Shown here: positions 1 through 64,000 of the stretch, piece by piece
How positions within the stretch are numbered: the stretch's first letter is position 1
How the letters are laid out: each line of letters starts with the position of its first letter
Source: an uncultured Planctomycetales bacterium
GTDB taxonomy: Bacteria > Omnitrophota > Gorgyraeia > Gygaellales > Profunditerraquicolaceae
NCBI GenBank assembly: GCA_964593005.1
Contig: CAZQGT010000002.1
Coordinates: 13,324 to 77,323 of the forward strand
Direction: 5' to 3'
Length of the DNA stretch: 64,000 nucleotides
Made by a program: the position numbers and the translations under genes
The notes under the pieces: model-generated
Told to the model about the DNA's origin: nothing
Database searches by the model: none
What the model saw: the letters and a program-made list of their open reading frames with translations, nothing else

Positions 1-1175
1 ACTTCTTTTTTGAAGGAACCCCTATTGACATGGCAGTTTCTGGCGACGGGCAATACCCTCTTGTTGACATCGTAAGGCGCATCAATTTCGGAAAAGATAT
101 GGATGGGGTTGAAGGGGTTATACTGCGTTTGGGAGATGGGAAATTGTTGAGGCATGGGGCTTCAAGGTTTACGGATTGGAATATTTTGCCTAATCCTGAT
201 TATTCCGAGCTGAATATGGATTATTATTCAAAGCCGCATACAGGAATAATTCGTAATTTGATCGTATCCGGAGTCCATATCTTTACGGCTATAGGGTGTC
301 CATTTTCATGTACTTTTTGCGCTAACAGCAATAAAGAGGTTAACTATAGGCCGATTGCAAATGTTCTCGAGGAAATTGAAAAATTAAGGGATGATTACAA
401 GATAGACGCATTCTATATCCTTGACGATACCTTTCTTCTTAAAAAGTCCAGGGTAATTGAATTTGTGGAGGGGTTAAAGAAGAGGAAAATTGATCTAATC
501 TGGGCAATGGAGACAAGGGTAAATATAATTGATGAGGAAATGGCTAAGTTAGTCAGTGAAGCAGGATGTATGCAGGTTGATTTTGGCATAGAATCAGGTT
601 CTGGCGAAGCTTTAGTTAGAATGAAAAAGGAAATAACCAGAGAACAGGCTTTTAAGGCGCTTGATATTTGTACTAAATATAATTTAAGGACTCTGGTTCA
701 TTTTATGTTTAATACTCCGGGAGAAAGCGAGGATGATGTAAAAAAAACTTTAGAAATGATCCGAAAAATAAGGCCAACCAGGCTTTCCATATGCCTGACG
801 GTGCCTTTTCCCGGAACGGTTATTTATAATGAATACGTTTTGCCGCCTTTAACTAAGGAAGAGTATAGGATCTATAATACACCTTATTTGTATTTTAAGG
901 TCGTTGATCGCCGTTTTTATATGGCAAGACATAAGCTGGATATAGTCAGCCTTAGAATCAAGGCAACCGCAAATGCCAATAAGTTTCGCAGCATAATGGA
1001 TTATACCTTTAATCCGATTTATTGGAGAGCTGTATTTAAGAGCAAGAAAAAAATGCAGTATTTGAAGGTATTATCAAGCGATTTTATTGCTCTTTTGATC
1101 TCAAGGGCAGGGAAAGTTTTAAAGGCCTATTTATTTTTTCGGCGTCAACCCAGGCGATCGACAGATGTATTATGA
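1..1175 (+). CDS. B12-binding-domain radical SAM protein (class B), 5'-truncated at the window edge
   Basis: The reading frame is open from nt 3 with no upstream stop, so the track's ATG at 30 is probably internal. A CxxxCxxC radical SAM cysteine triad is present (GCPFSCTFCAN) about 90 aa in. Downstream has the glycine-rich TIM-barrel character typical of B12-rSAM enzymes. The N-terminal cobalamin-binding domain presumably lies upstream of the window. Confidence 0.6.
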   Translation, partial: FFFEGTPIDMAVSGDGQYPLVDIVRRINFGKDMDGVEGVILRLGDGKLLRHGASRFTDWNILPNPDYSELNMDYYSKPHTGIIRNLIVSGVHIFTAIGCPFSCTFCANSNKEVNYRPIANVLEEIEKLRDDYKIDAFYILDDTFLLKKSRVIEFVEGLKKRKIDLIWAMETRVNIIDEEMAKLVSEAGCMQVDFGIESGSGEALVRMKKEITREQAFKALDICTKYNLRTLVHFMFNTPGESEDDVKKTLEMIRKIRPTRLSICLTVPFPGTVIYNEYVLPPLTKEEYRIYNTPYLYFKVVDRRFYMARHKLDIVSLRIKATANANKFRSIMDYTFNPIYWRAVFKSKKKMQYLKVLSSDFIALLISRAGKVLKAYLFFRRQPRRSTDVL

Positions 1176-1218
1176 GTGGGTGCTATAAGATACGAATGTC
1201 AAATATAGGTGAACTTTC

Positions 1219-2463
1219 ATGAAAACAATCCTGATTTTGGATATGTCCTATACCCTGAAAATGTTCAGGGAAAGGCAAATGTGGCAGGCTTTAGAGAGCA
1301 GGAAGTTGGGAGGGTATTTTGGCAAAGTAATTTCAGCGCATCCGCTGGCCGGATTGTTTGAGTCCGGTAATAATAGGTTCGGAAAACCCGTGGTTACTCA
1401 ACTGGATGATTCGCATCTGTTCGTGGAAGGTAAATTCGGGGTCAGCCGTATGTTGCGTTTTGTAGCTCCATTGAATTTCCTTCTTGCGCAAATTAGCTTA
1501 GTTCGATTGTTAATAAAAATGAACCGCCAAGCCAAGGTGGATATGCTGCGCATAGGAGATCCGTATTATTTGGGTCTGATGGGATTGTTTTTAGCAAAAA
1601 AAATGAGAGTTCCTTTGGCGCTTCGCGTTTCTTTTCGCTATGATGAGATTTTTAGGGTAACGGGTAAATCCGTGTTTCCGCGCTTGTTCAGGTTTCGATG
1701 GATTGAAAAAGTTATAGAGAGGCTTGTATTCTCGCGCTGCGATTTAATCGTCGGAGTGAACGAAGATAATATGAATTATGCTTTAGAGAACGGAGGCCGT
1801 CCTGAGGTTGCAACGGTTTTTCGGTATGGTAATTTGATACATCAAAATCACTGGCAGGAACCAAGCAAACGGGAGGGCGCCGAGACAAGGCTTGCGGAAA
1901 TTGGGTTAAGAGATGAGAAATTTGTGGCAACGGTAGCTAGGCTAGAGCCGATGAAATGCGTAGAAGATACCATTCGTGTTGTAGCTGAGCTTCTCAGGCG
2001 TGGGCACCGCGTTAAAGGGCTTATTATCGGGGATGGAACTCTGAAGCAGGACCTGGAGAGTTTGGCAGTTACATTGGGGGCAAAAGATGCGGTAGTATTT
2101 GCCGGCAATCGCACTCAAGAGTGGATAGCCGCTGTTTTACCAAGGGCTATAATTATTATTTCGCCGCACATGGGAAGAGCGTTAACCGAATCCGCGCTCG
2201 CAGGAGTGCCGATTGTCGCTTATGACTATGATTGGCAAAGAGAGGTTGTTGTTAACGATGAAACCGGATACTTAGTGCCTAATAAAGATTGGTTATTATT
2301 ATCGGATAAAGCGGAGAATATATTGAAAGACCCCGTTAATGGAAAAAGAATGGGAGTCAATGTCCGTGAAAAAATATTAAATATGATGGATCCTAAGAAA
2401 TTAGAGCTTCATGAACAAAACGAGTATTCTAAAATGTTAAAGCGATTTTCTATGAAAGCATAA
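1219..2463 (+). CDS. Glycosyltransferase, GT4 (group 1) family
   Basis: C-terminal GT-B signature: GLIIGDGTLKQDLE ... GRALTESALAGVPIVAYDYDWQREVVVNDETGYLV (EX7E-like region). Confidence 0.65.
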   Translation: MKTILILDMSYTLKMFRERQMWQALESRKLGGYFGKVISAHPLAGLFESGNNRFGKPVVTQLDDSHLFVEGKFGVSRMLRFVAPLNFLLAQISLVRLLIKMNRQAKVDMLRIGDPYYLGLMGLFLAKKMRVPLALRVSFRYDEIFRVTGKSVFPRLFRFRWIEKVIERLVFSRCDLIVGVNEDNMNYALENGGRPEVATVFRYGNLIHQNHWQEPSKREGAETRLAEIGLRDEKFVATVARLEPMKCVEDTIRVVAELLRRGHRVKGLIIGDGTLKQDLESLAVTLGAKDAVVFAGNRTQEWIAAVLPRAIIIISPHMGRALTESALAGVPIVAYDYDWQREVVVNDETGYLVPNKDWLLLSDKAENILKDPVNGKRMGVNVREKILNMMDPKKLELHEQNEYSKMLKRFSMKA

Positions 2464-2469
2464 TAAGGC

Positions 2470-3384
2470 ATGGGCAATATTTTACTAAAGAAAATATTTA
2501 AAAAAACTATCCCTTTTCTGCCAGGTTATCATTGGTTATGTTTGGTATTGCGAAAAATTAAACCGAAGGAATGGAAATGGGTTGATAGGATTCCCGTGAA
2601 ACCAGGAATGATCGTTGTGGTTCATTCAAAAGTAGGCGATTTTCAGATGGGTTGCCCGGAACGTTGCAGTATCGCAAAAAAATTTTTCTGGACTCATGGA
2701 ATCAGCGAACCAGCAGAAGACCGGAAAGCGCTTGATTTATTCGCATATTTAGCCAAATGCTCAGAGGTTGTCCTGGATATTGGGGCAAATTCAGGCCTCT
2801 TTTCCCTGATGGCAGCTAAATCGAATCCTGATGCGCAAGTTATTGCCTTCGATATTTTTCCCGAAGCTTATCATATATCCGTTGATAATCTAATATTAAA
2901 TAATCTGCTGGGAAAAGTAGAAATTCAACTGACCGGGGTAGGGCCTCAAGGGAAGATATTTTATGCGCCATTTTATAATATTTCGAGCGAAATGCCCACC
3001 AGCCTGTCATTGGACTATAAAACGAAAAGTTGCCGTCAGATTCAGGTACCGGTAAAAACACTTGATGAAATATGCATCCCGCGTTTTGTTGGAAAAAAGT
3101 TATGCATAAAGATTGACGTTGAGGGTACAGAGGCTGATATTTTTAAATACGGGCTCGATACCTTGACCACAATAAAGCCGGACATTATTTGTGAGGTTAT
3201 TTCGAACGCAAGGCAGGTCCAACTTTACGATAAAATACTTAAGGACTGTTTATACCGAAAATACCTCATTACAGATGAGGGGCTTAAAAGATTTGATATA
3301 GTCAAACCTGATAAGCGTTATAAAGATTGGTTTTTTACCGCGAAAAATAATCCGGAAATTGAAAATATAGAATTATTAACATGA
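2470..3384 (+). CDS. FkbM-family SAM-dependent methyltransferase
   Basis: Motif I-like VVLDIGANSGLFSLMAAK and an AFDIFPEA segment typical of FkbM-domain methyltransferases. Confidence 0.55.
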   Translation: MGNILLKKIFKKTIPFLPGYHWLCLVLRKIKPKEWKWVDRIPVKPGMIVVVHSKVGDFQMGCPERCSIAKKFFWTHGISEPAEDRKALDLFAYLAKCSEVVLDIGANSGLFSLMAAKSNPDAQVIAFDIFPEAYHISVDNLILNNLLGKVEIQLTGVGPQGKIFYAPFYNISSEMPTSLSLDYKTKSCRQIQVPVKTLDEICIPRFVGKKLCIKIDVEGTEADIFKYGLDTLTTIKPDIICEVISNARQVQLYDKILKDCLYRKYLITDEGLKRFDIVKPDKRYKDWFFTAKNNPEIENIELLT

Positions 3385-3391
3385 GCAAACT

Positions 3392-4390
3392 TTGAAAGCT
3401 GTTATGAAAAAAGTATTCCACTTTGTTCCTTCGCTAGATATAGGTGGCGTTGAGATCGCGATTAAGAAGTCTTTGGCTGATCTCAGGCAGAAACTGGATA
3501 TTAGCATCTTTTACGTAAGACGCCCCGGAAGCCTTGATGTTGGCCAAGCTCCGTGGTGGTGCGCCCTCAAGAATATTTTCTTTGACAAGCCTGATATTGT
3601 TATTACTTCACTCTGGTGGGCTCATTCATTTGGTTTTCTGTTTAAGCTGGCCGGCGTAAGGTGGATATGTTTTATTCACAACTCACGGTTTGCCAATACT
3701 ATCGATCGTTTTGTTTGTACCGTATCCATAAGGTTTGCAGATAAAGTTGCGGCAGATTCTGATCAAGCAATAGCCTTTGTCCGCTCGATAAAGAAAACAG
3801 CAAATGTACACCTGATTCCTTACATATTTCCATTATCTCAGTGCGTAATGAAAGTTGAGCGGATCAAGAATACATTTATTTATGTTGGCCGTAATGCAAA
3901 AGAAAAACGGATGGATCTCGTTGTAAATTTTTTTAAACACCTTTTGGATAAATTTCCCGCTGTTACATGCCGGTTCGTTATCGCCGGCGATGTTCCGCTA
4001 GCCGCTTTAAATTTAATGAAGGCGTTTGGAAGGCGCGTTGCTATCGAGTCAAACCTATCAAATAGCGAGGTATTCAATCGGTTATTTGCGTCTGAGTACT
4101 TCGTTGTGTTATCTGACCTTGAGGGATTCTGTATGACGGCATACGAAGCTGTTCAGGCAGGTTGTTTTATCATCTATAGAGATGTGGGGGAGATAAAGAA
4201 TTATGTTATTCCTGGCCAGTCGTTTAAGTTGATGAATTTTGATAATTTATATAATCAATTTGATGAAGTTCTAGTAAAAAGAAATAAAATTGATCTAATG
4301 CAGGTTGATAGCATTGGTCCGAAATTACTAAATAATCCCGGCGCTACATATACCTCTCATTTTATAGCCCTGGTAGAAGGGGATGGATAA
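3392..4390 (+). CDS. Glycosyltransferase, GT4 family
   Basis: N-terminal FVPSLDIGGVEIAIKK (GT4 GGxE motif). C-terminal EGFCMTAYEAVQAGCFII (EX7E motif). Confidence 0.55.
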   Translation: MKAVMKKVFHFVPSLDIGGVEIAIKKSLADLRQKLDISIFYVRRPGSLDVGQAPWWCALKNIFFDKPDIVITSLWWAHSFGFLFKLAGVRWICFIHNSRFANTIDRFVCTVSIRFADKVAADSDQAIAFVRSIKKTANVHLIPYIFPLSQCVMKVERIKNTFIYVGRNAKEKRMDLVVNFFKHLLDKFPAVTCRFVIAGDVPLAALNLMKAFGRRVAIESNLSNSEVFNRLFASEYFVVLSDLEGFCMTAYEAVQAGCFIIYRDVGEIKNYVIPGQSFKLMNFDNLYNQFDEVLVKRNKIDLMQVDSIGPKLLNNPGATYTSHFIALVEGDG

Positions 4391-4392
4391 TA

Positions 4393-5247
4393 ATGGATGG
4401 GAAACAAAACGATCTGAATGCAAATGTGATCAAGGATTTTGGTTCTGAATGGAGCAGGTTTGATCAGAGTATCCTTTCGGCAGCCGATCAAGCGGAAATG
4501 TTTAAGGGTTATTTTAATATATTCCCTTGGCATAAACTTACTTCAAATTCTATCGGCGCCGATATTGGTTGCGGCAGCGGGCGATGGGCTTCTTTAGTCG
4601 CACCGCGCGTTGGGCATCTCTATCTTATAGACCCAAGTAAGGAAGCGTTAGCTGTAGCTCAGAATAACCTCTCGAATTTAAAAAATATTTCTTTTTATCA
4701 AGTTCCGGCAGATGGCCTGCCTTTTAAAGCTGAGAGTCTTGATTTTGCTTATTCTCTTGGCGTCTTGCACCATGTTTCTAATACGCCAGAAGCTATTGTT
4801 TCTATTGCTCGCGTCTTAAAACCCGGTGCGCCATTTTTAATTTATTTGTATTATGCATTAGACCAGCAGCCTCTGTGGTTTCGCGTTATTTGGCGCCTTA
4901 GCAGTATCTTTCGCAAGCTTATTTCCAGAATGCCCAATCGGCTAAAAAATTTTGTTTGTGATGGTATAGCCTCGTTGATTTATTTCCCGCTAGCCAGGGC
5001 AGCATTGTTACTTGATTGGTTTGGGATACTTCCTTGTTCATGGCCTTTAGCTTATTATCGTAGGCGTAGCTATTATGTTATGCGTACAGATGCCCTGGAT
5101 CGTTTTGGCACCCGTTTGGAGAAACGCTTTAGTCGTGCAGAGATTACCGCTATGTTGGTATCCGCCGGATTCACGGATATCCGCTTTTCTGATACGCAGC
5201 CGTTTTGGTGTGCGGTAGGCATAAAGCGGGCTTGTGGGGAAACTTAA
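4393..5247 (+). CDS. Class I SAM-dependent methyltransferase
   Basis: Motif I ADIGCGSGRWASLVAP. Post-I acidic residue in LYLIDPSKEAL. Motif II-like LDFAYSLGVLHHV. Confidence 0.6.
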   Translation: MDGKQNDLNANVIKDFGSEWSRFDQSILSAADQAEMFKGYFNIFPWHKLTSNSIGADIGCGSGRWASLVAPRVGHLYLIDPSKEALAVAQNNLSNLKNISFYQVPADGLPFKAESLDFAYSLGVLHHVSNTPEAIVSIARVLKPGAPFLIYLYYALDQQPLWFRVIWRLSSIFRKLISRMPNRLKNFVCDGIASLIYFPLARAALLLDWFGILPCSWPLAYYRRRSYYVMRTDALDRFGTRLEKRFSRAEITAMLVSAGFTDIRFSDTQPFWCAVGIKRACGET

Positions 5248-5249
5248 TT

Positions 5250-7211
5250 ATGTGCGGGATAACAGGATTTTGGCAATCAGGTAATTTTTCCATCGATACT
5301 GCTAAGGCTGTTGCAGAAAAAATGGCTTCGCGTATTATTCATCGCGGGCCGGATGATTTTGGCACCTGGGTAGACGGAAGTTTCGGTATTACACTAGCGC
5401 ATCGGCGTTTAAGTATTCTTGAGCTTTCTGCGGCCGGTCATCAGCCCATGGTTTCTTTATCCGGCCGATATGTGATTGTTTTTAACGGTGAAATTTATAA
5501 TCACCTAGAATTGCGGCAGGAACTGAACGTAACCGCCTGGCGCGGGCATTCGGATACAGAAACATTACTAGCAGGATTTGAAGCGTGGGGAATTGAGGTG
5601 ACACTTAAAAAAACTGTAGGGATGTTTGCGATTGCGCTTTGGGACCGTAAGGAAAAAATTCTTATGCTTGCGCGGGACCGGATCGGTGAAAAACCGCTTT
5701 ACTATGGATTTCAGAAAAATACATTTATTTTTGGTTCAGAATTAAAAGCGTTTAGGGCACATCCGGATTTTGTCGGCGAAATTGACCGGGATGTTCTTTG
5801 TCTTTACCTGCGGTATTGCTATATTCCTGCGCCATATTCAATTTATAAAGGAATATATAAACTTCCGCCGGGCAACTTTATACAATTTCCCATTGCGGCC
5901 GGAATCGATGAATTACGTTTGGTAAAACCTAAGGCTTACTGGAGTTTAGCTGAGGTTGCGTCGAAAGGACGCGTCCATCCCTTTGTCGGCAGCCTTACGG
6001 ACGCAGTTACTGTTCTTGATAAACAATTGAGGCGGGCAATTGCCTTGCAGATGGTAGCAGATGTGCCGCTGGGTGCTTTTTTGTCTGGTGGGGTTGATTC
6101 TTCAGTAATTGTCGCTCTTATGCAGGCCCAGTCAACCCGGCCGGTAAGGACATTTTCTATTGGGTTTAATGAAGGAGGCTATAATGAAGCCGGATATGCA
6201 AAGGCTGTGGCTAATCACCTTGGCACGGAGCATACCGATTGCTATATTTCATCGGCAGAGGCGATGCGGGTTATTCCACGGCTGGCCGGTATGTATGATG
6301 AGCCATATTCGGATTCATCTCAAATACCTACTTTTTTGGTATCTCAAATGGCGAGTAAGCATGTTAAGGTTTCTCTATCAGGTGATGCCGGAGATGAGTT
6401 GTTTTGTGGTTATAACCGTTACGCGTTGGCTGATATCTGGAGAAAGATTGAGAGAGTCCCATTTGGGCTCAGAAGGATGGCAGGCCGTCTCGTAAGAACG
6501 GTTGGTTTATTAGCCCGAAATAATATTTTTCAACACACAGGAAAAATTTCCGCGTTATCATCCAATATGAGCGAAAAATTGGAGAAACTTTCTTGGCTTA
6601 TGGATAGTGTTGATGATAGTGATTCTCTTTACTATAATTTGGTTTCTAAAGTTATGACTCCGGATCGTGCAGTTTCATCTGCCAGAGAGCCCGGAAGCTG
6701 GCTTACGGAATCAGGATTGAAATTACAATTTTCAGATCCTAAAATTAATATGATGTATATGGATTGTATGACCTATCTACCGGACGATATTTTAGTTAAA
6801 ATTGATCGCGCGGCCATGGCAAATAGCCTTGAAACACGGGTACCTTTTCTTGATCATAGGATTATTGATTTGGCGTGGTCTTTACCTCTTTCTATAAAAA
6901 TGTGCAATGGCCAGAGTAAATGGATATTGAGGCAGGTACTCTACAGATATGTGCCAAAAAGGCTTATTGAGCGTCCAAAGATGGGTTTTGGTATTCCTGT
7001 CGGAGAGTGGATACGCGGCCAACTTAGAGATTGGGCAGAGGCGCTGTTAAGCGAATCTCGCATACAACAAGAGGGGTTTTTTGATGCCCAGTTTATCCGA
7101 TTACGCTGGCAGGAGCATCTTTCCGGAAAACGTAATTGGTTCCATTTTCTCTGGAGCGTGTTGATGTTTCAGGAGTGGCTAGAAGAACAAAAGCAAGGGG
7201 TATTAGGTTAG
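5250..7211 (+). CDS. Asparagine synthase (glutamine-hydrolysing)-like amidotransferase, AsnB family
   Basis: With the start moved to the ATG at 5250 the protein begins MCGITGFW, giving the Ntn Cys2 nucleophile of the class II glutamine amidotransferase domain. The synthetase domain carries the PP-loop SGGVDSS. Length matches AsnB/WbpS-type enzymes. Confidence 0.75.
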   Translation: MCGITGFWQSGNFSIDTAKAVAEKMASRIIHRGPDDFGTWVDGSFGITLAHRRLSILELSAAGHQPMVSLSGRYVIVFNGEIYNHLELRQELNVTAWRGHSDTETLLAGFEAWGIEVTLKKTVGMFAIALWDRKEKILMLARDRIGEKPLYYGFQKNTFIFGSELKAFRAHPDFVGEIDRDVLCLYLRYCYIPAPYSIYKGIYKLPPGNFIQFPIAAGIDELRLVKPKAYWSLAEVASKGRVHPFVGSLTDAVTVLDKQLRRAIALQMVADVPLGAFLSGGVDSSVIVALMQAQSTRPVRTFSIGFNEGGYNEAGYAKAVANHLGTEHTDCYISSAEAMRVIPRLAGMYDEPYSDSSQIPTFLVSQMASKHVKVSLSGDAGDELFCGYNRYALADIWRKIERVPFGLRRMAGRLVRTVGLLARNNIFQHTGKISALSSNMSEKLEKLSWLMDSVDDSDSLYYNLVSKVMTPDRAVSSAREPGSWLTESGLKLQFSDPKINMMYMDCMTYLPDDILVKIDRAAMANSLETRVPFLDHRIIDLAWSLPLSIKMCNGQSKWILRQVLYRYVPKRLIERPKMGFGIPVGEWIRGQLRDWAEALLSESRIQQEGFFDAQFIRLRWQEHLSGKRNWFHFLWSVLMFQEWLEEQKQGVLG

Positions 7212-7239
7212 GGCATACTTTTTAACCCTAGGAGGTTTT

Positions 7240-8172
7240 GTGCTTAAATTTGTTTGCGTATTACCAAATGGCGCTTTAAAGAAGGTGCTAAAACGATTGC
7301 GTTTATATCATCCGTCGCTGCATCGTTTGATGGAGCTCTCTAGAGGTGATAAAGAGTCACTCCTTAGCCGATCCAAAGAATTTAGTGGGCTCTTACAAGA
7401 TCTTTTGATTAATGGTGTTTGGAAATATACTAATCCGGGGCGGTTGGCTGGTTTAGATGAGTGGGTTGCATCAATCCTGCCGCGTTTTAGTTCTCAGCCA
7501 TTCAGGATGCTGGATGTGGGGGGGTCTGATGGCAGTACCACTTTTGATACAATAAATTATTTTAAAAAAAAATGTGGCTTAGGAGTGAAGGCGTATATAC
7601 TTGATATGCAGTTACGCTTGCATTGTTTTCGCCGGGGATACTTGTGGTATTACCTTACTTATTGCCATAGCCCGCTATTAATCCAAATTGGTCCGTTGGG
7701 CATTTTATTTGAAGAGATTAAGTCCAAGGAGGGAGTGGTTTTTAACCTGATTGTCCGGGTAATAAGAAAGTGTATGCAACGTTTTTCTTTGGAAAAATAC
7801 ATGAATAATTACGGGGATCTTCTTTTAGAGAACCCGTTGGCTAGAAACAACTCAGATATAATTTGGCTGGAGCAGGATCTTTTCCAGTTTGATCCAGCAT
7901 TGAAAGGATCTTTTGATTTTATCCGTTGCAGCAATGTATTAAATGATTGTTACTTTAGCCAAGCCCGGATTTATGATGCGTTGCGTTTATTGGCCATTTA
8001 TCTAAAGCCAGGAGGCCTGCTTTTGGTGTCTCGGACAATAGAAGATTCTACCGGTTTTTTGAATCACGCAAGTTTGTGGGTTAAGAATGGCGAAGGTCTG
8101 CAGCATTTATCTGATTTAAATGGCGGCTCAGAAGTTAAAAAGTTTATGCAAGTATCGGCGGATCCGCTATAA
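7240..8172 (+). CDS. Hypothetical protein, possibly a methyltransferase-fold protein
   Basis: RMLDVGGSDGSTTFDT resembles Rossmann motif I and LKPGGLLLVS resembles the motif after it. Otherwise there are no recognisable motifs. Confidence 0.3.
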   Translation: MLKFVCVLPNGALKKVLKRLRLYHPSLHRLMELSRGDKESLLSRSKEFSGLLQDLLINGVWKYTNPGRLAGLDEWVASILPRFSSQPFRMLDVGGSDGSTTFDTINYFKKKCGLGVKAYILDMQLRLHCFRRGYLWYYLTYCHSPLLIQIGPLGILFEEIKSKEGVVFNLIVRVIRKCMQRFSLEKYMNNYGDLLLENPLARNNSDIIWLEQDLFQFDPALKGSFDFIRCSNVLNDCYFSQARIYDALRLLAIYLKPGGLLLVSRTIEDSTGFLNHASLWVKNGEGLQHLSDLNGGSEVKKFMQVSADPL

Positions 8173-9762
8173 TTGGGATATCAAAATATGTTGAATTACA
8201 AAACAAAAGCTTTATGGCAAATTTGGGGCATTGCTTTTTTATATACCTGCGTTGTCAGTGTATTTATACAATTTTTATTGCTTCCTTATCTATTACCTCA
8301 TCTGCATGCGGGCGGGGGGTTGTTTCTAGGGTGCCCGGATTGTATAGGTTTCAATCAGATTGCAGTTAATATGGCTGAGAAGATTAAGACAGCAGGTTGG
8401 GGGGCGTGGGAATTTCGTCCGCAAAGCCATACAATAGCAGGCATGGCATCCGCTATATACGCATTAACCTGGAGCAAGCTGTGGGTTTTAATTCCATTAA
8501 ATGCTGTTTTGCATGCGAGTGCGTTTTTGGTTTTATTTCAGCTTATAAATTTATTTATCGATGATAAAAACAGGTCTTTTTTATGCGCATTGCCATTTTT
8601 AATATTTCCTTCAAATTTACAATGGACTTCACAACTGCATAAGGATGGTTTTAGTATATTGGGGATACTATTGTTTTTACAGGGCATTATTTCGTTATCC
8701 AGATTAGAAAACTGGAGAGAGAGAAATTGGCATATAATTATTATCCGTTCATTCGCTTGTTGTATTGCAGGGATTGCTTTGATTTGGTTTGTTCGGCCTT
8801 TTATGCTAACGATGATTCGTTTTTTTACGGCTCTACTTTTTTCTTTCTTGATTGCATTTTTTTCAATTCGGACGCTCAGAAGTATATTATCATGGCAAAA
8901 AACACTATTTACATTTGTATCCTTTTTAATAATCTTTTTCATATTATCACAGGTAAACGTAAAATTCGGATCAGGCGATCTTCTAGAAAGCCCGAAATTC
9001 TCTGGGCCTGTTTTTCCGTTGAAGGAGCATGTGGCCCAGAAGATTAGTGTGCCTGAAACACAAAAATCTGCAGTATATACCACAACTTTAATTACCGCAT
9101 CGCCTTTGAAGGAGCATGTGGCCCAGAAGATTAGTGTGCCTGAAACACAAAAATCTGCAGTATATACCACAACTTTAATTACCGCATCGCCTTTGAAGGA
9201 GCATGTGGCCCAGAAGATTAGTGTGCTTGAAACACAAATAGAAAGTCATTGGAAGAGGTCATCTTGGCTTCCTTTATTTATTGAGAACAAGGTTTATTCC
9301 TTAGCTCAAGCTAGGAAGGGCTTTCGTTTTTCTGGCTATGAAGCTAAAAGTAACATTGACCATAATTTTGGTTTTAACAGTGTAGAAAGCATGCTTATTT
9401 ACCTTCCGCGAGCAGCCCAAATAGTTTTATTCGCGCCTTTTCCTAATCAATGGTTTACTGAAAACAATTCTTCCGGAAGTTCTTTTATGCACAGGATATC
9501 TGCTTTTGAGATGACAGTGACATATTTTACTTTAATTTTTCTACCTTTTGCAATTTGGTTCTGGCGCAGGCGCATTGAAATCTGGGTAATATTTTTATTT
9601 TGTATTTATATGATGCTTATTTACGGATTGGTTATCTGTAATATAGGCACGTTATATCGAATGAGGTATGTGTATATTATGACCTTGCTGGGTTTGGGAA
9701 TAGCGGGTTTTTTTGTTTTTCTGGATAAACTAATTATCAGAAGGAAGCAGGCTACTGGCTGA
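8173..9762 (+). CDS. Polytopic membrane protein (GT-C-like, unclassified) carrying an internal 29-aa tandem repeat
   Basis: There are multiple hydrophobic helices at both ends. The central region holds 2.6 copies of PLKEHVAQKISVPETQKSAVYTTTLITAS. Confidence 0.45.
   Translation: MGYQNMLNYKTKALWQIWGIAFLYTCVVSVFIQFLLLPYLLPHLHAGGGLFLGCPDCIGFNQIAVNMAEKIKTAGWGAWEFRPQSHTIAGMASAIYALTWSKLWVLIPLNAVLHASAFLVLFQLINLFIDDKNRSFLCALPFLIFPSNLQWTSQLHKDGFSILGILLFLQGIISLSRLENWRERNWHIIIIRSFACCIAGIALIWFVRPFMLTMIRFFTALLFSFLIAFFSIRTLRSILSWQKTLFTFVSFLIIFFILSQVNVKFGSGDLLESPKFSGPVFPLKEHVAQKISVPETQKSAVYTTTLITASPLKEHVAQKISVPETQKSAVYTTTLITASPLKEHVAQKISVLETQIESHWKRSSWLPLFIENKVYSLAQARKGFRFSGYEAKSNIDHNFGFNSVESMLIYLPRAAQIVLFAPFPNQWFTENNSSGSSFMHRISAFEMTVTYFTLIFLPFAIWFWRRRIEIWVIFLFCIYMMLIYGLVICNIGTLYRMRYVYIMTLLGLGIAGFFVFLDKLIIRRKQATG
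9015..9240 (+). repeat. In-frame 87-bp tandem direct repeat inside a CDS
   Basis: Copy 1 is 9015-9101, copy 2 is 9102-9188, and a diverging partial copy 3 runs 9189 to about 9240. Copies 1 and 2 differ at a single nucleotide (ccgttg vs cctttg). Confidence 0.9.
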
Positions 9763-10469
9763 TGAAAAAAAATTTCTTTAGATTATTATCAATTGTAATT
9801 ATATTTATATTAATTCTATGTGTTTTAAATATAGGCGTAACTACTAAGCAGGGGATCAATTATAGGGTTAGCGAAATAAAATTACCCATATACCTTAAAA
9901 TTTTGGATTTTGTAGACAGGCATTATAACTATAAGAATTTAGTAAAAAATATTCTTGGCGATACAAAGGATGAACCTGCTAAGGTAATAAAAATATTCAA
10001 CTGGGTAACTGCTAATCTTAATAAAAACCCAAAAGAGCTGCCTATTATTGATGATCATCCGCTTAATATTTTGATAAGAGGCTATGGGGTAGCTGATCAG
10101 TTTGAAGATATTTTTACAATCCTATGTACTTATGCAGGAATGGATTCATTTTTTAAAAGTTTTAATAACCATTCTGGCGGTGCTTATTATATTTCATTTG
10201 TTAAAATTCAAGGAAAATGGTGCCCGTTATCGGCTTTTGAAGGAGTATATTTAACCAAAAACGGCGCTATCGTTTCAGTAAACGATATTCTACTTGATAA
10301 AAGTATTTTATTTCCATTTGCATTGAAGTTAGCAAATTTTGAATCGGATACCTTTGTAAAAGAGATAGGTAATATTGATTTTGAGGCAGATTGGCCTTTG
10401 AGAACAAAAGGTCAAAGTCCTATAGGCAGGATTTTATATAGCATTAAAAACATGTTGAGTTTCGACTAG
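9762..10469 (+). CDS. Hypothetical membrane-anchored protein, possible transglutaminase-like fold with the catalytic Cys replaced
   Basis: N-terminal TM helix, and the gene is very AT-rich. GYGVADQFEDIFTILCTYAGMDS resembles the transglutaminase-like core (GxCxDFAxLFVALCRAAGIP) but has Ala where the nucleophile Cys would be. Confidence 0.25.
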   Translation: MKKNFFRLLSIVIIFILILCVLNIGVTTKQGINYRVSEIKLPIYLKILDFVDRHYNYKNLVKNILGDTKDEPAKVIKIFNWVTANLNKNPKELPIIDDHPLNILIRGYGVADQFEDIFTILCTYAGMDSFFKSFNNHSGGAYYISFVKIQGKWCPLSAFEGVYLTKNGAIVSVNDILLDKSILFPFALKLANFESDTFVKEIGNIDFEADWPLRTKGQSPIGRILYSIKNMLSFD

Positions 10470-10525
10470 AGCTATTATTTAATATATTGTTTAGGAGCTT
10501 AGCACTTAATTTTTTCTAGTAGGGA

Positions 10526-10553
10526 GCCTGCGCGTTTTCAGGCAGCTTTTATT
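10526..10553 (+). terminator. Weak candidate intrinsic terminator
   Basis: GCCTG-cgcgtttt-CAGGC stem-loop followed by agcttttatt. The stem is only 5 bp. Confidence 0.15.
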
Positions 10554-10565
10554 AGTATGTAACCA

Positions 10566-11687
10566 TTGTTTAGAAGAAGGTCACATCGTATGAAGAAACT
10601 TAAAGTAATTTTTGCCTGCATTCTGTTATTGTTGTCAGCCGAGCTCCTGGCGCGGGTTTTGGCCCCGGAATACAGGTCTCTGGACCACCGCGTGGGAATC
10701 ACCGGAGGCGTTCCGTTTTTATTAAATTCTTTTGGACTGCGGGATGACGAATTCAATATTGATAAGGGGGATGAGTATCGAATATTATGTATTGGTGACT
10801 CTGTTACTTTTGGAACACAAAATCGTTTGCAAGACATATATCCTAAAGTCCTCGAAAGAATTTTGAATGAAGGTAGTAAAATTCACTATAGGGTTATCAA
10901 CGCAGGGGGATTGGGGGGTTATCCGCAGCTAGAGCTTGAGTATATTAAAGCAAAAGGAATTGAGTTTAAGCCTGACCAGGTGATTTTAGGCTTGTGTCTT
11001 AATGACATAGGAAATAGTTATGCATCTATAGATAGTGAACAATCACTTGTAAAAATCCCTAATTTCTGGAAAAATGTAAATGATTTCCGGGCATACCGTG
11101 ATCCTTTTTTATGGAATAACAAGCTGTCATTTGCCGCAAATATTGTGGCAAATATTAAAATGCCGTTGAGTAAGTTTCGCTGGTATCTCAGAGGGAGAAG
11201 CTATCTGTTTGGGTTTATTGATGTTAATATGACCGGGTTTTTATATCGGTCTGGATTAAAAAAATATTCTTTTGATATGTACCGGGAAAAGGAATGCATC
11301 CTGAGTTTTGGTATTGATAAAACCTCAGCCTTGGGATGGAAGAAGCTTGAGTCATCTCTTGTCGGAATGAGCCAATTTCTAAAAGAAAGAAATATCGGTT
11401 TTATTGTAGTGGTATTTCCCTATGAATTTCAGCTTAGTGATAATGCACGAGATAATTTTTTCCAAATCGATAAGAACAGGTTTACTATAAATCCGCAGCA
11501 AAGGGTTGTTGCCTTTGGGAAAGAGAATAATATTGCAGTTATCGATATTTTACCTGAGTTTCAGAAAAGCGGAAAAAAACTTTACTATCCGCTGGACTAC
11601 TGTCATCCGAATGCATACGGCCATGAGATCGCTGCGCGCAGTATTTATAATTTTTTAAAGCGGAAAAAGATCCTGGCGTTGCAATGA
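10566..11687 (+). CDS. SGNH/GDSL-family hydrolase (esterase / O-acyl-modifying enzyme), membrane-anchored
   Basis: N-terminal TM or signal sequence. Block I is CIGDSVTFG, block II NAGGLGG, block III GLCLNDIGN and block V DYCHPNAYGH. Confidence 0.6.
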   Translation: MFRRRSHRMKKLKVIFACILLLLSAELLARVLAPEYRSLDHRVGITGGVPFLLNSFGLRDDEFNIDKGDEYRILCIGDSVTFGTQNRLQDIYPKVLERILNEGSKIHYRVINAGGLGGYPQLELEYIKAKGIEFKPDQVILGLCLNDIGNSYASIDSEQSLVKIPNFWKNVNDFRAYRDPFLWNNKLSFAANIVANIKMPLSKFRWYLRGRSYLFGFIDVNMTGFLYRSGLKKYSFDMYREKECILSFGIDKTSALGWKKLESSLVGMSQFLKERNIGFIVVVFPYEFQLSDNARDNFFQIDKNRFTINPQQRVVAFGKENNIAVIDILPEFQKSGKKLYYPLDYCHPNAYGHEIAARSIYNFLKRKKILALQ

Positions 11688-11981
11688 GGCAAGGAAATAA
11701 GATGATCACGCAGGTCATTTAATGACATTAGCCAGCTTGTGCATTTATTCCGAGCTGTGGGCATTGCTTTAAAGCAAAAGTGCTTGTGGGGCGTCGGAAG
11801 GCAGAATATAATAAAGTTGCGCCATTTTGTCCGTTGAATTATTAGTTACTTGCTCAAGAAGTTATTAGGCAGGATTGGCCAGAAAACGAGGTAGTTTTCT
11901 AGCCTCAGCCTATGTGGTTCATGTTGTATCTGGCGTAAAAAAATAATGGTTTTATAAAATGGGCACATTCCTAACAACTCT

Positions 11982-13688
11982 ATGAAGATTCTTTTGTGTA
12001 ATATAGCTGTACGTAAAAAACCCGACCCTTTTCCTCCTGTTGCTTGCACGTGTTTAATGAACGCTCTAAAAAGAAGCGGATATCAATCTGTTTTTTATGA
12101 TATCGACGCAAGGAGGCCTTCGCCTGAAGAGCTTTTTGTTTATTTTAAGAGAGAGCAATTTGATCTTGTAGGGATTAGCGCTGTTGTATCGACAGGATAT
12201 AAGTATACTAAAAATTTAGCTGGCATAATCAAGAATGCCTGTCCAACTACTAAAATAATATTGGGAGGGAATTTGGCTGTTGCCTATAAGGTAGTTTTAC
12301 GTAAATGTCAGATAGATTTATGCGTCATTGGGGAAGGTGAGAGGGTTTTGTTAAACCTGGTTAAATATTTAGATAAATACGGAAGCTTTGAGCCTGCTAG
12401 AGAAGAGTTGTTTAAGATCAAGGGGGTAGTTTTTTTGGATTCCCGGGGAACTTGTAAATTTACTGGCAACGATGAGCTTATCTCTAGTGACGAGATAGAG
12501 GAGCCCGATTATAAAATATTAGACGAATTCTCCATTATTTCTCAGTATATACAAGATCCTTTGACGAGAGCTGATTTCGTTATCGATCCGCGTACCCACG
12601 AGGCAAAACGTCGAGGGAAAAAGATGGCAACTATTTTTACTTCTAAGGGGTGTGTGAATGCTTGCACTTTTTGTCATCGATGGGTAAAGGGTTATAGGGT
12701 AATTCCAATAGATAAAGTAATTTCTACAATGAAATACCTGATCGATAAATATAGCGTAGGATTCTTTTGTATCAGCGATGAATGTTTCGGTGAAGATAAA
12801 GAATGGCTTGAGCAGTTTATCGGCCAGCTAAAGCCGCTGGATATCCTTTTCCAGGTATCTGGGGCGCGGGTATCGATTATTAGAAAAGACCCTACGATTT
12901 TAAAAAGACTAAAAGAGGTTGGGTTGACAGCGCTATATTTTGGGATAGAGAGCGGAAGCGATAAGATGCTTAAGGTAATGGAGAAAAATGTGTCGAAAGT
13001 TGAAAATATAGAAGCAATGAAAATATGCTCTGAAGCAGGCATCTTTACGATCATCCAGCTTGTTATCGGACTACCGGGAGAAAACGATTTTACAATCAGC
13101 GAGACAATAGATTTTATTAAAAAAGCGACTGGAGAATTGCCTTCTCTTCCGTTGGTGGTTGTGAATTATCTTCAGGCTTTGCCGGGTACGCCATGCTATG
13201 AATTCTTGCGCTATAATGGTCTTCTCGGCAAGACTATTGAAGACGAAGAAGGGTATCTTTTAAGGGTATCCGATATAGACGCCGGCGAGTTCAGGCAGTA
13301 TCTTAATGTTTCTGAAGAATCGCTGCCTAAGGTTAAACTATGGAGGACCAAGATTTATTTCCTGCCGATGATCCATTGGCTTAAATCTCATGGATGGAGA
13401 TTTCCTAGCAGGCAAAACTATAAGCTTCGGGATAATCCGGGTAGCCGGGTTTCCATAAAAGCGCTTTTTAAAGAATATCTTAAAACTAATATTTGGTTAT
13501 ATCGAATAATCGATATTTGCGGTGAATGGTTCTGGGGAGTAATATTGACGTTGGATATATTTTCTATATATGGCATTAGGAAGGCCCTATTAATTTTACT
13601 GGGGATTAAAAAGGATGAGGGGAGGGTGCAATTTAAGATTAAAGGTAAAACCCTCAGAGAAATTGTAAAAATGAATGAATACTCGTAA
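11982..13688 (+). CDS. B12-binding-domain radical SAM protein (class B)
   Basis: N-terminal region of about 200 aa (MKILLCN...) consistent with a cobalamin-binding Rossmann domain. The radical SAM triad follows (ATIFTSKGCVNACTFCHRW). Confidence 0.7.
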   Translation: MKILLCNIAVRKKPDPFPPVACTCLMNALKRSGYQSVFYDIDARRPSPEELFVYFKREQFDLVGISAVVSTGYKYTKNLAGIIKNACPTTKIILGGNLAVAYKVVLRKCQIDLCVIGEGERVLLNLVKYLDKYGSFEPAREELFKIKGVVFLDSRGTCKFTGNDELISSDEIEEPDYKILDEFSIISQYIQDPLTRADFVIDPRTHEAKRRGKKMATIFTSKGCVNACTFCHRWVKGYRVIPIDKVISTMKYLIDKYSVGFFCISDECFGEDKEWLEQFIGQLKPLDILFQVSGARVSIIRKDPTILKRLKEVGLTALYFGIESGSDKMLKVMEKNVSKVENIEAMKICSEAGIFTIIQLVIGLPGENDFTISETIDFIKKATGELPSLPLVVVNYLQALPGTPCYEFLRYNGLLGKTIEDEEGYLLRVSDIDAGEFRQYLNVSEESLPKVKLWRTKIYFLPMIHWLKSHGWRFPSRQNYKLRDNPGSRVSIKALFKEYLKTNIWLYRIIDICGEWFWGVILTLDIFSIYGIRKALLILLGIKKDEGRVQFKIKGKTLREIVKMNEYS

Positions 13689-13704
13689 ATGGGGGGTATA
13701 ATAA

Positions 13705-14583
13705 ATGATTCATAAGAAAGTTAAGATTGGGACTAGGCAGGTTGGGGATAATTATCCATGTTGCATCATAGCTGAGATTGGCATAAATCACAACGGCTCT
13801 ATAGACATTGCAAAGAGATTAATTAATGTTGCCGTTGAATCAGGGTGTGATGCCGTTAAGTTCCAAAAGAGGACTGTGAGTAAGGTTTATACAAAAGAAG
13901 AACTGGCCAAACCAAGAGAGAGCCCTTTTGGGACTACTAACGGTGATTTAAAAAGAGGGCTCGAATTTGGTGCTAAGCAATATAGAGAGATTGATCTTTA
14001 CTGTAAAGAAAAAGGAATCTTGTGGTTTGCATCATGTTGGGACGAAGAATCAGTCGATTTTATGAAACAATTCGACCCGCCATGTTATAAGATAGCGTCT
14101 GCTTGTATAACTGACGATAAACTTTTACGTTACCATAAGAAAGAAGGTAAACCTATAATTCTCTCAACGGGCATGAGTGATATTTCGATAATCGAACACG
14201 CAGTTGATATTTTAGGGGAAGATAATCTTATAATTATGCATTGTACCAGTACCTACCCTTCAAAGCCTGAGGAGTTGAATCTTATGGGTATAGAAACATT
14301 AAAAAATAAATTCGCTGTTCCCATAGGTTATTCGGGACATGAGGTTGGTCTTTACACTACATTTGCGGCTGCTGTTTTAGGTGCATGTAGTATTGAAAGG
14401 CACATCACTCTTGATAGGGCTATGTGGGGGAGTGATCAGGCGGCATCAGTGGAACCTATTGGAATAAAGAGGCTTGTAGTTGATATAAGAAATTGGGAAT
14501 TAGCCAAGGGTGATGGTAAGATTTGTATATACGAAAGCGAAATGCCAATTATGAAAAAATTGAGAAGAGTGGGGTCAGTATGA
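13705..14583 (+). CDS. N-acetylneuraminate synthase (NeuB) family, sialic/ulosonic acid synthase-like, short form without the C-terminal SAF domain
   Basis: CCIIAEIGINHNGSIDIAKRLI is the canonical NeuB/PseI/LegI N-terminus. The protein is 292 aa against about 340 aa for NeuB, so the antifreeze-like domain is missing. Confidence 0.7.
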   Translation: MIHKKVKIGTRQVGDNYPCCIIAEIGINHNGSIDIAKRLINVAVESGCDAVKFQKRTVSKVYTKEELAKPRESPFGTTNGDLKRGLEFGAKQYREIDLYCKEKGILWFASCWDEESVDFMKQFDPPCYKIASACITDDKLLRYHKKEGKPIILSTGMSDISIIEHAVDILGEDNLIIMHCTSTYPSKPEELNLMGIETLKNKFAVPIGYSGHEVGLYTTFAAAVLGACSIERHITLDRAMWGSDQAASVEPIGIKRLVVDIRNWELAKGDGKICIYESEMPIMKKLRRVGSV

Positions 14584-15380
14584 GTCTTTATGGCTTAGGT
14601 TGTATAAATGTAGAGCTTACTAGCAGATGTAATAAGGCATGTTGGATATGCGGAAGGCGTAAAGTGGATAGGGATTATCCGGGGTTTGCCACCGAATACG
14701 CAGATATGGATTTTGATCTGGTGGTTAAGATAGCCTCTCAACTCCCGCCGAATATCGTTGTTCAATTTCACCGGGACGGCGAGGCGTTACTCTATCCACG
14801 ATTCGGCGAGGCGGTTAGCCTCTTTAAGAAACAGATAAAGAATATCGTAACAAACGGCAAGCTGATCGTTGAGAAAGCCGGAGAGATTATAGGTAATCTT
14901 GATACTTTATCAATCTCTGTTTTTGAAGGCGATGATGAAGCCGATGAACAATTTAAATTAATAAAAGAATTCCTTAGAATTAAAGGGGACAGTAAGCCGT
15001 ATACGAGCATTAGACTCATAGGCAATGTCGACCAAGTACGGTATAAAGATTTGAATGCGCTTATTATAAAAAGGGTACTTCACTCCCAGATGGGCAGCTA
15101 TAATTACCATAAAAAAGATCCGACGATTCCCGAGATTGGGATCTGCTGGGATTTCCTTCATCATTTAAGTGTTAACCGGCAAGGAAAAGTTTCTATTTGC
15201 GTTCGCTTTGATCCTCGGTGGTTAGGTGTCATAGGAGATGCTAATAAGCAGTTGCTCGGAGATATATGGAATAGTCAAAGGCGTATGGAATGGTTGGAAT
15301 ATCATAAAGCTGGTAGAAGAGATAAGATTCCCCTATGTTCTTATTGCCATTTCTGGGGAGTACCTACATCCCCTGCCTAA
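14580..15380 (+). CDS. Radical SAM protein with C-terminal Cys pair (possible twitch/SPASM-like)
   Basis: Start moved to the ATG at 14580 (MSLYGLG...), which overlaps the NeuB stop as ATGA. CxxxCxxC is present (TSRCNKACWICGRRK). C-terminal LCSYCHFWG. Confidence 0.55.
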   Translation: MSLYGLGCINVELTSRCNKACWICGRRKVDRDYPGFATEYADMDFDLVVKIASQLPPNIVVQFHRDGEALLYPRFGEAVSLFKKQIKNIVTNGKLIVEKAGEIIGNLDTLSISVFEGDDEADEQFKLIKEFLRIKGDSKPYTSIRLIGNVDQVRYKDLNALIIKRVLHSQMGSYNYHKKDPTIPEIGICWDFLHHLSVNRQGKVSICVRFDPRWLGVIGDANKQLLGDIWNSQRRMEWLEYHKAGRRDKIPLCSYCHFWGVPTSPA

Positions 15381-15402
15381 AACATACAGGAAAGGAATTT
15401 GT

Positions 15403-16152
15403 ATGGCGAATAGCGTGGTAGCATTAATTCCGGCGCGAGGCGGTTCAAAAGGTGTGGTTGGTAAAAATATCAGATATCTGGCCGGCCACCCTTTGATTGC
15501 GTATTCGATAGGAGTTGCCCGGATGTCCGGAAGTATTGGCCGGATTATTGTTTCTACTGATTCTTTAGAAATTGCAGATATGGCTCGCGCATATGGGGCT
15601 GAAGTGCCTTTTATGAGGCCAAGTGAGATATCTCAGGATAGATCAACTGATTTTGAATTGTTTCAGCATGCTGTTCAATGGTTTGAGCGGGGTAGTTCGA
15701 TACCTGAATTGATGATACACCTGCGGCCGACCACTCCGTTTAGGGATGCCGAAGAGATCGATCGGGCTGTTAGCTTAATACGATCTCACCCAGAGGCGAC
15801 ATCTCTACGATCGATCCATGAACTTTCTGAGCCTCCGCATAAGATGTTTCAATTGGATCCCCAAGGTTACCTGAAAGGTTTTTTTCCTGACGATCCAAGG
15901 CCAGAATATTATAATTTGCCCAGGCAGATATTCCCTAAGGCGTATCATCCGAATGGCTATGTTGATATCATCAAGTTGGCATATCTCCAGCGGTATGCTG
16001 CCCTGCATGGGCCACGTATACTCGGTTTTATTACTCCGGTATCGAATGAAATCGACCGTATTGAAGATTTTGAGTATTTAGAGTATTGCGTTAGCCGGAT
16101 CAATAGCCCGGTTCTTGAATATTTAAATAAGAATTTTCCCGGAAAGGATTAA
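15403..16152 (+). CDS. Acylneuraminate (CMP-ulosonic acid) cytidylyltransferase family, NeuA/KdsB-like
   Basis: Start moved to the ATG at 15403, with AGGAAAGGAA upstream. MANSVVALIPARGGSKGVVGKNIRYLAGHPLIAYSI is the classic CMP-NeuAc synthetase N-terminus. Confidence 0.7.
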   Translation: MANSVVALIPARGGSKGVVGKNIRYLAGHPLIAYSIGVARMSGSIGRIIVSTDSLEIADMARAYGAEVPFMRPSEISQDRSTDFELFQHAVQWFERGSSIPELMIHLRPTTPFRDAEEIDRAVSLIRSHPEATSLRSIHELSEPPHKMFQLDPQGYLKGFFPDDPRPEYYNLPRQIFPKAYHPNGYVDIIKLAYLQRYAALHGPRILGFITPVSNEIDRIEDFEYLEYCVSRINSPVLEYLNKNFPGKD

Positions 16153-16155
16153 TAT

Positions 16156-17553
16156 ATGGCTGGCAGCGATTTTAAGAAAACGCCGCAGGTAGTTAGGCCA
16201 ATCAAGACAAAATATAGAAAGATCAAAACGATGATTCCGGCACCCGGATATTCGCTGATTTTTAAGAATTTGGAAAAATATGAATCGCGCTCTATGCACG
16301 GGCAGTTACCTATTGTTTGGGATAAGGCGATAGGTTTTTCCGTTTTTGACAAGTATGGCAATCAATGGATTGATTTTACCTCGACGATATTTGTTGCAAA
16401 TGCGGGCCATGCAAATCCTGGCGTTATTCGGAGTATTCGTAATCAGCTCAATCATAAATTGTTACATACGTATGTGTTTGCCAGTGAAATACGAGCAAAA
16501 TTTCTAAAAAAACTTATAGAGATTACGCCGAAACAGTTTCAAAAAGCTTTTTTGCTTTCTTCTGGAACCGAGGCTACTGAATGTGCGTTTAAACTGATGC
16601 GGATGCATGGGCAGACTATTAGGCCGTCAAAGATCGCAATTATTTCTTTCCGAGGCGCCATGCACGGCAGGACTATGGCTGCGGAGATGTTAAAAGGCAA
16701 CCCTAAGACTTCATCATGGATTGGTTATGTTGATCCGAATATTTATCATTTGCCTGTTCCCTATCCTTGGCCCAGGCGTTCAACGGTCAAGAAGGAATAT
16801 GATTGGGGTAGGCATTTTGAACAGGATATGAATGGGCTGAAAAAAAATGGCCTTGATTTTAAGAATATTGCAGGTTTTATTATTGAATCGTATTTAGGGT
16901 GGGGTGCGATATTTTATCCCAAGCCGTATATACAAATGCTGGCTGATTTTGCCAAGCGTTACGATAGCCTGGTAGTTTTTGACGATATTCAAGGCGGATT
17001 TGGTAGAACCGGAAAGTTGTTTGCGTATCAGCATTATGGAGTTGAACCCGATTTATTATGCTTAGGTAAGGCAATGAGCGGTTCATTGCCGCTCTCAGCG
17101 GTGATCGGCAGGCGCTCGATTATGGATTTACCTGATGTCGGTTCAATGAGTAGCACCCATTCGGCAAATCCGCTTTCTTGTGCTGCAGGCCTTGCTACAC
17201 TTGAGGCAATCGAAGCGAATGATTTGGTGAAAAAGTCTTTTAGTAAAGGGAAGATCCTGCATTCGTATCTCAACGGTTTGAAATCTAGGTATCCGGAAAG
17301 GATTGAGCATGTATTTGGCAAAGGATTGCTCGCTGGGGTCATATTCAAGGATCCCGCAAGCGGTAAACCTGATAGTGTGTTTCCAATGAAAGTGTGTGAA
17401 AGGGCAATGCAAAGAGGATTACTTTTAGTGTATACTGGTAGAGAGTCTATTAAAATCGGCCCCCCACTGGTGATTTCAGATGATGCGCTTTTAGAAGGAT
17501 TAGGTGTGTTCGAAGAGTCTATTAAAGAAATAATCGCAGAGGAGACGGTATGA
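16156..17553 (+). CDS. Class III (aspartate aminotransferase family) PLP-dependent aminotransferase
   Basis: LLSSGTEATECAFKLMR and FDDIQGGFGRTGKLFA are characteristic class III motifs. The lysine in CLGKAMSG is the likely PLP lysine. Confidence 0.7.
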   Translation: MAGSDFKKTPQVVRPIKTKYRKIKTMIPAPGYSLIFKNLEKYESRSMHGQLPIVWDKAIGFSVFDKYGNQWIDFTSTIFVANAGHANPGVIRSIRNQLNHKLLHTYVFASEIRAKFLKKLIEITPKQFQKAFLLSSGTEATECAFKLMRMHGQTIRPSKIAIISFRGAMHGRTMAAEMLKGNPKTSSWIGYVDPNIYHLPVPYPWPRRSTVKKEYDWGRHFEQDMNGLKKNGLDFKNIAGFIIESYLGWGAIFYPKPYIQMLADFAKRYDSLVVFDDIQGGFGRTGKLFAYQHYGVEPDLLCLGKAMSGSLPLSAVIGRRSIMDLPDVGSMSSTHSANPLSCAAGLATLEAIEANDLVKKSFSKGKILHSYLNGLKSRYPERIEHVFGKGLLAGVIFKDPASGKPDSVFPMKVCERAMQRGLLLVYTGRESIKIGPPLVISDDALLEGLGVFEESIKEIIAEETV

Positions 17554-17987
17554 TAGTGGCACGACATATCGGGATAGTTGTTTATGATTTGGAAAAAATG
17601 GTGCATTTTTACAAGGATTTGCTTGGGTTAAAAGTTGTAAAACGCATGGATGAGTCTGGTAGTTATATTGATACTCTCCTTGCATCTCCGGGGACACATA
17701 TTAAAACGGTTAAGTTATCGTCTGGCGGTGCTGTGTTTGTTGAGTTATTATATTTTCATTCGCATCCCGGACAGATTCGTCTTCAAAAAGGTTTATTTGA
17801 TAACGGTATATCCCATATCGCGTTTACGGTTAAGGATATCGATTCGGAATGTAAAAAATTGACTAAGGCAGGAGTTTTGTTTGTTTCTCTCCCGCAAAAT
17901 TCGCCTGATGGCCAAGCGAAAGTTGCTTTTTGCAGGGATTATGAGGGCAATCTTCTGGAATTAGTCGAGGAATTACACCCCGCGTAA
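17550..17987 (+). CDS. VOC (glyoxalase/bleomycin-resistance/dioxygenase) family protein
   Basis: HIGIVVYDLEKMVHFYKDLLGLKV N-terminus and ISHIAFTVKDID second half match the paired beta-alpha-beta-beta-beta VOC modules. Confidence 0.55.
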   Translation: MIVARHIGIVVYDLEKMVHFYKDLLGLKVVKRMDESGSYIDTLLASPGTHIKTVKLSSGGAVFVELLYFHSHPGQIRLQKGLFDNGISHIAFTVKDIDSECKKLTKAGVLFVSLPQNSPDGQAKVAFCRDYEGNLLELVEELHPA

Positions 17988-18006
17988 GTGGAGTGATAGA
18001 GGAGAT

Positions 18007-19326
18007 ATGAAAATAGGCAATCGGAATAAAAAAGTATTATTAAGCATAGGCATAAGCATTATTTCCATTTTTCTTATCGAAATTTTTTCGATCGGCATTC
18101 TTTTTGTAAATGAAATATTGCATAAAAGGCCGATTGACGATTTCTTTCTGGCTAAATTCGCGATAACCCGGCCGATAAGTTATTTATGCCATCCTTCAAA
18201 GAACATGTCCTATTTTAAGAAAGCTAAACAAAAGAATATCGGTGATTTATCGGCAGTCAGTGAAGATAAATGGAGATATCTTTTTCCGCCTGATACGATT
18301 TTAGGGTGGAGGCTGGCAAAAAATGTTAAATGTACCCATTATAGTAAATATATATATATTACGAATGATCAGGGTTTTATGTCTACAGGGGAATCCGATT
18401 TTTATTATGATCCCGTGAAAGCGAAAGATGTTTATCGAATAATTGTTGTTGGAGGCTCGACAGTCTTTGGCCAGGGCGCCTATACGCCTGCTGAGAATTT
18501 ACCCGCGACAATATATAATTATCTGCAGAAAATTCATCTAAGGAATGATAAAAAAGTAACATATGAAGTCATTAACGCCGGAATCTCAGGCTATCTTTCT
18601 AACCAAGAATTTTTGTATATATTAACTGAACTATTAAGTTTTCATCCGGATCTTATTATCGTATATGATGGCTGGAACGACGCAAATTATAACAATTTGT
18701 TATTGGGTAAAACACAAGAAGGTATAAATTCGTTAAAATTGTTAACTCATTACGAATTAGAAAAACGACTGAGTAAAAGTTATACTATTTCGGGCAGCTT
18801 TTCTACTTTCTGTGGTGTTCTTAAGAGCTACGGGAACATTTATTTAAATCAATCTGGAGCTGTAACATTGTTGCGGATGGCTATACGCAAATACAAAAAT
18901 GTGGGTTATGTGCAGAAGCTTTCTAAATATGATTATCAACAAATGAACGTTGAGACCTATAAGGAAAATCTCACTAGAATGATTATGTTGTCTAAGTTTT
19001 ATCACTTCCGGATAGGCATATTTTTACAACCGATTATGGGCGTTGGTAATAAGGTATTGACTCAGGAGGAAAGAGGGATCCTTCAGGATATAGCTGATTT
19101 GCGGTGTCGAGTTCTATTTTATGAAGCGGCTAGAGATGCCTTCCAAGATTTAAAGCAGGAATATGGCAATGATCGGGAAGTGACCATAAAAGATCTATCC
19201 GGATCTTTTGATAATATCGACTATACTGTTTACGCCGATTCCGGTCATTTATTGCTCATCGGTAACCAGATTATAGCTAAGAATATTATCGGGGCGCTTA
19301 AATTATCTGATGCCGTCAATAAATAG
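18007..19326 (+). CDS. SGNH/GDSL-family hydrolase, membrane-anchored
   Basis: N-terminal TM helix. Block I is IIVVGGSTVFG, block II NAGISGY, block III YDGWNDANY and block V ADSGHLL. Confidence 0.55.
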   Translation: MKIGNRNKKVLLSIGISIISIFLIEIFSIGILFVNEILHKRPIDDFFLAKFAITRPISYLCHPSKNMSYFKKAKQKNIGDLSAVSEDKWRYLFPPDTILGWRLAKNVKCTHYSKYIYITNDQGFMSTGESDFYYDPVKAKDVYRIIVVGGSTVFGQGAYTPAENLPATIYNYLQKIHLRNDKKVTYEVINAGISGYLSNQEFLYILTELLSFHPDLIIVYDGWNDANYNNLLLGKTQEGINSLKLLTHYELEKRLSKSYTISGSFSTFCGVLKSYGNIYLNQSGAVTLLRMAIRKYKNVGYVQKLSKYDYQQMNVETYKENLTRMIMLSKFYHFRIGIFLQPIMGVGNKVLTQEERGILQDIADLRCRVLFYEAARDAFQDLKQEYGNDREVTIKDLSGSFDNIDYTVYADSGHLLLIGNQIIAKNIIGALKLSDAVNK

Positions 19327-19408
19327 GCGCGAAAAAGATGCGATTACTGGAAGGGCATATAAATTTGATCTCTAATTGTTGCGGAAAGAAGATTAAGCGC
19401 TGGGTCCG

Positions 19409-19426
19409 ATGAAAATTTATTTTCAT
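19409..19426. promoter_or_regulatory. Perfect 18-bp palindrome (ATGAAAATttATTTTCAT), candidate operator
   Basis: Read directly from the sequence. It lies 26 bp upstream of the ATG at 19452, inside a 125-bp intergenic gap. GGAGG ribosome-binding site at 19436-19440. Confidence 0.3.
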
Positions 19427-19451
19427 AAATTATTTTTGGAGGAATTATATC

Positions 19452-20489
19452 ATGTCTCTTAAAAAACAATTATCTATCGGCGTCATTGGGATTGGTCACT
19501 GGGGCCCAAATATAGTGCGCAATTTTGCAAATCATCAAAGGGTGCAGCTTCGTTATGTCTGCGATATTGATGAAAGAAAACTCAAACGAGTTTCGAATTT
19601 AATTACTAAGGAATGCCGTTGTGTTACTGATGCCTCAGAGATATTCAACGATGCAAATGTGGATGCAGTTGCGATTGTTTCTCCGGCGTCAACTCATTAC
19701 GCCTTGGTAAAGAAGGCTATGCTTGCGAAGAAACATGTTTATTGTGAAAAACCATTAACTTTAAATGTTAAGGAAACCGAAGAACTGTGCAAATTAGCCG
19801 AAACCTCAAAGCGGAAACTCATGGTAGCTTTTACTTTCCTTTTTAATAATGGAGTGAGGCAGCTCAAGAAGTTGAAAGATTCCGGCGTTTTAGGTAAGTT
19901 ATATTATCTTACATCGATACGTACACATATGGGGCTTGTTCGAGATGATGTGGATGTTGTCTGGGATTTGGCCCCTCATGACGTATCTATTATAAACTAT
20001 TTGCTTGGCTCTATGCCCAAAAAGGTCTTGGCTACAGGAGCAAAACCTTTGGGAGGAAAGCATTATGATGTTGCTTTTATAAGCCTTTACTATCCTAATG
20101 GGGTAATGGGGCAGATCTGTGTAAGTTGGGTTGATTCAAATAAGGAGAGAGTGGTGCGTATTATTGGAAGTAAGGCGCGGGCAGAATTTAATGATTTAGA
20201 TAACTTAGAACCGGTGCGTATTTTTAAGAAAGGTATTTCTGTGGTAGATCGCAGCGAAGCCGATTTTGGTAAATTTCGGTTTCTTTTACGCGACGGTGAT
20301 ATTATTAGCCCTAAAACAAATATGTCGGAACCGCTTAGCGAGATGGTTAATTCTTTCGTAGGGGCTGTTTTGGATGAAAAAGAGATTATTTCTGATGGTA
20401 AGTACGCTTTAGATGTTACAAAGACTATTGTAGCTATTCAAAAATCGTTATCATCTGGGGCTATACAGGAGGTAGTAAATGGGAGCTAA
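19452..20489 (+). CDS. Gfo/Idh/MocA-family NAD-binding oxidoreductase (WbpB-like sugar dehydrogenase candidate)
   Basis: N-terminal Rossmann [22 protein letters not shown] motif in YCEKPLT. Confidence 0.7.
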
Positions 20490-21006
20490 GATGAATGTGC
20501 GTGTAGGCAAGTACTGCACAATTTCTAAAGATGTAGAATTTGGCAAGAATGTTATTGTTCATGGGCATACTAATTTATATGGCTGTCAGATAGGGGATAA
20601 TTGTAGTATTGGGAAGTTCGTGGAAATTCAACGCGATGCAAGGATAGGGAATCGTGTGCGTGTACAATCTCATACTTTTATCTGCTCAGGCGTTATTATT
20701 GAGGATGATGTTTTTATCGGTCACAATGTAAGTTTTGTAAATGATCGTTATCCAACAGTTTCAAAAGCCGTTAGCGGAACGTGGAAACTTGAAGAGAGCA
20801 AGATAAAGCATGGCGTAAGCATTGGCAGCGGATGCGTTATACTTTGTGGCATAGAAATCGGGGAGGGGGCGGTAGTTGGTGCCGGTAGCGTTGTGACTAA
20901 AGATGTACCGCCTCATGTTATCGTGGCAGGGGTGCCTGCCAGGATTATGCGCTCATTAACTCCTGATGAATATTGGCGCGGAGGTTATCCGCAAGGTAAT
21001 GAGTGA
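20479..21006 (+). CDS. Hexapeptide-repeat (left-handed beta-helix) acyl/acetyltransferase, WbpD/PglD-like
   Basis: Imperfect [LIV]GxxxxI hexapeptide repeats run throughout ([51 protein letters not shown]). Confidence 0.65.
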
Positions 21007-21057
21007 GACGAGCCCTCGCAGCATTAACTGTTTATCTTATAGATCTAGTAAAATTTT

Positions 21058-21777
21058 ATGAGCAAAAAGAGCATTTCAATTATAATACCGGCTTGTAACG
21101 AAGAGCAAGGTATTGAAAGCGCTGTACTGCATAATATCGAAACATTTAAAGCGCTGGACTTTGACTTTGAGGTAATTATTGTTAATGATAAAAGCGAAGA
21201 CAGAACCGGTGAAATCGCGGAATCATTAGCCAGCCGATATCCCAATATTAAGGTTTTTCATCATGATAGTAATCAAGGTAGCGGCGCTGCTTTTAAGACA
21301 GGTGTTGCTTGGGCTAGGAAAGATTATGTAGTATTTGTTCCTATTGATAATCCGCTGGACATAGAAGATTTACAGGCTTACCTTTTTCGGCTCGATGTCT
21401 GCGATATTGTGGTTGGTGTTCGTATACAGAGAGTAGGATATAGCAGTTTTGCTCTTTTTGCCTCTTTCGTCTATAACCGGATATTTATACCATTGTTTTT
21501 TAATATTGGCCTTGAAGACGCTAATTGGATAAGTTTTTACCGCCGTGATCTTTTTACCAGCGGTATTATCAGCTTTAACAGTAAAAGTATTTTTTGGCTA
21601 GTTGAAATACTGATTCGGGCCAGAAGGAGGCGCTTAATTATTGTTGAGGTACCCAGCAAGATGAAGAAACGCATGCATGGTAGAGCTACCTGCACCCGCC
21701 CTCAAGTTATGATTCAAACATTTATCGAAATGATTAAGTTTTTCCGGATGATACGAAAGGAAGATAGAAGGCGATGA
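21058..21777 (+). CDS. GT2 glycosyltransferase, DPM1/GtrB-like polyprenyl-phosphate sugar synthase type
   Basis: ISIIIPACNEEQGIE and VIIVNDKSEDRT in the GT-A N-terminus. The C-terminal ...VEVPSKMKKRMHG matches the DPM1-like E.P...R..G.SK region. Confidence 0.6.
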   Translation: MSKKSISIIIPACNEEQGIESAVLHNIETFKALDFDFEVIIVNDKSEDRTGEIAESLASRYPNIKVFHHDSNQGSGAAFKTGVAWARKDYVVFVPIDNPLDIEDLQAYLFRLDVCDIVVGVRIQRVGYSSFALFASFVYNRIFIPLFFNIGLEDANWISFYRRDLFTSGIISFNSKSIFWLVEILIRARRRRLIIVEVPSKMKKRMHGRATCTRPQVMIQTFIEMIKFFRMIRKEDRRR

Positions 21778-23450
21778 GATGTGTATTTGTGGCTATCGGG
21801 TGGGAAAATATTGCTCTTCAAGCGTTATCGGCCATGTTAAAAAAACACGGCCATGAGGTGCACTTAGTCTATGATCAGGCCCTTTTTGATGATAAGAACT
21901 ATCTTTGTATTAAATGGCTGGCTAGGTTGTTTGATCAAAGGAGTTTGATCATTCAACGAATTATGGAACTAGAGCCCGATTTAGTAGGTTTTCATGTGCA
22001 AACCATACAATATCAGCAAATGCATAACTTGGCCGCTGATTTAAAAAAGTATTATAATGTTCCGGTAATTTTTGGAGGTATACATCCTTACTCTGCGCCG
22101 GATCAGGTTTTGCTGTCTGATGATCCGTCGGTGGATATGATCTGCCTTGGGGAAGGGGAATATCCGCTTTTGGAATTATGTAACAGTATAGATAAGGGCA
22201 AAATAGATTACGCCATTAAGAACCTTTGGTTTCGGCTTGAAGATAGCTCGATTATTAAGAATGAACTGCGCCCGCTTATAGATGATATTGACAGCTTGCC
22301 TACTATAGATAAGGAATTATTCGCCTCTCATGTTCCCATAAAATATTCTTATCTTTCTTGTCCGGCCCGGGGTTGCCTGTTTGATTGTAATTATTGTTCG
22401 CTTTCATTTTTGGGTAAAGAAGCCAAGCGGCTTAAGGGGCCAAAGGTAAGGCAGCTGTCGGTTGATACATTGATAAATGAACTTAAGCAACATATATTGA
22501 AATATGGATCGGCTTGGATAGATTTTCGTCAACCGTTAATGTCAACAAACGAGAAATGGACCGTCGAATTTTTTACCCGGTACAAAAAGGAGATTAGGCT
22601 GCCGTTTAGATGCTTTAGTCACCCTCTGCTTATTACTGAACCGTCTGTTCGGGTAATGAAAGAGGCTGGATGTTTTGCCATTCAGATAGGTATTGAGTGC
22701 TGGGATGAAGAAATTCGTCATAAGGTTATAAACCGTTGCGAATTGAATGAAGATATCCGGAAAGCCACGGAGATACTTGAACGCGTTGGACAATATTACG
22801 CTTATGACTACATACTCGGCTTACCGCGGCTTCCCAAGACCTTAGCCGATGGCTCTACTGCTGCGTTATCGCAAGAAGAAACCCTGGAATCTATTGAGAA
22901 GGAGCTTATGGGTTTTGCGCAATTTCTTGCGCCGCTTAAGTACTGTTATCGTATTGCCCCGTTTATGATTCAATATATGCCTAAAACCGAGCTAATTCAG
23001 CATGGTATAAACGCCGGCGATTTGAGTTGTCGGGAGATCCAGCGGCTCCAGGAAGGGCTTCATGATAATTATATGTCCGGTGGTTCTATGGTTATGAATC
23101 CAAAACGTTTGCGTCTTTTAAATGGTTATCGGGCGATGTTTAGATTAATGAGTTTTTTATCACCCCGGGCAAAACAGTTATTGATAAAGTTTAAAGTATA
23201 TAAAATATTCTGGATGGCGCCGTTTCGCTTGTTTATGACTGTTCTGGATATTATGATTGCGGTTCGCGACAAGGATGCAACCACATATGTTAAAAACTAC
23301 TACTGGTGGTTTAGGAAGCGGTTTGATAGTAAGTATCATCTATATATGTTCAAAAGGCCTAAAAAGCATCAAGTGCTTTCAGATGCCCCTTTTCAACTTC
23401 CCCGGGATGGCATTCTTGGGAGAAAAACCGCGCATGGATATGAGAGGTAA
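21774..23450 (+). CDS. B12-binding-domain radical SAM protein (class B)
   Basis: N-terminal MRCVFVAIGWENIALQALSAMLKKHGHEVHLV, cobalamin-domain-like. Radical SAM triad GCLFDCNYCSLSF. Confidence 0.65.
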   Translation: MRCVFVAIGWENIALQALSAMLKKHGHEVHLVYDQALFDDKNYLCIKWLARLFDQRSLIIQRIMELEPDLVGFHVQTIQYQQMHNLAADLKKYYNVPVIFGGIHPYSAPDQVLLSDDPSVDMICLGEGEYPLLELCNSIDKGKIDYAIKNLWFRLEDSSIIKNELRPLIDDIDSLPTIDKELFASHVPIKYSYLSCPARGCLFDCNYCSLSFLGKEAKRLKGPKVRQLSVDTLINELKQHILKYGSAWIDFRQPLMSTNEKWTVEFFTRYKKEIRLPFRCFSHPLLITEPSVRVMKEAGCFAIQIGIECWDEEIRHKVINRCELNEDIRKATEILERVGQYYAYDYILGLPRLPKTLADGSTAALSQEETLESIEKELMGFAQFLAPLKYCYRIAPFMIQYMPKTELIQHGINAGDLSCREIQRLQEGLHDNYMSGGSMVMNPKRLRLLNGYRAMFRLMSFLSPRAKQLLIKFKVYKIFWMAPFRLFMTVLDIMIAVRDKDATTYVKNYYWWFRKRFDSKYHLYMFKRPKKHQVLSDAPFQLPRDGILGRKTAHGYER

Positions 23451-23461
23451 GGGTATAGAAT

Positions 23462-24346
23462 TTGGATTGTTTAAAAAGAGAAGTGAAAGTGAATTTTTCC
23501 AGCCTCGATTCATCAAAATTAAAGTTTATTGAGTGTGTCTGTGATCTCTGCGGGAATAAAGAGAGTCAAGTTATTTATTCTGTCTATTTTCTTGGCCTAA
23601 AGTTCTGTTTTGTCCGCTGTTGCGTTTGTGGATTGGTCTATCAAAGCCCCGTTTTGGATAAAGAGAGCCTGAAAAATATATATGAAACGCTGGAATACTG
23701 GGAACATAAAGGCTCCGCCAATTCCACTATGCTTAATTATTATTCTTACTTTGAAGAGGAAGATATGCGCCGGCGTACTGCGGATATCCGAATCAATTGG
23801 ATGGCGCCATACTTGCCGAAAGGTGCCCGCGTATTGGATTTGGGTTGTTCGGATGGCCTTTTTGTTGATGTCCTTGCGAAATCCGGATATCGAGCCTCTG
23901 GCATAGACGTAAGCAGTGCGATGGTTTCTTATGGACGCAAAATTTATTCGGTTAATATTTTCCGGGCAGATTTTGAAGAGGATTGGCCGTTTACTGAACC
24001 CTTTGATGCTATTAGCTGCTATGCGACCCTGTCAAATATTGTTAATCCCTCGCGGGTTTTTGCCAATGTACATAAACATTTGCGGCCTGGCGGTTACTTT
24101 TTCTTCAATTTTGGTTCTTATGACCGGTTAATATCGAGATTTCTGAGAAGCCGTCTCTATCTTTACCGCCCTACCGTTTGTACTATCTATTCAAAAAAGA
24201 CCGTAACTGATTATTGCCATAATCATAACCTTAAAATCTTGAAGATATTTAATGATCTGCAGGTTGTTCCCCTTGCGCGTCTTTTAGGTTTTTTCGTATT
24301 CCGGGTTGTCTTAGTTTATTTAAGCGTCTTGGGCTTGAGAAAATGA
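23462..24346 (+). CDS. Class I SAM-dependent methyltransferase with N-terminal Cys-rich zinc-ribbon
   Basis: CVCDLCGN...CCVCG N-terminus. Motif I RVLDLGCSDGLFVDVLAKSGYRASGIDVS. LRPGGYFFF. Confidence 0.6.
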   Translation: MDCLKREVKVNFSSLDSSKLKFIECVCDLCGNKESQVIYSVYFLGLKFCFVRCCVCGLVYQSPVLDKESLKNIYETLEYWEHKGSANSTMLNYYSYFEEEDMRRRTADIRINWMAPYLPKGARVLDLGCSDGLFVDVLAKSGYRASGIDVSSAMVSYGRKIYSVNIFRADFEEDWPFTEPFDAISCYATLSNIVNPSRVFANVHKHLRPGGYFFFNFGSYDRLISRFLRSRLYLYRPTVCTIYSKKTVTDYCHNHNLKILKIFNDLQVVPLARLLGFFVFRVVLVYLSVLGLRK

Positions 24347-24527
24347 AGTTACGAATGACGCTATTAACGGGATATGCGGCGTATGCTATCCGCGGGGATT
24401 GAATCGCGCCGATATCGACAGGTAAAGTTATTTTGGTTTGATAATATGGGCGGGTATAGCCGGAACAGTCATTCGGTTGCTCTTTTGATTAAAAAAGAGA
24501 AAGATTCTTATTAGGCAGGTAGATTCC

Positions 24528-24555
24528 TTGAAAATTTTGAACTTAGTCTAAAAAT
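24528..24555 (+). promoter_or_regulatory. Candidate sigma70-like promoter in the 235-bp gap
   Basis: TTGAAA at 24528-33. An A/T-rich -10-like TAAAAAT at 24549-55. GGAGA ribosome-binding site before the ATG at 24582. The spacing is non-canonical, so this is weak. Confidence 0.15.
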
Positions 24556-24581
24556 AGCTTAACGGAGAAAATTAAGAAGAA

Positions 24582-26039
24582 ATGAAAATTATACTTATAA
24601 ATCCTCCACGCTTTAAGGATACTGAATGCATAGCGCCTTCATATATGTTTGATTATGGGTTTAATTATCCTCCTCTTGGTCTTTTATATTTGGCCTCTAA
24701 CCTAAAAGGAAATCATGAATGTAAGATTATCGATGCCCTTGCGTTAAAATATTCTCCATATGATTGTTTGAATGAAATAAAAGAATATAAGCCTTTGATC
24801 GTTGGTATGACTGTATTTACGGATTCACTTTATTCATGCCAATTCCTCTCTAGATTAATCAAAGATTATGATCGCAACATTAAGATTATTTGGGGCGGCC
24901 CTCATGTCAACATATACCCCCGAGAAAGTATTGAGCTGCCTGCTATAGATTACGTTTTAACAGGTTTTTCTGAAAACAGCTTTTCCTATCTTGTTAATGC
25001 TCTGGATAACGAACATTCTGATATGCCTAGGGTGTTTGAAAATATTCCAGGGTTGTGGTGGGCTAATAATAAGAACATATTTATCTCTAAATCTAATATT
25101 GATAAAGATTGGAATATAAATGCGTTAAAAAGGCCTAATCGCAAATTACTTGATTTAGATAAGTACTTTACTGCTGCAAATAATAAGAAAATTACAACAA
25201 TCGTTTCATCAAGGGGGTGTCCTTTCGTTTGTACTTTTTGCGACGTTTTCGAGAAACGTTTTCTCGAAAGAGATGCTTCTGATATTATTGATGAACTCAA
25301 AGATATTATTGATCTTGGTATTAGCGAGGTTAATTTCTTTGATGATTGCTTTAATTTGAAAAGAGAAAGGGTGATGCAATTATGTCAGCTGATTATCGAT
25401 AATAAACTGAAATTTGAATGGAGTTTTAGAGGCAGAATAGAGCCTTGCGATGAAGAACTAACCAGATTGCTATATAATTCTGGTTGCCGGCGGGTTCAAC
25501 TCGGCGTTGAAGGAAGCGACCAGGAAACCATAAATAGAATCAATAAGAAAATAAATATTGAAAAGTTGCCTAAGATATTAAAAACTTACAGACAAAGCGG
25601 TATTAAGACAATGGGGTATTTTATTATCGGTTTTCCTTTTCAGAGATATGAAGATTGCGTTGTTTCATGTAAAAAAATTATTAATATGGGGTTTGATTAT
25701 ATCAATATGTTCATCTTGATTCCTTACCCTAATACTTCTATTTACAAAGAGCTGCTTACTCAAGGTATTATCAAAAGAGATCAGTGGCATGAATATGCTG
25801 TTAATCCGCGGCCTTATTTTAAGTTAGAACGATGGCATCCATATATAGAGAGGGAGGTGCTTGAGGTTTTAATGGATAAATATTATGGAAAGTTTTATTT
25901 ATCGCCAAGGCGTATATTTTCAGAGTTTAAAGGTATTCGATCATTGAATAGCTTAATACATAAATCGAAGATGGCCATGGGTATTATCAAAGGCTGCCTT
26001 CATAACAAAACCAGAAATTCAACTTCTGTTGGTTCCTAA
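24582..26039 (+). CDS. B12-binding-domain radical SAM protein (class B)
   Basis: MKIILINPPRF... is the typical class B N-terminus. Radical SAM triad SSRGCPFVCTFCDV. About 33-35% GC. Confidence 0.7.
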   Translation: MKIILINPPRFKDTECIAPSYMFDYGFNYPPLGLLYLASNLKGNHECKIIDALALKYSPYDCLNEIKEYKPLIVGMTVFTDSLYSCQFLSRLIKDYDRNIKIIWGGPHVNIYPRESIELPAIDYVLTGFSENSFSYLVNALDNEHSDMPRVFENIPGLWWANNKNIFISKSNIDKDWNINALKRPNRKLLDLDKYFTAANNKKITTIVSSRGCPFVCTFCDVFEKRFLERDASDIIDELKDIIDLGISEVNFFDDCFNLKRERVMQLCQLIIDNKLKFEWSFRGRIEPCDEELTRLLYNSGCRRVQLGVEGSDQETINRINKKINIEKLPKILKTYRQSGIKTMGYFIIGFPFQRYEDCVVSCKKIINMGFDYINMFILIPYPNTSIYKELLTQGIIKRDQWHEYAVNPRPYFKLERWHPYIEREVLEVLMDKYYGKFYLSPRRIFSEFKGIRSLNSLIHKSKMAMGIIKGCLHNKTRNSTSVGS

Positions 26040-26041
26040 AC

Positions 26042-27610
26042 ATGGTAAACCAGATTATATTTGTTTCTCCGCCAAATCTGCAACTGGGGCATTTCCACTC
26101 TTTTCTTCCTAGAGCTGTGCCATTTGGGGTAGGACTGTTGGCAGCCCGGATGCGCGCGCTAGGAGAACAGGTTCAGCTTTGGGATTTAGAGTTGCATAAT
26201 TATAGCGACGATGAGATTATGCGAGTTGTGCCTGATGGTGGCGCCGGAGTCATTTTTGGTATTAGCTGTATGACTCCAAATGCGGCCCAAGGTTATGCTT
26301 TCGCGCGGCGTATTCGGCAGATAGCGCCAGCTGTTCGGATAGTATTCGGCGGGATTCACCCCAGTGCGGTACCGGAAGAACCATTGTTGGAAGGTTGTGC
26401 TGATGTGGTAGTGCGCGGGGAAGGAGAAGAGGTTATTCCCGAACTTTTAATGCGATGGCGGAATTATAAGGAGGTGGCAGGACAACCGGGCGTTTCCTGT
26501 CGCGACGCGAGTGGGCAGATTATCCATGGACCATCAGCCCCCCCAATCCGGGATCTTGACGCATATCCGCCGTTTCCCTATGACCTTATCGATTTATCCA
26601 AATATCATCTTGGCCTGATTCAGACGTCCAGGGGGTGTCCTTACAATTGTATCTTCTGTAGTCAGCGGGTGATTACAGGCCGGCATTACCGTTACCATAA
26701 GACAGAGCGCGTCATCAGCGAGCTTGAGTTTCTCGTCAATCACTGCCATCAGACCTCGATTATGTTTGTCGACGATTTTTTTACAGCTGATCACCAACGT
26801 GTTACTGAATTGTGCGGTGAGATTCGACGAAGACGCCTGCATGAAAAGGTATGTTTTGGCGCCCAGACTCGCGCTGACAAATTAGATCGTAAAATTCTCC
26901 GAGAAATGCGCTCTTCCGGCTTTGAGAATCTTTCATTTGGTTTTGAAACAGCATCTGAAGCTATCATGACTCTTATTGATAAGAAAGAAACTATTGCCGA
27001 GATTGTTAGAGGTGTTCAGCTTGCACGCCAAGAGGATTTTAACGTTGAAGGGGTATTCATTTTTGGTTTTCCAGGGGAAACCATCGAGGATAGATTACGC
27101 TGTTTCCGCCTAGCGAGAGAGGTTGGGCTCGGACGAGTTCGGTTCAACAACGTTATCCCCTACCCGGGGTGCAGGCTTTTTAATATGGCAAAAAAAGAGG
27201 GGAGGCTTACTGTTCGTAAAAACTGGAGTAACTTTAATTCGGCAGGTGCTGTCAGCTCTCGCCTTGGGAGCAACTATGTTCTTCCTTATGTTCCTGAAGG
27301 TACGAAGGATGGGGCTCTTCAGGGCGATGTTTTATTGGCAAACATACTCTTTTATTTTGATCTGCGGAAGCTCGCTAAGATGGTGACTCCTAAACGAGAA
27401 CCTAGCGGTATAGGTTTTGAATTAACTTTTCGACAATTACTTAAGCCAGTTAAAATAGCTTGTTTTGTCTTCGCTATTGCTACGATGCTTTTGCGCACGT
27501 TGTGGTTTTTGTTGACTCAGAAAGAATGTCGGCGTTTTCTATGGTTGATATTAATTAGGCGTTTACCTGAGCTTGAGCTACCGGTCCGTGAGGCTTTAAA
27601 GGAGATTTAA
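26042..27610 (+). CDS. B12-binding-domain radical SAM protein (class B), with higher GC than its neighbours
   Basis: VNQIIFVSPPNLQ N-terminus. Radical SAM triad TSRGCPYNCIFCSQ. Visibly more GC-rich (about 50%) than the flanking genes. Confidence 0.7.
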   Translation: MVNQIIFVSPPNLQLGHFHSFLPRAVPFGVGLLAARMRALGEQVQLWDLELHNYSDDEIMRVVPDGGAGVIFGISCMTPNAAQGYAFARRIRQIAPAVRIVFGGIHPSAVPEEPLLEGCADVVVRGEGEEVIPELLMRWRNYKEVAGQPGVSCRDASGQIIHGPSAPPIRDLDAYPPFPYDLIDLSKYHLGLIQTSRGCPYNCIFCSQRVITGRHYRYHKTERVISELEFLVNHCHQTSIMFVDDFFTADHQRVTELCGEIRRRRLHEKVCFGAQTRADKLDRKILREMRSSGFENLSFGFETASEAIMTLIDKKETIAEIVRGVQLARQEDFNVEGVFIFGFPGETIEDRLRCFRLAREVGLGRVRFNNVIPYPGCRLFNMAKKEGRLTVRKNWSNFNSAGAVSSRLGSNYVLPYVPEGTKDGALQGDVLLANILFYFDLRKLAKMVTPKREPSGIGFELTFRQLLKPVKIACFVFAIATMLLRTLWFLLTQKECRRFLWLILIRRLPELELPVREALKEI

Positions 27611-29872
27611 ATGGGGAAAAATAATAAGCTAACCCTATTTTTCCAAATATTAATACTATGTGTGCTATTGATTTACTCGTTTATATTTTTCTCTAAAGTC
27701 ATAAAGCGTGATTACATATTTACCGGTGATACAATGTGTACCTTTGCCATGTATTCATATCAATATTCGGGATTCGCTAGGGGAGAATACCCCTTATGGA
27801 ACCCCCTGGTTCGATCGGGGGAACCAGAAGAAATACAGCAGGCTTTATTTACGGCCCATCCAATCTCCAATATAGTTGCGGCAATTTCCGTCCTAATCAA
27901 AGGGAAAGATGTCGTTCTTTCCTACGCCGTATTTATTTTTCTTCTTATTTTATTATATGTCATCGGAAACTATTTGTTGGTTTCTTTATGGACTGCTAAT
28001 CCTTACGCAGGGGTTTTTGCCTTAATTTTATCGTTAGGCACTTCGAGCGTATTTTGGGCTCCATACCATCATTCATTTGTGCTTATATTGCATTCTATTC
28101 CCTGGATCCTGTATTCGGCAACCAAGTATTTTCGTAAGTTTAAGTTTAAATATTTATTAATGTTAACTTTGGCGTCCGCTTCGTTACTTTATTCCTATGA
28201 GTTTATGATTGGCGCATCCTACTTGATTATGCTTTCTATTGCTGCAATCTTTTTTTACCACAAACGGCTAGCAGGTAATTTGCTCCGCTTATTAAAAATA
28301 CCTGTTTGGCATGTATTCTTTTTTGCTAGCATCTTGATAATTATGGCATTCCCCGATTTACTGATTTATCTTAGACTAAAGGGAAACCTCTTGCCTATTT
28401 CAAGAATAACTGATATTAGCGTAACTGATAAATATACGTTGCAATATAGCAATGCTTTATTCAGGGGTCCTTCTGCTGCTTATTCGGGATTTCGTTCGTT
28501 CGGTTATTTTCTTACTTTATTTTTAGGGATTTTCAAACTCTCTTTTGAAGAACTTCGGCTTTACGTCGGGCCATTGGTTTTGCTGTTTGCTCCTATTGGA
28601 TTTTTTCCCTTTACTAATCTTAAGAATAACATCAAGCGAATTGTTTTTGACAGAAGAGCCTGGTGCATCATGTTGTCCGTGTTTTTTGTCTATATGTTTA
28701 GCCGCGGCATCTTTCCTGCAAACCTTTTATATAAACTTCCAGGTTTTTCCCTACTTAGAAACACCAGTTTTCTTTTACAAATTTGTCTTTTCGCAATAGT
28801 TATCATTGCCAGCTTTGGATTCGATAATTTATTAAAAAACGGTTCTCGAAAAATATTTAACGCGACAGCTATTGGGTTACTTCTTTTTTCATTAATAATT
28901 TTATTCTTAGGCGGCGTTTTCTCGGCGCATAATGTTGTTGCTTTATCGCTGTCAATTTTTACTGCAGTCATAGCCATTTTTTTAATCAATTTTACTCCGC
29001 ACAGATTTATCCCGGTTACCTTTTTAACCTTTACTTCTATAGTAGTCTTATTATCAAGCCTGTTATTTTATCAACTTCCAATGTCTGGATGGAAAAATGA
29101 CAATCCTGCCATATCAATTACCCGCAATCGAATAGATCATTCATTGCATTTTCTTTTTAATAGGCCTGCGGATATAGAAATGACCGCGCCGTTGGATCCT
29201 AGTACGAACTTTGGAAAGGATGAATTTTCATCTTATCTCACCCTTAAAGATAATTCATATAAAACATCCGGGGGTAAATTTGGCCACTCATCGTTTCCGT
29301 TGTTAAAGAGTTATTATCTGTTCATGTCTTTACCTGGACATGAGGAAATCATGAAAAGCAAGTTTTTCTTCTTTAATAACTGTTATACGTCTCTTGATCC
29401 TGCGGATATGATTGCTTTTAGGCGCGACCCTAAACTTTTTGAGGCGATGCTTGTAAGAAGGATTGGTCTGGTTAATCGAATTGATAATTCCAGTATTTCT
29501 CTTGGCCCTTTTAAACCGGAATCCGTAAAAGATCTTCCCGCTAAAGCTGATGCAAACGCATTTTCCGTGAAGGTAGTTGAATATAAAGCGAACAGCGTGT
29601 TTATAATTGTTTCAGTTAATAAGCCGGGATTACTCGCTTATATAGATTTATGGGATGATGGATGGAAGGTAAAGCTTGATGGGAGAATTGTTACCTTAAA
29701 AAAGGTGCTCCATACATTTAAGGGAGTAGAGTTATCTCCGGGTGTTCACGAAATTAGATTCTACTACAGGAGTAAAACTCTTAACTCTATATTACTAATG
29801 AATTTTATTTTCATTTCCTGTATTTTAATATTAATTTTATATCCGCTCCTAAGGCGGTTATTGAGGCGCTAA
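27611..29872 (+). CDS. Large polytopic membrane protein, YfhO-like/GT-C-fold glycosyltransferase candidate
   Basis: At least 12 hydrophobic helices over the first roughly 480 aa, a soluble domain of roughly 230 aa, then a C-terminal TM helix. The N-terminal GDTMCTF...GEYPLWNPLVRSGEP resembles the YfhO family. Confidence 0.4.
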   Translation: MGKNNKLTLFFQILILCVLLIYSFIFFSKVIKRDYIFTGDTMCTFAMYSYQYSGFARGEYPLWNPLVRSGEPEEIQQALFTAHPISNIVAAISVLIKGKDVVLSYAVFIFLLILLYVIGNYLLVSLWTANPYAGVFALILSLGTSSVFWAPYHHSFVLILHSIPWILYSATKYFRKFKFKYLLMLTLASASLLYSYEFMIGASYLIMLSIAAIFFYHKRLAGNLLRLLKIPVWHVFFFASILIIMAFPDLLIYLRLKGNLLPISRITDISVTDKYTLQYSNALFRGPSAAYSGFRSFGYFLTLFLGIFKLSFEELRLYVGPLVLLFAPIGFFPFTNLKNNIKRIVFDRRAWCIMLSVFFVYMFSRGIFPANLLYKLPGFSLLRNTSFLLQICLFAIVIIASFGFDNLLKNGSRKIFNATAIGLLLFSLIILFLGGVFSAHNVVALSLSIFTAVIAIFLINFTPHRFIPVTFLTFTSIVVLLSSLLFYQLPMSGWKNDNPAISITRNRIDHSLHFLFNRPADIEMTAPLDPSTNFGKDEFSSYLTLKDNSYKTSGGKFGHSSFPLLKSYYLFMSLPGHEEIMKSKFFFFNNCYTSLDPADMIAFRRDPKLFEAMLVRRIGLVNRIDNSSISLGPFKPESVKDLPAKADANAFSVKVVEYKANSVFIIVSVNKPGLLAYIDLWDDGWKVKLDGRIVTLKKVLHTFKGVELSPGVHEIRFYYRSKTLNSILLMNFIFISCILILILYPLLRRLLRR

Positions 29873-29902
29873 GAGAATACGCGGAAGGCTTAGAAAGAGA
29901 CT

Positions 29903-31429
29903 ATGTCAAAGGCAAGGACAATAGGAAAAAACATAAGTTTCGTAGTTTTGGGCCGTATCGTGACCATGGTTATATCTTTTATGCTCTTTCCTTTTATAGT
30001 TTCACACGTAGGTAAAGAAATATACGGTGTTTATTTGATTGTCATTAGCGTTACCGGTTATTTCGGTCTGTTGGATTTCGGCATGATGTCTGCTCTCACG
30101 AAATATGTCTCTGAATATCATGGAAAAAAAGATTTTAATGGAATAAATAAAATAATCAATGCTTCGTTCTCATTTTATGTCGCCATAGGTATCATAATTT
30201 CATTTCTATTGTTTTTAAGTTCAATATATTTTAACCATTTTTTTAAAGTCAATCCGGTAAATATCCCGACCATAAAGAACCTTTTTGTGGTAGCTGCGTT
30301 ATCTTCGTTACTTATCTGGCCGCTTAGTACATTTCGCGGAACAATTCAGGGGCTTAATATGTGGGGAAGCGATACGGCGGTTAATATAGGTAATCAGGTA
30401 TTGCTTGCCCTGGCGACCTTTTTCATGCTTTCCGGGGGATTTGGCATTGTGCAACTTTTTATAGCCATGCAAGTATTGATTGTGGCTAGTAACGTAATAT
30501 TTCTTTATATGGCACGCAGGCGCACAGGGATTCATATTTTGTTTCCATATACTGAAATTAACACATACAAGTTCATATTTAATTTTAGTTTTTTTATGTT
30601 CCTGAGTTCATTAACGGCCATATTCTTATTTCAAATGCATAATATTATTATAGGCTATTTTATTTCTATGTCCGCGGTATCGGTATACGCTGTGGCCTAT
30701 AATCTACAAAATTATTTCCGTGTTATTAATTCAACAATTGGCGGCCCTTCCTGGATAGTTGCTTCAGAGATGGAGGGGGCTTATGATTATGAGCGTCAAA
30801 AGCAACTTTTATTTAAAGGCACAAAGTTTATGTCCGCGGCATTCTTGCCTATTATAATAATTGTTTTTATTTTTGCCGAGCCTTTTATAAATTATTGGAT
30901 GGGCCCGTCTTTTGGGGAAAGTATACTCCCGGCGAGAATAATAATATTATTTTGGTTTTTTAATGGTACCTCTGAACTGGCTACCGGGATGTTATCGGCC
31001 AAAGGAATAGTGCGTCCAGTTTTCATTATTTTGTTTATGGCTGCGATTTTTAATTTATTGATCAGTATCTGTTTGATAAAGGTCCTAGGTATCCTTGCCG
31101 TGGCTCTGGGGTTGGCTCTTTCCATGATCTTCGTCGCCTTCCCTTTATATCTTCGATTGGCATTAATAACACTGAAGGTTACTTTTAATGAATATTTTTT
31201 AAAGAGCATACGGGTTAACTTGAGGCTGTATCTGTTTACCGTTATCTTGTCCATAGGAACGTTAATTTGGCGTTACCCGAAGAATTTTTTCTTTACTTTT
31301 TTTGAAATGGGTTTGCTATATGTGATTTCGTTAGGAGTTTACTATTTCGGGCTTCTTGATTCTTCTGAGCGGGAAGATGTCAAAAGGCTCATAGGGCTTA
31401 ATAGGGGTGTCTTTAATGGGTTGCGTTAA
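29903..31429 (+). CDS. wzx: Wzx-like polysaccharide flippase (MOP/MATE superfamily)
   Basis: 508 aa with about 12-14 TM helices. N-terminal KNISFVVLGRIVTMVISFMLFPFIVSHVGKEIYGVYLIVISV is typical of O-antigen/teichoic acid flippases. Confidence 0.65.
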   Translation: MSKARTIGKNISFVVLGRIVTMVISFMLFPFIVSHVGKEIYGVYLIVISVTGYFGLLDFGMMSALTKYVSEYHGKKDFNGINKIINASFSFYVAIGIIISFLLFLSSIYFNHFFKVNPVNIPTIKNLFVVAALSSLLIWPLSTFRGTIQGLNMWGSDTAVNIGNQVLLALATFFMLSGGFGIVQLFIAMQVLIVASNVIFLYMARRRTGIHILFPYTEINTYKFIFNFSFFMFLSSLTAIFLFQMHNIIIGYFISMSAVSVYAVAYNLQNYFRVINSTIGGPSWIVASEMEGAYDYERQKQLLFKGTKFMSAAFLPIIIIVFIFAEPFINYWMGPSFGESILPARIIILFWFFNGTSELATGMLSAKGIVRPVFIILFMAAIFNLLISICLIKVLGILAVALGLALSMIFVAFPLYLRLALITLKVTFNEYFLKSIRVNLRLYLFTVILSIGTLIWRYPKNFFFTFFEMGLLYVISLGVYYFGLLDSSEREDVKRLIGLNRGVFNGLR

Positions 31430-33179
31430 GAAACATTTAGCTACTACGGGTATTTCCGAGATGTGGGATCTTGATAGCCCCGAGATATTATTTTTGGGAC
31501 CATGGTGTTTTTCAGAAGATAGGAACAGACGATTAATTGAAGGTAGGCCCTATTCTATTATTCCCTCTCCTTGGAAGCCAGCGATTAAGATAAAGGAGGC
31601 TGCGGATTTATGTAATGGGATTTATGTGGAGATATTTTATGAGTTGACCGACCGGCTAAATTTACTCCATAGCGCCTCTTATTCCCAGAAGTATTGGAGG
31701 ATACTTATCGGTCCGTGGTTGAGATATTTTATAGAAATACTCTATGAGAGATATAAGAGGATAGAGAATGCGTTTACGCTTTTCCCGGATATTCATACGT
31801 ATGTGTTGCCGCCAACTTTATGCTCATTAGCAACTCTGGATACCTATGATTTTGTTTCTATCCGGGGTAAAGCTACGGAAGATTATTATAACTTAAAATT
31901 GTTTAGCTTGATAACCCGGTATTTATATCCTGAAAAAGCTATCGAAAAATATAACTCTCTACCTTCGGTTGAAAAAGTAATTGGTCTAAAATCAAAGATA
32001 TCTAAAAGATTATTTTATAAAGCTAATAAAGTAATTTCATTATTTTTTTACCCGAATGTGATTTTAAGCGATATGTATCATCTCGATCTTACTCAGATAT
32101 TGGATTTGGAATTTAATTCCTCTTTAAATAGAGTAATTTTTGATAATTTTACTGATAGAAGCGGTGCATTGAAGCGTGTTAATTATTCGCAAGATTTTAG
32201 GCATAAATTAAGATTTGAAGGCAAGTATGATAAATTTAATGCCTTGCTTAGGCAATTAATTCCTAGCGCTATACCGATGTGCTATGTAGAAAACTTTAAT
32301 AAATACAGAAAGAAAGTTAAGGCAGTGGGGGTTAAGGTGGTAGGCTCAGCGGTAGGATTTTATTTTAACGAAAACTTTAAATTCTTTGCTGCGGAAGAGA
32401 CGTCTAGAGGGGTTAAACTTATTGATTTTCAGCATGGCGGAGGATACGGAATAAGCCTTTCTTGTCCTGCAGAAACCACATCATTAGAAAAAGATGTATT
32501 TTATACCTGGGGTTGGCGGAGCCTAAATAACAAGAATACAATGCCTTTGGCTAGCCCGTATCTTTCAAGATTAAGAGATAATTATAAATTTACCGAAAAC
32601 AATATATTATTTGTAGGGAATAATATCCACAGATATTTAAACAGCTTTATGACTATATTTACTCCGGATGATATACCTCAATATTTTTTAGATAAAAAAA
32701 GATTTGTTGATGTTTTGGGCCAATCACAGCGAAGTGAGTTGTTATATAGGCCATATCAGGAAGTTGGATGGAATGAAGTGGTTGTAATAAAAAATTTAAT
32801 GCCTGGGATAAGTATCTTATCTAAGGGCCGGTTGATAGATTGGATGAAAAAATTTAAAATTGTGGTTATAGATCATCTGAGTACGTCAAATATGGAAGCC
32901 TTGGTGATAAACGTGCCAACTATTTGGTTTTGGGATCCTGATATTTGGCTTATAAGGCCGGAAGCTGAGAAATATTTTGACCTGTTAAGGGATGTAGGTA
33001 TCTTGTATAATACTCCGGAAGAAGCAGCGCGGAAAGTTAATGAAATTAATGATAACCCACTAAACTGGTGGCGCGATCCTAAGATACAAAAAGCCCGGGA
33101 TCTGTTTTGTAATGAATTTGCCCTTAGCAGTAATAATTGGCGCGAAGAATGGAATAAAATTCTAAATGAATATAAATAA
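31416..33179 (+). CDS. Hypothetical protein, no recognisable motif
   Basis: No recognisable motif. Sits between the flippase and a methyltransferase. I prefer the ATG at 31416 (AGGGG upstream) over the track's GTG at 31407. Confidence 0.25.
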   Translation: MGCVKKHLATTGISEMWDLDSPEILFLGPWCFSEDRNRRLIEGRPYSIIPSPWKPAIKIKEAADLCNGIYVEIFYELTDRLNLLHSASYSQKYWRILIGPWLRYFIEILYERYKRIENAFTLFPDIHTYVLPPTLCSLATLDTYDFVSIRGKATEDYYNLKLFSLITRYLYPEKAIEKYNSLPSVEKVIGLKSKISKRLFYKANKVISLFFYPNVILSDMYHLDLTQILDLEFNSSLNRVIFDNFTDRSGALKRVNYSQDFRHKLRFEGKYDKFNALLRQLIPSAIPMCYVENFNKYRKKVKAVGVKVVGSAVGFYFNENFKFFAAEETSRGVKLIDFQHGGGYGISLSCPAETTSLEKDVFYTWGWRSLNNKNTMPLASPYLSRLRDNYKFTENNILFVGNNIHRYLNSFMTIFTPDDIPQYFLDKKRFVDVLGQSQRSELLYRPYQEVGWNEVVVIKNLMPGISILSKGRLIDWMKKFKIVVIDHLSTSNMEALVINVPTIWFWDPDIWLIRPEAEKYFDLLRDVGILYNTPEEAARKVNEINDNPLNWWRDPKIQKARDLFCNEFALSSNNWREEWNKILNEYK

Positions 33180-34194
33180 TTTTATTACGGAGATTGTCGA
33201 AAAAAGGGATAGGGTTTGGTTTGGTCCGGCCGGAGGGTACTGGTCTAATCTGGATAAGGAAGAAAGTAAGAAGTTCCTGAAAGATTTACCTGTGTTAGGT
33301 GCGCGAAAAACCGTAGAATATTATTTTCCGCAATACTTTAATGTGATTTTTTCCCCAAAAAGAGCAGGCGGACTGCCATTGTTGGACCCTCAGCCGGGAG
33401 AAGTTATTGTCGATGTTGGCTGTATGTGGGGGGCTTTGACAGTTTATCTTGCGAAGGCGGGGTGTGCGGTTATCGCGATTGATCAGACGCTTGAATCGCT
33501 TCGGTTATTGCAACAGCGATTAGTTGATGAATCTTTGACCAATGTTGAAGTTGTTTGTTCCGATCTTAAAAAGATCAGCTATCGAGAAGCATCAGTCGAC
33601 ACATTTGTGGTTAATGGGGTGCTGGAGTGGATTCCGGAAACCGGTACAATAGAGCTAAAGAAATGTTATGGCAAGAAGATAGCTAAGACGGATGACTGCC
33701 GCAGCCGGCCAGATGATTTGCAGAAGGATTTTTTACGCAATCTTTATCTGGGTTTGAAGAAGGGCGGCAAGTTGTATCTTGCGATTGAGAACAGGTTTGA
33801 TTTTAAAATGTTCTTTGGTTGCCCGGATCCGCACGTTAATTTGCCCTTTGTTTCGTTATTACCTCGCCGCATCGCGGACGTAATTTCTCGTATGAGGCTC
33901 GGTAGGCCATACATCAATTGGCTTTATTCTTTCGGCGGGATTAAGGCTTTGCTGAGTGAATCCGGTTTTTCCCGCATTGATCTTTATATGTGTTTTCCCG
34001 ACTATCGTTATCCCGAACGTATCATTCCGTATTCCGGTTCATTAAGAGGTTTTGAGCCGACTATTAAACTTGTAAATGAAAAAGGGCAAAGGCCCTTTAA
34101 GAGATTATTGGCGCGCTTGGGAGAATTTATTATTTTTAATAAATTGCGCCTTAAAATACTGGCGCCTTCAATTATTGCTATAGCTCAAAAATGA
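33166..34194 (+). CDS. Class I SAM-dependent methyltransferase
   Basis: Motif I VIVDVGCMWGALTVYLAKAGCAVIAID. LKKGGKLYLAIEN. Confidence 0.55.
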   Translation: MNINNFITEIVEKRDRVWFGPAGGYWSNLDKEESKKFLKDLPVLGARKTVEYYFPQYFNVIFSPKRAGGLPLLDPQPGEVIVDVGCMWGALTVYLAKAGCAVIAIDQTLESLRLLQQRLVDESLTNVEVVCSDLKKISYREASVDTFVVNGVLEWIPETGTIELKKCYGKKIAKTDDCRSRPDDLQKDFLRNLYLGLKKGGKLYLAIENRFDFKMFFGCPDPHVNLPFVSLLPRRIADVISRMRLGRPYINWLYSFGGIKALLSESGFSRIDLYMCFPDYRYPERIIPYSGSLRGFEPTIKLVNEKGQRPFKRLLARLGEFIIFNKLRLKILAPSIIAIAQK

Positions 34195-34949
34195 TAGAAT
34201 TAATAAGGAATTGTTCCCATGATAGTGAAATTGCAACGTATTTAATTGTTGATTGTGGGAGTAAGCAAATAATAAAGGTTGCCTCAAGTATTATTGGAAT
34301 TGATGGCCTCCAACGCGAACTTCAGGGGTGGCAGTGGTATCAAAAGGCGCGATATCCTGAGCAAAAGGATCATATCTGCAAGATTATCCAAAAGAATCCC
34401 AGTTATCTTAAAATTGGAATAAAGTTTATTAATGGAGTTAAGGCAGATTACAGGACAGGATTAATATTAAATAGGAATTTATTAAGAAAAGTTATGTCGC
34501 ATTATTGCGATATATGGCCATATTATTCTAACGGTTGTTCGGTTCTGCACGGAGATTTATCATTAGATAATATTATTTGCAATAAAGAAGGTATTCATAT
34601 CATTGATTGGGAGTATTTTAATCCTAATGGCGCTCTTTGGGGTTTTGATGCTGTGTACTTATTGTTTGAGGTTTTATATTTCGGCATGAAGAGGCGAAAG
34701 CTGCCATCTTTGCTGGAGTTTGATATTATTGCTGAAAATATAGCCATTCTTAACAAACAAAAGCTGTTAGCGGTTGATTTTATAAGAAGTCCGTTAAAAA
34801 CTGTTAAAGATTTTATTATTACAAATTATAAGTGCTGGGGAGATTATTTATTGATAGCGCCAAAGAAGCTTCCTATATTATCTTTTACCGATAATCAAAT
34901 TTTTTTAATTGATCAGGCTATTTCTAGCAGGATGAGAGGAATGTTATGA
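34191..34949 (+). CDS. Phosphotransferase of the APH/choline-kinase (protein-kinase-like) fold
   Basis: LHGDLSLDNIIC is a Brenner-type HxDxxxxN catalytic loop. IIDWEYFNPNG is the choline/ethanolamine-kinase-like motif. Confidence 0.5.
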   Translation: MIELIRNCSHDSEIATYLIVDCGSKQIIKVASSIIGIDGLQRELQGWQWYQKARYPEQKDHICKIIQKNPSYLKIGIKFINGVKADYRTGLILNRNLLRKVMSHYCDIWPYYSNGCSVLHGDLSLDNIICNKEGIHIIDWEYFNPNGALWGFDAVYLLFEVLYFGMKRRKLPSLLEFDIIAENIAILNKQKLLAVDFIRSPLKTVKDFIITNYKCWGDYLLIAPKKLPILSFTDNQIFLIDQAISSRMRGML

Positions 34950-35707
34950 GAAAGTTGTTTCAAAAGGAATGGCATGGAATTCCCTTTAAGGATTTTGTTG
35001 TGACTTCCTCCAGTTGTTTGCCTGATCTCCAGTTTTACAAATCATTTTATAGTTGTTTTTTGTCCAAATACCATGATTGGGGAGATTTAGATCCGGAATG
35101 GGTAAAATTGAAATTGGAAACAGCCGGATTATTAGAATCACAATTTAAGGCTGAGAAAAATACTAAAATATTGTCGTTAAGTTGCGGTTTAGGAGTCATT
35201 GAAAAGGAGCTTGTTCGGAAGGGGTACAGCAATTTAAGTATTACTGAAACTTTGATTGAACCTTTAGCATGGATAAGAAAATATGTGCCGCAGGAAAATA
35301 TATTTATTGGATTTTTTCCTGATTGCCTGCCTAAAAATTACACTTATGATATAATTTATTTGGCAGGTGCGGAGTATTTTTTAGATCAGGATGAATTGAT
35401 TTTGTTATTGAAAGAGGCAAAGAGCCGGTTGTCTGACGGTGGCAGATGTATTCTGGTAAGCTGGTCTTTTGAGCCAGCTACCTTTTTAAATAAAATGATG
35501 AGCATTGCCAAGTATTTTTTAAAATATTTCTTTCAGGTTTTACATATTAAGGATCGTGGCCAGTTTTGGGGATATTCAAGAAATCAAAGTGATTTTCACA
35601 ATGCTTTTGTTGAGGCGGGATTTAATATTAAAGAAGATGGAGTGCTTAAGAAGGATACACAATGGGATACCTATTGGATAAGTGCTAAAATAAAAAAAGG
35701 AATTTAG
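34946..35707 (+). CDS. Putative SAM-dependent methyltransferase (divergent)
   Basis: Motif I-like KILSLSCGLGVIEKELVRKGYSNLSI and LSDGGRCILVS. Weak. Confidence 0.35.
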   Translation: MRKLFQKEWHGIPFKDFVVTSSSCLPDLQFYKSFYSCFLSKYHDWGDLDPEWVKLKLETAGLLESQFKAEKNTKILSLSCGLGVIEKELVRKGYSNLSITETLIEPLAWIRKYVPQENIFIGFFPDCLPKNYTYDIIYLAGAEYFLDQDELILLLKEAKSRLSDGGRCILVSWSFEPATFLNKMMSIAKYFLKYFFQVLHIKDRGQFWGYSRNQSDFHNAFVEAGFNIKEDGVLKKDTQWDTYWISAKIKKGI

Positions 35708-35708
35708 A

Positions 35709-36830
35709 ATGAGAAAGATTAAACTTTCAAAATCGATTGTTGGGTTAGAAGAGAAAAAAGCGTTAAGTAAAGTAATTAACGGCAGCTATCTGGGGATGGG
35801 GAGCTTTGTCAGGGATTTCGAAAAATCACTCGAAGAATATATCGGCGGCGGCAAAGTTATATGTGTTAATTCAGGAACTGCCGCCTTACACCTGGCATTG
35901 ATGGGGATAGGGCTTATGCCTGGCGACGAGGTATTGGTGCAGTCGCTTACTTTTGTTGCCTGTTTTCAGGCAATAAGCGCTATAGGTGCTAAGCCGATAG
36001 CTTGCGAAGTTGTCCCGGGAACCTGTTTAATAGACTTAAAGGACGCCAAAAAGAGGTTAACTAAAAAAACAAAAGCAATTATGCCGGTGCATTATGCCAG
36101 TAGAGTTGAAAATATAGAAGAAGTTTATGCTTTTGCAAAAAAATATGGGCTTAGGGTTATAGAAGATGCATCTCATGCTTTTGGCTCGAAATATCATGGA
36201 AAAAAAATCGGTTCGTTTTCTGATATAGCATGTTTTAGTTTTGATGGTATAAAAAATATCACTTCCGGCGAAGGCGGGGCGGTTGTAACCAAAGACAAAA
36301 AGGTGGCCCAATTGGCAATGGATGCAAGGCTTTTGGGAGTTCGCAAAGATACTGAGAAGAGGTATCAAGGAAAGAGGAGCTGGAAATTTGATGTGTTTGT
36401 TCAGGGGTATAGATATCATATGAGCAATTTGTTTGCCTCTATTGGGCTTATCCAGCTTGGGAGGTTTGAAAAGGGATTTAAACCCTATCGCCAGAAGTTG
36501 GCTAAAAAGTATCATTATGAATTAAGTTCGCTTTCCGATGTTGTGTTATTCCCGGATGATTATGATGAAATCGTGCCGCATATATTTCCGATAAAAGTTG
36601 TGAATGGCAAGAGGGATGATTTGAGGCGCCATTTGATAATTAATAATATTGAATGCGGGGTGCATTATTATCCCAATCATCTTCTTGATTATTATGGAAA
36701 AGGAAAAGTAAAACTGCCGGTAACAGAAAAAATTTACAATGAATTGCTAAGCCTGCCTTTGCATCCTGATGTCACAGAGAGAGAGCAGAAGTATATAGTT
36801 AAGAAGATTAAGGATTTTTTTAGTAAATAA
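35709..36830 (+). CDS. DegT/DnrJ/EryC1/StrS-family PLP-dependent sugar aminotransferase
   Basis: VICVNSGTAALHLALMGIG. The conserved Lys is in FSFDGIKNITSGEGGAVV. Length is typical at 373 aa. Confidence 0.75.
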   Translation: MRKIKLSKSIVGLEEKKALSKVINGSYLGMGSFVRDFEKSLEEYIGGGKVICVNSGTAALHLALMGIGLMPGDEVLVQSLTFVACFQAISAIGAKPIACEVVPGTCLIDLKDAKKRLTKKTKAIMPVHYASRVENIEEVYAFAKKYGLRVIEDASHAFGSKYHGKKIGSFSDIACFSFDGIKNITSGEGGAVVTKDKKVAQLAMDARLLGVRKDTEKRYQGKRSWKFDVFVQGYRYHMSNLFASIGLIQLGRFEKGFKPYRQKLAKKYHYELSSLSDVVLFPDDYDEIVPHIFPIKVVNGKRDDLRRHLIINNIECGVHYYPNHLLDYYGKGKVKLPVTEKIYNELLSLPLHPDVTEREQKYIVKKIKDFFSK

Positions 36831-36865
36831 CTTGTTTATGCCGGGCTAAATCGGTATAATAAAAA

Positions 36866-38002
36866 TTGGAGAATAATATGGAAAAGCATAAAATAAGATC
36901 AGTCTTTAAGAATATTTATAAAGGGAAAAAGGTCTTAGTTACCGGCGATACCGGCTTTAAAGGATCCTGGCTTTCTATATGGCTGGCTTTATTGGGGGCT
37001 GAAGTCGTAGGGTATTCGCTTTATTTACCTTCTAAGCCGTGTTTATTTTCAGTCTGTAAAGTTAATAAGCATATTAAGCATATTAATGGAGATATCCGGG
37101 ATTACGCTGCATTAAAAAAAATATTTTTAAAATATAAATTTGATTTTGTATTTCATTTGGCTGCCCAGCCTATTGTAAACAAGGCTTATCACGATCCAAG
37201 ATCTACTTTTGAAGCCAATGTTTTGGGCTCGGTTAATATTTTAGAGTGTATTCGTAAGTTTTCTAGCAACACAGTAGCTATAATGATTACTAGCGATAAA
37301 TGTTATAATAATATGGGTTGGGATTGGGGATACAGGGAAACAGACCACCTTGGAGGAAATGACCCTTATAGTGCTTCAAAAGCTTGCGCTGAATTAGTTT
37401 GTCGTGCTTATTTTAAATCATTTTTTTATAAGCCGGATAGCTGTCTTAGGATCGCGACAGCAAGGGCGGGAAATGTCATCGGGGGCGGAGATTGGGCTGT
37501 TGATAGGATAGTTCCGGATTGTGTTAAGGCATGGAGTAAGAATGAAACGGTGAATGTCAGGAACCCAAAGGCAACTCGGCCTTGGCAGCATGTTCTTGAA
37601 CCTTTAAGCGGATATTTATGGTTGGGCGCGATAATTTCTAAGTCCCGAAAATTGAATGGCGAATCTTTTAATTTTGGTCCTGATTATAAGGTAAGGGAAT
37701 CAGTTGGAGGGTTGATTAAGTTATTCTCAAAATATTTTCAGGGAAATAATCAATGGAAATATCATGACAGAGAGAATGTGTTAAAAGAAAGCATGTTTTT
37801 AAAAGTATCAAGCGATAAAGCTTTAAAATACCTGGATTGGCATGCTGTGTTATCTTTTTCCGACACGATAAAAATGGCCGCGGAGTGGTATGAAAGATAT
37901 TATAAAGATAGAGATAGAGATATGCTAGATTTTACAATAAAACAGATAGGGTGTTATATTTCTGAAGCTAAAAAACTTAAACTTCCCTGGGCGAAAGGTT
38001 AA
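36866..38002 (+). CDS. rfbG: CDP-glucose 4,6-dehydratase (RfbG family, SDR)
   Basis: YKGKKVLVTGDTGFKGSWLSIWL matches the RfbG-specific N-terminal signature FWxGKxVxxTGxTGFKGSWLxLWL. Confidence 0.7.
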   Translation: MENNMEKHKIRSVFKNIYKGKKVLVTGDTGFKGSWLSIWLALLGAEVVGYSLYLPSKPCLFSVCKVNKHIKHINGDIRDYAALKKIFLKYKFDFVFHLAAQPIVNKAYHDPRSTFEANVLGSVNILECIRKFSSNTVAIMITSDKCYNNMGWDWGYRETDHLGGNDPYSASKACAELVCRAYFKSFFYKPDSCLRIATARAGNVIGGGDWAVDRIVPDCVKAWSKNETVNVRNPKATRPWQHVLEPLSGYLWLGAIISKSRKLNGESFNFGPDYKVRESVGGLIKLFSKYFQGNNQWKYHDRENVLKESMFLKVSSDKALKYLDWHAVLSFSDTIKMAAEWYERYYKDRDRDMLDFTIKQIGCYISEAKKLKLPWAKG

Positions 38003-38005
38003 TTT

Positions 38006-38443
38006 ATGATCGAAGGAGTTTTTATAGAAAAATTACTAAAATTAGAAGATAGCCGTGGTAAGGTCATGCGAATGCTACGATGCGATTCTCCCATTTTTAC
38101 TACTTTTGGGGAAGTGTATTTTTCCGGCATAAATAACGGTATTGTAAAAGCCTGGAGAAAGCATTTGAAGATGACGCAGTTTTTTGCGGTTCCGGTGGGC
38201 TTGATCAACTTGGTTATATATGATGATAGAGAAAAATCTTCGACTAAAGGTAATGTTTGGGAAATGGAATTAGGAGAAGAAAATTATTGTTTAGTAAAAA
38301 TCCCCCCTTTGCTATGGTATGGGTTTAAAGGAATATCCAGTACTCCGGCCCTTATCGCAAACTGCCCCGATATTCCTCATGATCCGGATGAAATTAGAAG
38401 GTTGGATTCAACGGATCCGTCAATTCCTTATATTTGGAAATAG
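38006..38443 (+). CDS. RmlC-like cupin sugar epimerase/ketoisomerase (FdtA/WxcM-N-like, 145 aa)
   Basis: FGEVYFSGINNGIVKAWRKHLKMTQFFAVPVG is RmlC-like. Its size fits the short 3,4-ketoisomerase/3,5-epimerase class. Confidence 0.5.
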   Translation: MIEGVFIEKLLKLEDSRGKVMRMLRCDSPIFTTFGEVYFSGINNGIVKAWRKHLKMTQFFAVPVGLINLVIYDDREKSSTKGNVWEMELGEENYCLVKIPPLLWYGFKGISSTPALIANCPDIPHDPDEIRRLDSTDPSIPYIWK

Positions 38444-38447
38444 CCTG

Positions 38448-39404
38448 ATGAATAACGCTAACATTAATAATCCTTTGGTGAGTATTATTATGAATTGCAG
38501 GAATGGCGAAAAGTATTTGCGGGAGGCCATTGATAGCATCTTTGCCCAGAGCTATACCAACTGGGAGATAATTTTCTGGGACAACGCATCTGATGACGGA
38601 ACTCCTGTTATTGCTAAAAGCTATGGCGCGAAATTGCGTTATTTTAAAAGTGCCCAGCCTTTGACGCTTGGGAAAGCCCGGAATATGGCTATTTCCTGTG
38701 CAAGCGGAAAGTACCTTGCTTTCTTGGATTGTGACGACAAGTGGTTTCCGGAAAAGTTAAAAAAACAAGTAGATATTTTAGAGAGTAAAAATGATATTGA
38801 TTTTGTTTACGCTAACTATTTTAGATTAATTATGCCTAAAGATAACCGCCTGATATTGGCCTTAAGGGGCCGGCAGCCCGAAGGGGATGTTTTCGGGCGT
38901 TTTTTCTATAATTACCCGGTTAATTTGCAAACAGTAATGTTAAGGATGGATGCGGTTAATAAGCTGGTTTTAAAATTTGATGATCAGTTTGAAGTATCAG
39001 AAGAATTTGATCTTTTTATGAGGCTTCTTTTTAAATCCAAGGCATTGTATATTGATGAGCCGTTGGCTATTTATCGTATTCACGAGGATATGAGTAGCAA
39101 TAAACTTTTGTATAGATATCCACTTGAGGCAAAAGATATATTGGGTAAGCTTAAAAATATGGATAGCTCGGTTTTACAAAAATATGCTATGCAAATTAAG
39201 TATTTTGAGGCTAAGCTAGGATATTGGCATGCAAGAATTGAAATGGAGCGAAATAATCCCGCCGCCGCAAGATTAAGGCTGATACCTTATAAATTTAAGG
39301 ATATAAAATTCTTTATCCTGTATCTTTTTACATATTTTCCTTGCGAATTTTGGAAATGGGTGCATCATATAAAAACAGAAAATAGCCTTCGTTGGCTGCG
39401 ATAG
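38448..39404 (+). CDS. GT2 glycosyltransferase
   Basis: Start moved to the ATG at 38448, just after the upstream stop. VSIIMNCRNGEKYLREAIDSIFAQSY; IIFWDNASDDGT (D-x-D). Confidence 0.65.
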   Translation: MNNANINNPLVSIIMNCRNGEKYLREAIDSIFAQSYTNWEIIFWDNASDDGTPVIAKSYGAKLRYFKSAQPLTLGKARNMAISCASGKYLAFLDCDDKWFPEKLKKQVDILESKNDIDFVYANYFRLIMPKDNRLILALRGRQPEGDVFGRFFYNYPVNLQTVMLRMDAVNKLVLKFDDQFEVSEEFDLFMRLLFKSKALYIDEPLAIYRIHEDMSSNKLLYRYPLEAKDILGKLKNMDSSVLQKYAMQIKYFEAKLGYWHARIEMERNNPAAARLRLIPYKFKDIKFFILYLFTYFPCEFWKWVHHIKTENSLRWLR

Positions 39405-39414
39405 TTTTATCCTT

Positions 39415-40545
39415 ATGTCTAAAAAACGAGTCATTCTAGTAGGGAATATATCCTGGTATATGTATAATTTCCGTAAAAATCTTATGCGTCGGCTGCAGGA
39501 GGATGGTTTTGAGGTTTATGTATGCTGCGGAGAGGATGAATATACTGCTAAGATAGCTTCCGAAGGGAACAATTTCCTGCCTATGGCATTTGAAAGAAAA
39601 GGGGCAAATCTTTTAAAGGACTTAACGCAGTTTTTCTTGCTTTACCGGATTTATAAAAAACTCCGTCCGGATATTGTTTTTCATTTTACCATTAAACCTA
39701 ATATTTATGGCTCCTGGGCAGCTTATCTGGCGGGCGTCCCGTTTATTAATACGGTATCGGGTTTAGGTTATGTTTTTTTACAAGATAACTTGTTTTGCCG
39801 GATAGTCCGCCTGATGTATAAAGTAAGCTGTAGTTTAGCACATAAAGTCTTTTTTCAGAATGCAGACGATTTAACCCTTTTTCGTAAAGGCAACTTGTTT
39901 AAAGATCCTAGGCTTGAGTTGGTTTGTGGCTCGGGGGTGGATACTGATTATTTTAAACCTATTTCAACTGATATCCCTAAGGTTGAAAAAACCGGGTTTA
40001 GGTTTTTATTTTCAGGCAGGCTGCTTTTTGATAAAGGTGTAGGTGAATATATAGAAGCGGCTGAAGAGGTTAAGAAGGTATATCCGGAAACTGTTTTTCA
40101 GGTTTTAGGCCCGGTTGATAGTGGTAATCCGGCCGGAATTAGCGCTGAACTTATTGAACAATGGGTCAAGAAGGGGGTTATTACCTATAGCGGGTTTACT
40201 GATGATGTCAGGCCGTATTTAGCCGCTGCCGATTGTATAGTTTTGCCGTCTTATCGAGAGGGGACGCCAAAATCGCTTCTTGAGGCTATGGCTATGGCTA
40301 AACCAATCATTGCAACTGAGGCGGTTGGCTGTAGAGAAGTTATTGAAAATGAAATTAATGGCTTGGCGATTAAGATAAAAAATGTACAATCACTTCGAGA
40401 CGCTATGCTGAAGATGATCTCTTTTTCAGATGAAAGGCGTAAGATGTTGGGTAGCAGCGGTAGAAAAAAGGTCTTAGAAAAATTTACTGATACAGAAATT
40501 ATGAAAAAATATTCCGATACTGTTAAACAGTTCATAAAGGATTAG
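39415..40545 (+). CDS. Glycosyltransferase, GT4 family
   Basis: REGTPKSLLEAMAMAKPIIATEAVGCREVIENEINGL is the canonical GT4 C-terminal motif. Confidence 0.7.
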   Translation: MSKKRVILVGNISWYMYNFRKNLMRRLQEDGFEVYVCCGEDEYTAKIASEGNNFLPMAFERKGANLLKDLTQFFLLYRIYKKLRPDIVFHFTIKPNIYGSWAAYLAGVPFINTVSGLGYVFLQDNLFCRIVRLMYKVSCSLAHKVFFQNADDLTLFRKGNLFKDPRLELVCGSGVDTDYFKPISTDIPKVEKTGFRFLFSGRLLFDKGVGEYIEAAEEVKKVYPETVFQVLGPVDSGNPAGISAELIEQWVKKGVITYSGFTDDVRPYLAAADCIVLPSYREGTPKSLLEAMAMAKPIIATEAVGCREVIENEINGLAIKIKNVQSLRDAMLKMISFSDERRKMLGSSGRKKVLEKFTDTEIMKKYSDTVKQFIKD

Positions 40546-40546
40546 T

Positions 40547-41554
40547 ATGGCGGACTATTTGAAAACAGTTGCTAAGCGTAAGATTTTGGTTACAGGCGCA
40601 ACCGGATTTATCGGGCGCAAACTCTGCCTTTCTTTAAAAGAAAAAGGTTATATTATCCGAGCAGCTGTGCGCGGTAAAGTGCGGGATGTTTCGGGCTCTG
40701 AAGAGTATGTTGAAGTGGGGGATATAGATGAATTAACGGATTGGCAACAGGCCTTAACCGGTGTAGATACAGTTATTCATTTAGCAGCGCGAGCCCATAT
40801 CCTAAATGATCTAGCGGCTAGCCCAAGCGATATTTTTCGTAAAATTAATGCGCTTGGAACTGAGCGCCTGGCAAAAATGGCTGCTGAGGCAGGGGTAAGA
40901 AGATTTATTTTTATCAGTTCTGTTAAGGTTAACGGAGAGGGTTCTGTTTTAGCCTATACAGAAAAAGATATCCCTGCGCCTCAAGATGCTTATGGCTCTA
41001 GTAAGCAGGAAGCTGAAGGGTTATTGGCTTCTCTAGCTGCTCAAACTAAACTCGAAGTAATAATTTTAAGGCTTCCTTTAGTTTATGGTCCGGGAGTGAA
41101 GGCTAATTTTAAAAATTTGATTAAAATTATTGGTTCCGGTATACCGTTACCATTTAAACGTATTAATAATCGGCGCAGCTTTATTTATTTGGGCAATTTA
41201 GTAGATGCTATTATTATTTGTATTACTCATCCGTTGGCTGCGGGGCAGACTTTTATGCTTAGCGATGGGCGAGATGTATCTACTTCAGATTTAATAAAGA
41301 TGATTGCTTCTGCGATGCATAAGAGGGTGGTTTTGTTTTTTTTACATCCTGATATTTTAAGGGTTCTGGGCAAAATTTTAGTGAGGGCAGAAGAGATGGA
41401 AAAGTTAACAGGTTCTCTTTTTGTTGATAGCGGCAAAATTAGGAAGCTTCTCGATTGGAAGCCGCCTTTTACCATGGAAGAAGGGATTAGGGAGACGTTT
41501 AAGGGAGTTGAGATTGCTTCTCCCGCCGCTGATTCAATGGCGGGCTCGCAATGA
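40547..41554 (+). CDS. NAD-dependent sugar epimerase/reductase (extended SDR)
   Basis: KILVTGATGFIGRKLCLSL glycine motif. YGSSK catalytic YxxxK. Positioned before the initiating transferase, as the 4-reductases and 4-epimerases are in many O-antigen loci. Confidence 0.6.
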   Translation: MADYLKTVAKRKILVTGATGFIGRKLCLSLKEKGYIIRAAVRGKVRDVSGSEEYVEVGDIDELTDWQQALTGVDTVIHLAARAHILNDLAASPSDIFRKINALGTERLAKMAAEAGVRRFIFISSVKVNGEGSVLAYTEKDIPAPQDAYGSSKQEAEGLLASLAAQTKLEVIILRLPLVYGPGVKANFKNLIKIIGSGIPLPFKRINNRRSFIYLGNLVDAIIICITHPLAAGQTFMLSDGRDVSTSDLIKMIASAMHKRVVLFFLHPDILRVLGKILVRAEEMEKLTGSLFVDSGKIRKLLDWKPPFTMEEGIRETFKGVEIASPAADSMAGSQ

Positions 41555-41560
41555 GGAAAG

Positions 41561-42124
41561 ATGGTAAAACGGATTTTTGATTTTATTTTAGCCTTTATTC
41601 TAATAATCATGCTCGGCATTCCGATGCTGATTATCGTTGCATTAATTAAGCTATTCTCCAGGGGCCCGGTTATTTTTTGGACAGACCGCGTTGGCGTAAA
41701 TAACCATATTTTTAAGATGGCCAAATTTAGGACTATGAAATTGAATACGCCTCAGATAGCAACTCACTTAATGAGAAATCCCAAAGACTATTTGATTCCT
41801 TGCGGAGAATTCTTACGTAAATATAGCTTTGATGAATTGCCGCAGTTATTTAATATTTTAAAAGGCCAAATGAGTTTTGTCGGGCCTCGTCCGGCATTAT
41901 TTAATCAAGATGACCTGGTAGAGTTACGGACCAAAAGAAATATCCATACCCTAATTCCGGGAATTACCGGTTGGGCGCAGGTAAACGGAAGGGATGATCT
42001 GCCGATTCCGGTAAAAGTCTCTTTCGATGAGTATTATTTCAATCACCGTTCTTTTGTTTTTGACCTCTATATCATCTTTTTGACCGGTATAAAGGTTATG
42101 AAAAAAGAAGGCGTCCAGCATTAA
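41561..42124 (+). CDS. Polyprenyl-phosphate sugar-phosphate transferase, small PglC/WbaP-C-terminal type (initiating transferase)
   Basis: One N-terminal TM helix. DELPQLFNILKGQMSFVGPRP is the bacterial sugar transferase signature. 187 aa. Confidence 0.75.
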   Translation: MVKRIFDFILAFILIIMLGIPMLIIVALIKLFSRGPVIFWTDRVGVNNHIFKMAKFRTMKLNTPQIATHLMRNPKDYLIPCGEFLRKYSFDELPQLFNILKGQMSFVGPRPALFNQDDLVELRTKRNIHTLIPGITGWAQVNGRDDLPIPVKVSFDEYYFNHRSFVFDLYIIFLTGIKVMKKEGVQH

Positions 42125-42153
42125 AATTAACTCAAAAAAATAGCACTAACCCA

Positions 42154-42181
42154 TTGATAAAACTACATTTTGGTATATAAT
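42154..42181 (+). promoter_or_regulatory. Near-consensus sigma70-type promoter (TTGATA-N16-TATAAT)
   Basis: TTGATA at 42154-59 and TATAAT at 42176-81. The ATG at 42190 is only about 9 nt downstream of the -10 element. Confidence 0.35.
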
Positions 42182-42189
42182 AATAAACC

Positions 42190-44013
42190 ATGAATATAAA
42201 ATCTTTAGTTTATAAATTTCGTCATTTAATCATTTTTGCTATTCATTTAGTTTTGGCAGGTAGTGCCTATATACTTGCTTTTTATCTGGGGTTTGATTTT
42301 AAGATCGATAACTTGCATTGGCAAGTTATTATTAAGACCCTTCCCGTTATTATCTGCATAAAGATGGTTATTTTCGGATTTTTCGGCCTTTATTCCGGTT
42401 TATGGCGGTATGTCAGCGTTAATGATATCTGGAGAATTATTAAAGCACATGTTTTAGCTATGTTTTGCTTTATTTTTGCGGTTGCTTTTTTCTTTTCCTT
42501 TAATGGTTTCCCGCTTTCAATCTTTTTTTTAGATTTCATCTTAAGTATTTGTTTAGTGGCCGGAATTCGTTTTGCCACCCGCCTGTTTAGGGAGGCATTT
42601 CGCCCGGCTTTAGGAAGTAAGCGTAAGAGGGTAATAATTATCGGGGCAGGAGAAGCCGGCGTAATGGTTTTAAGGGAGGCACGGGTTAATCCTAAAGCCA
42701 ATATAGAAGTAGTAGGTTTTATTGATGATGATAGCCATAAAAAAAATCTGCGTATTCAAGGGGTGGATATTTTAGGCACTTGTGATGATTTAATTTCGAT
42801 TATTGAAAAACACGGAATTGATGAGATCATTATCGCTATTCCCTCGGCGAAGGGTGAGGTGATTAGGAGTATTATTTCGCGCTGTTCAACGCTTTCTGTA
42901 AAGATCCGTATAGTCCCGGGACTGCAGAAGATTTTGAATGGTGAATTAGAGGTTAAGCCCAGGGATATTAAGGCTGAAGACCTCCTGGGCCGCGAGACGG
43001 TAAATATAAATGAGATAGAAATCAAAGATTACTTATTTAATAAGACAGTTTTAATTACCGGGGCCGGCGGCTCAATCGGTTCGGCACTTTGCAGGCAGAT
43101 AGTCAGATTTATCCCTAAAGAGGTTTTGTTGTTTGATCATAATGAGAATGATGTTTATTTTTTAGGAATTGAATTCCTGACAAAATATCCGCAGATTAAG
43201 TTTAAAACTATAATCGGAGATATAAAAGATATAGGCCTATTAAAGAGCGTATTTTCGCTATACCGGCCTGAAGTTATATTTCATGCGGCTGCTCATAAAC
43301 ACGTTCCGCTTATGGAAGAGAATCCTGTTGCGGCGGTAAAGAACAATATTTTCGGAAGCCGAAATCTTATTTATGCCGCTAATCACTATAGAGCTGAAAG
43401 ATTTATTCTTATTTCTACGGATAAGGCGGTAAACCCGACAAGTATAATGGGTATTACCAAAAGGATTGCGGAGATGATTTTGCAAGCAAAGGCTAAGATG
43501 AGTAAGACCCGGTTTATGGCGGTCAGGTTTGGCAATGTTCTGGGTTCTGACGGAAGCGTGGTTCCGCTATTTAAAAAACAGATTGAGGGAGGCGGGCCCG
43601 TAACGATAACTCATCCGGAAGTTAAAAGGTATTTTATGAGTGTTAATGAGGCAAGCCAGCTTGTCCTGCAGGCAGGCGCTATTGGCAAGGCAGGGGAGAT
43701 ATTTATTTTAGATATGGGAGAACAGATTAAAATACTGGATTTGGCCAAAGAGCTCATCGCTCTTTATGGGCTTAAGTCTGATGAAGATATAAAAATTGAA
43801 TTTATCGGCCTGCGTCCGGGTGAGAAACTTTTTGAGGAAACATTGCTAAATAGCGAAAAAGATAAAGCAACTAAAGCAGAGAAGATTTATATCAGCCAAG
43901 CCGGGCTTTTCGATAGTGTTTTTTTGAGAAGACAGATAAAAGAGCTCGCAAAGTGTGTTAATTTGATGGATGAGAAAAAAATTATCAATAAGATAAATGA
44001 GATTGTCGGATAA
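42190..44013 (+). CDS. Membrane-anchored UDP-sugar 4,6-dehydratase (PglF/WbpM/CapD family)
   Basis: About four N-terminal TM helices. Two Rossmann motifs (IIIGAGEAG; VLITGAGGSIGSALCRQI). 607 aa. Confidence 0.75.
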   Translation: MNIKSLVYKFRHLIIFAIHLVLAGSAYILAFYLGFDFKIDNLHWQVIIKTLPVIICIKMVIFGFFGLYSGLWRYVSVNDIWRIIKAHVLAMFCFIFAVAFFFSFNGFPLSIFFLDFILSICLVAGIRFATRLFREAFRPALGSKRKRVIIIGAGEAGVMVLREARVNPKANIEVVGFIDDDSHKKNLRIQGVDILGTCDDLISIIEKHGIDEIIIAIPSAKGEVIRSIISRCSTLSVKIRIVPGLQKILNGELEVKPRDIKAEDLLGRETVNINEIEIKDYLFNKTVLITGAGGSIGSALCRQIVRFIPKEVLLFDHNENDVYFLGIEFLTKYPQIKFKTIIGDIKDIGLLKSVFSLYRPEVIFHAAAHKHVPLMEENPVAAVKNNIFGSRNLIYAANHYRAERFILISTDKAVNPTSIMGITKRIAEMILQAKAKMSKTRFMAVRFGNVLGSDGSVVPLFKKQIEGGGPVTITHPEVKRYFMSVNEASQLVLQAGAIGKAGEIFILDMGEQIKILDLAKELIALYGLKSDEDIKIEFIGLRPGEKLFEETLLNSEKDKATKAEKIYISQAGLFDSVFLRRQIKELAKCVNLMDEKKIINKINEIVG

Positions 44014-44018
44014 TAATC

Positions 44019-45308
44019 ATGTTGAATAAGGATAAGATTTTTTTATATTCTGACCGGGCAATAGTTACCTGTTTATGCCTGTTAATCTTTTGCTTGCCGT
44101 TTGCAAAAGCAGGAGTAGAGGCTTTTGCTTTTATTGCCATTTTTTTGTGGATATGTAAAAGGGCTGTTGGGTATAGATCGAAAGCATTATGGGGGTTATT
44201 TCCTGATACAGGGTTAAACAGGGCTTTATTGATATATACTATTGCTAATGCCGTATCGGTAATTTTTAGCGCGAGACAGGATTTATTTTTACGGGGCTTT
44301 TTTGGCAAAGAGTTAAAATTTTTGCTTATATATTTTATGCTAGTTGAAGTAGTCAGTAATAAAAAACGATTGTCTTGTGTTTTAATTGCTGTAATTGCTT
44401 CAGCAGCTTTGATTATTGCTGATGCGGGCGTGCAATATTATACCCAATTTGATTTTTTAAGAGGATATGGAATTCTTTATCATAGTTTTAGCGCCTCATT
44501 TGATACTGCAAGCGGTTTTTCTGCCTGGCTAATCGTAATGATTCCTATATTTTTAGGGCTAATAGCTCTAAATTTATTCCGGAGTTGGAAAATAAAAATT
44601 TTATTATGGCTGGCAGTTATTATCCAATGCATCTATTTGCTAAAGACCTTTACGCGGGGCGCTTGGATCGGGTGTTTGATTGCGGTGCTATTTATGGCGT
44701 TCTATTTTATAAAAAAATACACTTTTAGAGTTAAAATTTTATGCTTAACTACTAGCGCTTGCTTATTAATGGTAGTTTTATATTTTCCGAATTTTTTAGA
44801 ACCACAGCTCAAATATGACATTCTAACTAAACTTAAATTCGATCAAGGTATAAATAGCCGTATAAAATCCATATCGCAGATAACCCATGGGCCGAACTTA
44901 GAAAGAATCAGGCTTTGGAAAGAGTCTTTTAGGATGATCAAAGATTATCCTTTGACGGGCTGCGGGTTGAATAACTATTCAGTAGTCGGCAGAAATTACA
45001 AAAGTTTTGACTACGGCGGAACCTATCCCCATAATTCTTACCTTCAGAAAACCGCTGAGATTGGCATATTTGGGCTGCTTGCTTTTCTTTTTGTTTTATT
45101 CAGTTTTTTTAAAATCGGGATATTGCATTTAAGTAAGCATAAGAATTATTTAGTTCTGGGCCTCTTAGCGGGTATTTTAGCATTTTTAGTGCAGGCTTTT
45201 TTTGATACTCACTTTTATACCCTGCAGTTGGTGGTTTTATTTTGGTATATGGTGGGTTTGACGGTTGCCGTAATTAATCTAGAGTTAAAAGATGGCCGAA
45301 TATATTAA
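44019..45308 (+). CDS. O-antigen ligase/polymerase-family membrane protein (Wzy_C domain)
   Basis: Polytopic. YPHNSYLQKTAEIGIFGLLAFLF matches the O-antigen ligase conserved loop plus helix. Confidence 0.55.
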   Translation: MLNKDKIFLYSDRAIVTCLCLLIFCLPFAKAGVEAFAFIAIFLWICKRAVGYRSKALWGLFPDTGLNRALLIYTIANAVSVIFSARQDLFLRGFFGKELKFLLIYFMLVEVVSNKKRLSCVLIAVIASAALIIADAGVQYYTQFDFLRGYGILYHSFSASFDTASGFSAWLIVMIPIFLGLIALNLFRSWKIKILLWLAVIIQCIYLLKTFTRGAWIGCLIAVLFMAFYFIKKYTFRVKILCLTTSACLLMVVLYFPNFLEPQLKYDILTKLKFDQGINSRIKSISQITHGPNLERIRLWKESFRMIKDYPLTGCGLNNYSVVGRNYKSFDYGGTYPHNSYLQKTAEIGIFGLLAFLFVLFSFFKIGILHLSKHKNYLVLGLLAGILAFLVQAFFDTHFYTLQLVVLFWYMVGLTVAVINLELKDGRIY

Positions 45309-45320
45309 ATAGGAGAATCT

Positions 45321-46529
45321 ATGGAAAAATTAAAGAAAAAATTTACTCATGATATTGTTATTGTGGGGGGTCTGGGGCATGTGGGCCTGCCTTTAGGCAT
45401 AATGTTTGCTTCGCAAGGAATGAAAGTAATACTTTATGATGTTAATCAAAAAGCGGCTCAAACAGTTCTAAGCGGAAAAATGCCTTTTATTGAATATGAT
45501 GCCCAGCCATTATTGAAGAAGGCTTTAGCTAAGCGAAATTTAACTGTTCAAATGCATCCTAGTTGCCTTACTCGGTCCAGGGTAGTGATAGTGGCGGTTG
45601 GTACGCCTGTTGATGAGTATCTCAATCCAAAGGTTAAGCATTTTTTAAGTGTTTTTGGCGGGTTAAAGGGATTTTTAAATAAAGATCAACTAATTGTTGT
45701 CAGGAGTACGGTATATCCGCATACCTGTGAACAGTTAAGCCATCTGCTTGGAGGAAAGGGGTGGAAAATTGCTTATTGTCCGGAAAGAATTGTTCAGGGC
45801 TATGCTATCAGGGAATTGCGGGAATTGCCTCAGATAGTAGCGGGTATGACTAAAAACGCGGAGGATGAGGCGGCTCTGCTTTTTGATAAAATCGCTTCTA
45901 AAATAATCAGGGCATCAATTAGTGAGGCTGAGCTGGCTAAATTATTCTCGAATGCCTGGCGATACATACAATTTGCCGTGACTAATCAGTTTTATATGAT
46001 GGCTAATAATTTTGATGTAGATTATAATGCGCTTCGTCAAACAATGATGGAGGGTTATGGGCGCCTGGCTACTTTGCCTACTGCTGGCTTTGCCGCCGGT
46101 CCTTGCCTCTTAAAAGATACGATGCAACTTGCGGCTTTTAGTAGTAATAATTTTATTTTAGGCCATTCCGCTATGATGATTAATGAAGGCTTACCCAATT
46201 TTTTGGTAAATAAACTAAGGGAAAAACGCGATCTAAGTAAGACCAAAGTTGGGATTTTAGGAATGTCTTTTAAGGCTGATAACGATGATACCAGGGACTC
46301 GCTTTCGTATAAACTAGGCAAAATTTTAAGATTTCACAGGGCGCAGGTTTATTACACTGACGAATTCGTAAAAAATCCTGATTTTGTTCCCAAGGAAAAA
46401 TTATTAAAATGCTGCGATGTAATTATAGTCGGTGTTCCTCACAGCGCGTATAAAGGATTAGTGATTCCTAAAAAAATTGAAGTTATTGATTTATGGGGAG
46501 CGATAAAAAAAAGCGGTGAAAATAAGTAA
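45321..46529 (+). CDS. NDP-sugar dehydrogenase (UDP-glucose / UDP-ManNAc dehydrogenase family)
   Basis: IVIVGGLGHVGLPLG N-terminal Rossmann. Catalytic Cys context GFAAGPCLLKD. About 400 aa. Confidence 0.7.
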   Translation: MEKLKKKFTHDIVIVGGLGHVGLPLGIMFASQGMKVILYDVNQKAAQTVLSGKMPFIEYDAQPLLKKALAKRNLTVQMHPSCLTRSRVVIVAVGTPVDEYLNPKVKHFLSVFGGLKGFLNKDQLIVVRSTVYPHTCEQLSHLLGGKGWKIAYCPERIVQGYAIRELRELPQIVAGMTKNAEDEAALLFDKIASKIIRASISEAELAKLFSNAWRYIQFAVTNQFYMMANNFDVDYNALRQTMMEGYGRLATLPTAGFAAGPCLLKDTMQLAAFSSNNFILGHSAMMINEGLPNFLVNKLREKRDLSKTKVGILGMSFKADNDDTRDSLSYKLGKILRFHRAQVYYTDEFVKNPDFVPKEKLLKCCDVIIVGVPHSAYKGLVIPKKIEVIDLWGAIKKSGENK

Positions 46530-47280
46530 ATATAAAAAAATACTTCTAACAGGCGCTTCGGGCCAGTTAGGCCAGGAAATCTTAAAAGCCGGAGCTTCTT
46601 TTCATTTTCTGACTCCGGAAATGGATGTTTTTGACCTAACAAAACCGCTGCTGCTGGAGAATTATTTTAAACAGCATGAATTTGATGCCGTTATTCATTG
46701 CGCGGCACTTGCGCGTATGAGTGAGTGCCAAAAGGATCCTTCGGGCGCTATCAACGCTAATATAGTTGGGACGAGCAACTTAGTAAATGCGCTGCTGGAT
46801 AAGGAAAATGAATTGAAGTCTAAAATCAGGTTGATACATATTTCTACCGATGGCGTATATCCCGGGATAAAAGGCAACTATAAAGAGGAAGATGGGGCTG
46901 TTCCCTATAATAATTATGGCTGGACGAAATTGGGCGCTGAGTGTGCGGTGCATCTGCTTTCAGACTTCTGTATAATACGCACTAGTTTCTTTAATCCGAA
47001 GAATATTCGATTTGATTCTTCTGCTACGGATTTATATTCATCCAAAGTCAGCATTAATTATTTGGCTAAAGCAATATTAGCGATGCTTGATGACGGGTTT
47101 ATCGGAGTGATAAATATCGGAGGCAAGAGAGAGTCTGATTACCGAAGATATAAAAAATTTAAATCTTTGCTAAAGCCCTGTAAAGGCGCAGATATTGCAA
47201 AAGAAATAAATTTTAGAATCGCAAAAGATGCTTCTCTAAATTCAAGGAAGTGGGGAAAGCTTAAGAAAAGTATATTCTAA
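46516..47280 (+). CDS. RmlD-like NDP-4-keto-sugar reductase (SDR)
   Basis: KILLTGASGQLGQEI matches the RmlD N-terminal signature. Confidence 0.45.
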   Translation: MKISKYKKILLTGASGQLGQEILKAGASFHFLTPEMDVFDLTKPLLLENYFKQHEFDAVIHCAALARMSECQKDPSGAINANIVGTSNLVNALLDKENELKSKIRLIHISTDGVYPGIKGNYKEEDGAVPYNNYGWTKLGAECAVHLLSDFCIIRTSFFNPKNIRFDSSATDLYSSKVSINYLAKAILAMLDDGFIGVINIGGKRESDYRRYKKFKSLLKPCKGADIAKEINFRIAKDASLNSRKWGKLKKSIF

Positions 47281-47289
47281 GGATAAATA

Positions 47290-48024
47290 ATGAAAGAGCT
47301 GGATATTGTTATACCTGTTTACAACGAAGGCGAAAATATTTCCGCTGTTTTGAATTCCTTAGAAAAGAATATTACTGTGCCTTTCCGGGTATTAATTTGT
47401 TATGATTGCGATACTGATAACACTTTACCGGTAGTTAGGAGTATTGCCGGGGATTTATCTTTTGAGATAAAGCTTATAAAAAATCAAGGAAGCGGAGCGC
47501 ATAATGCGGTTATTACAGGGTTTAATGCCAGTGATGCACTTGCGGTTTTAGTCTTTCCCGCTGATGATACAAAGAATGCTAAAATAATTGATAGTATGTA
47601 TGATAAATTCAAGGAAGGTTACGATATTGTTGCAGCCAGTCGTTTCATGAAAGGCGGATGTATGAAGGGCTGCCCGTGGTTAAAATCATTTTTAGTGCGC
47701 TGTGCTTCATTTACGCTTTATTGGTTAGCAAGTATTCCGGTAAAAGATGCTAGTAATGGCTTTAGGCTGTTTTCTAAAAGGCTCATTAATGCAGTTATGA
47801 TTGAGTCCAGCCACGGTTTTACTTATTCTTTGGAGCTGTTAGTAAAATGCCGCCGCCTGCGTTGGAAAATTACTGAAATTCCGTCTGTTTGGTATGAGCG
47901 CGACAAGGGGCAGAGCCATTTTCATTTATTTAGATGGTTACCGGGTTATTTATATTGGTATTTTTATGGATATGAGACTAAATATCTCAAAAAAACGCCT
48001 GAGGATGTTAAACTTAAATCTTAA
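47290..48024 (+). CDS. GT2 glycosyltransferase, DPM1/GtrB-like polyprenyl-phosphate sugar synthase type
   Basis: LDIVIPVYNEGENI. C-terminal ITEIPSVWYERDKGQSHF is the DPM1-like E.P...R..G.S. region. Confidence 0.6.
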   Translation: MKELDIVIPVYNEGENISAVLNSLEKNITVPFRVLICYDCDTDNTLPVVRSIAGDLSFEIKLIKNQGSGAHNAVITGFNASDALAVLVFPADDTKNAKIIDSMYDKFKEGYDIVAASRFMKGGCMKGCPWLKSFLVRCASFTLYWLASIPVKDASNGFRLFSKRLINAVMIESSHGFTYSLELLVKCRRLRWKITEIPSVWYERDKGQSHFHLFRWLPGYLYWYFYGYETKYLKKTPEDVKLKS

Positions 48025-48026
48025 TT

Positions 48027-49067
48027 ATGAATAATAGTTTTCGGCGAGTCGCTTTAGTAAAAAGCGACAAGCGCTATGATAATATACAAAAGGCTTTAAA
48101 TCTTATAAAGCCGGATTTAGAAAAAATCCGGGGCAAAAAAAATATTTTAATAAAGCCTAATTTAACCGCAACAAATAACCTATACGCTAATACCGATCCG
48201 GTGGCGGTAGAGGCGGTAATAGACTTTTTATTAGATAATTTTAGCCAATTGCGCGCCAGCCAATTTACTATTTTAGAGGGTAGTGGCAGTGCCTATTATG
48301 AGAAAGTGGCTACTTATGAAGTATTTAAAAGGTTTGGGTATTTTGATTTAATCAAGAAGTATAATAATGTCAGGATAGAATGCCTTGAAGATTTTTCGGA
48401 ATTTTCAGAGTTTGGAATTATGTCTATTGCCGGACATGAGAAAGCGAAGATTGTGAAACATTTCTTTGATTTTGATTTTAGGATATCTATCGGGATACCC
48501 AAAACCCATAATTACGCCATGGCTACTTTTGGGATAAAAAATATGGCGGGCCTAATTAAAAATGAAGATAAATCGCTGCTCCACGGCCTCAGGACGCCAA
48601 GCGCGCCTGAAGCTAAAACAGTATTTACTTATATTCCAACTTCGGCAATTTCCTGGTTGAGGAGAAGGGCTCCAAATTTGGTAAATTTAATTTTTAAGAA
48701 ATCGATTGCCTACATGAAATCAACAAAAGTAATTCACAGGAATATTGTCAATCTTGCTAAGCTCACCTGGCCGGATCTTGTGGTATTAGATGCTTTTTAC
48801 TGTATGGATGGAAACGGACCGGTGGATGGCTTTCCTGTCAAGCTAGAGGCTGCGATAGCTTCAACTGATTCTTTAAAAGCAGATGGCCTTGGCGCCAGAT
48901 TAATGGGTATTGAGCCTGAAAATATAGGGTACCTTTATTATTTGCAAAAACTGGGGTTGGGGGATTATTCTCTTTTAGGTTTGGTTGGAGAAGACATAGA
49001 GAAGGTTAAGCAAAATTTTAAATTACATCCGACTTACGATGTCCAGAAGAGTTGGAAGATAGATTAA
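48027..49067 (+). CDS. DUF362-family protein
   Basis: RVALVKSDKRYDNIQKALNLIKPDLEKIRGKKNILIKPNLTA followed by ILEGSG matches the DUF362 N-terminal consensus as I remember it. Confidence 0.5.
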   Translation: MNNSFRRVALVKSDKRYDNIQKALNLIKPDLEKIRGKKNILIKPNLTATNNLYANTDPVAVEAVIDFLLDNFSQLRASQFTILEGSGSAYYEKVATYEVFKRFGYFDLIKKYNNVRIECLEDFSEFSEFGIMSIAGHEKAKIVKHFFDFDFRISIGIPKTHNYAMATFGIKNMAGLIKNEDKSLLHGLRTPSAPEAKTVFTYIPTSAISWLRRRAPNLVNLIFKKSIAYMKSTKVIHRNIVNLAKLTWPDLVVLDAFYCMDGNGPVDGFPVKLEAAIASTDSLKADGLGARLMGIEPENIGYLYYLQKLGLGDYSLLGLVGEDIEKVKQNFKLHPTYDVQKSWKID

Positions 49068-50030
49068 ATGATAGAAAATAAATTATCTCTAATTATCCCG
49101 ATGTATAACGCCTCTGATTGTATCCGGGAGAGCTTAACAAGTATACAGGAGCAAACCGCAAGAAATATAGAAGTTATTTTGGTGGATGATTGTTCGACGG
49201 ATGACACAGTAAAAAAAGCTAAAGGATTCCCGTTTAAGATAATTGAACTTTCGAAACGGTTATCACCTGCCGGAGTGAGAAATTGCGGGGTAAATAGTGC
49301 CTCCGGCGATACGCTTATATTTGTTGATGCGGATGTCGTTCTTAGGCCAGATTCAATTGAAGAAATTGTGCATTCGCTTGGAGCGCCGGATACTGAGGCG
49401 GTTTCCGGAATTTATACGCAAGATACTCCTCAGGCTAGTTTTTTTAGCCAGCTTCAAAACTTAATTTTGACCTTCAGGTACGAATTAGCTCCTAAATCTA
49501 CCGATTTGGTCTGTTCTTTTTTCTGTGCAATAAAGAGGGGTGCTTTTGAAGCAATCGGCGGGTTTAATGAAAAAATGTTTTATTATGAAGATATCGATCT
49601 TGGCAAAAGGCTTGCCTCAAAGGGTTATCATTGTAAAATAGACCCTAAGCTTAAGGTAGCTCATTTAAAATTATATAATCATGCAGGTTTGCTTATTGAT
49701 TATTTTAAGAAAACATCGGCAGTAGCCCTTTATATTAAAAAAGAGGGTTTGGCCAAAAAAATCAAGAATAATGCTTGGCCGTTGTCTACCAAAATAGCGG
49801 CCATAACGGGGCTATGTTTTTTGTTTTCTGTATGTTTAATTAAATTTACGTTTATCCCGGCCTTATTGTTTTTTTGCGTATATCATATTTCAGCAATTCC
49901 TCTTCTATCCTATTTAATCAGGAAACGGGATTTAAGTTTTGGCGTAAAATCTTATTTTGTACTTTTTGAGATTTATCTGGCAGTTTTTGCCGGTTTTATT
50001 TACGGGATTCTAGAAAAGGGGCATGAATGA
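49068..50030 (+). CDS. GT2 glycosyltransferase with C-terminal transmembrane helices
   Basis: LSLIIPMYNASDCIRESLTSI. EVILVDDCSTDDT (DxD). Two hydrophobic helices in the last roughly 80 aa. Confidence 0.65.
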   Translation: MIENKLSLIIPMYNASDCIRESLTSIQEQTARNIEVILVDDCSTDDTVKKAKGFPFKIIELSKRLSPAGVRNCGVNSASGDTLIFVDADVVLRPDSIEEIVHSLGAPDTEAVSGIYTQDTPQASFFSQLQNLILTFRYELAPKSTDLVCSFFCAIKRGAFEAIGGFNEKMFYYEDIDLGKRLASKGYHCKIDPKLKVAHLKLYNHAGLLIDYFKKTSAVALYIKKEGLAKKIKNNAWPLSTKIAAITGLCFLFSVCLIKFTFIPALLFFCVYHISAIPLLSYLIRKRDLSFGVKSYFVLFEIYLAVFAGFIYGILEKGHE

Positions 50031-51094
50031 TTAGTTCTCTAAGGTTCTTACCCCGGGTATTTTTCCATAAAGGAGACCCTTTACAGTTTATTTTTTTTAT
50101 TACCTCTAGATGCAACCTTAGATGCAGCCATTGTTTTTATCTAAAAAACCTGGATAATTCTAAGAACGAACTATCATTAGTAGAAATAGAGAAAATTTCA
50201 CAAAACATGGGTAATTTACTTTGGCTTTCTTTAACAGGCGGAGAGCCGTTTTTAAGAAAAGATGTTGCGCAAATCGCAGGAATATTTTATCGTAATAATA
50301 AATTTAACATTTTAAATCTATGCACTAACGGCACTTTGGGTGAGCAAATTATTCAGTCAACAGCTGAAATCTGTAAAGTTTGTAAAAATGCGCACGTAAT
50401 AATATATGTTTCACTGGATGGCCTGGAGGAAACGCATGATCAGATTAGGGGGGCTAATGGAGTTTTCAAAGCGGCCTTAGAAACAATTGCTGCACTTAAG
50501 AAGCTTAAAAGGGATTATAGGAATCTTAGTGTTTCAACTATTACGACCATTAATGCCCAAAATCAAGGGGAAATAAAAGAGCTGGCTTTATTTTTAAAGC
50601 GCGAGGTTAAACCGGATAACATTGCAATTAATCTTATAAGGGGAAAGCCCTGTTCAACTCTTTTAGGCGAGGTAGATTTAAAGTATTATTTTGATTTTAT
50701 AGAAATCCAGAAGCAAGGTTGGGAAACAGGGGATTTCGGGTACTTTAATTTATTCGGGAAAATTTTTATGCAGAAAAAAGAATTATTACAGAAACAAATA
50801 ATTGCCAGTGTATTTAAAGAAAACAAATATGTGATTCCCTGCCTTTCCGGAAATATAAGTTGTGTTATGACAGAAACAGGAGACCTGTATCCTTGCGAAA
50901 TTCTTGAAAAAAGAATTGGAAATATAAGAGATGCCAGTTATAATTTTAAAAAACTATGGCATTCCAGGGAGGCGGAGGAAATTAGGAAATTCATAAAAAA
51001 TAGTAAATGCTATTGTACTTATGAGTGTGCTTTAACTACGAATATTCTTTTTAACCCGATACAATTAGCGAGGATGTTTATTTCGAAGCTATAG
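50027..51094 (+). CDS. Radical SAM protein with SPASM domain
   Basis: FIFFITSRCNLRCSHCFY (CxxxCxxC). LSLTGGEPFL. C-terminal Cys-rich region (CLSGNISCVM...PCEIL...CYCTYEC) typical of SPASM auxiliary Fe-S clusters. Confidence 0.65.
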   Translation: MISSLRFLPRVFFHKGDPLQFIFFITSRCNLRCSHCFYLKNLDNSKNELSLVEIEKISQNMGNLLWLSLTGGEPFLRKDVAQIAGIFYRNNKFNILNLCTNGTLGEQIIQSTAEICKVCKNAHVIIYVSLDGLEETHDQIRGANGVFKAALETIAALKKLKRDYRNLSVSTITTINAQNQGEIKELALFLKREVKPDNIAINLIRGKPCSTLLGEVDLKYYFDFIEIQKQGWETGDFGYFNLFGKIFMQKKELLQKQIIASVFKENKYVIPCLSGNISCVMTETGDLYPCEILEKRIGNIRDASYNFKKLWHSREAEEIRKFIKNSKCYCTYECALTTNILFNPIQLARMFISKL

Positions 51095-51103
51095 GGGGTT
51101 TAT

Positions 51104-52090
51104 ATGAAATATCTAGTAACCGGCGGAACAGGGTTTATAGGCAGCGCTCTTGTTCGCCAACTTTTAAAAGAAGGAAATCAGGTGAGGGTATTGGATAATG
51201 GCCTAAGGGGAGATCTCGGCCGCCTAAAAGATTTTTCCTCTCAGGTAGAGATAGTAGAAGGAGATATCCGGGATTTAAAGGTTGTCCAAAAGGCATGCGA
51301 GAAAATAGATTCGGTTTGCCATCTTGCTTATTTAAACGGCACAGAATTTTTTTATACTAAGCCTGAATTAGTGCTTGAGATCGGCGTAAAGGGCATAGTT
51401 AATGTTATTGACGCTTGTATTAAAGAAGGTGTGCGGGAACTAATTGTTGCCTCCAGTTCTGAGGTTTATCAGACCCCTCCAAAAATCCCGACTGATGAGA
51501 CTGTGCCTTTAAGCGTTCCGGATCCACTTAATCCCCGTTATTCTTATGGCGCCGGAAAGATTATTAGTGAACTTATGGCGATAAATTACGGCAGGAAATA
51601 TTTTGACCGGGTAGTTATATTTCGTCCACACAATGTCTATGGACCGGATATGGGTTGGGAACACGTAATCCCGCAGTTAAGCTTAAGAATGAAAGAACTG
51701 TGCCAAAAAAATAAGGATAAGGTTATCCAATTTCCTATACAGGGAAGCGGCCAAGAAACACGCTCATTTATCTTTATCGATGATTTTATCAGCGGGTTAA
51801 TGCTTATGATAAAAAAGGGAAAGCATTTAGGAATATATAATATCGGTACAACGGATGAGATAACTATTAAGGAAGTTGCTATTGAAATAGGCATCTATTT
51901 TAAAAAAGAAATTGTTGTCTTGGCCGGTAAGCTGGCAGAAGGCGGAACTTTGCACCGTTGTCCGGATATCCAGAAGTTAAAAGGGCTTGGTTTTGAGCCG
52001 CGATTTTCTTTTAGCCAGGGTTTGAAAGCAACGGTTTCTTGGTATGATAAGAACGCTGATAAAAAAACAAAAATAAATAAGGAGAACTAA
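51104..52090 (+). CDS. NAD-dependent epimerase/dehydratase (extended SDR)
   Basis: MKYLVTGGTGFIGSALVRQLL. YSYGAGK (YxxxK). Confidence 0.65.
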   Translation: MKYLVTGGTGFIGSALVRQLLKEGNQVRVLDNGLRGDLGRLKDFSSQVEIVEGDIRDLKVVQKACEKIDSVCHLAYLNGTEFFYTKPELVLEIGVKGIVNVIDACIKEGVRELIVASSSEVYQTPPKIPTDETVPLSVPDPLNPRYSYGAGKIISELMAINYGRKYFDRVVIFRPHNVYGPDMGWEHVIPQLSLRMKELCQKNKDKVIQFPIQGSGQETRSFIFIDDFISGLMLMIKKGKHLGIYNIGTTDEITIKEVAIEIGIYFKKEIVVLAGKLAEGGTLHRCPDIQKLKGLGFEPRFSFSQGLKATVSWYDKNADKKTKINKEN

Positions 52091-52092
52091 AA

Positions 52093-53355
52093 TTGAATAA
52101 GCCAACTCAACTTGCATATAAAACAGGAACAAGCGTTATAGTCAAGCATTGTCAGATATGCGGCAATGACCAGCTAGAGCCAATTCTATTTCTAGGATAT
52201 TTGCCTCCGGTAAATAAAATGCATGTTATCGGTGAAAAACCTACGGAGGAGAGCAGTTATCCGGCGCAGTTACTATATTGTCCGCGGTGTCATTTAACCC
52301 AGCTTGGCCTTATTGTTGATCCGCGTATTTTATTTCCTCCGGAATATCCTTATACCAGCAGCACTACTAAGATATTAAGGGAAAATTTTGCCGAGTTGTA
52401 TAAAGAATGCAGCAGTTTAGTTGATTTAAAACCAAGTGATCTAATTGTAGATATCGGTTCAAACGATGGCAACCTATTGAGTAATTTTAAAGATAATCAC
52501 AAGGTTTGCGGTGTAACTCCTGAAGAGATCGGTAAAATCGCTATCCAGCGCGGCATTCCTACGATTATAGATTATTTTAATCATAACGTAGTAAAGAAGA
52601 TTTTATCAGAAAACGGTCAGGCAAAAATTATTACCGCAACCAATGTTTTTGCGCATATTGAAGACATTAATGAAATTGTTAAATGTATCTTGAGCCTGTT
52701 ATCTGGGGACGGGGTGTTTATTTCAGAGTCGCATTATCTCCTGCCTCTAATTGAAACATTGCAATATGATACAATATACCATGAGCATTTGCGTTATTAT
52801 TCTTTGCATAGCTTAGAGTATCTTTTTAAAATGCACGGTTTAGAAATATTTCACGCTAAACGTATTCCTACCCACGGCGGTTCGATTAGGGTATATGCGG
52901 CAAGAGCTGGAAAGTATCCCGTAAGGGATACAGTGTCTAAAATTTTAGAAGAAGAAAAGCCGGTTGTCTTAAGTAAGGAGAACCTGCTTAAGTTTAAAGA
53001 AAAAGTAGTGATATCGAAATTAGAATTAAATTCATTGTTAAAAGATATTAAGAAAAGAGGCCAGAAGATTTATGGCATAAGCGCCCCTTCTCGCGCAAGC
53101 ACCCTAATAAATTATGCGGGAATCGATGATGGGGTCCTGGATTATGTCGTGGAAATTAAAGGCAGCCACAAAATTGGAAAATATATGCCCGGGACGCTGA
53201 TTCCTGTGGTCGATGAATCAATGCTTTTTCAGGAGCAGCCGGAATATGCTTTATTGCTTTCTTGGCATATCGCAGATGAATTAATGCCTAAATTAAAACA
53301 AAAAGGTTTTAAAGGCAAATATATTATTCCATTGCCTTCGCCAAGAATAGCCTGA
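52093..53355 (+). CDS. Nucleotide-sugar C-methyltransferase, TcaB9/TylC3/NovU-like
   Basis: TTG start preceded by AAGGAGAA. Zinc-binding N-domain CQICGNDQLEPILFLGYLPPVNKM...CPRCHLTQ, four Cys. Central SAM fold (LIVDIGSNDGNLL). C-terminal domain of about 120 aa. The three-domain architecture and size (420 aa) match the family. Confidence 0.55.
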   Translation: MNKPTQLAYKTGTSVIVKHCQICGNDQLEPILFLGYLPPVNKMHVIGEKPTEESSYPAQLLYCPRCHLTQLGLIVDPRILFPPEYPYTSSTTKILRENFAELYKECSSLVDLKPSDLIVDIGSNDGNLLSNFKDNHKVCGVTPEEIGKIAIQRGIPTIIDYFNHNVVKKILSENGQAKIITATNVFAHIEDINEIVKCILSLLSGDGVFISESHYLLPLIETLQYDTIYHEHLRYYSLHSLEYLFKMHGLEIFHAKRIPTHGGSIRVYAARAGKYPVRDTVSKILEEEKPVVLSKENLLKFKEKVVISKLELNSLLKDIKKRGQKIYGISAPSRASTLINYAGIDDGVLDYVVEIKGSHKIGKYMPGTLIPVVDESMLFQEQPEYALLLSWHIADELMPKLKQKGFKGKYIIPLPSPRIA

Positions 53356-53384
53356 TTGCAGAGGAAAATAAGGGAAGATAGCGA

Positions 53385-55463
53385 ATGATAAGTTTAATAG
53401 CAGAGGTTCTGATTGTAAGCATCAGCTCCTGGGTGCTTACAAAAAAATGTTTTAATATAAGTTTATTTTCTGATGCAATCTTAGTTTGCTTTACTTTATT
53501 TTTCGGCCAGGTTGTTTTAGTAGAGACACTTTTAGGTATCGCTGGGCAGCTTTATTTCTTGAATGTTTTTGTCGCGCATTTATTGATTCTTTTGGTAATT
53601 TTGTTAATTTATCGGCATAAGAAAATGCCTGAATTTGCAAAACCTGATATAGATCCGTTTATTAATAGCAATTTGTTAATTTTAGCAGTTTCAATTTTCC
53701 TATCTTTCTTTTTGATAAAGGCGTATTCAAACCTGATTAATCCTGTTCAGGATATCGATAGTTTATTATATCATCTCGCTTTTCCTGCTGCCTGGATTAA
53801 AAGCGGTTCCTTGAATACTCCATTTTTTATATTTGGGTCGAAACCTATTTTAATTCCGAGCTTATTAGCAAACAGCGCTCCTTCTTATTATCCTATTAAT
53901 GGAGAATTATTTTTCACCTGGTTTATGTTGCCATTAAGAAATGTTTTTTTAGCAGACTTAGGAGAAGCCCCATTTTATTTTATAGGTATAACAGCCGTGT
54001 ATTCAATATTAACTAAATACAATGTGAATAGTAGAATAGCCCTATTGAGCGGATTCCTTTGGGTGCTCATCCCGAATATTTTTAAGCAGTTAAAATACGC
54101 TTCCCAACTTGATGTTATTTGCGCGGTATTGTTTCTTTTAGTAGTTTTTATGCTTTTATTATTAAAATCTAGGTTTACTCTTAAAAATGCTATTCTTTTT
54201 GGTGTTTCAATAGGGCTTTTTGTGGGAGTTAAATTTAATAATCTTATTTGGTTAGCAGCTTTATTGCCTTTTGCTCTTTATGTATTATATACGCGGGCAA
54301 AATTAAATAAGTACGCATTAAGCAGGGTTTTAATGCCTTCGGGCTTAATAATTTTAATGATTATTCTGTTCGGCGGTTATATGTATATAAAAAATTATTT
54401 TTTTACAGGTAATCCTATGTTTCCGGTAGAATTAAAAATATCCGATAAAACGATTTTTAAAGGCATACTTGATAGCAGCGCATTTAAGACGCAGATGTAT
54501 TCGAATGATAGCCGTGATTTATTCAGGCTTTTTAAAGAAGGCCTTGGTTTGCAATTCTTTTTTCTGATTTTTCCCGGCACATTTGCCTTTCTGGGTTTTT
54601 ATAAATACCTAAAAACAAAAGTATTTCCTTTGAAAGAGCATATGCTGCTTTTTGCCACTCCATTAATAATGCTTATTTTGTTTAAAATTTTCATCGGTGT
54701 TTATGTCGCGCGGTATCTTTTTGTTTATTTGAGTTTAGGGTTAATAACCGCCGTTATTTTAGCGGCCAAGTTGTCAAAAAATGGAGACAAATATATTGGC
54801 GTTGTTTCGTTCATTTCAATTCTGGCCGCATCTTTTGAATTAGCAAAAGGAAGCGAGCTAGTTGTTTCGGTTTTACTTTCTTTGGCAATTTTTATATTGT
54901 GTGTGTTTTATAAAAAACAAGCAGCTGCTTTTTATAAAAGTAAAAATTTTGGCAGGGTTATGTTTGCGGCGTTGTTGCTTGGGTCTTTGTTATTGGTCTA
55001 TCTCAATAATAAATATAATAATGAAGAATACGGCCGTTATCCTCTCAGTTTCAGCAAGAAGGAGGCTTGGCAGGCTGATTTAGGCAGAGCCTGGAAAGCT
55101 CTTAACGGGCTTACAGGGGAGGGTGCAAGGGTTGCTTATACAGGGCGTCAGGAGTGCCTTCCTCTATATGGCTCTGGATTTAAAAATTATATAAAGTATG
55201 TTTCTGTTAATGCAAAAGACATCACTCCTTATAATCATCCGGATGGTTTATATAGAAAAATAAAAAATTATTCGGCTTGGGAAAGAAACCTGAAAAAAGA
55301 GCAAATAGAATATTTGTTTATTGCGCTTCCTTTTCCTGCTAACAGGGAATCGGAGCCGAATAATTTTCCAATTGAAGATGAGTGGGCTGTCCTGCACGGA
55401 GAAATTTTTAAGCCGGTATTTAGTAATTCATTGGCACATATATATAAAGTAGCAATTAAATAA
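53385..55463 (+). CDS. Large polytopic membrane protein with C-terminal soluble domain (GT-C-like candidate)
   Basis: About 14 hydrophobic helices over about 520 aa, then a soluble domain of about 170 aa. No catalytic motif recognised. Confidence 0.35.
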   Translation: MISLIAEVLIVSISSWVLTKKCFNISLFSDAILVCFTLFFGQVVLVETLLGIAGQLYFLNVFVAHLLILLVILLIYRHKKMPEFAKPDIDPFINSNLLILAVSIFLSFFLIKAYSNLINPVQDIDSLLYHLAFPAAWIKSGSLNTPFFIFGSKPILIPSLLANSAPSYYPINGELFFTWFMLPLRNVFLADLGEAPFYFIGITAVYSILTKYNVNSRIALLSGFLWVLIPNIFKQLKYASQLDVICAVLFLLVVFMLLLLKSRFTLKNAILFGVSIGLFVGVKFNNLIWLAALLPFALYVLYTRAKLNKYALSRVLMPSGLIILMIILFGGYMYIKNYFFTGNPMFPVELKISDKTIFKGILDSSAFKTQMYSNDSRDLFRLFKEGLGLQFFFLIFPGTFAFLGFYKYLKTKVFPLKEHMLLFATPLIMLILFKIFIGVYVARYLFVYLSLGLITAVILAAKLSKNGDKYIGVVSFISILAASFELAKGSELVVSVLLSLAIFILCVFYKKQAAAFYKSKNFGRVMFAALLLGSLLLVYLNNKYNNEEYGRYPLSFSKKEAWQADLGRAWKALNGLTGEGARVAYTGRQECLPLYGSGFKNYIKYVSVNAKDITPYNHPDGLYRKIKNYSAWERNLKKEQIEYLFIALPFPANRESEPNNFPIEDEWAVLHGEIFKPVFSNSLAHIYKVAIK

Positions 55464-55464
55464 T

Positions 55465-56202
55465 ATGAAAGAAATTGACAATACCGGAGAAAGGATACTT
55501 TTAGAGAAAGAAACTCCTTTAATGATCGCGCGCCATTTCTGCGCCTATAAGTTTGCTAAGGATTATGTTATCGGCCGAAGCGTCTTAGATATCGGCTGTG
55601 GCGAGGGTTACGGGTCAGCTTTTTTGGCCGATTCAGCTAAAAAAACCCTAGGCCTTGATTATAATTCGGCTGTTATTGATTATGCTAGAAATAAGTATTC
55701 TAAAGAAAATTTAGAGTTTACCTGCCTTGATGCGGGTAACCTGGATTTATTAGGCAGGAAATTTGATATTATCTGTTCTTTTCAAAACATAGAACATATA
55801 ATAGATACACGTAAGCTTCTTTCCGACATAGATAATTTGCTGAAAGATAATGGGTTATTCATTTGCTCAACATGCAACAGGAATGATGCCTCTCCGAATA
55901 GTATTAAGCCCAGTAATAAATTTCATGTTAGAGAGTACCTTGCCGACGAATTTAAAGAGCTGTTAGAAAGCCAATTCAATATAGCTAAAATTTTTGGTTT
56001 AAGAAGGAGTATTGCTTTAAGGCTCAACAGAAGGTTAAAGAAAATAGGATTATTTAACCTCATGCCTCCTAAGCTGGATCCGGTAAAAAGATTTTTTAAT
56101 AAGGCGGATTGTAAATGTTTTTTCTGGTCAGAAAAAGAGCTGGATAGTTGCCTGGATTTTATTGTTGTTTGCAAAAAGAAGGAAGGGTGTATAGTTAAAT
56201 GA
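55465..56202 (+). CDS. Class I SAM-dependent methyltransferase
   Basis: Motif I VLDIGCGEGYGSAFLA. LGLDYNSAVIDYAR. FDIICSFQNIEHI. Confidence 0.65.
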   Translation: MKEIDNTGERILLEKETPLMIARHFCAYKFAKDYVIGRSVLDIGCGEGYGSAFLADSAKKTLGLDYNSAVIDYARNKYSKENLEFTCLDAGNLDLLGRKFDIICSFQNIEHIIDTRKLLSDIDNLLKDNGLFICSTCNRNDASPNSIKPSNKFHVREYLADEFKELLESQFNIAKIFGLRRSIALRLNRRLKKIGLFNLMPPKLDPVKRFFNKADCKCFFWSEKELDSCLDFIVVCKKKEGCIVK

Positions 56203-57596
56203 AGGTAGCGCTTGTCTATCCTCCGGCGGGAGAAAGAAACCTTAGGGGTTATCCTTTAGGTTTGGGATATTTATCCGCCTCTTTAAAGAGGCGGCATAGG
56301 GTAGATATTTATAATTATAATGGCTGTAAGTTTAAAGAAAGCCTGAGTTTATTTTTTAATTCTATTAAGCAAAGCAAGCCGGATTTAGTAGGCGTATCTT
56401 TTAATTCATTTAACCGCTGGGGAGCATATAAGATTATTGAGAGCGTTAAAAAAATCAGCAAAGATATTATTATTGTTTTAGGAGGGGTTCATCCTTCGAC
56501 TATGTACGGCCAGTTATTTCAATATTTTTCCGATTCTATCGATTTTATTATTCAATCAGCCGGAGAAGAATCTTTTTATAAATTATGTAATGCGTTAGAA
56601 TCAGGCCAGGGTTATAAAGATATAAGCGGTTTAGTCTATAGGGATGAAAAGGGAAATTTAGAAGCTAATGCAGTTACGAATAAATTGGTTAACCTTGATG
56701 ATTTGCCTATACCGGATTATTCTTATGCAACCGAAAGAATAAAAGATACCGGTTTTGCCTATCTTATTACCTCCCGGGGGTGTCCGGTTAATTGTTCTTT
56801 TTGCTCAACTTCTTCCTTCTGGGGACAGAATATCAGGATGAATTCTCCGGAAAGGGTGGGAGAAGAAGTTGATTATGTTAAGAGCCTGGGGGCAAAGAGG
56901 TTTTTCTTTTATGATGATACCTTTAACCTGGGGATTGAAAGAACGATAAAATTAGCCGAAATATTAAAAAAGAAGGATATAGAATACCAGATTTCCTGCC
57001 GGGTTAAGCCGGTTAGCGAAGAAATGATTGTTAAGCTTATTGAGTCCGGCTGTAAGCATATAACCTGGGGGGTTGAGAGTTTATCCGATAAGATATTAAA
57101 AGCAATTGAAAAGAAAATTAGCCGGGAAGACGTAAAGAATGCTTTTGATATTTGTGCGAAATATTCTGATAAAATGTCTACTGGAGCATTTTTTTGTGTC
57201 GGGGTGCCTGGAGAGACCGAAGAAACGATTCAAGAATCCGTAGTGTATTTAAATAAAAACATTAAATCCACTCATGGACCGGGGGCTTCTATGCTCTACA
57301 TTCTTCCCGGGACTAAAATTTACCGAGAGATGTTAAAGAATAAAGAATTCGATGAAAGGCTCTGGGTGAAAAACGGCTCTGTTTATTATTATACTAAAGA
57401 GCATAATACGGCAACTTTGAACAGGTGGCGTAAGGCAATCAATAAAAGCGGCATAAGATTGCCGTTTAATTATAAATACTTTTGGGATTATTCTACGATT
57501 GAAGAAAAAGAAAATATCGGAAAGATTAGAAAAGGATTTCGTAAAAATTTAAAGAAAATAAAAAGATTTATAGATATGTTTCGCAGCAGGTATTAA
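56199..57596 (+). CDS. B12-binding-domain radical SAM protein (class B)
   Basis: MKVALVYPPAGE N-terminus. Radical SAM triad TSRGCPVNCSFCST. Confidence 0.7.
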   Translation: MKVALVYPPAGERNLRGYPLGLGYLSASLKRRHRVDIYNYNGCKFKESLSLFFNSIKQSKPDLVGVSFNSFNRWGAYKIIESVKKISKDIIIVLGGVHPSTMYGQLFQYFSDSIDFIIQSAGEESFYKLCNALESGQGYKDISGLVYRDEKGNLEANAVTNKLVNLDDLPIPDYSYATERIKDTGFAYLITSRGCPVNCSFCSTSSFWGQNIRMNSPERVGEEVDYVKSLGAKRFFFYDDTFNLGIERTIKLAEILKKKDIEYQISCRVKPVSEEMIVKLIESGCKHITWGVESLSDKILKAIEKKISREDVKNAFDICAKYSDKMSTGAFFCVGVPGETEETIQESVVYLNKNIKSTHGPGASMLYILPGTKIYREMLKNKEFDERLWVKNGSVYYYTKEHNTATLNRWRKAINKSGIRLPFNYKYFWDYSTIEEKENIGKIRKGFRKNLKKIKRFIDMFRSRY

Positions 57597-57630
57597 TACC
57601 TGCTCTCTTTTACAAAAACGAAAGGTTTTA

Positions 57631-58674
57631 ATGAAGCAGGAAATTTTGAATATTTTATTTTGCCCCAAATGTAAGAGTGGTTCTTTAGGTTTAGATAATC
57701 TGGTTACTGATCAGATTGAGATAAGGAGCGGCAGGATTACCTGTGGCAGTTGCCGTGCCGAGTATAATATTAATGATGGTATAATTGATTTGTTTTATAA
57801 TCCGAATAAAAACGTTCTACGCGAGAGGAGGGCAATGGATGAAGATGATTATATTGCTGATGAAACCGGCAAGAAATATAGGATAACAAGTGAAATAATA
57901 GAGAGATTTAAAGACAAATTCCTTTCTTTGCCTGAAGGGGATGGCTCATCTTTTTTTAAACCCGGAGGAAGTTTTCAGACTACCGCCGAAGCCTCGGATA
58001 GATTTTATTCTGCACTGAAAGATTTGTGCTTAAGCGGCGAGGAAAGAATATTAGAAATCGGCGCTTGTTTTTCCTATGCCTCTTTTAAATTCGCGCAAAA
58101 GGGGTGTTTGGTAGTAGCTTTAGATATAAGTAATTATCTAAAAGTTTCGGATCTTTATGTAAAAGAAGCATATTTCGAAAGATTGTTTTCCGATATGCAC
58201 CACATGCCTTTTGTAGATAACAGTTTTGATATTGTATTTGGTTCGGCTGTCCTGCATCACAGTAAGAATCTTAAAGATGTATTTGCTGAAATTAGGCGCG
58301 TTCTAAAGCCCGGGGGCAGGCTTGTTTTAATTAATGAAGCAGCCAGGGGGGTGTTCGAGCGAATTCATCCTGTTTATAAGCAACTGGAAGAAAAGGGCTT
58401 TGGCGACACTGCTTATAATTTATTGGAGTGGAAAAAAGGGGCTAAAGAGGGTGGATTTAAAAAAGTTAAGATTATGTTTTCATCGCTGGCGGATGATTAT
58501 ATAATGAAATATAAGAATAGAGGGGGCAAATACACGTTTAAGGTTAGGTCGGCTTATTTTTTTAAAAAGCACCCTAGATTTGAAAGATTTGTGCTATGGT
58601 TTATAATATTGCCGAGATTATTGTCGAGGCCAAAAAGCTGGAAACTTGTTTGTTATAAAAATGCAAAAAGTTAA
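57631..58674 (+). CDS. Class I SAM-dependent methyltransferase with N-terminal Trm112-like zinc ribbon
   Basis: ILFCPKCKSG...CGSCRAEYNINDGIIDLF. FDIVFGSAVLHH. LKPGGRLVLINE. Confidence 0.6.
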   Translation: MKQEILNILFCPKCKSGSLGLDNLVTDQIEIRSGRITCGSCRAEYNINDGIIDLFYNPNKNVLRERRAMDEDDYIADETGKKYRITSEIIERFKDKFLSLPEGDGSSFFKPGGSFQTTAEASDRFYSALKDLCLSGEERILEIGACFSYASFKFAQKGCLVVALDISNYLKVSDLYVKEAYFERLFSDMHHMPFVDNSFDIVFGSAVLHHSKNLKDVFAEIRRVLKPGGRLVLINEAARGVFERIHPVYKQLEEKGFGDTAYNLLEWKKGAKEGGFKKVKIMFSSLADDYIMKYKNRGGKYTFKVRSAYFFKKHPRFERFVLWFIILPRLLSRPKSWKLVCYKNAKS

Positions 58675-59368
58675 AACAGTAATATTATGCGGCGGCAAAG
58701 GAACCAGGATGGGCAGCGATGAGTTACCTAAGGTTCTATTTCCTATAGGAGGCAAGCCGATACTTTGGCACATAATGAGCATTTACTCGTATTTTGGGTT
58801 CAATGATTTTATATTATGCCTTGGGTATAAAGGCGAGAAAATTAAAGAATATTTTTCGCATACAAATAGATGGAATTTAATTTTTTCCGATACGGGTGAA
58901 AATACTAATACCGGCGGTAGAATTAAGAAGGTTGAGAAATATATTAAAGAAGACTATTTCCTTGCTACCTATGGGGATGGCGTTGCGGATATCGATTTGG
59001 CCCAGCTTGTTAAATTTCACGAAAGGCATAAAAAGAGCGCCACGATTACTGTAGCCAGGCCTATTTCTCAGTTCGGTATCGTGGGAGTTGAGCCTCACAC
59101 TCAGTCTGTTACGCATTTTGAAGAAAAACCAATATTAGACCATTGGATAAATAGCGGTTTTTTTGTTTTTAATAAAAATATTTTTAACTACCTTTCGGAC
59201 AATGATATATTGGAAAGAGATAGTTTTAAGCGTATTTTAAAAGATAAAGAGTTGGATGCTTTTAAACACACGGGTTTTTGGAGATGTATGGATACTTATA
59301 AAGATAACCTTGAATTAAATGAACTTTGGAAGACAAATAAGGCTGCTTGGAAAATATGGAAAAAATAG
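58661..59368 (+). CDS. rfbF: Glucose-1-phosphate cytidylyltransferase (RfbF family)
   Basis: Start moved to the ATG at 58661. MQKVKTVILCGGKGTRMGSDELPKVLFPIGGKPILWHIM is the canonical RfbF/NTP-transferase N-terminus. Length is about 235 aa. Confidence 0.7.
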   Translation: MQKVKTVILCGGKGTRMGSDELPKVLFPIGGKPILWHIMSIYSYFGFNDFILCLGYKGEKIKEYFSHTNRWNLIFSDTGENTNTGGRIKKVEKYIKEDYFLATYGDGVADIDLAQLVKFHERHKKSATITVARPISQFGIVGVEPHTQSVTHFEEKPILDHWINSGFFVFNKNIFNYLSDNDILERDSFKRILKDKELDAFKHTGFWRCMDTYKDNLELNELWKTNKAAWKIWKK

Positions 59369-60339
59369 CGGATTTTTGGAGAAATAAAGTTATTTTTATA
59401 ACCGGGGCGAACGGTTTCCTGGGGTCACATTTAGTAAAAAGAGCCCTTTTTTTAAAGGCCAGGGTTATTGTTTTGATAAAAAAAGATATTGTTTATTCGT
59501 TATTTAAAATTGACGGGTTAGACAAAAAATCCAAGATTTACCGGGGAGATTTATCAGATAGCTTGTTAGTAAAATCAATATTTAAGAATAACAAGATCGA
59601 TGTTTGTTTTCATCTTGCTGCTCAGGCTTTTGTAGGCGTAGCCAATAATTCCCCCTTAAGCACATTTAAGGCAAACATTGAAGGCACCTGGAATGTGCTT
59701 GAGGCTGCCAGGGTTTTTGGAGTTAAAGCTATGGTTGTTGCTTCAAGTGATATGGCTTACGGAGAACAGAAAAAGCTTCCTTGCAAGGAGGGTGCGTCTT
59801 TAACTGCCCTACATCCTTATGATGCGTCTAAATCTTGCGCGGATATTCTTAGCAGGACCTATGCTCATACCTATAAGCTTCCGATAGCAGTTACCCGGTG
59901 TACTAATATCTATGGGCCGGGTGATTTTAATTTCTCAAGGATTATACCGGATGCTTGTCGCTCGGCAGCAAGAGGCAGAAATTTAATTATAAGGGGTAAT
60001 GGCGCTTCTTTGAGAGATTACACTTTTGTAGAAGATATTGTTGATGCGTATTTTATTCTGGCTGAAAATTTATTGAGAAAGAATATTAATTATGGCGAAG
60101 CCTTTAATTTTGGAACCGGTAAACCTATAAGCGTAATTGAGCTTGTGAAGACAATCTTAAAGATTTCCGGAAAACCCGGGTTGCTTCCTAGAATATTGAG
60201 CAAAGCTAAATCGAAATGGGAGATTGATAAATTATATCTTTCTAGCGCTAAGGCGAGAAAATTTTTAAAATGGTATCCTAAATATTCACTCAAAAAAGGT
60301 TTAGAAATAACTTATAAGTGGTACAAGGGGCACCTTTAA
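59347..60339 (+). CDS. NAD-dependent epimerase/dehydratase (extended SDR), CDP-sugar modifying candidate
   Basis: VIFITGANGFLGSHLV. YDASKSC (YxxxK). Adjacent to rfbF. Confidence 0.6.
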   Translation: MENMEKIADFWRNKVIFITGANGFLGSHLVKRALFLKARVIVLIKKDIVYSLFKIDGLDKKSKIYRGDLSDSLLVKSIFKNNKIDVCFHLAAQAFVGVANNSPLSTFKANIEGTWNVLEAARVFGVKAMVVASSDMAYGEQKKLPCKEGASLTALHPYDASKSCADILSRTYAHTYKLPIAVTRCTNIYGPGDFNFSRIIPDACRSAARGRNLIIRGNGASLRDYTFVEDIVDAYFILAENLLRKNINYGEAFNFGTGKPISVIELVKTILKISGKPGLLPRILSKAKSKWEIDKLYLSSAKARKFLKWYPKYSLKKGLEITYKWYKGHL

Positions 60340-60372
60340 TTTTAATCAGAGCAGGGAATAACGGGAGATGCT

Positions 60373-61050
60373 ATGCCGCTCATATCAGTTGTTGTTCCGG
60401 TTTATAATGAAGCCAAAACGATAAAGCAGATAATCGAAAAAATTCAATCTGTAAATATTGATAAAGAAATTATTATTATTGATAATAGCTCAACTGATGA
60501 TACGCATAAGATATTAAGGGGGTTAGCTTATGATAATCTAAAAATTATTTATCATAGTAGCAATCGCGGAAAAGGGGCGTCTTGCCGGACGGGCATAGAT
60601 AATTCTAACGGAGAGTATATTGTTATTCAAGACGCCGATTTAGAATACGACCCGAATGATTACTTGCGTTTATATGAAGCATTAAAAGACGATAAAGCTG
60701 ATATGGTTTTAGGGGCGCGTTTTTTTAAAGGATATCATGGGTTATTATTACATAGATTAGGAAATAGATTTTTAACTTCTACTTTGAATTTTCTTTTTGG
60801 TTCGAAATTAAATGATTATGCAACTTGCTATAAGATGGCCCGCCGGGAAGCATTTAATCGCCTTGGCTTGCAGGCAACGGGGTTTGATATTGAAGTTGAA
60901 ATCATTTGTAAGGCCTTACGTTCTGGTTTTAGGATTAAAGAAGTCCACGCGTCATATTATCCGCGATCTTATAGGGAAGGTAAAAAGATTAGGGTTAATG
61001 ATGCTTTCCGGTCAGTTTTTGCGATGTTTAAATATAAATTCGGGAGATAA
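60373..61050 (+). CDS. GT2 glycosyltransferase, DPM1/GtrB-like polyprenyl-phosphate sugar synthase type
   Basis: ISVVVPVYNEAKTIKQII. IIIIDNSSTDDT. DADLEYDP. C-terminal FRIKEVHASYYPRSYREGKKI. Confidence 0.65.
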   Translation: MPLISVVVPVYNEAKTIKQIIEKIQSVNIDKEIIIIDNSSTDDTHKILRGLAYDNLKIIYHSSNRGKGASCRTGIDNSNGEYIVIQDADLEYDPNDYLRLYEALKDDKADMVLGARFFKGYHGLLLHRLGNRFLTSTLNFLFGSKLNDYATCYKMARREAFNRLGLQATGFDIEVEIICKALRSGFRIKEVHASYYPRSYREGKKIRVNDAFRSVFAMFKYKFGR

Positions 61051-61054
61051 AGAA

Positions 61055-62275
61055 ATGAATATCATGGGATTTTTAGATTTTGCGATTTATTGGTCAATTG
61101 TGATTATGCCTTTTAGTGTAGCCATCTCTCCTGGGATGGCAAACGCTTTTATTGGTTTTTTTATTGTGTTTTTTATAATTAAAAAGGCCCTGACCCGCAA
61201 GCCTTTTTCTACCGATCGCCTAACTTTAATATTCTTTTTTTTGTTTTCATTATTTTCGGTAATTTCGATTATAAATTCGGTTAGTTATAGCGCTAGTTTT
61301 CAGGGTATTGTAAAACTTCTTAAGTATCTGCTCATATTTTTGGTATGCAGCGAAGAGACAAGGGATAAAAAACATATAACAAGAATTATTGTTTCTATTT
61401 GTTTTGGGATATCCCTTATGTCTATTGACGCGTTATGGCAGATGGTTTCCGGTTTTGATTTTGTGCATCATATCGCTATACAGTCTGCGATAGGTTTGCC
61501 TCGGCCGACTGCTTCATTTCCAAACTGTAATATTCTTGGGATTTATTTATCTGCTTTGACTCCATTTATCTTTGGGCTTGGCTGTTTTTATTCCAAGGGT
61601 AGAAGTAAGCTGTTTATGTTTATCGTAAGCGTATTGGGGTTAATAGGAGTTTGCCTTACTTTATCCAGGGGTGCCGGTTTAGGAGTATATCTGGCAATAT
61701 TGTTTTTAAGTATCGCTATGAAGAAGAAATCCCTTATCTTGTTTTTGGTTGGGATACTAGTGGTGTTTCCTTTTGTCGTGCCAAAAAATATAAAACAATG
61801 GGCGAAGGAGGTTAATTATAACCCTTTAGTCTTGATGTGTAATCAGGACCGGATTAGTATTTATAGCAATACTATAAATATGATTAAGCACCATCCTTTT
61901 ATAGGAGTTGGAGTCAATACCTTTTCTAAGAATTACGGAAAATATAAGACCGAGCAAGCCGAGAAGTATGCGCCTACTCCGGATGGCATATACGCGCATA
62001 ATTCTTACCTACAGATGGGAGGGGAAATAGGCCTCTTGGGGCTGCTTGCTTTTATTTTGTTTTTGTTTCAGGTATTTAGGCAGTCTTTCCGTTTAGAGCG
62101 TAAGTCAGATGATAAATATTTAAAAATAATCGCTATATCTTTAGTCGCTTCTATAGTTGCCTATTTAGTAAACAGCCTCACCGAGACCAGCCTGTATTAT
62201 CCAAGAGTGGTGATGATATTCTGGTATTTAATAGGAGTTTCTCTGTCATTAAACAGGTTGGCAAAAGAATCATAA
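61055..62275 (+). CDS. O-antigen ligase/polymerase-family membrane protein (Wzy_C domain), second paralog
   Basis: Start moved to the ATG at 61055 (GGGAGA ribosome-binding site); the track's long ORF overlaps the upstream GT2 by about 240 bp. YAHNSYLQMGGEIGLLGLLAFILFLF parallels the motif in the 44019 protein. Confidence 0.55.
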   Translation: MNIMGFLDFAIYWSIVIMPFSVAISPGMANAFIGFFIVFFIIKKALTRKPFSTDRLTLIFFFLFSLFSVISIINSVSYSASFQGIVKLLKYLLIFLVCSEETRDKKHITRIIVSICFGISLMSIDALWQMVSGFDFVHHIAIQSAIGLPRPTASFPNCNILGIYLSALTPFIFGLGCFYSKGRSKLFMFIVSVLGLIGVCLTLSRGAGLGVYLAILFLSIAMKKKSLILFLVGILVVFPFVVPKNIKQWAKEVNYNPLVLMCNQDRISIYSNTINMIKHHPFIGVGVNTFSKNYGKYKTEQAEKYAPTPDGIYAHNSYLQMGGEIGLLGLLAFILFLFQVFRQSFRLERKSDDKYLKIIAISLVASIVAYLVNSLTETSLYYPRVVMIFWYLIGVSLSLNRLAKES

Positions 62276-62289
62276 AGAAATTTATAAAT

Positions 62290-63066
62290 ATGAGGAAGTT
62301 TTTTTTAATAATACTTTCAGTAGCACTTTTTTTGGTTGGTTTTTATTTTTTTTGGCTTTCTCCAAAATATACCGTGCCTATCTTAATGTATCATAACATC
62401 GGCTATGAGGATGGCAGTTCATTTGTTAAGCCAGAGAACTTTAATAAACAAATGGAATATATCAAAGGCAACGGCTATACAGTGATAACTTTAGATGAGC
62501 TAGTTGCGGGAATTAAAAATAAAAGCCAGTTTAAAAAAAATACAGTTGTCATTACATTTGATGACGGATACAAAGATAATTTTGTCTACGCTTATCCCAC
62601 TTTAAAAAAGTTTGGATTTCCCGCTACGATATTTGTTCCATCGGATTTAATTGGAAAAGAAAAAGCATTATTTAGCTGGAATGAAGCAAGGATTATGAAT
62701 AGAAATGAGATTTCTATTAATTCTCATACCAAGACTCATCTTTATCTTGGGTATGCGCAGGATACAGCTGCTACGCGTAAGGAGATAGCCGGGTCAAAGA
62801 AAGCAATTGAACAGGAGATAGGTGCTCCGGCAGCTTATTTTTGTTATCCCGGTGGCGGTTTTAATGAAATCGTAAAAAAATTAGTTAAAGAGGCCGGTTA
62901 CAAAGGCGCTTGTACTACAAATCGAGGGTCTGACAGATTTAATAACGATATTTATGAGCTCGTAAGGGTGAAAGTAACTAATTCTGATATGACTAAACCT
63001 TTTTCTTTTTGGGTAAAACTTTCAGGATATTATAATTTATTGAGGAGAATAAAAAATTCAAATTAG
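62290..63066 (+). CDS. Polysaccharide deacetylase (NodB homology, CE4)
   Basis: N-terminal TM helix. VVITFDDGYKDNFVYAYPTLKKFGFPATIFV (TFDDG motif). INSHTKTH (His-His metal motif). Confidence 0.7.
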   Translation: MRKFFLIILSVALFLVGFYFFWLSPKYTVPILMYHNIGYEDGSSFVKPENFNKQMEYIKGNGYTVITLDELVAGIKNKSQFKKNTVVITFDDGYKDNFVYAYPTLKKFGFPATIFVPSDLIGKEKALFSWNEARIMNRNEISINSHTKTHLYLGYAQDTAATRKEIAGSKKAIEQEIGAPAAYFCYPGGGFNEIVKKLVKEAGYKGACTTNRGSDRFNNDIYELVRVKVTNSDMTKPFSFWVKLSGYYNLLRRIKNSN

Positions 63067-63144
63067 GGTGATTAAAAATTTACTAGCTATATGTGGCGAT
63101 GGCCTGGCGGATTTTTACTGAATATTCTTTTTAAAGGTTAAAAG

Positions 63145-64000
63145 TTGAATAAAAAAATTTATATTTTAGGGATATCTTGTTTTTACCATGACAGCGCTGC
63201 TTGTTTAATTGCCGGCGGCCAGATTGTTGCTGCTGTTCAGGAGGAGCGTTTTACCCGCAAGAAACACGATTTTAATTTTCCTAAAAATTCCATAGATTAT
63301 TGCCTGAGCGAGGCTGGTATTAAAGTAGAGGACTTAAGCTTTGTGGTTTTTTACGACAAGCCTTTTATCAAGTTTGAGCGTATTTTAGAAACTGCCCTTG
63401 CTTATGTTCCTGTAGGTATAACTCAATTTATGGAAGCAATTCCGCTATGGCTTAAACAGAAACTTTGGATCTCTGAGTTGATTAAGAAGGATTTGGGTTA
63501 TAAGGGGAAAATTTTATTTACTGAACACCATGAGTCTCATGCTGCAAGCGCGTTCTATCCTTCACCTTTTGAGGAGGCAGCATTTTTGACTATAGATGGA
63601 GTAGGGGAATGGGAGACGGCAAGCTTTGGAGTAGGCAGGGGCAATGAATTAGATATTCAGCATTATCTCCGTTTTCCACACTCGCTGGGATTACTTTATT
63701 CGACATTTACTTATTATTGTGGATTTAAGGTTAATTCAGGCGAATATAAACTTATGGGCCTGGCTCCTTACGGCAGGCCTATTTATAAAGATTTGATTTT
63801 GAATGAGTTGATTGACCTTAAGGATGACGGATCTTTTAAGGTAAATATGAAATATTTCGGTTATTGCAATAGCCTGCGTATGACAAACAGCCGGTTTGAC
63901 CGTTTATTCGGTGGGCCGGCCAGAAAACCAGAAACAAAAATAACTCAAACGTATATGGACGTAGCTGCTTCAATACAAGATATAACAGAGGAGATTATGC
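63145..64000 (+). CDS. Carbamoyltransferase (NodU/CmcH/NovN family), 3'-truncated at the window edge
   Basis: TTG start in frame just after a stop. KIYILGISCFYHDSAACLIAGGQIVAAVQEERFTRKKHDFNFP is the hallmark N-terminus of this family. ESHAASAFY His motif. The ORF is absent from the track because it runs off the window. Confidence 0.7.
   Translation, partial: MNKKIYILGISCFYHDSAACLIAGGQIVAAVQEERFTRKKHDFNFPKNSIDYCLSEAGIKVEDLSFVVFYDKPFIKFERILETALAYVPVGITQFMEAIPLWLKQKLWISELIKKDLGYKGKILFTEHHESHAASAFYPSPFEEAAFLTIDGVGEWETASFGVGRGNELDIQHYLRFPHSLGLLYSTFTYYCGFKVNSGEYKLMGLAPYGRPIYKDLILNELIDLKDDGSFKVNMKYFGYCNSLRMTNSRFDRLFGGPARKPETKITQTYMDVAASIQDITEEIM

Follow-up and report, generated by a model that had tools for sequence, protein, structure and literature searches.

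A surface-glycan locus of an uncultured Omnitrophota bacterium rich in class B radical SAM genes with a predicted role in sugar tailoring

General organization of the locus

The analysed DNA (a stretch of 64,000 nt, referred to here as the window) originates from an uncultured Candidatus Omnitrophota bacterium and constitutes most of a Wzx/Wzy-dependent surface-glycan locus that spans at least 73 kb and is probably of the LPS O-antigen/outer-core type. The whole locus is read on one strand (+), to which all coordinates given below refer, and genes for LPS-core heptosyltransferases adjoin it downstream. The genes are packed in an operon-like manner (median intergenic gap of 4 nt) and many of them are translationally coupled. 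Overlaps of 4 nt join the GT2 gene 21058–21777 to B3, the methyltransferase gene 55465–56202 to B6, the NeuB-like gene to S1 (whose ATG overlaps the preceding stop codon) and the GT2 gene 49068–50030 to S2. Radical SAM enzymes are encoded by eight of the approximately 57 window genes, an unusual share that exceeds what chance would give, and are interleaved with genes for glycosyltransferases, NDP-sugar enzymes and 7–9 classical methyltransferases. With two further class B genes found on an overlapping contig, at most 9 kb upstream of the window, the locus contains at least eight class B (B12-binding) and two SPASM radical SAM genes.

The earlier note on this DNA had described a glycan locus, and the predicted gene products agree with this. 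They include a Wzx-type flippase (29903–31429; PF01943, PF13440, MatE), a small initiating polyprenyl-phosphate glycosylphosphotransferase (41561–42124; PF02397, 191 bits), a PglF-like dehydratase (42190–44013; PF02719, 390 bits) and two Wzy_C proteins, the first of which is encoded at 44019–45308 (PF04932, 76 bits). Since the Wzy_C family covers ligases, polymerases and O-oligosaccharyltransferases, LPS is indistinguishable here from protein O-glycosylation or another glycoconjugate. The window also contains genes for NeuB and a CMP-transferase (see below), WbpB/D/E-like genes, a LIC12162-family O-antigen-region transferase (31407–33179; TIGR04331, 396 bits, cutoff 225), an AsnB-type amidotransferase (5205–7211; Asn_synthase, 395 bits) and an O-carbamoyltransferase cut by the window end (63145–64000; PF02543, 250 bits; the full gene, on contig L097, encodes 607 aa).

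Ten glycosyltransferases were recognised by Pfam: seven of GT2/GT4 type, the GT2 protein encoded at 21058–21777 (PF00535, 86.5 bits), another GT2 (60373) and a YfhO-like polytopic membrane protein of GT-C type (27611–29872; PF09586, 33.9 bits), which has about 14 hydrophobic segments and whose gene starts 1 nt after B5. An eleventh (53385), of GT-C fold, was recognised by structure only.

Seven of the approximately ten methyltransferases proposed in the earlier note are firm, but two are sub-threshold: 34946–35707, with 25.7 bits against PF13489 (whose cutoff is 27), and 7240 (E ~1e-3). The firm set comprises an FkbM-family enzyme (2470–3384; PF05050, 54 bits) placed between GT4 genes (1219–2463 and 3392–4390), and class I enzymes encoded at 4393–5247 (PF08241, 75.5 bits; followed by the AsnB-type gene), 33166–34194 (PF08241, 47.7 bits; followed by an ORF, 34191–34949, with weak kinase matches) and 55465–56202 (PF13847, 66.8 bits). 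Two more class I enzymes are the zinc-ribbon fusions already described, each with two CxxC pairs in an N-terminal ribbon: 23462–24346 (PF13489, 80.6 bits; CDLC and CCVC) and 57631–58674 (PF08241, 69 bits; Trm112-like ribbon, PF03966, 25.4 bits; CPKC and CGSC). The seventh (52093–53355) is, as had been suggested, a TcaB9-type NDP-sugar C-methyltransferase with Methyltransf_13/23/14 domains (PF08421, 46.7 bits; PF13489, 57.9 bits; PF08484, 139.9 bits). The presence in the locus of this classical, non-radical C-methyltransferase was counted against a radical C-methylation reading.

Radical SAM enzymes

The presence of six class B radical SAM proteins, claimed from the sequence alone, was confirmed by Pfam searches (cutoffs of 32.1 bits for PF02310, B12-binding, and 29.5 bits for PF04055, Radical_SAM). 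Five complete genes encode both domains (52–62 and 40–95 bits, respectively): B2 (11982–13688; 51.8 and 71.2 bits), B3 (21774–23450; 56.4 and 40 bits), B4 (24582–26039; 59.7 and 65.7 bits), B5 (26042–27610; 61.8 and 72.9 bits) and B6 (56199–57596; 59.5 and 94.8 bits). The sixth gene, B1, starts 349 nt to the left of the window, which includes only the radical SAM core (1–1175; C-terminal 390 of 507 aa; PF04055, 80 bits; motif GCPFSCTFC). Its assignment to class B holds, but on the strength of the full-length copy on overlapping contig L096 from the same sample (1 mismatch in 4506 nt; 507 aa; PF02310, 41 bits; PF04055, 81 bits), the N-terminus being invisible in the window. PF02310 exceeds its gathering cutoff in all eight class B genes of the window and upstream region. 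The motif G-C-x3-C-x2-C is present in all six window proteins, and CxxxCxxC is kept in every class B protein, including full-length B1. With pairwise identities of 21–27%, the six genes are old paralogues and not products of recent duplication.

The two remaining enzymes, S1 (14580–15380; PF13186, 36.9 bits; PF04055, 31.3 bits) and S2 (50027–51094; PF04055, 63 bits; PF13186, 28 bits), lack the B12 domain, in agreement with the earlier description, but SPASM domains are present in both and not only in the second. The only solved-structure relative of S1 is BtrN (E 4e-7), a radical SAM dehydrogenase.

A HemN-like identity, to be checked by profile searches, is contradicted by the NCBIfam matches of the window class B proteins, all of which are class B families, and by the predicted fold of B6, which agrees over both domains. 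The best profile for B2, B4 and B5 is BchE, with HpnJ second or third, and ApyD, the ladderane-lipid radical SAM enzyme and MgmA are also among the matches. However, none of the six proteins reaches a curated cutoff (50–160 bits versus 250–775), so substrate and reaction type are not transferable from a known enzyme. Of the five proteins searched, B3 (E 4e-8), B4 (8.5e-23) and B5 (3.4e-19) have AprD4 (6fd2) as their top solved match by sequence. C-methylation, which had been proposed as the chemistry of these enzymes, is thus not borne out by the searches, with no protein reaching a methylase family cutoff.

These similarities raise the question of whether the glycan is tailored by class B enzymes most of which do not methylate, but catalyse dehydration/deoxygenation, epimerisation, ring contraction or C-C bond formation, some of the B12-like domains being vestigial. 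AprD4 is a non-methylating sugar dehydratase (1,2-diol dehydration/deoxygenation) whose B12-like domain binds no cobalamin; BchE and HpnJ are not methylases either, and ring contraction is known for OxsB and has been proposed for HpnJ. The resemblance of S1 to BtrN and the abundance of classical methyltransferases in the locus point in the same direction. However, the AprD4 alignments span only the radical SAM core, the B12-binding domain scores above its cutoff in all eight proteins, and characterised class B enzymes are mostly methylases. Moreover, the AlphaFold (AF2) model of B6 (pLDDT 85) matches TsrM, OxsB, MgmA, CysS, AprD4 and TokK over both domains, with E 1e-22 to 1e-17 for cobalamin-dependent radical SAM structures; TsrM is the best match, and the cobalamin binders TsrM, OxsB, MgmA and CysS rank above AprD4. 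On balance, we regard predominantly non-methylating chemistry as rather unlikely.

The ulosonic-acid module

B2 is the first gene of a module (11982–17987) in which it is followed by genes encoding a NeuB-family ulosonic acid synthase of 292 aa (13705–14583; PF03102, 263 bits), S1, a PseF/KdsB-like CMP-sugar-acid cytidylyltransferase of 249 aa (15403–16152; PF02348, 72.6 bits), a class III aminotransferase (16156–17553; PF00202, 298 bits) and, as the last gene, a glyoxalase/VOC-fold protein (17550–17987; PF00903; gene call on the identical contig L001). The synthase, with 248 bits against NeuB and 201 bits against PseI, stays below the respective equivalog cutoffs of 400 and 340 bits, and so does the cytidylyltransferase for PseF (136.6 bits, cutoff 205.7).

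Comparative sequence analysis indicates that B2, the NeuB-like synthase, the SPASM enzyme, the CMP-transferase and the aminotransferase form a conserved module that recurs across phyla: the gene order is identical in locus L011, and part of the module is preserved in MAGs of Deltaproteobacteria and Bdellovibrionales. A set of 45 B2-family loci from metagenomes, each 10 kb or longer, includes 40 with glycan-type neighbours and 29 with homologues of NeuB or the CMP-transferase, which were found in none of the five B6 loci. A natural fusion of a B2-like protein with a GT2 was also identified (P0325, 870 aa). Co-occurrence with glycan genes was observed for two of the enzymes, B2 and B6, whose homologues lie in glycan loci in the contexts examined; together with the fusion, this ties them to glycan synthesis more closely than a shared location would.

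These data bear on another explanation, namely that the substrate of the radical SAM enzymes is not a glycan (but a peptide, a membrane lipid/polyprenol or a cofactor) and that their genes merely share an operon or hypervariable island with glycan genes. Peptides or lipids are the substrates of many class B families, and ApyD, the ladderane-lipid enzyme and MgmA are among the profile matches; hydrophobic segments are present at the C-terminal end of B2, B3 and B5; and the GC content per gene is mosaic along the locus (0.47 in B5 versus 0.34–0.36 in its neighbours). Nevertheless, the window contains no other biosynthetic machinery or obvious precursor-peptide gene, and the conservation of the glycan-gene association over many loci and several phyla, together with translational coupling and the GT2 fusion, makes this explanation very improbable.

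The B6 module

The second module (53385–63066) begins with a gene encoding a 692-aa membrane protein (53385–55463) with no match in Pfam or NCBIfam. Its AF2 model (pLDDT 88.7) has GT-C enzymes as its top 26 PDB matches (STT3/PglB, ArnT, DPY19, EmbB, PMT), with moderate TM-scores of only ~0.4, and the protein is predicted to be a new GT-C-type glycosyltransferase. Its family comprises 159 proteins, and all named members are from Omnitrophota. Downstream of the class I methyltransferase gene (55465), B6 and the zinc-ribbon methyltransferase gene (57631) lie genes for a glucose-1-phosphate cytidylyltransferase-like protein and a CDP-glucose 4,6-dehydratase-like SDR (58709–60339), which score 250 bits against TIGR02623 and 192 bits against TIGR02622, slightly under the cutoff in each case. 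These are followed by genes for a 225-aa GT2 with polyprenyl-phosphate sugar synthases AglJ, PpgS and ArnC as best NCBIfam matches (60373–61050; PF00535, 127 bits), a 424-aa Wzy_C-family protein (61001–62275; PF04932, 78.8 bits; WaaL-like ligase or O-oligosaccharyltransferase) and a polysaccharide deacetylase-family protein (62290–63066; PF01522, 91.6 bits).

More than 110 clusters of B6 orthologues (57–82% identity) were found, and all those with a source name are from Omnitrophota. In four other Omnitrophota contigs, a GT-C gene directly precedes the B6 orthologue, a Wzy_C/WaaL-like gene lies downstream and two to three class B genes occur within 20 kb. The PpgS-like 225-aa GT2 is encoded beside WaaL in three of them (L005, L006 and L009), and at least one adjacent methyltransferase gene is present in three (L005, L008 and L009). 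As judged from this conservation, B6, the GT-C protein, the methyltransferases, the CDP-hexose genes, the GT2 and the WaaL-like gene form an Omnitrophota-wide module. A homologue with 43% identity shares its locus with a further pair of class B genes and with genes for a SPASM radical SAM enzyme, a Wzx and GT4s. Class B genes adjacent to GT2 or GT-C genes are found in the window (B4-B5/YfhO and GT-C/B6) and in loci L005, L008 and L010.

Class I methyltransferase genes directly beside class B genes (55465/B6/57631 and B3/23462 in the window; L005, L008, L009 and L011) would also fit a reading in which O- or N-methyl groups added by these neighbours are elongated by the class B enzymes, yielding ethyl or isopropyl sugar ethers and not ring C-methyl branches. 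The structural matches include CysS, an enzyme that methylates a methoxy group iteratively by radical chemistry, but its sequence similarity is weak (E 9e-5) and the basis of this reading is adjacency. We know of no ethyl or isopropyl ethers on sugars, and consider this outcome improbable.

Proposed tailoring of the glycan

A role of the class B enzymes in sugar tailoring is well supported by genomic context; C-methylation and cobalamin use are inferred. Taken as a whole, the locus is explained best, and with reasonable though not high probability, as encoding a glycan tailored largely by radical SAM enzymes, of which the class B members would mostly C-methylate. At the [4Fe-4S]/SAM site of each class B enzyme, an unactivated carbon of a nucleotide-activated or polyprenyl-phosphate-linked sugar would lose a hydrogen atom and, in most cases, then receive a methyl group from methylcobalamin. 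This would give rise to sugars that are C-methylated, or alkylated further, in ways beyond the reach of SN2 methyltransferases; for some of the eight enzymes, the reaction may rather be a dehydration, epimerisation or rearrangement of the substrate.

In the first module, a 3-deoxy-ulosonic acid produced by the NeuB-like synthase would be oxidised by the BtrN-like SPASM enzyme, aminated by the class III aminotransferase, activated with CMP by the PseF-like enzyme and modified by B2, the LIC12162-family transferase being a candidate for its addition to the glycan. In the second, a CDP-6-deoxyhexose-type sugar would be formed, tailored by B6 together with two methyltransferases, passed to polyprenyl phosphate by the PpgS/AglJ/ArnC-like GT2, and added on the periplasmic side by the new GT-C enzyme, as in the Arn, Gtr and YfhO systems.

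The earlier note considered such chemistry essentially undescribed for surface polysaccharides, and our literature search likewise found no paper on an association of class B radical SAM enzymes with surface-glycan loci. The class B enzymes of the locus probably act on sugars by a radical chemistry so far undescribed for surface glycans. The window was found to contain neither a cobalamin riboswitch or transporter nor a corrinoid gene, which speaks against the proposed explanation. The dependence on an external cobalamin supply that had been expected is not supported by the present data, and some Omnitrophota are reported to possess cobalamin synthesis (PMC10066038).

Genetic organization of the locus

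All of the approximately 57 proteins encoded by the window were compared with Pfam, and about 30 selected proteins with NCBIfam. Every family-assigned ORF of at least 150 aa lies on the + strand, and the genes are packed as in an operon: the coding density is approximately 98%, the median intergenic gap is 4 nt and 37 of the 54 junctions do not exceed 15 nt. The GC content, calculated per 4 kb, varies between 0.36 and 0.43. Identical sequences are present in a 78.6-kb contig and several shorter contigs of ENA sample ERZ27248937. A promoter and terminator scan of positions 10000–25000, used to delimit modules, gave counts not above those of shuffled controls.

The gene content is that of a Wzx/Wzy-dependent O-antigen-type system, with a small initiating phosphoglycosyltransferase (position 41561; PF02397, 191 bits), a Wzx flippase (29903; PF01943/PF13440) and two Wzy_C proteins (44019 and 61001; PF04932 in both) encoded in one locus. 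The Wzy_C family covers ligases, polymerases and protein O-oligosaccharyltransferases alike. The same strand carries genes for (i) GT4 (1219, 3392 and 39415) and GT2 (21058, 38319, 47290, 49068 and 60373) glycosyltransferases, (ii) a LIC12162-family transferase (31407–33179; TIGR04331, 396 bits), a member of an O-antigen-region family, (iii) a YfhO-like GT-C protein (27611), (iv) a PglF-like dehydratase (42190) and a WbpA/B/D/E-like set (45321, 19452, 20479 and 35709), and (v) CDP-glucose-type enzymes (58709 and 59347), with which a TcaB9-type C-methyltransferase and reductases are associated. Further sugar-making or sugar-decorating genes of the window encode a NeuB-like synthase, a PseF-like CMP-transferase, an AsnB-type amidotransferase, a deacetylase and a carbamoyltransferase. 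Since Glyco_transf_9 (GT9) heptosyltransferases are encoded downstream of the window and also in orthologous loci, the gene complement points to a locus of the LPS type.

About ten methyltransferases had been listed in the earlier note. Seven of these are firm, namely an FkbM protein (2470), class I enzymes (4393, 23462, 33166, 55465 and 57631) and the TcaB9-type enzyme (52093), while the matches at 34946 and 7240 fall below threshold. The zinc-ribbon N-termini described for 23462 and 57631 are indeed present. The protein encoded at 52093 contains all three domains diagnostic of TcaB9-type NDP-sugar C3-methyltransferases (PF08421, 46.7 bits; SAM domain, 57.9 bits; PF08484, 139.9 bits). Such enzymes use classical enolate chemistry on 4-keto sugars, which leaves the eight radical enzymes unexplained.

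Two radical SAM proteins without a B12 domain, S1 (14580–15380) and S2 (50027–51094), both contain a SPASM domain (PF13186, 36.9 and 28 bits, respectively; cutoff 21.5) and thus belong to the radical SAM/SPASM type; this had been recognized earlier for S2 and overlooked for S1. The gene for S2 closes a block (47290–51094) encoding a PpgS/ArnC-like GT2, a DUF362 protein, a second GT2 and S2, the last two genes overlapping by 4 nt.

Class B radical SAM proteins

The class B genes B2–B6 (starting at positions 11982, 21774, 24582, 26042 and 56199) are complete, and their products contain both the B12 domain (PF02310, 52–62 bits; gathering cutoff 32.1) and the radical SAM core (PF04055, 40–95 bits). 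B1 (position 1) is cut by the edge, so that only its core lies in the window; its B12 domain (PF02310, 41 bits) was seen in the 507-aa protein encoded on L096, an overlapping contig from the same sample (1 mismatch in 4506 overlapping positions). The six class B genes claimed previously were therefore recovered, five of them with both domains in the window. PF04055 scores above its cutoff in all six, and inspection of the sequences revealed the motif G-C-x3-C-x2-C, i.e. the CxxxCxxC signature, in each. Two additional class B genes lie upstream on L096 (515 and 505 aa; PF02310, 42 and 32.3 bits; PF04055 above cutoff), which raises the content of the contiguous locus to a minimum of eight genes for class B and two for SPASM radical SAM proteins. 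The radical SAM-rich glycan locus proposed in the earlier note was thus confirmed, its number of radical SAM genes having been understated. The pairwise identity among B1–B6 is 21–27%, indicating ancient paralogues and no recent amplification.

Beyond generic radical SAM models, every significant NCBIfam match of B1–B6 is to a class B family (PhpK, HpnJ, HpnR, BchE, ApyD, ladderane-lipid radical SAM, MgmA, KedN5, BzaD, TsrM and AprD4). When tested against the equivalog models of these families and against TIGR04295 and TIGR04013, the best scores were 50–160 bits, compared to curated cutoffs of 250–775. The proteins are thus of class B by architecture and stand outside every described family; the architecture claimed earlier holds in both PF02310/PF04055 and NCBIfam profiles, and no named family is reached. 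The best PDB sequence match is AprD4 (6fd2) for B3, B4 and B5, and MgmA (9ccb; PMC11796369, PMC12931638) for B2 and B6; additional matches are TokK, TsrM, CysS and OxsB.

An AlphaFold model of B6, built from 35 homologues (pLDDT 85, pTM 0.84), matched TsrM, OxsB, MgmA, CysS, AprD4 and TokK over both domains (E 1e-22 to 1e-17). For this protein the two-domain class B fold is apparent from alignments with TsrM, OxsB, MgmA, CysS and TokK extending over 394–454 columns. The query-normalised TM values for TsrM, TokK, CysS, MgmA/QCMT and OxsB are 0.61–0.65, at an identity of 17–22%, and these enzymes act on tryptophan, a carbapenem, an aminobenzoate thioester, a protein glutamine and a nucleotide. 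The PF02310 matches, the restriction of NCBIfam matches to class B families and the fold of B6 together exclude a HemN-like assignment without a B12 domain.

The C-methyltransferases GenK and GenD1 (gentamicin) and Fom3 (fosfomycin) also combine a B12 domain with a CxxxCxxC core (PMC4340712, PMC4039129), a likeness to B1–B6 that is one of architecture. GenK and GenD1 act on sugar (aminoglycoside) carbons, and Fom3 acts on a CMP-activated substrate, paralleling the location of B2 beside a CMP-transferase gene. However, these enzymes serve actinomycete secondary metabolism, with one or two per locus, whereas here eight are encoded in a surface-glycan locus. A Fom3-like phosphonate pathway, which the CMP-transferase brought to mind, was rejected, as no PEP mutase or phosphonate enzyme was found among the Pfam hits of the window.

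AprD4, the radical SAM 1,2-diol dehydratase of apramycin biosynthesis, has an aminosugar substrate and the two-domain layout of the B proteins, but it lacks methylase activity, and its B12-like domain is devoid of cobalamin; with scores of 23–99 bits against the NCBIfam AprD4 model (cutoff 500), the B proteins are not members. Since AprD4 carries such a domain without the cofactor, the domain alone is compatible with B1–B6 either binding or lacking cobalamin. Similarity to AprD4, BchE and HpnJ backs a rival explanation in which the enzymes perform non-methylating radical chemistry on sugars. The earlier note had proposed multiple radical C-methylations or other radical rearrangements; C-methylation as the dominant reaction of the class B enzymes is a possibility to which we give slightly less than even weight.

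When species-representative genomes were searched with B5, the sole matches were two distant relatives (22–25% identity). The hydrophobic C-terminal segments of B2, B3 and B5 include charged residues and, in the B2 alignment, show little conservation; their sequences give a weak hint of membrane anchors.

The B2 module

B2 is followed by genes encoding a NeuB-like synthase, S1, a CMP-transferase, a class III aminotransferase and a glyoxalase-fold protein (11982–17987). Another Omnitrophota contig (L011) carries these six genes in identical order. In a Deltaproteobacteria MAG (L013), a gene encoding a 42%-identical B2 homologue precedes genes for a CMP-transferase, a nitrilase-family protein, a SPASM radical SAM protein and an aminotransferase, and this block adjoins a Wzx gene and a Glycos_transf_4 gene (PF00953, WecA/MraY-type). 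A Bdellovibrionales MAG (L012) contains a B2 homologue together with LIC12162, AsnB and CMP-transferase genes.

A metagenome scan with an alignment of the B2 family identified 521 relatives, and 80 loci were kept. Among these, 45 loci measure at least 10 kb, and every ORF in them was compared with the window proteins by BLASTP. This comparison revealed a glycan-type neighbour of any kind in 40 of the 45 loci and a NeuB or CMP-transferase homologue in 29 (NeuB in 23, CMP-transferase in 25); a DegT aminotransferase was found in 19, a LIC12162-family protein in 12 and at least two class B genes in 11. NeuB or CMP-transferase homologues occur in none of the five B6 loci, and the association is therefore specific to B2.

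A natural fusion of a class B N-terminal part with a GT2 C-terminal part was also found (P0325; 870 aa, 51% identical to B2), encoded at positions 362–2974 of two 3.4-kb contigs from different assemblies (L014 and L015). This fusion, the conservation of the gene groups and their translational coupling speak against non-glycan substrates for the radical SAM enzymes, an explanation that we regard as unlikely. Radical tailoring of glycan sugars by the class B enzymes, in turn, appears moderately probable.

In nonulosonic acid pathways a NeuB, PseI or LegI synthase is combined with NeuA or PseF, and the window block likewise encodes a NeuB-family synthase, a PseF-like CMP-transferase and an aminotransferase. 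Membership of the synthase and cytidylyltransferase is at the Pfam family level only, the scores with equivalog models lying below their cutoffs (NeuB, 248 bits against 400; PseI, 201 against 340; PseF, 137 against 206), and neither Epimerase_2 nor a NeuC/PseG-type hydrolysing epimerase was detected in the window by Pfam. We know of no nonulosonic acid pathway that contains radical SAM enzymes. The only solved relative of S1 is BtrN, a radical SAM dehydrogenase that acts in 2-deoxystreptamine synthesis, where its product undergoes transamination. Because S1 resembles BtrN and an aminotransferase gene is adjacent, the pair suggests an anaerobic oxidise-then-aminate step, analogous to the oxidise-then-transaminate reactions of the Kdo8N or 2-deoxystreptamine type (BtrN with an aminotransferase).

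The B6 module

Orthologues of B6 form more than 110 clusters (57–82% identity), in which every source name is Candidatus Omnitrophota or Omnitrophica, including Ca. Saelkia tenebricola; the same applies to all named orthologues of B2 and of the 692-aa protein encoded at 53385–55463. A Leptospira rfb locus, first suspected because of the GC content, the coding on a single strand and the strong match to the LIC12162 family, was rejected on the basis of these names. The contexts of four orthologues on long Omnitrophota contigs (L005, L006, L008 and L009) and of a 43%-identical homologue (L010) were analyzed. All five are glycan loci, with two to three class B genes per 20 kb. The most complete of them, L009 (NCBI assembly GCA_028716965.1), matches the window (module at 53385–63066) gene for gene, the order being 692-aa protein, class I methyltransferase, B6, Trm112-zinc-ribbon methyltransferase, cytidylyltransferase, 4,6-dehydratase-like SDR, 225-aa GT2, Wzy_C/WaaL-like protein, deacetylase and heptosyltransferases. 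In L005, L006 and L008, B6 is still immediately preceded by the gene for the 692-aa protein, and a Wzy_C gene lies downstream; the occurrence of methyltransferases, CDP-sugar genes and the small GT2 is patchy, each being found in some of these three but not in all.

The adjacency of methyltransferase and class B genes fits a further rival to direct C-methylation, suggested by analogy with CysS, in which the class B enzymes would extend O-methyl groups.

The 692-aa protein has no match in Pfam or NCBIfam. It contains approximately 13–15 hydrophobic segments and belongs to a family of which 159 proteins were found, all named members being an Omnitrophota “hypothetical protein”; one homologue carries PF13231. 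The top 26 PDB fold matches of its AF2 model (pLDDT 88.7, pTM 0.91) are all GT-C proteins (STT3/PglB, ArnT, DPY19, EmbB, PMT), and on this model the protein is a polytopic transferase of predicted GT-C fold. The best NCBIfam scores of the 225-aa GT2 are with polyprenyl-phosphate sugar synthases, i.e. AglJ, the haloarchaeal dolichyl-phosphate hexose transferase, PpgS and ArnC.

By analogy, the B6 module would follow the Arn/Gtr/YfhO logic of periplasmic glycosylation, to which a class B enzyme and two methyltransferases have been added. As in ArnC/ArnD/ArnT, GtrA/B/C and CsbB/YfhO, a small GT2, a deacetylase-family protein and a GT-C protein are encoded, here beside genes for a WaaL-like protein and core heptosyltransferases. 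In contrast to those systems, the GT-C protein comes from a new, Omnitrophota-specific family and the module includes a class B radical SAM enzyme and methyltransferases; no flippase was identified for it. B4 and B5 likewise directly precede the gene of a YfhO-like GT-C protein.

Proposed reactions and their significance

We infer that each class B enzyme would reductively cleave SAM and remove a hydrogen atom from a sugar linked to a nucleotide or to polyprenyl phosphate, at a carbon that is not activated, after which, in most cases, a methyl group would pass from methylcobalamin to the sugar carbon. The classical methyltransferases would contribute O/N-methylation, and the TcaB9-type enzyme enolate C3-methylation. 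According to Seymour et al. (PMC10066038), some but not all Omnitrophota can synthesize cobalamin, so dependence on an external supply, as assumed earlier, is not implied. The window contains no corrinoid genes, and no cobalamin or SAM riboswitch was matched by Rfam at the gathering level anywhere in it.

The general idea has scattered precedents in the TIGRFAMs family “B12_rSAM_oligo”, which comes from a cassette of glycosyltransferase-type genes in rhizobia, and in a putative sugar-modifying radical methylase of moenomycin. Searches of the literature, as far as this incomplete body is searchable, returned nothing relevant that connects class B radical SAM enzymes with Omnitrophota or with polysaccharide, O-antigen or rfb biosynthesis, and no match for “nonulosonic” together with “radical SAM”. 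A 2026 review of B12-dependent radical SAM enzymes (PMC12931638) never mentions sugar, glycan or polysaccharide, and two Omnitrophota genome papers, PMC10066038 among them, do not discuss an association of class B enzymes with glycans. The enzymes and pathway types are thus known, and their combination is undescribed in the searchable literature, which is absence of evidence only.

Among enzyme groups whose substrates are mostly unknown, that of the class B radical SAM enzymes is one of the largest. We tentatively propose, with considerable reservation, that uncultured anaerobes (Omnitrophota and relatives in Bdellovibrionota- and Desulfobacterota-type MAGs) regularly tailor their surface glycans with B12-type radical SAM enzymes, a class of tailoring enzyme that has so far gone unrecognised; B2 would yield radical-modified (e.g. 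C-alkylated) CMP-ulosonic acids, and B6 would modify a sugar bound for a polyprenyl-phosphate carrier and the new GT-C protein. Such a conserved multi-phylum association would define a new substrate class for class B enzymes, tied to ulosonic-acid and GT-C/polyprenyl-phosphate genes. If so, the envelopes of Omnitrophota, which are ultra-small and possibly host-dependent, are predicted to contain monosaccharides new to glycobiology, and surface-antigen diversity and cell-surface structure would be tied to cobalamin availability and anoxic radical chemistry. Since the modules are compact (6 and approximately 10 genes) and their substrates predictable (CMP-ulosonic acid and CDP-hexose), heterologous reconstitution is feasible.

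Flanking regions and minor features

The locus continues past the left edge: the region 0.5–8.4 kb upstream of the window (L096, 437–8304) holds, in addition to the two class B genes, genes for a second Wzx, CmcI-like and class I methyltransferases, a GT2 and an RmlC-like isomerase. On the right, a contig overlapping the window from position 63145 onward (L097, 10856–15774) encodes the carbamoyltransferase in full (607 aa), followed by SxtJ-family and DUF5989 proteins, a trio that we take to resemble sxtI-J-K of saxitoxin clusters, and then a GT2, a heptosyltransferase and a TylF-type methyltransferase. In two of the B6 loci (L005, 1–4720; L008, 15252–21398), thiamine-diphosphate enzymes and aldolase/dehydrogenase genes adjoin DegT/epimerase genes; these sets are reminiscent of YerE-like branched-chain sugar synthesis and might represent a second route to C-branched sugars.

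A trio of genes at 33166–35707, encoding a methyltransferase, a kinase-like protein (weak APH/choline-kinase/RIO matches) and a weakly matching methyltransferase, recurs whole or in part beside B2 homologues (L019 and L026) and may add a phospho- or methyl-phospho-type decoration.

The GC content changes sharply between the adjacent genes B4 (0.338), B5 (26042–27610; 0.47) and that of the YfhO-like protein (27611–29872; 0.362), a step suggesting that the locus was put together as a mosaic, through horizontal replacements the size of single genes. The gene at 8173–9762 contains an in-frame 87-bp tandem repeat (9019–9238; 2.5 copies, 99% identity), by which 29 aa are repeated in a loop of its product, a membrane protein with approximately 9 TM segments and no family match; the repeat resembles a recent duplication, and the protein may be polymerase-like.

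What the first reader, a model, noticed from the sequence alone, without database searches (positions are those of the whole stretch)
9015..9240. Near-identical 87-bp in-frame tandem repeat inside a membrane-protein gene
Copies 1 (9015-9101) and 2 (9102-9188) differ at one nucleotide. A third diverged partial copy follows. The unit is 29 codons long, so gain or loss keeps the reading frame and would shorten or lengthen a predicted loop of the 8173-9762 membrane protein.

Near-perfect nucleotide identity means either a very recent duplication or ongoing recombinational repeat-number variation. Such variation is a known route to surface variation (VNTR/contingency-type loci). It could also be an assembly collapse or expansion artifact.
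Basis: seen in the sequence. Interest (0 to 1): 0.55.

Follow-up and report, generated by a model that had tools for sequence, protein, structure and literature searches.

The report
In-frame repeat in glycosyltransferase loop
A real, freshly duplicated 87-base in-frame repeat sits in a floppy, length-tolerant outer loop of an uncharacterised membrane glycosyltransferase; it looks like ordinary, tolerated repeat slippage, not a surface-variation switch.

Summary
The repeat is real. It spans 9019-9238, with period 87 (29 codons) and 2.5 copies. Copies 1 and 2 are 87/87 identical. The 46-nt third copy has one change (CCT→CTT, Pro→Leu). It is the only substantial tandem repeat in the 64-kb window.

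A MEGAHIT contig is 100% identical to the window over 15 kb except for exactly one unit fewer (1.5 copies). Copy number therefore either varies within one strain or was mis-assembled; reads are needed to decide.

Across the family this loop is 0-288 aa long. Unrelated in-frame repeats occur in it in 21/103 and 9/98 members, against 0/200 conserved control segments.

My reading is replication slippage or unequal recombination in an unconstrained linker of an inner-membrane enzyme. A contingency-type surface-variation locus is not supported. The finding is ordinary, with a modest family-level curiosity.

The parts
8188..9762 (+). Gene for a 524-aa polytopic membrane protein with a GT-C glycosyltransferase fold. 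An alternative TTG start at 8173 gives 529 aa. The protein is identical to database protein P0121, which comes from a 78,656-nt NCBI/JGI contig.
9019..9105 (+). Repeat copy 1 (87 nt). Encodes LKEHVAQKISVPETQKSAVYTTTLITASP, residues 278-306 of the 524-aa protein.
   Evidence: pLDDT below 50
9106..9192 (+). Repeat copy 2 (87 nt), 87/87 identical to copy 1, residues 307-335. One 87-nt unit of this array is absent from the MEGAHIT contig L001.
9193..9238 (+). Partial copy 3 (46 nt) with one mismatch at 9227 (Pro→Leu). Encodes LKEHVAQKISVLETQ, residues 336-350. These residues are the confidently modelled helix 336-349, which leads into the conserved IExHW motif.
8956..9252 (+). The hypervariable part of the long loop after TM7 (about residues 257-355 of the 524-aa protein). 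It corresponds to the family region that ranges from 0 to 288 aa.
9253..9460 (+). The conserved second part of the same loop. It carries the W..WLP.FIE.K motif and the invariant residues R376, D391 and R408, which are probably part of the active site on the extracytoplasmic face.
   Evidence: invariant columns in the 78-sequence alignment; helices in the model

Best explanation
The feature is a genuine, very young in-frame tandem duplication of 87 bp (29 codons), present as 2.5 copies.

Where it sits. It lies in the disordered, hypervariable first half of the long loop that follows transmembrane helix 7 of an uncharacterised GT-C-fold glycosyltransferase. This is an enzyme of the type that uses lipid-phosphate-linked sugars. 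The gene sits in a large surface-glycan biosynthesis island of an uncultured bacterium, most likely an Omnitrophota.

How it arose (inferred). The likely mechanism is replication slippage or unequal recombination between direct repeats.
- An older 1.5-copy state (A-B-A', with one substitution between A and A') carries a 46-nt direct repeat.
- Misalignment within the first 34 nt of that repeat adds or removes one 87-nt A-B unit.
- One such step converts the 1.5-copy allele into the 2.5-copy allele, or the reverse.

Why it persists (inferred). This part of the loop is a sequence- and length-tolerant tether that joins the conserved 7-helix module to the conserved periplasmic helices carrying invariant Arg and Asp residues. 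Adding 29 disordered residues there should have little effect on catalysis.

Family pattern. The same tolerance explains why unrelated in-frame repeats have arisen again and again at this position in the family.

Shown versus inferred. Shown: the repeat, its frame, the fold, the disorder, the family-wide hotspot, and the one-unit difference between two assemblies. Inferred: the topology, the slippage mechanism, near-neutrality, and that the assembly difference is biological.
For: - Repeat anatomy.
- It is the only such repeat in the window.
- Disorder: copies 1-2 have pLDDT below 50, while the third partial copy is a confident helix.
- Topology: seven TM helices precede the loop, and Lys/Arg cluster in the N-terminus and alternate loops. 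Asp51 in the first external loop is invariant. This matches the GT-C arrangement, with the catalytic carboxylate on the extracytoplasmic side (PMC10154233).
- Copy number: L001 (ENA ERZ27248937, k141 contig) is identical to window 4521-19762 except for one missing 87-nt unit.
- Family hotspot: loop length is 0-266 aa in the first set and 3-288 aa in the second. Internal repeats with z>=5 occur in 21/103 and 9/98 loops, with many unrelated unit sequences, against 0/100 and 0/100 in conserved segments.
- DNA-level in-frame repeats occur in the same loop of other genomes: 105 bp x1.9 (L003), 102 bp x2.4 (L004), 15 bp x3.7 (L005).
- Strains L002 and L003 (98% identical) differ in copy number.
- Loop composition is enriched in Glu, Lys, Pro and Asp and depleted in hydrophobic residues.
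- Differences between older repeat copies are roughly as often non-synonymous as synonymous (pN/pS about 0.7 and 1.7, tiny counts).
Against: - No reads were available, so the 1.5 versus 2.5 difference could be an assembly effect. Logan contigs of SRR8437217 break exactly at the repeat, which shows it is hard for short-k assemblers.
- Near-neutrality is inferred, not measured.
- The repeated peptide includes a copy of a segment that is a structured helix in its native position. This could interfere with folding or compete for contacts.
- The topology rests on the positive-inside rule and on analogy to solved GT-C enzymes, not on experiment.
- The taxon, and hence the presence of an outer membrane, is inferred from the nearest relatives only.
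Confidence: 0.7

Rival explanations
1. The copy-number difference, and possibly the copy number in the window itself, is an assembly artefact. Under this reading the repeat exists, but short-read de Bruijn assemblers collapsed or mis-counted units, so there is no biological polymorphism.
For: - The perfect repeat (208 nt of exact periodicity) is longer than a typical 150-nt read.
- Logan k=31 contigs end at 9048 and restart at 9197, exactly at the graph branch points.
- The two conflicting contigs are otherwise 100% identical over 15 kb, as expected if they come from the same or sister read sets.
- Tandem repeats are a documented source of assembly error (PMC6868369, found; title and abstract only were read).
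Against: This is my own reasoning from the sequence.
- With the mismatch at 9227, no 141-mer and no 127-mer is repeated in the 2.5-copy allele, and none is repeated in the 1.5-copy allele. At the final k of MEGAHIT (the contig is named k141_) either allele is therefore a simple path.
- A 1.5-copy contig needs k-mers that join the left flank to the T-variant copy. Such k-mers do not exist in a 2.5-copy genome.
- Collapse at k=127-141 of an allele with 3.5 or more copies would give 2.5 copies, not 1.5.
- Diverged repeats with different copy numbers in related strains (L002/L003, 93% between copies) cannot be artefacts. They show that the loop really does change this way.
Confidence: 0.3
2. The repeat is a functional VNTR (contingency-type locus). 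Under this reading, repeat number tunes the reach or gating of the external loop. That would change the activity or acceptor specificity of the glycosyltransferase and so create heritable, reversible heterogeneity in the surface glycan.
For: - The repeats are perfect and a one-unit difference is seen in an otherwise identical background.
- The gene sits in a glycan island.
- The loop is contiguous with conserved, probably catalytic residues.
- In solved GT-C enzymes, flexible external loops take part in substrate binding (my own knowledge of ArnT and PglB, not tested here).
- Repeats recur at this site in the family.
Against: - The change is in frame, so there is no on/off switch.
- The loop is predicted to be periplasmic, on an inner-membrane enzyme, and so not directly exposed to phages or predators.
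- Loop sequences are unrelated between relatives and range from 0 to 288 aa, so no particular length or sequence is required.
- Most family members (about 80-90%) have no repeat.
- No other gene in the island carries a repeat tract.
Confidence: 0.1
3. The repeat is old and fixed, a structural repeat domain conserved in orthologues.
For: None beyond the presence of a third partial copy with one substitution.
Against: - Copies 1 and 2 are identical at all 87 positions, synonymous sites included.
- A near-clonal contig lacks one unit.
- The closest non-identical homologues (59-62% identity) have unrelated loop sequences.
- The peptide pattern KEHVAQKI, used with five other patterns, confirmed no relative in the metagenome scan, and the exact DNA word found nothing in two collections.
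- The AF2 model predicts no fold for copies 1-2.
Confidence: 0.02

Closest known systems
GT-C superfamily membrane glycosyltransferases (ArnT/GT83, PMT/GT39, PglB-STT3/GT66) and their flexible external loops
   Different: The protein has no significant sequence match to any Pfam or NCBIfam GT-C model, and only 3 of 78 relatives weakly hit PMT_2. There is no large soluble periplasmic domain. The loop here is hypervariable in length and repeatedly invaded by tandem duplications, which to my knowledge has not been described for those enzymes.
Long identical in-frame tandem repeats in bacterial surface proteins (e.g. group B Streptococcus alpha C protein, staphylococcal Spa/Clf repeat regions); own knowledge, not tested here
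   Same: Units of tens of codons are nearly identical at the DNA level. Copy number changes by slippage or recombination and the frame is preserved.
   Different: Those proteins are surface-exposed antigens or adhesins, and repeat number alters antigenicity or reach. Here the host is a predicted inner-membrane enzyme, and the repeat is in a predicted periplasmic loop.
Repeat-containing low-complexity linkers of envelope proteins (TonB Pro-rich spacer, TolA domain II, FtsK linker); own knowledge
   Same: The composition is rich in Glu, Lys, Pro, Ala and Val. Length varies between strains and species, and sequence change is tolerated.
   Different: Those linkers connect separate domains and span a compartment. 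Here both ends of the segment are anchored in the same membrane protein, so it is a loop and not a spacer.

Membership tests
GT-C fold glycosyltransferase superfamily | Polytopic membrane fold superposable on solved GT-C enzymes | tested here: met
GT-C fold glycosyltransferase superfamily | Conserved acidic (catalytic) residue in the first extracytoplasmic loop | tested here: met
   Asp51 (524-aa numbering) is invariant in 78 sequences and lies at the start of the first helix of the loop after TM1. Structural equivalence to the catalytic Asp/Glu of ArnT, PMT or PglB was not checked residue by residue.
GT-C fold glycosyltransferase superfamily | N-terminus in the cytoplasm, active-site loops on the extracytoplasmic face | tested here: inconclusive
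   The positive-inside count on the model's helices fits N-in and C-in with the repeat loop outside. This is a prediction only.
GT-C fold glycosyltransferase superfamily | Uses a polyprenyl-phosphate-linked sugar donor | not testable with these tools
   The genomic context is a glycan island with a Wzx-like flippase, Wzy_C proteins and GT4 enzymes. This is suggestive only.
Pfam PMT_2 (PF13231) / ArnT-like family | Sequence match above the family threshold | tested here: not met
   The window protein has no Pfam hit at E<=0.01. Only 3 of 78 relatives hit PMT_2, best E 1.3e-5. A PDB profile search found nothing significant.
Contingency / VNTR surface-variation locus | Hypermutable repeat tract with copy-number polymorphism in the population | tested here: inconclusive
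   The units are perfect. Two assemblies with identical flanks carry 2.5 and 1.5 copies. No read-level data were available, and Logan contigs break at the repeat.
Contingency / VNTR surface-variation locus | The repeat lies in a surface-exposed or host/phage-interacting protein | tested here: not met
   The fold is that of an inner-membrane GT-C enzyme, and the loop is predicted to be periplasmic.
Contingency / VNTR surface-variation locus | Repeat number changes expression or phenotype | not testable with these tools
   The unit is 29 codons, so no frameshift switch is possible. The phenotypic effect is unknown.

The most novel reading that the evidence does not exclude
The hypervariable first half of the external loop of this unannotated GT-C family might be a deliberately evolvable element. 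Under this reading, its length is set by easily gained and lost tandem repeats and tunes which acceptor or what chain length the enzyme makes. Alternatively, the Thr/Ser/Pro-rich repeats might themselves be glycosylated, as described for extracytoplasmic disordered regions in streptococci (PMC12041528, abstract only). Repeat slippage would then give a population of near-clonal cells with different surface glycans.
Probability: 0.07. Interest if true: 0.6.

Novelty: new member of a known kind. Interest (0 to 1): 0.25.

Why it matters
In itself this is an ordinary example of an in-frame tandem duplication tolerated in a disordered linker.

It has modest practical value in three ways:
- It flags a locus where assemblies of the same strain disagree by exactly 87 bp. 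That is a caution for protein databases, and the locus is a possible strain marker.
- It draws attention to a large GT-C-fold family with no Pfam or NCBIfam model (at least 1,256 clusters at 50% identity with E<=1e-30).
- It shows that one specific loop of that family is a recurrent hotspot for independent tandem duplications. Anyone designing constructs or interpreting variation in these enzymes can use this as a natural map of where the fold tolerates insertions.

Tried and rejected
- Pfam and NCBIfam scans of the protein gave no hit.
- A PDB sequence-profile search gave only chance matches.
- An exact 32-nt word from the repeat is absent from metagenome contigs and genome contigs.
- The protein-based scan of metagenome contigs found no relative, so no additional assemblies crossing the repeat could be obtained there.
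The 12-sequence alignment gave 6 loci.
- Exact look-ups of the 524-aa and 529-aa products and of P0121 in the contig index found nothing. The source contig could not be fetched, and its organism name is not given.
- I looked for another copy of either half of the unit elsewhere in the window, as a possible donor sequence or mobile element. There is none.
- I looked for a repeat that would explain why two other assemblies start at 4521 and 4534. There is none.
- Literature searches for repeats in polymerase or GT loops and for Omnitrophota envelopes gave nothing directly relevant.
- Rejected readings: an old fixed repeat domain; a frameshift phase-variation switch (the unit is a multiple of 3); a gene on the minus-strand ORF 8538-9170 (it lies inside the well-supported + strand gene and has no support).

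Full report
**1. The observation**

Tandem Repeats Finder reports a single array at 9019-9238 with period 87, 2.5 copies, 99% matches and no indels. A base-by-base comparison at an offset of 87 shows that 9019-9105 and 9106-9192 are identical at all 87 positions.

The third copy is only 46 nt long (9193-9238). It differs at one base: C at 9053 and 9140 versus T at 9227, which changes CCT Pro to CTT Leu. After 9238 the similarity stops abruptly.

In that register there are two differences, not one, and the third copy is truncated, not diverged. Those are minor corrections.

The unit is 29 codons and in frame with the ORF 8173(TTG)/8188(ATG)-9762. It is the only substantial tandem repeat in the 64-kb window. 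All exact repeats of 25 nt or more in the window belong to it, and neither half of the unit occurs anywhere else in the window.

**2. The host gene**

The 524/529-aa product has no Pfam or NCBIfam match and no sequence relative in the PDB. It nevertheless belongs to a large family. 144 relatives were found in the word-indexed search. A full profile search found at least 1,256 cluster representatives at 50% identity with E<=1e-30. Only 3 of 78 aligned relatives weakly match Pfam PMT_2.

The model has these elements, in order:
- one TM helix;
- a long first external loop with two helices, starting at the invariant Asp51;
- six more TM helices;
- the long loop that holds the repeat;
- conserved amphipathic helices carrying invariant R376, D391 and R408;
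- three more TM helices.

This is the conserved-module plus variable-module layout described for GT-C enzymes, whose catalytic carboxylate and active site face the extracytoplasmic side (PMC10154233). Lys and Arg cluster at the N-terminus, in the TM2-3, TM4-5 and TM6-7 loops, at 459-462 and at the C-terminus. The predicted topology is therefore N-in and C-in, with the repeat loop outside the cytoplasmic membrane. This topology is a prediction.

**3. Context**

The whole window is one co-directional glycan-biosynthesis island. Its genes include:
- GT4 glycosyltransferases and many methyltransferases;
- an AsnB-type amidotransferase directly upstream of a methyltransferase-like gene and the GT-C gene;
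- NeuB and a cytidylyltransferase;
- several B12-binding radical SAM enzymes;
- a Wzx-like flippase and a YfhO-like protein;
- two Wzy_C proteins.

Relatives of the GT-C gene in species-representative genomes are mostly Omnitrophota MAGs, with one Planctomycetia MAG and one gammaproteobacterial fragment. 'Omnitrophota' is therefore an inference, at about 38% G+C.

**4. Where the repeat lies in the protein**

Copies 1 and 2 (residues 278-335 of the 524-aa protein) fall entirely in the segment with pLDDT below 50 (269-334). The third, partial copy (336-350) is the confidently predicted helix 336-349, which leads into the conserved IExHW...WLPxFIExK motif.

The Pro→Leu difference fits this. The native helix has Leu, and the two displaced copies have helix-breaking Pro.

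The likely history (inference) has three steps:
- An older event created A-B-A', the 1.5-copy state.
- One substitution then accumulated between A and A'.
- A very recent slippage or unequal exchange within the first 34 nt of the 46-nt A/A' repeat added one A-B unit. This gave A-B-A-B-A' with two identical units.

A single step in either direction links the two alleles.

**5. Copy-number difference**

The best database hit, P0001, is the same protein minus exactly 29 residues. Its contig (ENA ERZ27248937, k141_563910, 35.8 kb) is 100% identical to window 4521-19762 over the 15,155 nt I could fetch. The only difference is one missing 87-nt unit. The two 'mismatches' BLAST reports are alignment overlap inside the repeat.

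The 2.5-copy protein is on record as P0121, from a 78,656-nt NCBI/JGI contig. Logan contigs of run SRR8437217 carry the same strain but stop at 9048 and restart at 9197. Those are the branch points a k=31 graph would have for either allele, so they do not discriminate.

My own reasoning on k-mers is as follows.
- Because of the mismatch at 9227, the perfectly periodic stretch is 208 nt in the 2.5-copy allele and 121 nt in the 1.5-copy allele.
- No 127-mer or 141-mer is therefore repeated in either allele. Each allele is an unambiguous path at the final k of common assemblers.
- A 1.5-copy contig needs k-mers that a 2.5-copy genome does not contain.
- Collapse of a longer allele would give 2.5 copies, not 1.5.

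I therefore lean (about 65-70%) towards a real difference between or within populations. Without reads the artefact explanation cannot be excluded.

**6. The family pattern**

I aligned 113 relatives and cut out the segment between the end of TM7 and the conserved Trp. It is 0-266 aa long (median 46) and cannot be aligned between subgroups. The rest of the protein varies little in length (SD 12 aa, against 39 aa for the loop). The segment is enriched in Glu (4.3x), Lys (2.6x), Asp (2.0x) and Pro (1.9x). It is depleted in Leu, Phe, Trp and Cys.

Results of a self-alignment test against shuffled sequences:

| Segment tested | Members with internal repeats (z>=5) |
|---|---|
| Loop, first set | 21 of 103 |
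| Loop, independent set of 50%-identity representatives | 9 of 98 |
| Conserved N-terminal control | 0 of 100 |
| Conserved C-terminal control | 0 of 100 |

The units are unrelated to each other. Examples are EASPSENST, KKAVP, VNPVT, AIEDPTA, EDYKKITAxIPEDKK, VSQPAxxxQPIAEKPPVKKEAPI and EEKVESALPVAAK... These are many independent origins.

At the DNA level, the same loop carries in-frame repeats of 105 bp x1.9 (93% identity between copies) in L003. It carries 102 bp x2.4 (92%) in an Omnitrophota MAG (L004). It carries 15 bp x3.7 in a Planctomycetia MAG (L005).

L002 and L003 are 98% identical strains that differ in copy number in this loop. P0023/P0031 and P0066/P0074 are further protein pairs with one versus two units.

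Differences between the older copies are about as often non-synonymous as synonymous. The counts are very small, so this is a hint of relaxed constraint only.

**7. Interpretation**

The simplest account is a tolerated slippage product in a length- and sequence-insensitive tether of an inner-membrane enzyme. The window's copy is the youngest example seen in this family.

The contingency or surface-variation idea is not supported. The change is in frame, so there is no switch. The protein is not a surface protein by fold, and the loop is predicted to be periplasmic. Relatives function with anything from 0 to about 290 residues there.

It cannot be fully excluded that loop length modulates the enzyme. 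The variable part is directly followed by conserved, probably catalytic residues. From my own knowledge, flexible external loops of ArnT and PglB participate in substrate binding. I give that reading about 10%.

**8. Novelty and score**

In-frame VNTRs in disordered linkers are well known, so the finding is a new member of a known kind. The unannotated GT-C family and its loop hotspot are mildly interesting side results.

Interest: 0.25.

Noticed in passing
window 1-64000: The whole window is one co-directional glycan-biosynthesis island. It is unusually rich in B12-binding radical SAM genes: 11982, 21774, 24582, 26042 and 56199, plus SPASM/radical SAM genes at 30, 14523 and 50027. It also has many methyltransferases, NeuB (13705), a cytidylyltransferase (15238), a Wzx-like flippase (29903), a YfhO-like membrane protein (27611) and two Wzy_C proteins (44019, 60812).
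   Followed up: partly
window 8188-9762 and relatives P0001-P0253: The host protein belongs to a large GT-C-fold family that has no Pfam or NCBIfam model. A profile search found at least 1,256 cluster representatives at 50% identity with E<=1e-30 and 3,000 with E<=0.001. Only 3 of 78 members weakly hit PMT_2.
   Followed up: partly
window 4521-4534 (inside the methyltransferase gene 4393-5247): Two other assemblies of the same strain begin at almost the same point: the MEGAHIT contig at window 4521 and the Logan contig at 4534. The window has no internal repeat there. This may mark a strain-variable junction upstream, or a repeat located elsewhere in the genome.
   Followed up: partly
window 5205-7211 and 9762-10469; L003, L004, L006: An AsnB-type amidotransferase gene lies upstream of the GT-C gene in three relatives' loci. 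The 235-aa weakly transglutaminase-like gene downstream is conserved in L004 (65% identity). In the window its ATG overlaps the GT-C stop codon (TGATG), which suggests translational coupling.
   Followed up: partly
L002 1051-1650 vs L003 2615-3214 (last 600 nt of the two genes): Between these two 98%-identical strains, the last 600 nt of the gene show 9 non-synonymous and 1 synonymous difference. The first 900 nt show 3 non-synonymous and 7 synonymous differences. The excess is unexplained and the counts are small.
   Followed up: no
window 9227 (residue 346 of the 524-aa protein): The only difference among the copies is Pro, in the two disordered copies, versus Leu, in the copy that forms the predicted helix 336-349. 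This suggests the helix copy is the original and constrained one.
   Followed up: partly
window 8173 vs 8188: Gene callers in two sources start the protein at ATG 8188 (P0001, P0121). The upstream TTG start gives MGYQN-, which aligns with the MGR..EN- N-termini of relatives P0002-P0004. The true start is therefore uncertain.
   Followed up: no

Follow-up and report, generated by a model that had tools for sequence, protein, structure and literature searches.

A short NeuB and a BtrN-like radical SAM enzyme in a probable operon for a CMP-activated amino sugar acid

A tightly packed operon of five genes, encoding a short NeuB, a radical SAM enzyme, a cytidylyltransferase, a class III aminotransferase and a VOC protein, probably directs the synthesis of a sialic acid-related amino sugar acid in CMP-activated form. 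The radical SAM enzyme stands where related operons have a simple phosphatase. The operon lies in a glycan locus of 64 kb, probably of Omnitrophota origin (the window, meaning the whole stretch of DNA analyzed), the rest of which encodes Wzx/Wzy-type glycan assembly. Our preferred reading, held tentatively, is that a single operon at positions 13705-17987 serves a phosphorylated route to a CMP-activated, aminated 3-deoxy-2-ulosonic acid, with a ketone formed by the radical SAM enzyme, possibly with elimination of phosphate.

Organization and conservation of the operon

The genes of the region are as follows:

11982-13688, + strand: B12-binding radical SAM enzyme, probably a methyltransferase (Pfam B12-binding and Radical_SAM); associated, outside the core
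13705-14583, + strand: short NeuB-family PEP aldolase (NeuBs), SAF-less (PF03102)
14580-15380, + strand: BtrN-like twitch radical SAM enzyme, 266 aa (Pfam Radical_SAM and SPASM)
15403-16152, + strand: CMP-ulosonic acid synthetase (cytidylyltransferase), NeuA/PseF-like (PF02348, CTP_transf_3, E 3e-20)
16156-17553, + strand: class III (omega-type) PLP aminotransferase (PF00202, Aminotran_3, E 1e-88)
17550-17987, + strand: VOC-fold metalloenzyme (PF00903, Glyoxalase/VOC, E 5e-19)
18007-19326, + strand: SGNH-like protein, 439 aa (weak Lipase_GDSL_2 match)
19452-20489, + strand: Gfo/Idh/MocA oxidoreductase, similar to UDP-GlcNAc 3-dehydrogenase (GFO_IDH_MocA, E 3e-26)
20479-21006, + strand: hexapeptide acetyltransferase of the NeuD/PglB/VioB family (Pfam Hexapep, E 2e-23)

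An open reading frame check of the window located all eight genes of the original prediction, from 13705 onward, on the plus strand; coordinates and Pfam also agreed with the domains that it gave, the ATGA coupling and the SAF-less NeuB. Intergenic distances of 16, -4, 22, 3, -4 and 19 nt support a single operon that begins at 11982 and extends at least to 19326; a gap of 125 nt lies upstream of the Gfo/Idh/MocA gene. At the NeuB/radical SAM junction the radical SAM ATG at 14580 overlaps the NeuB TGA at 14581-14583, and the VOC gene is ATGA-coupled to the aminotransferase gene.

The trio of NeuB, radical SAM enzyme and cytidylyltransferase, whose conservation the original prediction had left to be checked, was found to be kept as a unit. 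Of 43 species-representative radical SAM loci flanked on each side by 7 kb or more, neighboring genes being taken as six-frame open reading frames, 42 had a short NeuB no farther than 9 kb away and 40 had a cytidylyltransferase. The linkage spans distant phyla and archaea and includes translational coupling.

The short NeuB matches PF03102 over residues 39-272 of 292 (E 2.4e-78, 263 bits), with nothing after this domain and no SAF domain. It keeps the catalytic residues of NmNeuB, except for E134 to C and N184 to S, and is likely to join PEP to a sugar phosphate. Its scores fall short of the equivalog cutoffs for NeuB and PseI, and in neighbor-joining trees, which carry no support values, the SAF-less NeuBs form a separate clade, apart even from canonical NeuB paralogues of the same loci. 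Domain and profile searches of the 64-kb window showed no NeuC/LegG/PseG-type gene. These observations uphold the original assignment to a CMP-ulosonic-acid-type module that is not legionaminic, pseudaminic or neuraminic. The cytidylyltransferase scored 137 bits with the PseF model (cutoff 205) and at most 41 bits with the KdsB models, and its best PDB matches are the NeuA structures 9FTB and 6IFD.

The radical SAM enzyme and the linked phosphatase

The radical SAM enzyme has the CX3CX2C motif at C17, C21 and C24, and its homologues begin at the same Met. The family is large, strongly conserved (58-85% identity) and distributed over many bacterial phyla and archaea, in mostly uncultured hosts; C17, C21 and C24 together with C189, C207, C253 and C256 are invariant (3+4 Cys), and the latter four are predicted to serve one auxiliary cluster. 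The top PDB match, both by profile (E 4.6e-11) and by fold (E 7e-11, model pLDDT 81.8), was BtrN, the twitch radical SAM 2-deoxy-scyllo-inosamine dehydrogenase of butirosin biosynthesis (PDB 4M7T), to which the enzyme is only about 18% identical. Other fold matches included SpeY, EpeE, DesII and BlsE, all others being at 1e-6 or weaker as compared with about 1e-10 for BtrN by both methods. BtrN, which has a Cys4 auxiliary cluster, catalyzes the oxidation of an alcohol to a ketone (PMC10337720). The size of the window enzyme is similar (269-270 residues in the BtrN PDB chains), and both have the CX3CX2C motif and a four-Cys auxiliary cluster, the C-terminal CxxC aligning with C232/C235 of BtrN. 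By analogy, we propose that the window enzyme introduces a ketone into the ulosonate. That related twitch/SPASM enzymes do other chemistry, EpeE being an epimerase, counts against this reading. No NCBIfam model covers the family, and no radical SAM partner of NeuB was found in the literature searched, in keeping with the original prediction, which could name no precedent for the pairing.

The original prediction missed both the resemblance to BtrN and the fact that the radical SAM gene is mostly missing from loci of close short-NeuB relatives, a KdsC-type phosphatase being present instead (52/80 loci vs. 1/80). In these radical SAM-free sister loci the phosphatase gene adjoins, or is fused to, that of the cytidylyltransferase; its presence points to a phosphorylated substrate. 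Fifty-five loci had only the radical SAM gene, 20 only the phosphatase, one both and three neither. A NeuB-linked KdsC-type phosphatase was found in 20/23 radical SAM-free loci and in 1/56 radical SAM-bearing loci, the latter restricted to those with 2.5 kb or more to each side of NeuB. Locus L090 has a phosphatase exactly at the position of the window's radical SAM gene, together with the class III aminotransferase and VOC genes, and no radical SAM gene within the contig; either the ketone arises there without the radical SAM enzyme or its gene lies beyond the contig end. Locus L036 has both the radical SAM gene and a KdsC-like gene. Across the radical SAM-linked and phosphatase-linked NeuB groups, 80 conserved positions were in common and none differed.

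One set of loci was anchored on the radical SAM gene (GTDB genomes) and the other on NeuB (JGI metagenomes), and their GC contents are 0.40 and 0.58; because of these differences, taxonomy or oxygen lifestyle could account for part of the exclusion, and the samples in its Fisher test are not independent. Moreover, sugar phosphatases are functionally redundant (PMC6200933), so the lack of a linked phosphatase does not prove that none is present.

Partner enzymes, proposed pathway and alternatives

The slot beside the core varies by locus and is occupied by the class III aminotransferase with the VOC protein (27 loci), a class IV aminotransferase (20 loci), an SDR resembling KduD and gluconate 5-dehydrogenase, or an ALS-like TPP enzyme. 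Carbonyl use is common to all four partner types. The class III enzyme occurred in 27/80 loci, always with VOC, and together with the class IV enzyme in one locus only (L082); this fixed pair and its alternatives were also overlooked originally. The aminotransferase has conserved K305 and D276, to which we assign PLP roles, and is proposed to aminate the ketone. The VOC protein has a conserved H6/E65/H89/E137 tetrad and, by analogy with SepA, is proposed to be a keto-sugar epimerase. A VOC sugar epimerase that works beside a keto group ahead of transamination has been described (PMC9978623).

The cytidylyltransferase subtype varies along with the tailoring partner: identity to the window copy is 51% in loci with the class III enzyme and 32% in loci with the class IV enzyme. 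NeuB and the radical SAM enzyme are 53-56% and 64% identical to the window copies, respectively, whatever the partner variant. Since the cytidylyltransferase co-varies with the partner and the other two do not, tailoring is likely to precede CMP activation.

In the proposed pathway, the SAF-less NeuB would join PEP and an aldose phosphate to give an ulosonate with a terminal phosphate. Candidate aldoses are Man-6-P-like or, where GmhA is in the operon, D-glycero-D-manno-heptose 7-phosphate; at least 10 diverse loci encode GmhA inside the operon, and it is absent from the 64-kb window. The BtrN-like enzyme would then take a hydrogen from the carbinol carbon adjoining the phosphate-bearing carbon. 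In the mechanism that we favor, the ketyl radical would expel phosphate, leaving a terminal-deoxy methyl ketone, which would explain why a radical SAM enzyme is found in place of the KdsC phosphatase; we know of no direct precedent for phosphate elimination by a radical SAM enzyme. In the plainer version, a BtrN-type two-electron oxidation would give the ketone and an unlinked phosphatase would remove the phosphate. The VOC metalloenzyme would epimerize the carbon beside the ketone, the class III aminotransferase would convert the ketone to an amine and the cytidylyltransferase, its subtype matched to the tailoring, would make the CMP-sugar for Wzx/Wzy-type assembly.

On a somewhat less likely reading, the pathway is the same and the radical SAM enzyme is a plain BtrN-type dehydrogenase converting a secondary or terminal hydroxyl to a carbonyl, with a generic unlinked phosphatase or a non-phosphorylated sugar. 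No solved structure is closer than BtrN in sequence and fold, BtrN has the same Cys4 auxiliary-cluster pattern, SpeY is another twitch radical SAM dehydrogenase, and carbonyl-using partners adjoin the gene. Sugar phosphatases are often redundant and unlinked (PMC6200933), and L036 combines the radical SAM gene with a KdsC-like gene. However, this account leaves unexplained the skewed distribution of the NeuB-linked phosphatase (20/23 vs. 1/56 loci) and its location at the radical SAM position in L090, and a switch to non-phosphorylated substrates is unlikely because the two NeuB groups have no conserved differences.

That the enzyme performs other radical chemistry on the sugar (epimerization at an unactivated carbon, dehydration, deamination or decarboxylation), the partners using a carbonyl of different origin, is improbable. 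The fold neighbors include the epimerase EpeE, along with DesII and the decarboxylase BlsE, whose substrates are sugars or sugar nucleosides, and identity to BtrN is low; nevertheless, BtrN was clearly the best match by both methods. Furthermore, C2 is the only pre-existing carbonyl of a CMP-activatable ulosonic acid, and CMP activation requires that it be retained; the four carbonyl-using partner types therefore need a new one. No other conserved oxidase was found in the module among the related loci.

An ordinary legionaminic, pseudaminic, neuraminic acid or Kdo pathway with the radical SAM enzyme as an unrelated neighbor, such as a maturase for another enzyme of the locus, is very improbable: the window does encode a PglF-like dehydratase, a DegT aminotransferase and an acetyltransferase, and PseF and NeuA are the nearest matches of the cytidylyltransferase, but the equivalog scores and separate clade of NeuB, the missing NeuC/LegG/PseG-type gene, the translationally coupled linkage across distant phyla and archaea and, for Kdo, the low KdsB scores all oppose it.

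Known systems and neighboring genes

The phosphorylated Kdn route of Bacteroides thetaiotaomicron, Prymnesium parvum and humans consists of a Kdn-9-P synthase (BT1714 type), a Kdn-9-P phosphatase (KdsC/HAD-IIIA type) and a CMP-Kdn synthetase (PMC6200933). By gene content, rather than by BT1714 sequence, the module resembles it in having a NeuB-family aldolase followed by a CTP_transf_3 cytidylyltransferase, and in the sister loci a KdsC-type phosphatase, free-standing or fused to the latter. The analogous Kdo route is KdsD/KdsA/KdsC/KdsB; the SIS isomerase GmhA would supply the aldose phosphate in some loci as KdsD does for Kdo. Unlike both routes, the window and 55/56 radical SAM loci have no linked phosphatase; the radical SAM enzyme takes that position, and amination or carbonyl chemistry would follow.

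The BtrN step is followed by an aminotransferase, as is proposed for the window enzyme. However, the proposed substrate is an acidic sugar or sugar phosphate rather than an aminocyclitol, the partner aminotransferase is of class III or IV rather than DegT type, and the window enzyme may eliminate whereas BtrN purely oxidizes.

In septacidin biosynthesis, SepI/SepJ/SepA/SepG oxidize, epimerize and transaminate; SepA is a VOC-fold Mn-dependent sugar epimerase with homologues reported in only 23 proteins, mostly of actinomycetes (PMC9978623). The likeness, by fold, tetrad and partner, is in the VOC H/E/H/E metal tetrad paired with a keto-sugar aminotransferase, and some loci of the module also have a heptose link. 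Septacidin biosynthesis differs in that it acts on a heptosyl-adenine nucleoside and oxidizes it without a radical SAM enzyme.

As in the legionaminic and pseudaminic acid pathways, the product would be a CMP-activated amino-deoxy ulosonic acid for surface glycans, also terminal-deoxy under the favored mechanism, and the cytidylyltransferase is PseF/NeuA-like. Those pathways (PglF/PseB, DegT, acetyltransferase, hydrolyzing epimerase, LegI/PseI, LegF/PseF) set the amino and deoxy groups on a nucleotide-hexose before condensation, whereas co-variation of the cytidylyltransferase against an invariant NeuB and radical SAM enzyme places tailoring after the shared steps in the module, the unit of which has no SAF domain, hydrolyzing epimerase or DegT enzyme.

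The original prediction counted the SGNH-like, Gfo/Idh/MocA and acetyltransferase genes as module members, which their recurrence near the module in 0-1, 4 and 4 of 80 related loci, respectively, contradicts. At 18007 the open reading frame stands and the name hydrolase does not: the Lipase_GDSL_2 match, over 83 of 439 residues, is 25.3 bits, below the Pfam cutoff of 32.9, and there is no NCBIfam match. This protein, with an N-terminal membrane segment by eye, is specific to the window locus and outside the conserved unit. The oxidoreductase (NF040723, 138 bits) and the acetyltransferase at 20479 (TIGR03570, 82 bits) both score below cutoff. In the loci where they do recur, the two form a distinct WbpB/E/D-like set together with a DegT aminotransferase and what is likely a UDP-sugar dehydrogenase. 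The oxidoreductase probably belongs to a separate nucleotide-sugar route, and the acetyltransferase is either its partner or an N-acetyltransferase for the new amine.

The B12-binding radical SAM gene ends 16 nt before NeuB. Its orthologues (60-63% identity) adjoin the module in the closest relatives, L004, L005 and L009, and genes of this type are near the module in 32/80 loci. Elsewhere in the window, the PglF-like dehydratase gene is at 42190 and the DegT aminotransferase gene at 35709.

Gene layout of the window and conservation of the trio

All genes in the window lie on the plus strand in one run with a GC content of about 38%, and their content is that of glycan biosynthesis. Glycosyltransferases, nucleotide-sugar enzymes and many methyltransferases are encoded alongside an initiating sugar transferase, a Wzx-like flippase and a pair of Wzy-like proteins, and eight of the gene products are radical SAM proteins. 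Identical proteins are recorded in metagenome assemblies, where the longest contig is 78.7 kb, and the nearest named relatives are Candidatus Omnitrophota. ORF listing and Pfam recovered the eight ORFs of the original prediction together with their domains.

13705-14583, plus strand, short NeuB-family synthase
14580-15380, plus strand, BtrN-like radical SAM enzyme
15403-16152, plus strand, cytidylyltransferase
16156-17553, plus strand, class III aminotransferase
17550-17987, plus strand, VOC-fold protein
18007-19326, plus strand, SGNH-like protein
19452-20489, plus strand, Gfo/Idh/MocA oxidoreductase
20479-21006, plus strand, hexapeptide acetyltransferase

The ATGA overlap between the NeuB and radical SAM genes was confirmed in the window sequence. 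An ORF is present at 18007, but its Pfam match fell under the cutoff and the name SGNH hydrolase is a weak assignment. The distances between successive genes from 11982 to 19326 were 16, -4, 22, 3, -4 and 19 nt, followed by 125 nt to the Gfo/Idh/MocA gene. A promoter and terminator scan of window positions 11500-24700 gave signals no stronger than those of shuffles.

Conservation was evaluated in one genome per GTDB species; 119 radical SAM loci were found and 80 were kept, with neighbouring genes taken as six-frame ORFs. Single-linkage clustering fused the cytidylyltransferases with short-chain dehydrogenases and, in GC-rich loci, with GmhA and phosphatases; the mixed clusters were separated by Pfam, NCBIfam and home-made HMMs. 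The loci were found in Omnitrophota, Planctomycetota (including Scalindua), Lentisphaerota, Elusimicrobiota, Nitrospirota, Nitrospinota and Desulfobacterota, the last including one isolate, Desulfovibrio sp. 1188_IL3213 (locus L044), a cultured carrier that makes experiments feasible. Further carriers were Acidobacteriota, Actinomycetota, Clostridia, Dehalococcoidales, Cloacimonadota, Bacteroidota, Leptospirales, CPR groups and, among the archaea, Methanoperedens, Methanobacteriota and Woesearchaeota. Most of these lineages are uncultured and are generally regarded as anaerobic.

Within 6 kb of the radical SAM gene, a short NeuB was present in 68 of the 80 loci, a cytidylyltransferase in 66, a VOC protein in 33 and a class III aminotransferase in 27. 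Restricting the count to the 43 loci whose flanks both reach 7 kb or more gave the short NeuB in 42 and the cytidylyltransferase in 40 within 9 kb. The NeuB, radical SAM and NeuA trio thus held up as a conserved unit, and the lack of such conservation, named in the original prediction as grounds for refutation, was not observed. The SGNH-like, Gfo/Idh/MocA and acetyltransferase genes had also been counted as partners, a view that had to be abandoned as they occurred within 6 kb in 0-1, 4 and 4 of the 80 loci, respectively. Where the Gfo/Idh/MocA and acetyltransferase genes recur, they lie beside a DegT gene and a likely UDP-sugar dehydrogenase gene, a combination that looks like a WbpB/E/D-type route.

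The eight radical SAM genes of the 64 kb are located at 30-1175, 11982-13688, 14580-15380, 21774-23450, 24582-26039, 26042-27610, 50027-51094 and 56199-57596. Five of the proteins are B12-binding and probably methyltransferases, one is a second rSAM-SPASM protein, and about ten class I methyltransferases are present besides; this richness points to a heavily methylated glycan. In 32 of the 80 related loci, B12-binding radical SAM genes are likewise found close to the module. A DUF362 protein (48027-49067) is encoded two genes upstream of the second rSAM-SPASM gene (50027-51094), with a GT2 gene between, and an rSAM-SPASM2 family resembling the latter protein was seen again in 8 related loci. 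The listed ORFs of a GT2 glycosyltransferase (60373-61050) and a Wzy-like protein (60812-62275) share 239 nt, and the true start codon of the Wzy-like gene probably lies further downstream than the listed one.

The Wzx-like flippase (29903-31429) is followed by a 590-aa protein without a Pfam domain (31407-33179), which could be a transferase or polymerase for the new sugar. Both were encountered beside the module in other loci as well, the flippase in 4 (cluster c32, up to 60% identity) and the 590-aa protein in 7 (cluster c19, up to 41% identity). In Omnitrophota, a conserved protein of about 400 aa, also without a Pfam domain, follows the module methyltransferases (cluster c17, 8 loci, for example L005:16525-17766). 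It is a candidate glycosyltransferase whose sole match, a weak one of 27 bits, is to the Leptospira LIC12162-family transferase model; no counterpart was found in the window.

The short NeuB and the radical SAM enzyme

The window NeuB matched PF03102 with 263 bits. NeuB, PseI, LegI and SpsE carry a C-terminal SAF (antifreeze-like) domain, whereas the window protein, as predicted, has none and stops at residue 292, directly after the barrel. The NmNeuB residues E25, K53, Q55, K129, S132, S154, Y186, S213, H215, E234, H236 and D247, whose catalytic roles we take to be those generally assigned to them, are all kept; at E134 the window protein has C, where most clade members have M, and at N184 it has S. 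The protein scored 248 bits against the N-acetylneuraminate synthase equivalog TIGR03569 (cutoff 399.65) and 201 bits against the pseudaminic acid synthase equivalog TIGR03586 (cutoff 340.25), in both cases below the cutoff. The NeuBs linked to the radical SAM enzyme formed one clade, apart from NmNeuB, PseI, SpsE and 6NCS, in a tree that, like all those built here, is a neighbour-joining tree without support values. The radical SAM-linked members of the clade all end 0-14 residues past the C-terminus of the window protein. Four canonical NeuB paralogues from the radical SAM loci, 33-41% identical and with about 50 extra C-terminal residues, fell outside it. The basic residues K55, R56, R71, K285 and R287 are conserved in the clade and have no counterpart in the aligned NmNeuB, PseI and SpsE.

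The 290-aa NeuB 6NCS was considered as a structural representative and rejected, as it lies outside the clade at 35% identity. Two archaeal NeuB ORFs (L015:2184-3251 and L036:4265-5344) are extended at the N-terminus by about 70 in-frame residues (MPKKGYESITIP...). The extension is alike in these two distant archaea and represents either a small domain fused to the protein or a separate gene that lies upstream in frame.

The radical SAM enzyme has more than 1,375 relatives in a protein collection clustered at 90%, the 120 best of which are 65-85% identical, and it is 58-85% identical across at least 119 species-representative genomes from many bacterial phyla, CPR and archaea. In 43 sequences, the CX3CX2C motif (C17, C21 and C24) is invariant and exactly four more cysteines, 189, 207, 253 and 256, are invariant as well. 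C253 and C256 aligned with C232 and C235 of BtrN in the profile alignment, and C189 and C207 are presumably, from their spacing, equivalent to the other two auxiliary ligands of BtrN. The auxiliary cluster of BtrN is ligated by four cysteines (PMC10337720). Judged by its cysteines, the window enzyme would fit a single four-Cys auxiliary [4Fe-4S] cluster in a shortened SPASM (twitch) domain.

When the family profile was compared with solved structures, BtrN was the top match (E 4.6e-11), the alignment covering the N-terminal core as well as the C-terminal CxxC. The AlphaFold model (pLDDT 81.8) likewise gave BtrN, 4M7T, as the top Foldseek match in the PDB (E 7.3e-11, TM 0.59/0.64). Subsequent matches, at 1e-7 or weaker, included the twitch/SPASM enzymes SpeY, BlsE and DesII, whose substrates are sugars or cyclitols. 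No specific NCBIfam model was found for the enzyme, the best being a tungsten-cofactor maturase model at 41 bits.

Partner enzymes: phosphatase, variable slot and cytidylyltransferase

A reverse scan was anchored on NeuB in JGI metagenomes and comprised 80 loci with NeuBs 55-71% identical to that of the window. The idea that the short NeuB always accompanies the radical SAM enzyme was rejected, since the latter was present in 1 of these 80 loci. The NeuB-anchored proteins interleave with the radical SAM-linked ones within the SAF-less clade. In 52 of the 80 loci, a KdsC-type HAD phosphatase is encoded directly beside NeuB or fused to the cytidylyltransferase. Its identity was confirmed against the PDB, where it matched KdsC and the 3E81/3E8M/4HGO group, which we take to be the Bacteroides Kdn-9-P phosphatase.

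An HMM was built from these sister-locus phosphatases and run on six-frame ORFs. It detected a KdsC-type phosphatase in 1 of the 80 radical SAM-anchored loci and in none of the six-frame ORFs of the window. In phosphorylated Kdn/Kdo-type routes a KdsC-type HAD-IIIA phosphatase is linked to the synthase, whereas the window module is without one. Where NeuB was flanked by 2.5 kb or more on each side, 55 loci had only the radical SAM gene, 20 only the phosphatase, 1 both and 3 neither, the two sets being sampled differently (radical SAM versus NeuB anchor) and having GC contents of 0.40 versus 0.58. In the NeuB-anchored locus L090, NeuB is followed in turn by the phosphatase, the cytidylyltransferase, the class III aminotransferase and VOC, which is the order of the window with the phosphatase in the radical SAM position. 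The radical SAM-linked and phosphatase-linked NeuBs share 80 identically conserved positions, and no position is conserved but different. In the Kdn route, Man-6-P and PEP are condensed to Kdn-9-P, followed by a phosphatase and CMP-Kdn synthetase (PMC6200933). Taken together, the phosphatase links, the comparison of the two NeuB groups and the Kdn route indicate that the SAF-less clade condenses PEP with a sugar phosphate. The phosphatase sister form looks like an ordinary Kdn/Kdo-type route, and it is the radical SAM form that appears unusual.

A GmhA scoring above the equivalog cutoff is encoded within the operon in at least 10 loci. These are widely scattered across the phylogeny, with several of the archaeal, actinobacterial and CPR loci among them, and D-glycero-D-manno-heptose 7-phosphate is therefore a candidate substrate there. 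GmhA is sometimes accompanied by heptose nucleotide-sugar genes (HldE-like, GHMP kinase and NTP transferase). As a general module member GmhA was rejected, being present in 18 of the 80 loci only and absent from the window; it is a substrate lead, not a defining part. In the metagenomic subclade Mb, which includes L127:6676-7947, L143:6668-7957 and some 20 further loci, the cytidylyltransferase reaches about 425 aa and matches the KdsC-phosphatase HMM, and this protein beside the short NeuB appears to be a cytidylyltransferase-phosphatase fusion.

All neighbouring ORFs were clustered and representatives annotated, which revealed a slot of variable content.

Forms of the variable slot in the radical SAM loci
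Class III aminotransferase form, 27 loci: NeuB, cytidylyltransferase, class III aminotransferase, VOC, methyltransferase, radical SAM enzyme
Class IV aminotransferase form, 20 loci: NeuB, cytidylyltransferase, class IV aminotransferase, radical SAM enzyme
Short-chain dehydrogenase form: NeuB, cytidylyltransferase, short-chain dehydrogenase, radical SAM enzyme
TPP form, Desulfovibrionaceae and some archaea: acetolactate-synthase-like TPP enzyme

The four alternatives are all carbonyl-using enzymes. Class III and class IV aminotransferases, which include (S)- and (R)-selective amine transaminases accepting methyl ketones, occurred together in one locus only. The slot dehydrogenase is closest to gluconate 5-dehydrogenase and to KduD, whose substrate is 2-keto-3-deoxygluconate. 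Since a ulosonic acid that can be CMP-activated must keep its C2 keto group, the slot enzymes need a new carbonyl, and the BtrN-like radical SAM enzyme is the sole conserved candidate for making it.

The class III aminotransferase is always accompanied by the VOC protein, in which the metal tetrad H6/E65/H89/E137 is conserved (35 sequences). VOC-fold sugar epimerases of the SepA type are built from two beta-alpha-beta-beta-beta modules with an H/E/H/E metal tetrad. In septacidin biosynthesis, the VOC-fold Mn-dependent sugar epimerase SepA inverts the carbon beside a keto group immediately ahead of the transamination step (PMC9978623). This precedent provides a direct rationale for the fixed pair, and by analogy with SepA the module VOC protein is proposed to be a keto-sugar epimerase.

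The acetolactate-synthase-like TPP enzyme (L044:6650-8467 and L047:3422-5521; also L096, L102, L105 and L120) is encoded inside the Desulfovibrionaceae module and was also found in 16 of the 80 metagenomic loci free of the radical SAM gene. Yersiniose biosynthesis involves TPP-dependent branching of keto sugars, and by this analogy the enzyme could point to a ulosonic acid with a branched or extended chain.

The window cytidylyltransferase matched CTP_transf_3 with 73 bits, the PseF model with 137 bits (cutoff 205.7) and the KdsB models with at most 41 bits, and its top PDB match was NeuA 9FTB (E 2e-31). By these scores it is NeuA/PseF-like, not KdsB-like, a family member that matches no named enzyme at equivalog level. 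Identity to the window copy was 51% in class III and 32% in class IV aminotransferase loci. The corresponding medians for NeuB were 56, 53 and 55% across three slot variants, and the radical SAM enzyme was 64% identical in all three groups. The same was true even among the nearest Omnitrophota relatives, where the cytidylyltransferases of L005, L007 and L010 were 61-64% identical and those of L008, L009 and L011 32-35%, with equal NeuB and radical SAM identity. The cytidylyltransferase varies with the slot while NeuB and the radical SAM enzyme do not, suggesting that the latter two catalyze shared steps, that tailoring comes next and that CMP activation sees the tailored sugar.

Proposed route and its alternatives

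From the domains, the conservation, the patterns of co-occurrence and exclusion and the similarity to BtrN, we infer the following sequence of steps. NeuB would make a ulosonate with a terminal phosphate, and the radical SAM enzyme would then make a ketone. VOC would epimerise the carbon beside the ketone, the class III aminotransferase would form the amine and the cytidylyltransferase would activate the final sugar. The alcohol-to-ketone oxidation by the radical SAM enzyme is proposed from its likeness to BtrN and from the alternative carbonyl-using partners.

In the favoured version of the radical step, a ketyl radical would expel the adjacent phosphate, leaving a terminal-deoxy methyl ketone. 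This accounts for the exclusion of the phosphatase, for the carbonyl-using partners and for the use of the class III and IV aminotransferase families. A plainer alternative, BtrN-type dehydrogenation combined with an unlinked phosphatase, is quite possible, given the frequent redundancy of sugar phosphatases (PMC6200933) and the presence of both genes in the archaeal locus L036. The full claim for phosphate expulsion is advanced tentatively and may well not hold: the enzyme would be a new kind of radical phospho-lyase that abstracts the carbinol hydrogen beside the terminal phosphate, expels the phosphate and leads to undescribed CMP-sugars. If true, the KdsC phosphatase and the 4,6-dehydratase logic found early in the Leg/Pse pathways would both give way to a single anaerobic step. 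Class III or IV amine transaminases, reductases or TPP carboligases would then act on the product, and GmhA loci could make ten-carbon (deculosonic) acids from heptose 7-phosphate. The new sugars would be carried on the surfaces of Omnitrophota, CPR, DPANN, methane-cycling archaea, sulfate reducers and anammox bacteria.

A conventional Leg/Pse unit includes a hydrolysing 2-epimerase or UDP-sugar hydrolase (NeuC/LegG/PseG) and a DegT gene, whereas the window module has neither: no Epimerase_2 or PseG-like domain was detected in window ORFs of at least 130 aa, the DegT gene is 18 kb off the module at 35709, and DegT genes lie near the module in 20 of the 80 loci but were not seen in a fixed position within the core.

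A literature search revealed no link of radical SAM enzymes to NeuB-type, nonulosonic or ulosonic acid biosynthesis, most subscription journals being outside its coverage, and likewise gave no radical SAM partner of NeuB, for which the original prediction had known no precedent. To our knowledge, all known routes to Neu5Ac, Kdn, Leg, Pse and Kdo use polar, two-electron chemistry only. The module adds a radical SAM step to ulosonic acid chemistry and is far from being peculiar to a single genome. What had been an annotation gap becomes a specific hypothesis through four patterns: the obligate association with a SAF-less NeuB, the alternating carbonyl partners, the co-varying cytidylyltransferase and the exclusion of KdsC. 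Sialic-acid-like sugars shape the recognition of microbial surfaces. If the proposal is right, the module would define new sugars, and possibly a new type of radical SAM reaction, and would serve as a marker for surface glycans in lineages about whose cell envelope almost nothing is known.

An HpcH/HpaI-type aldolase and a further CTP_transf_3 cytidylyltransferase were also observed near the module (L083:17566-18396 and 19337-20194; also in L014 and L016). The pair may belong to a separate and unrelated pathway that yields a CMP-activated keto acid sugar.
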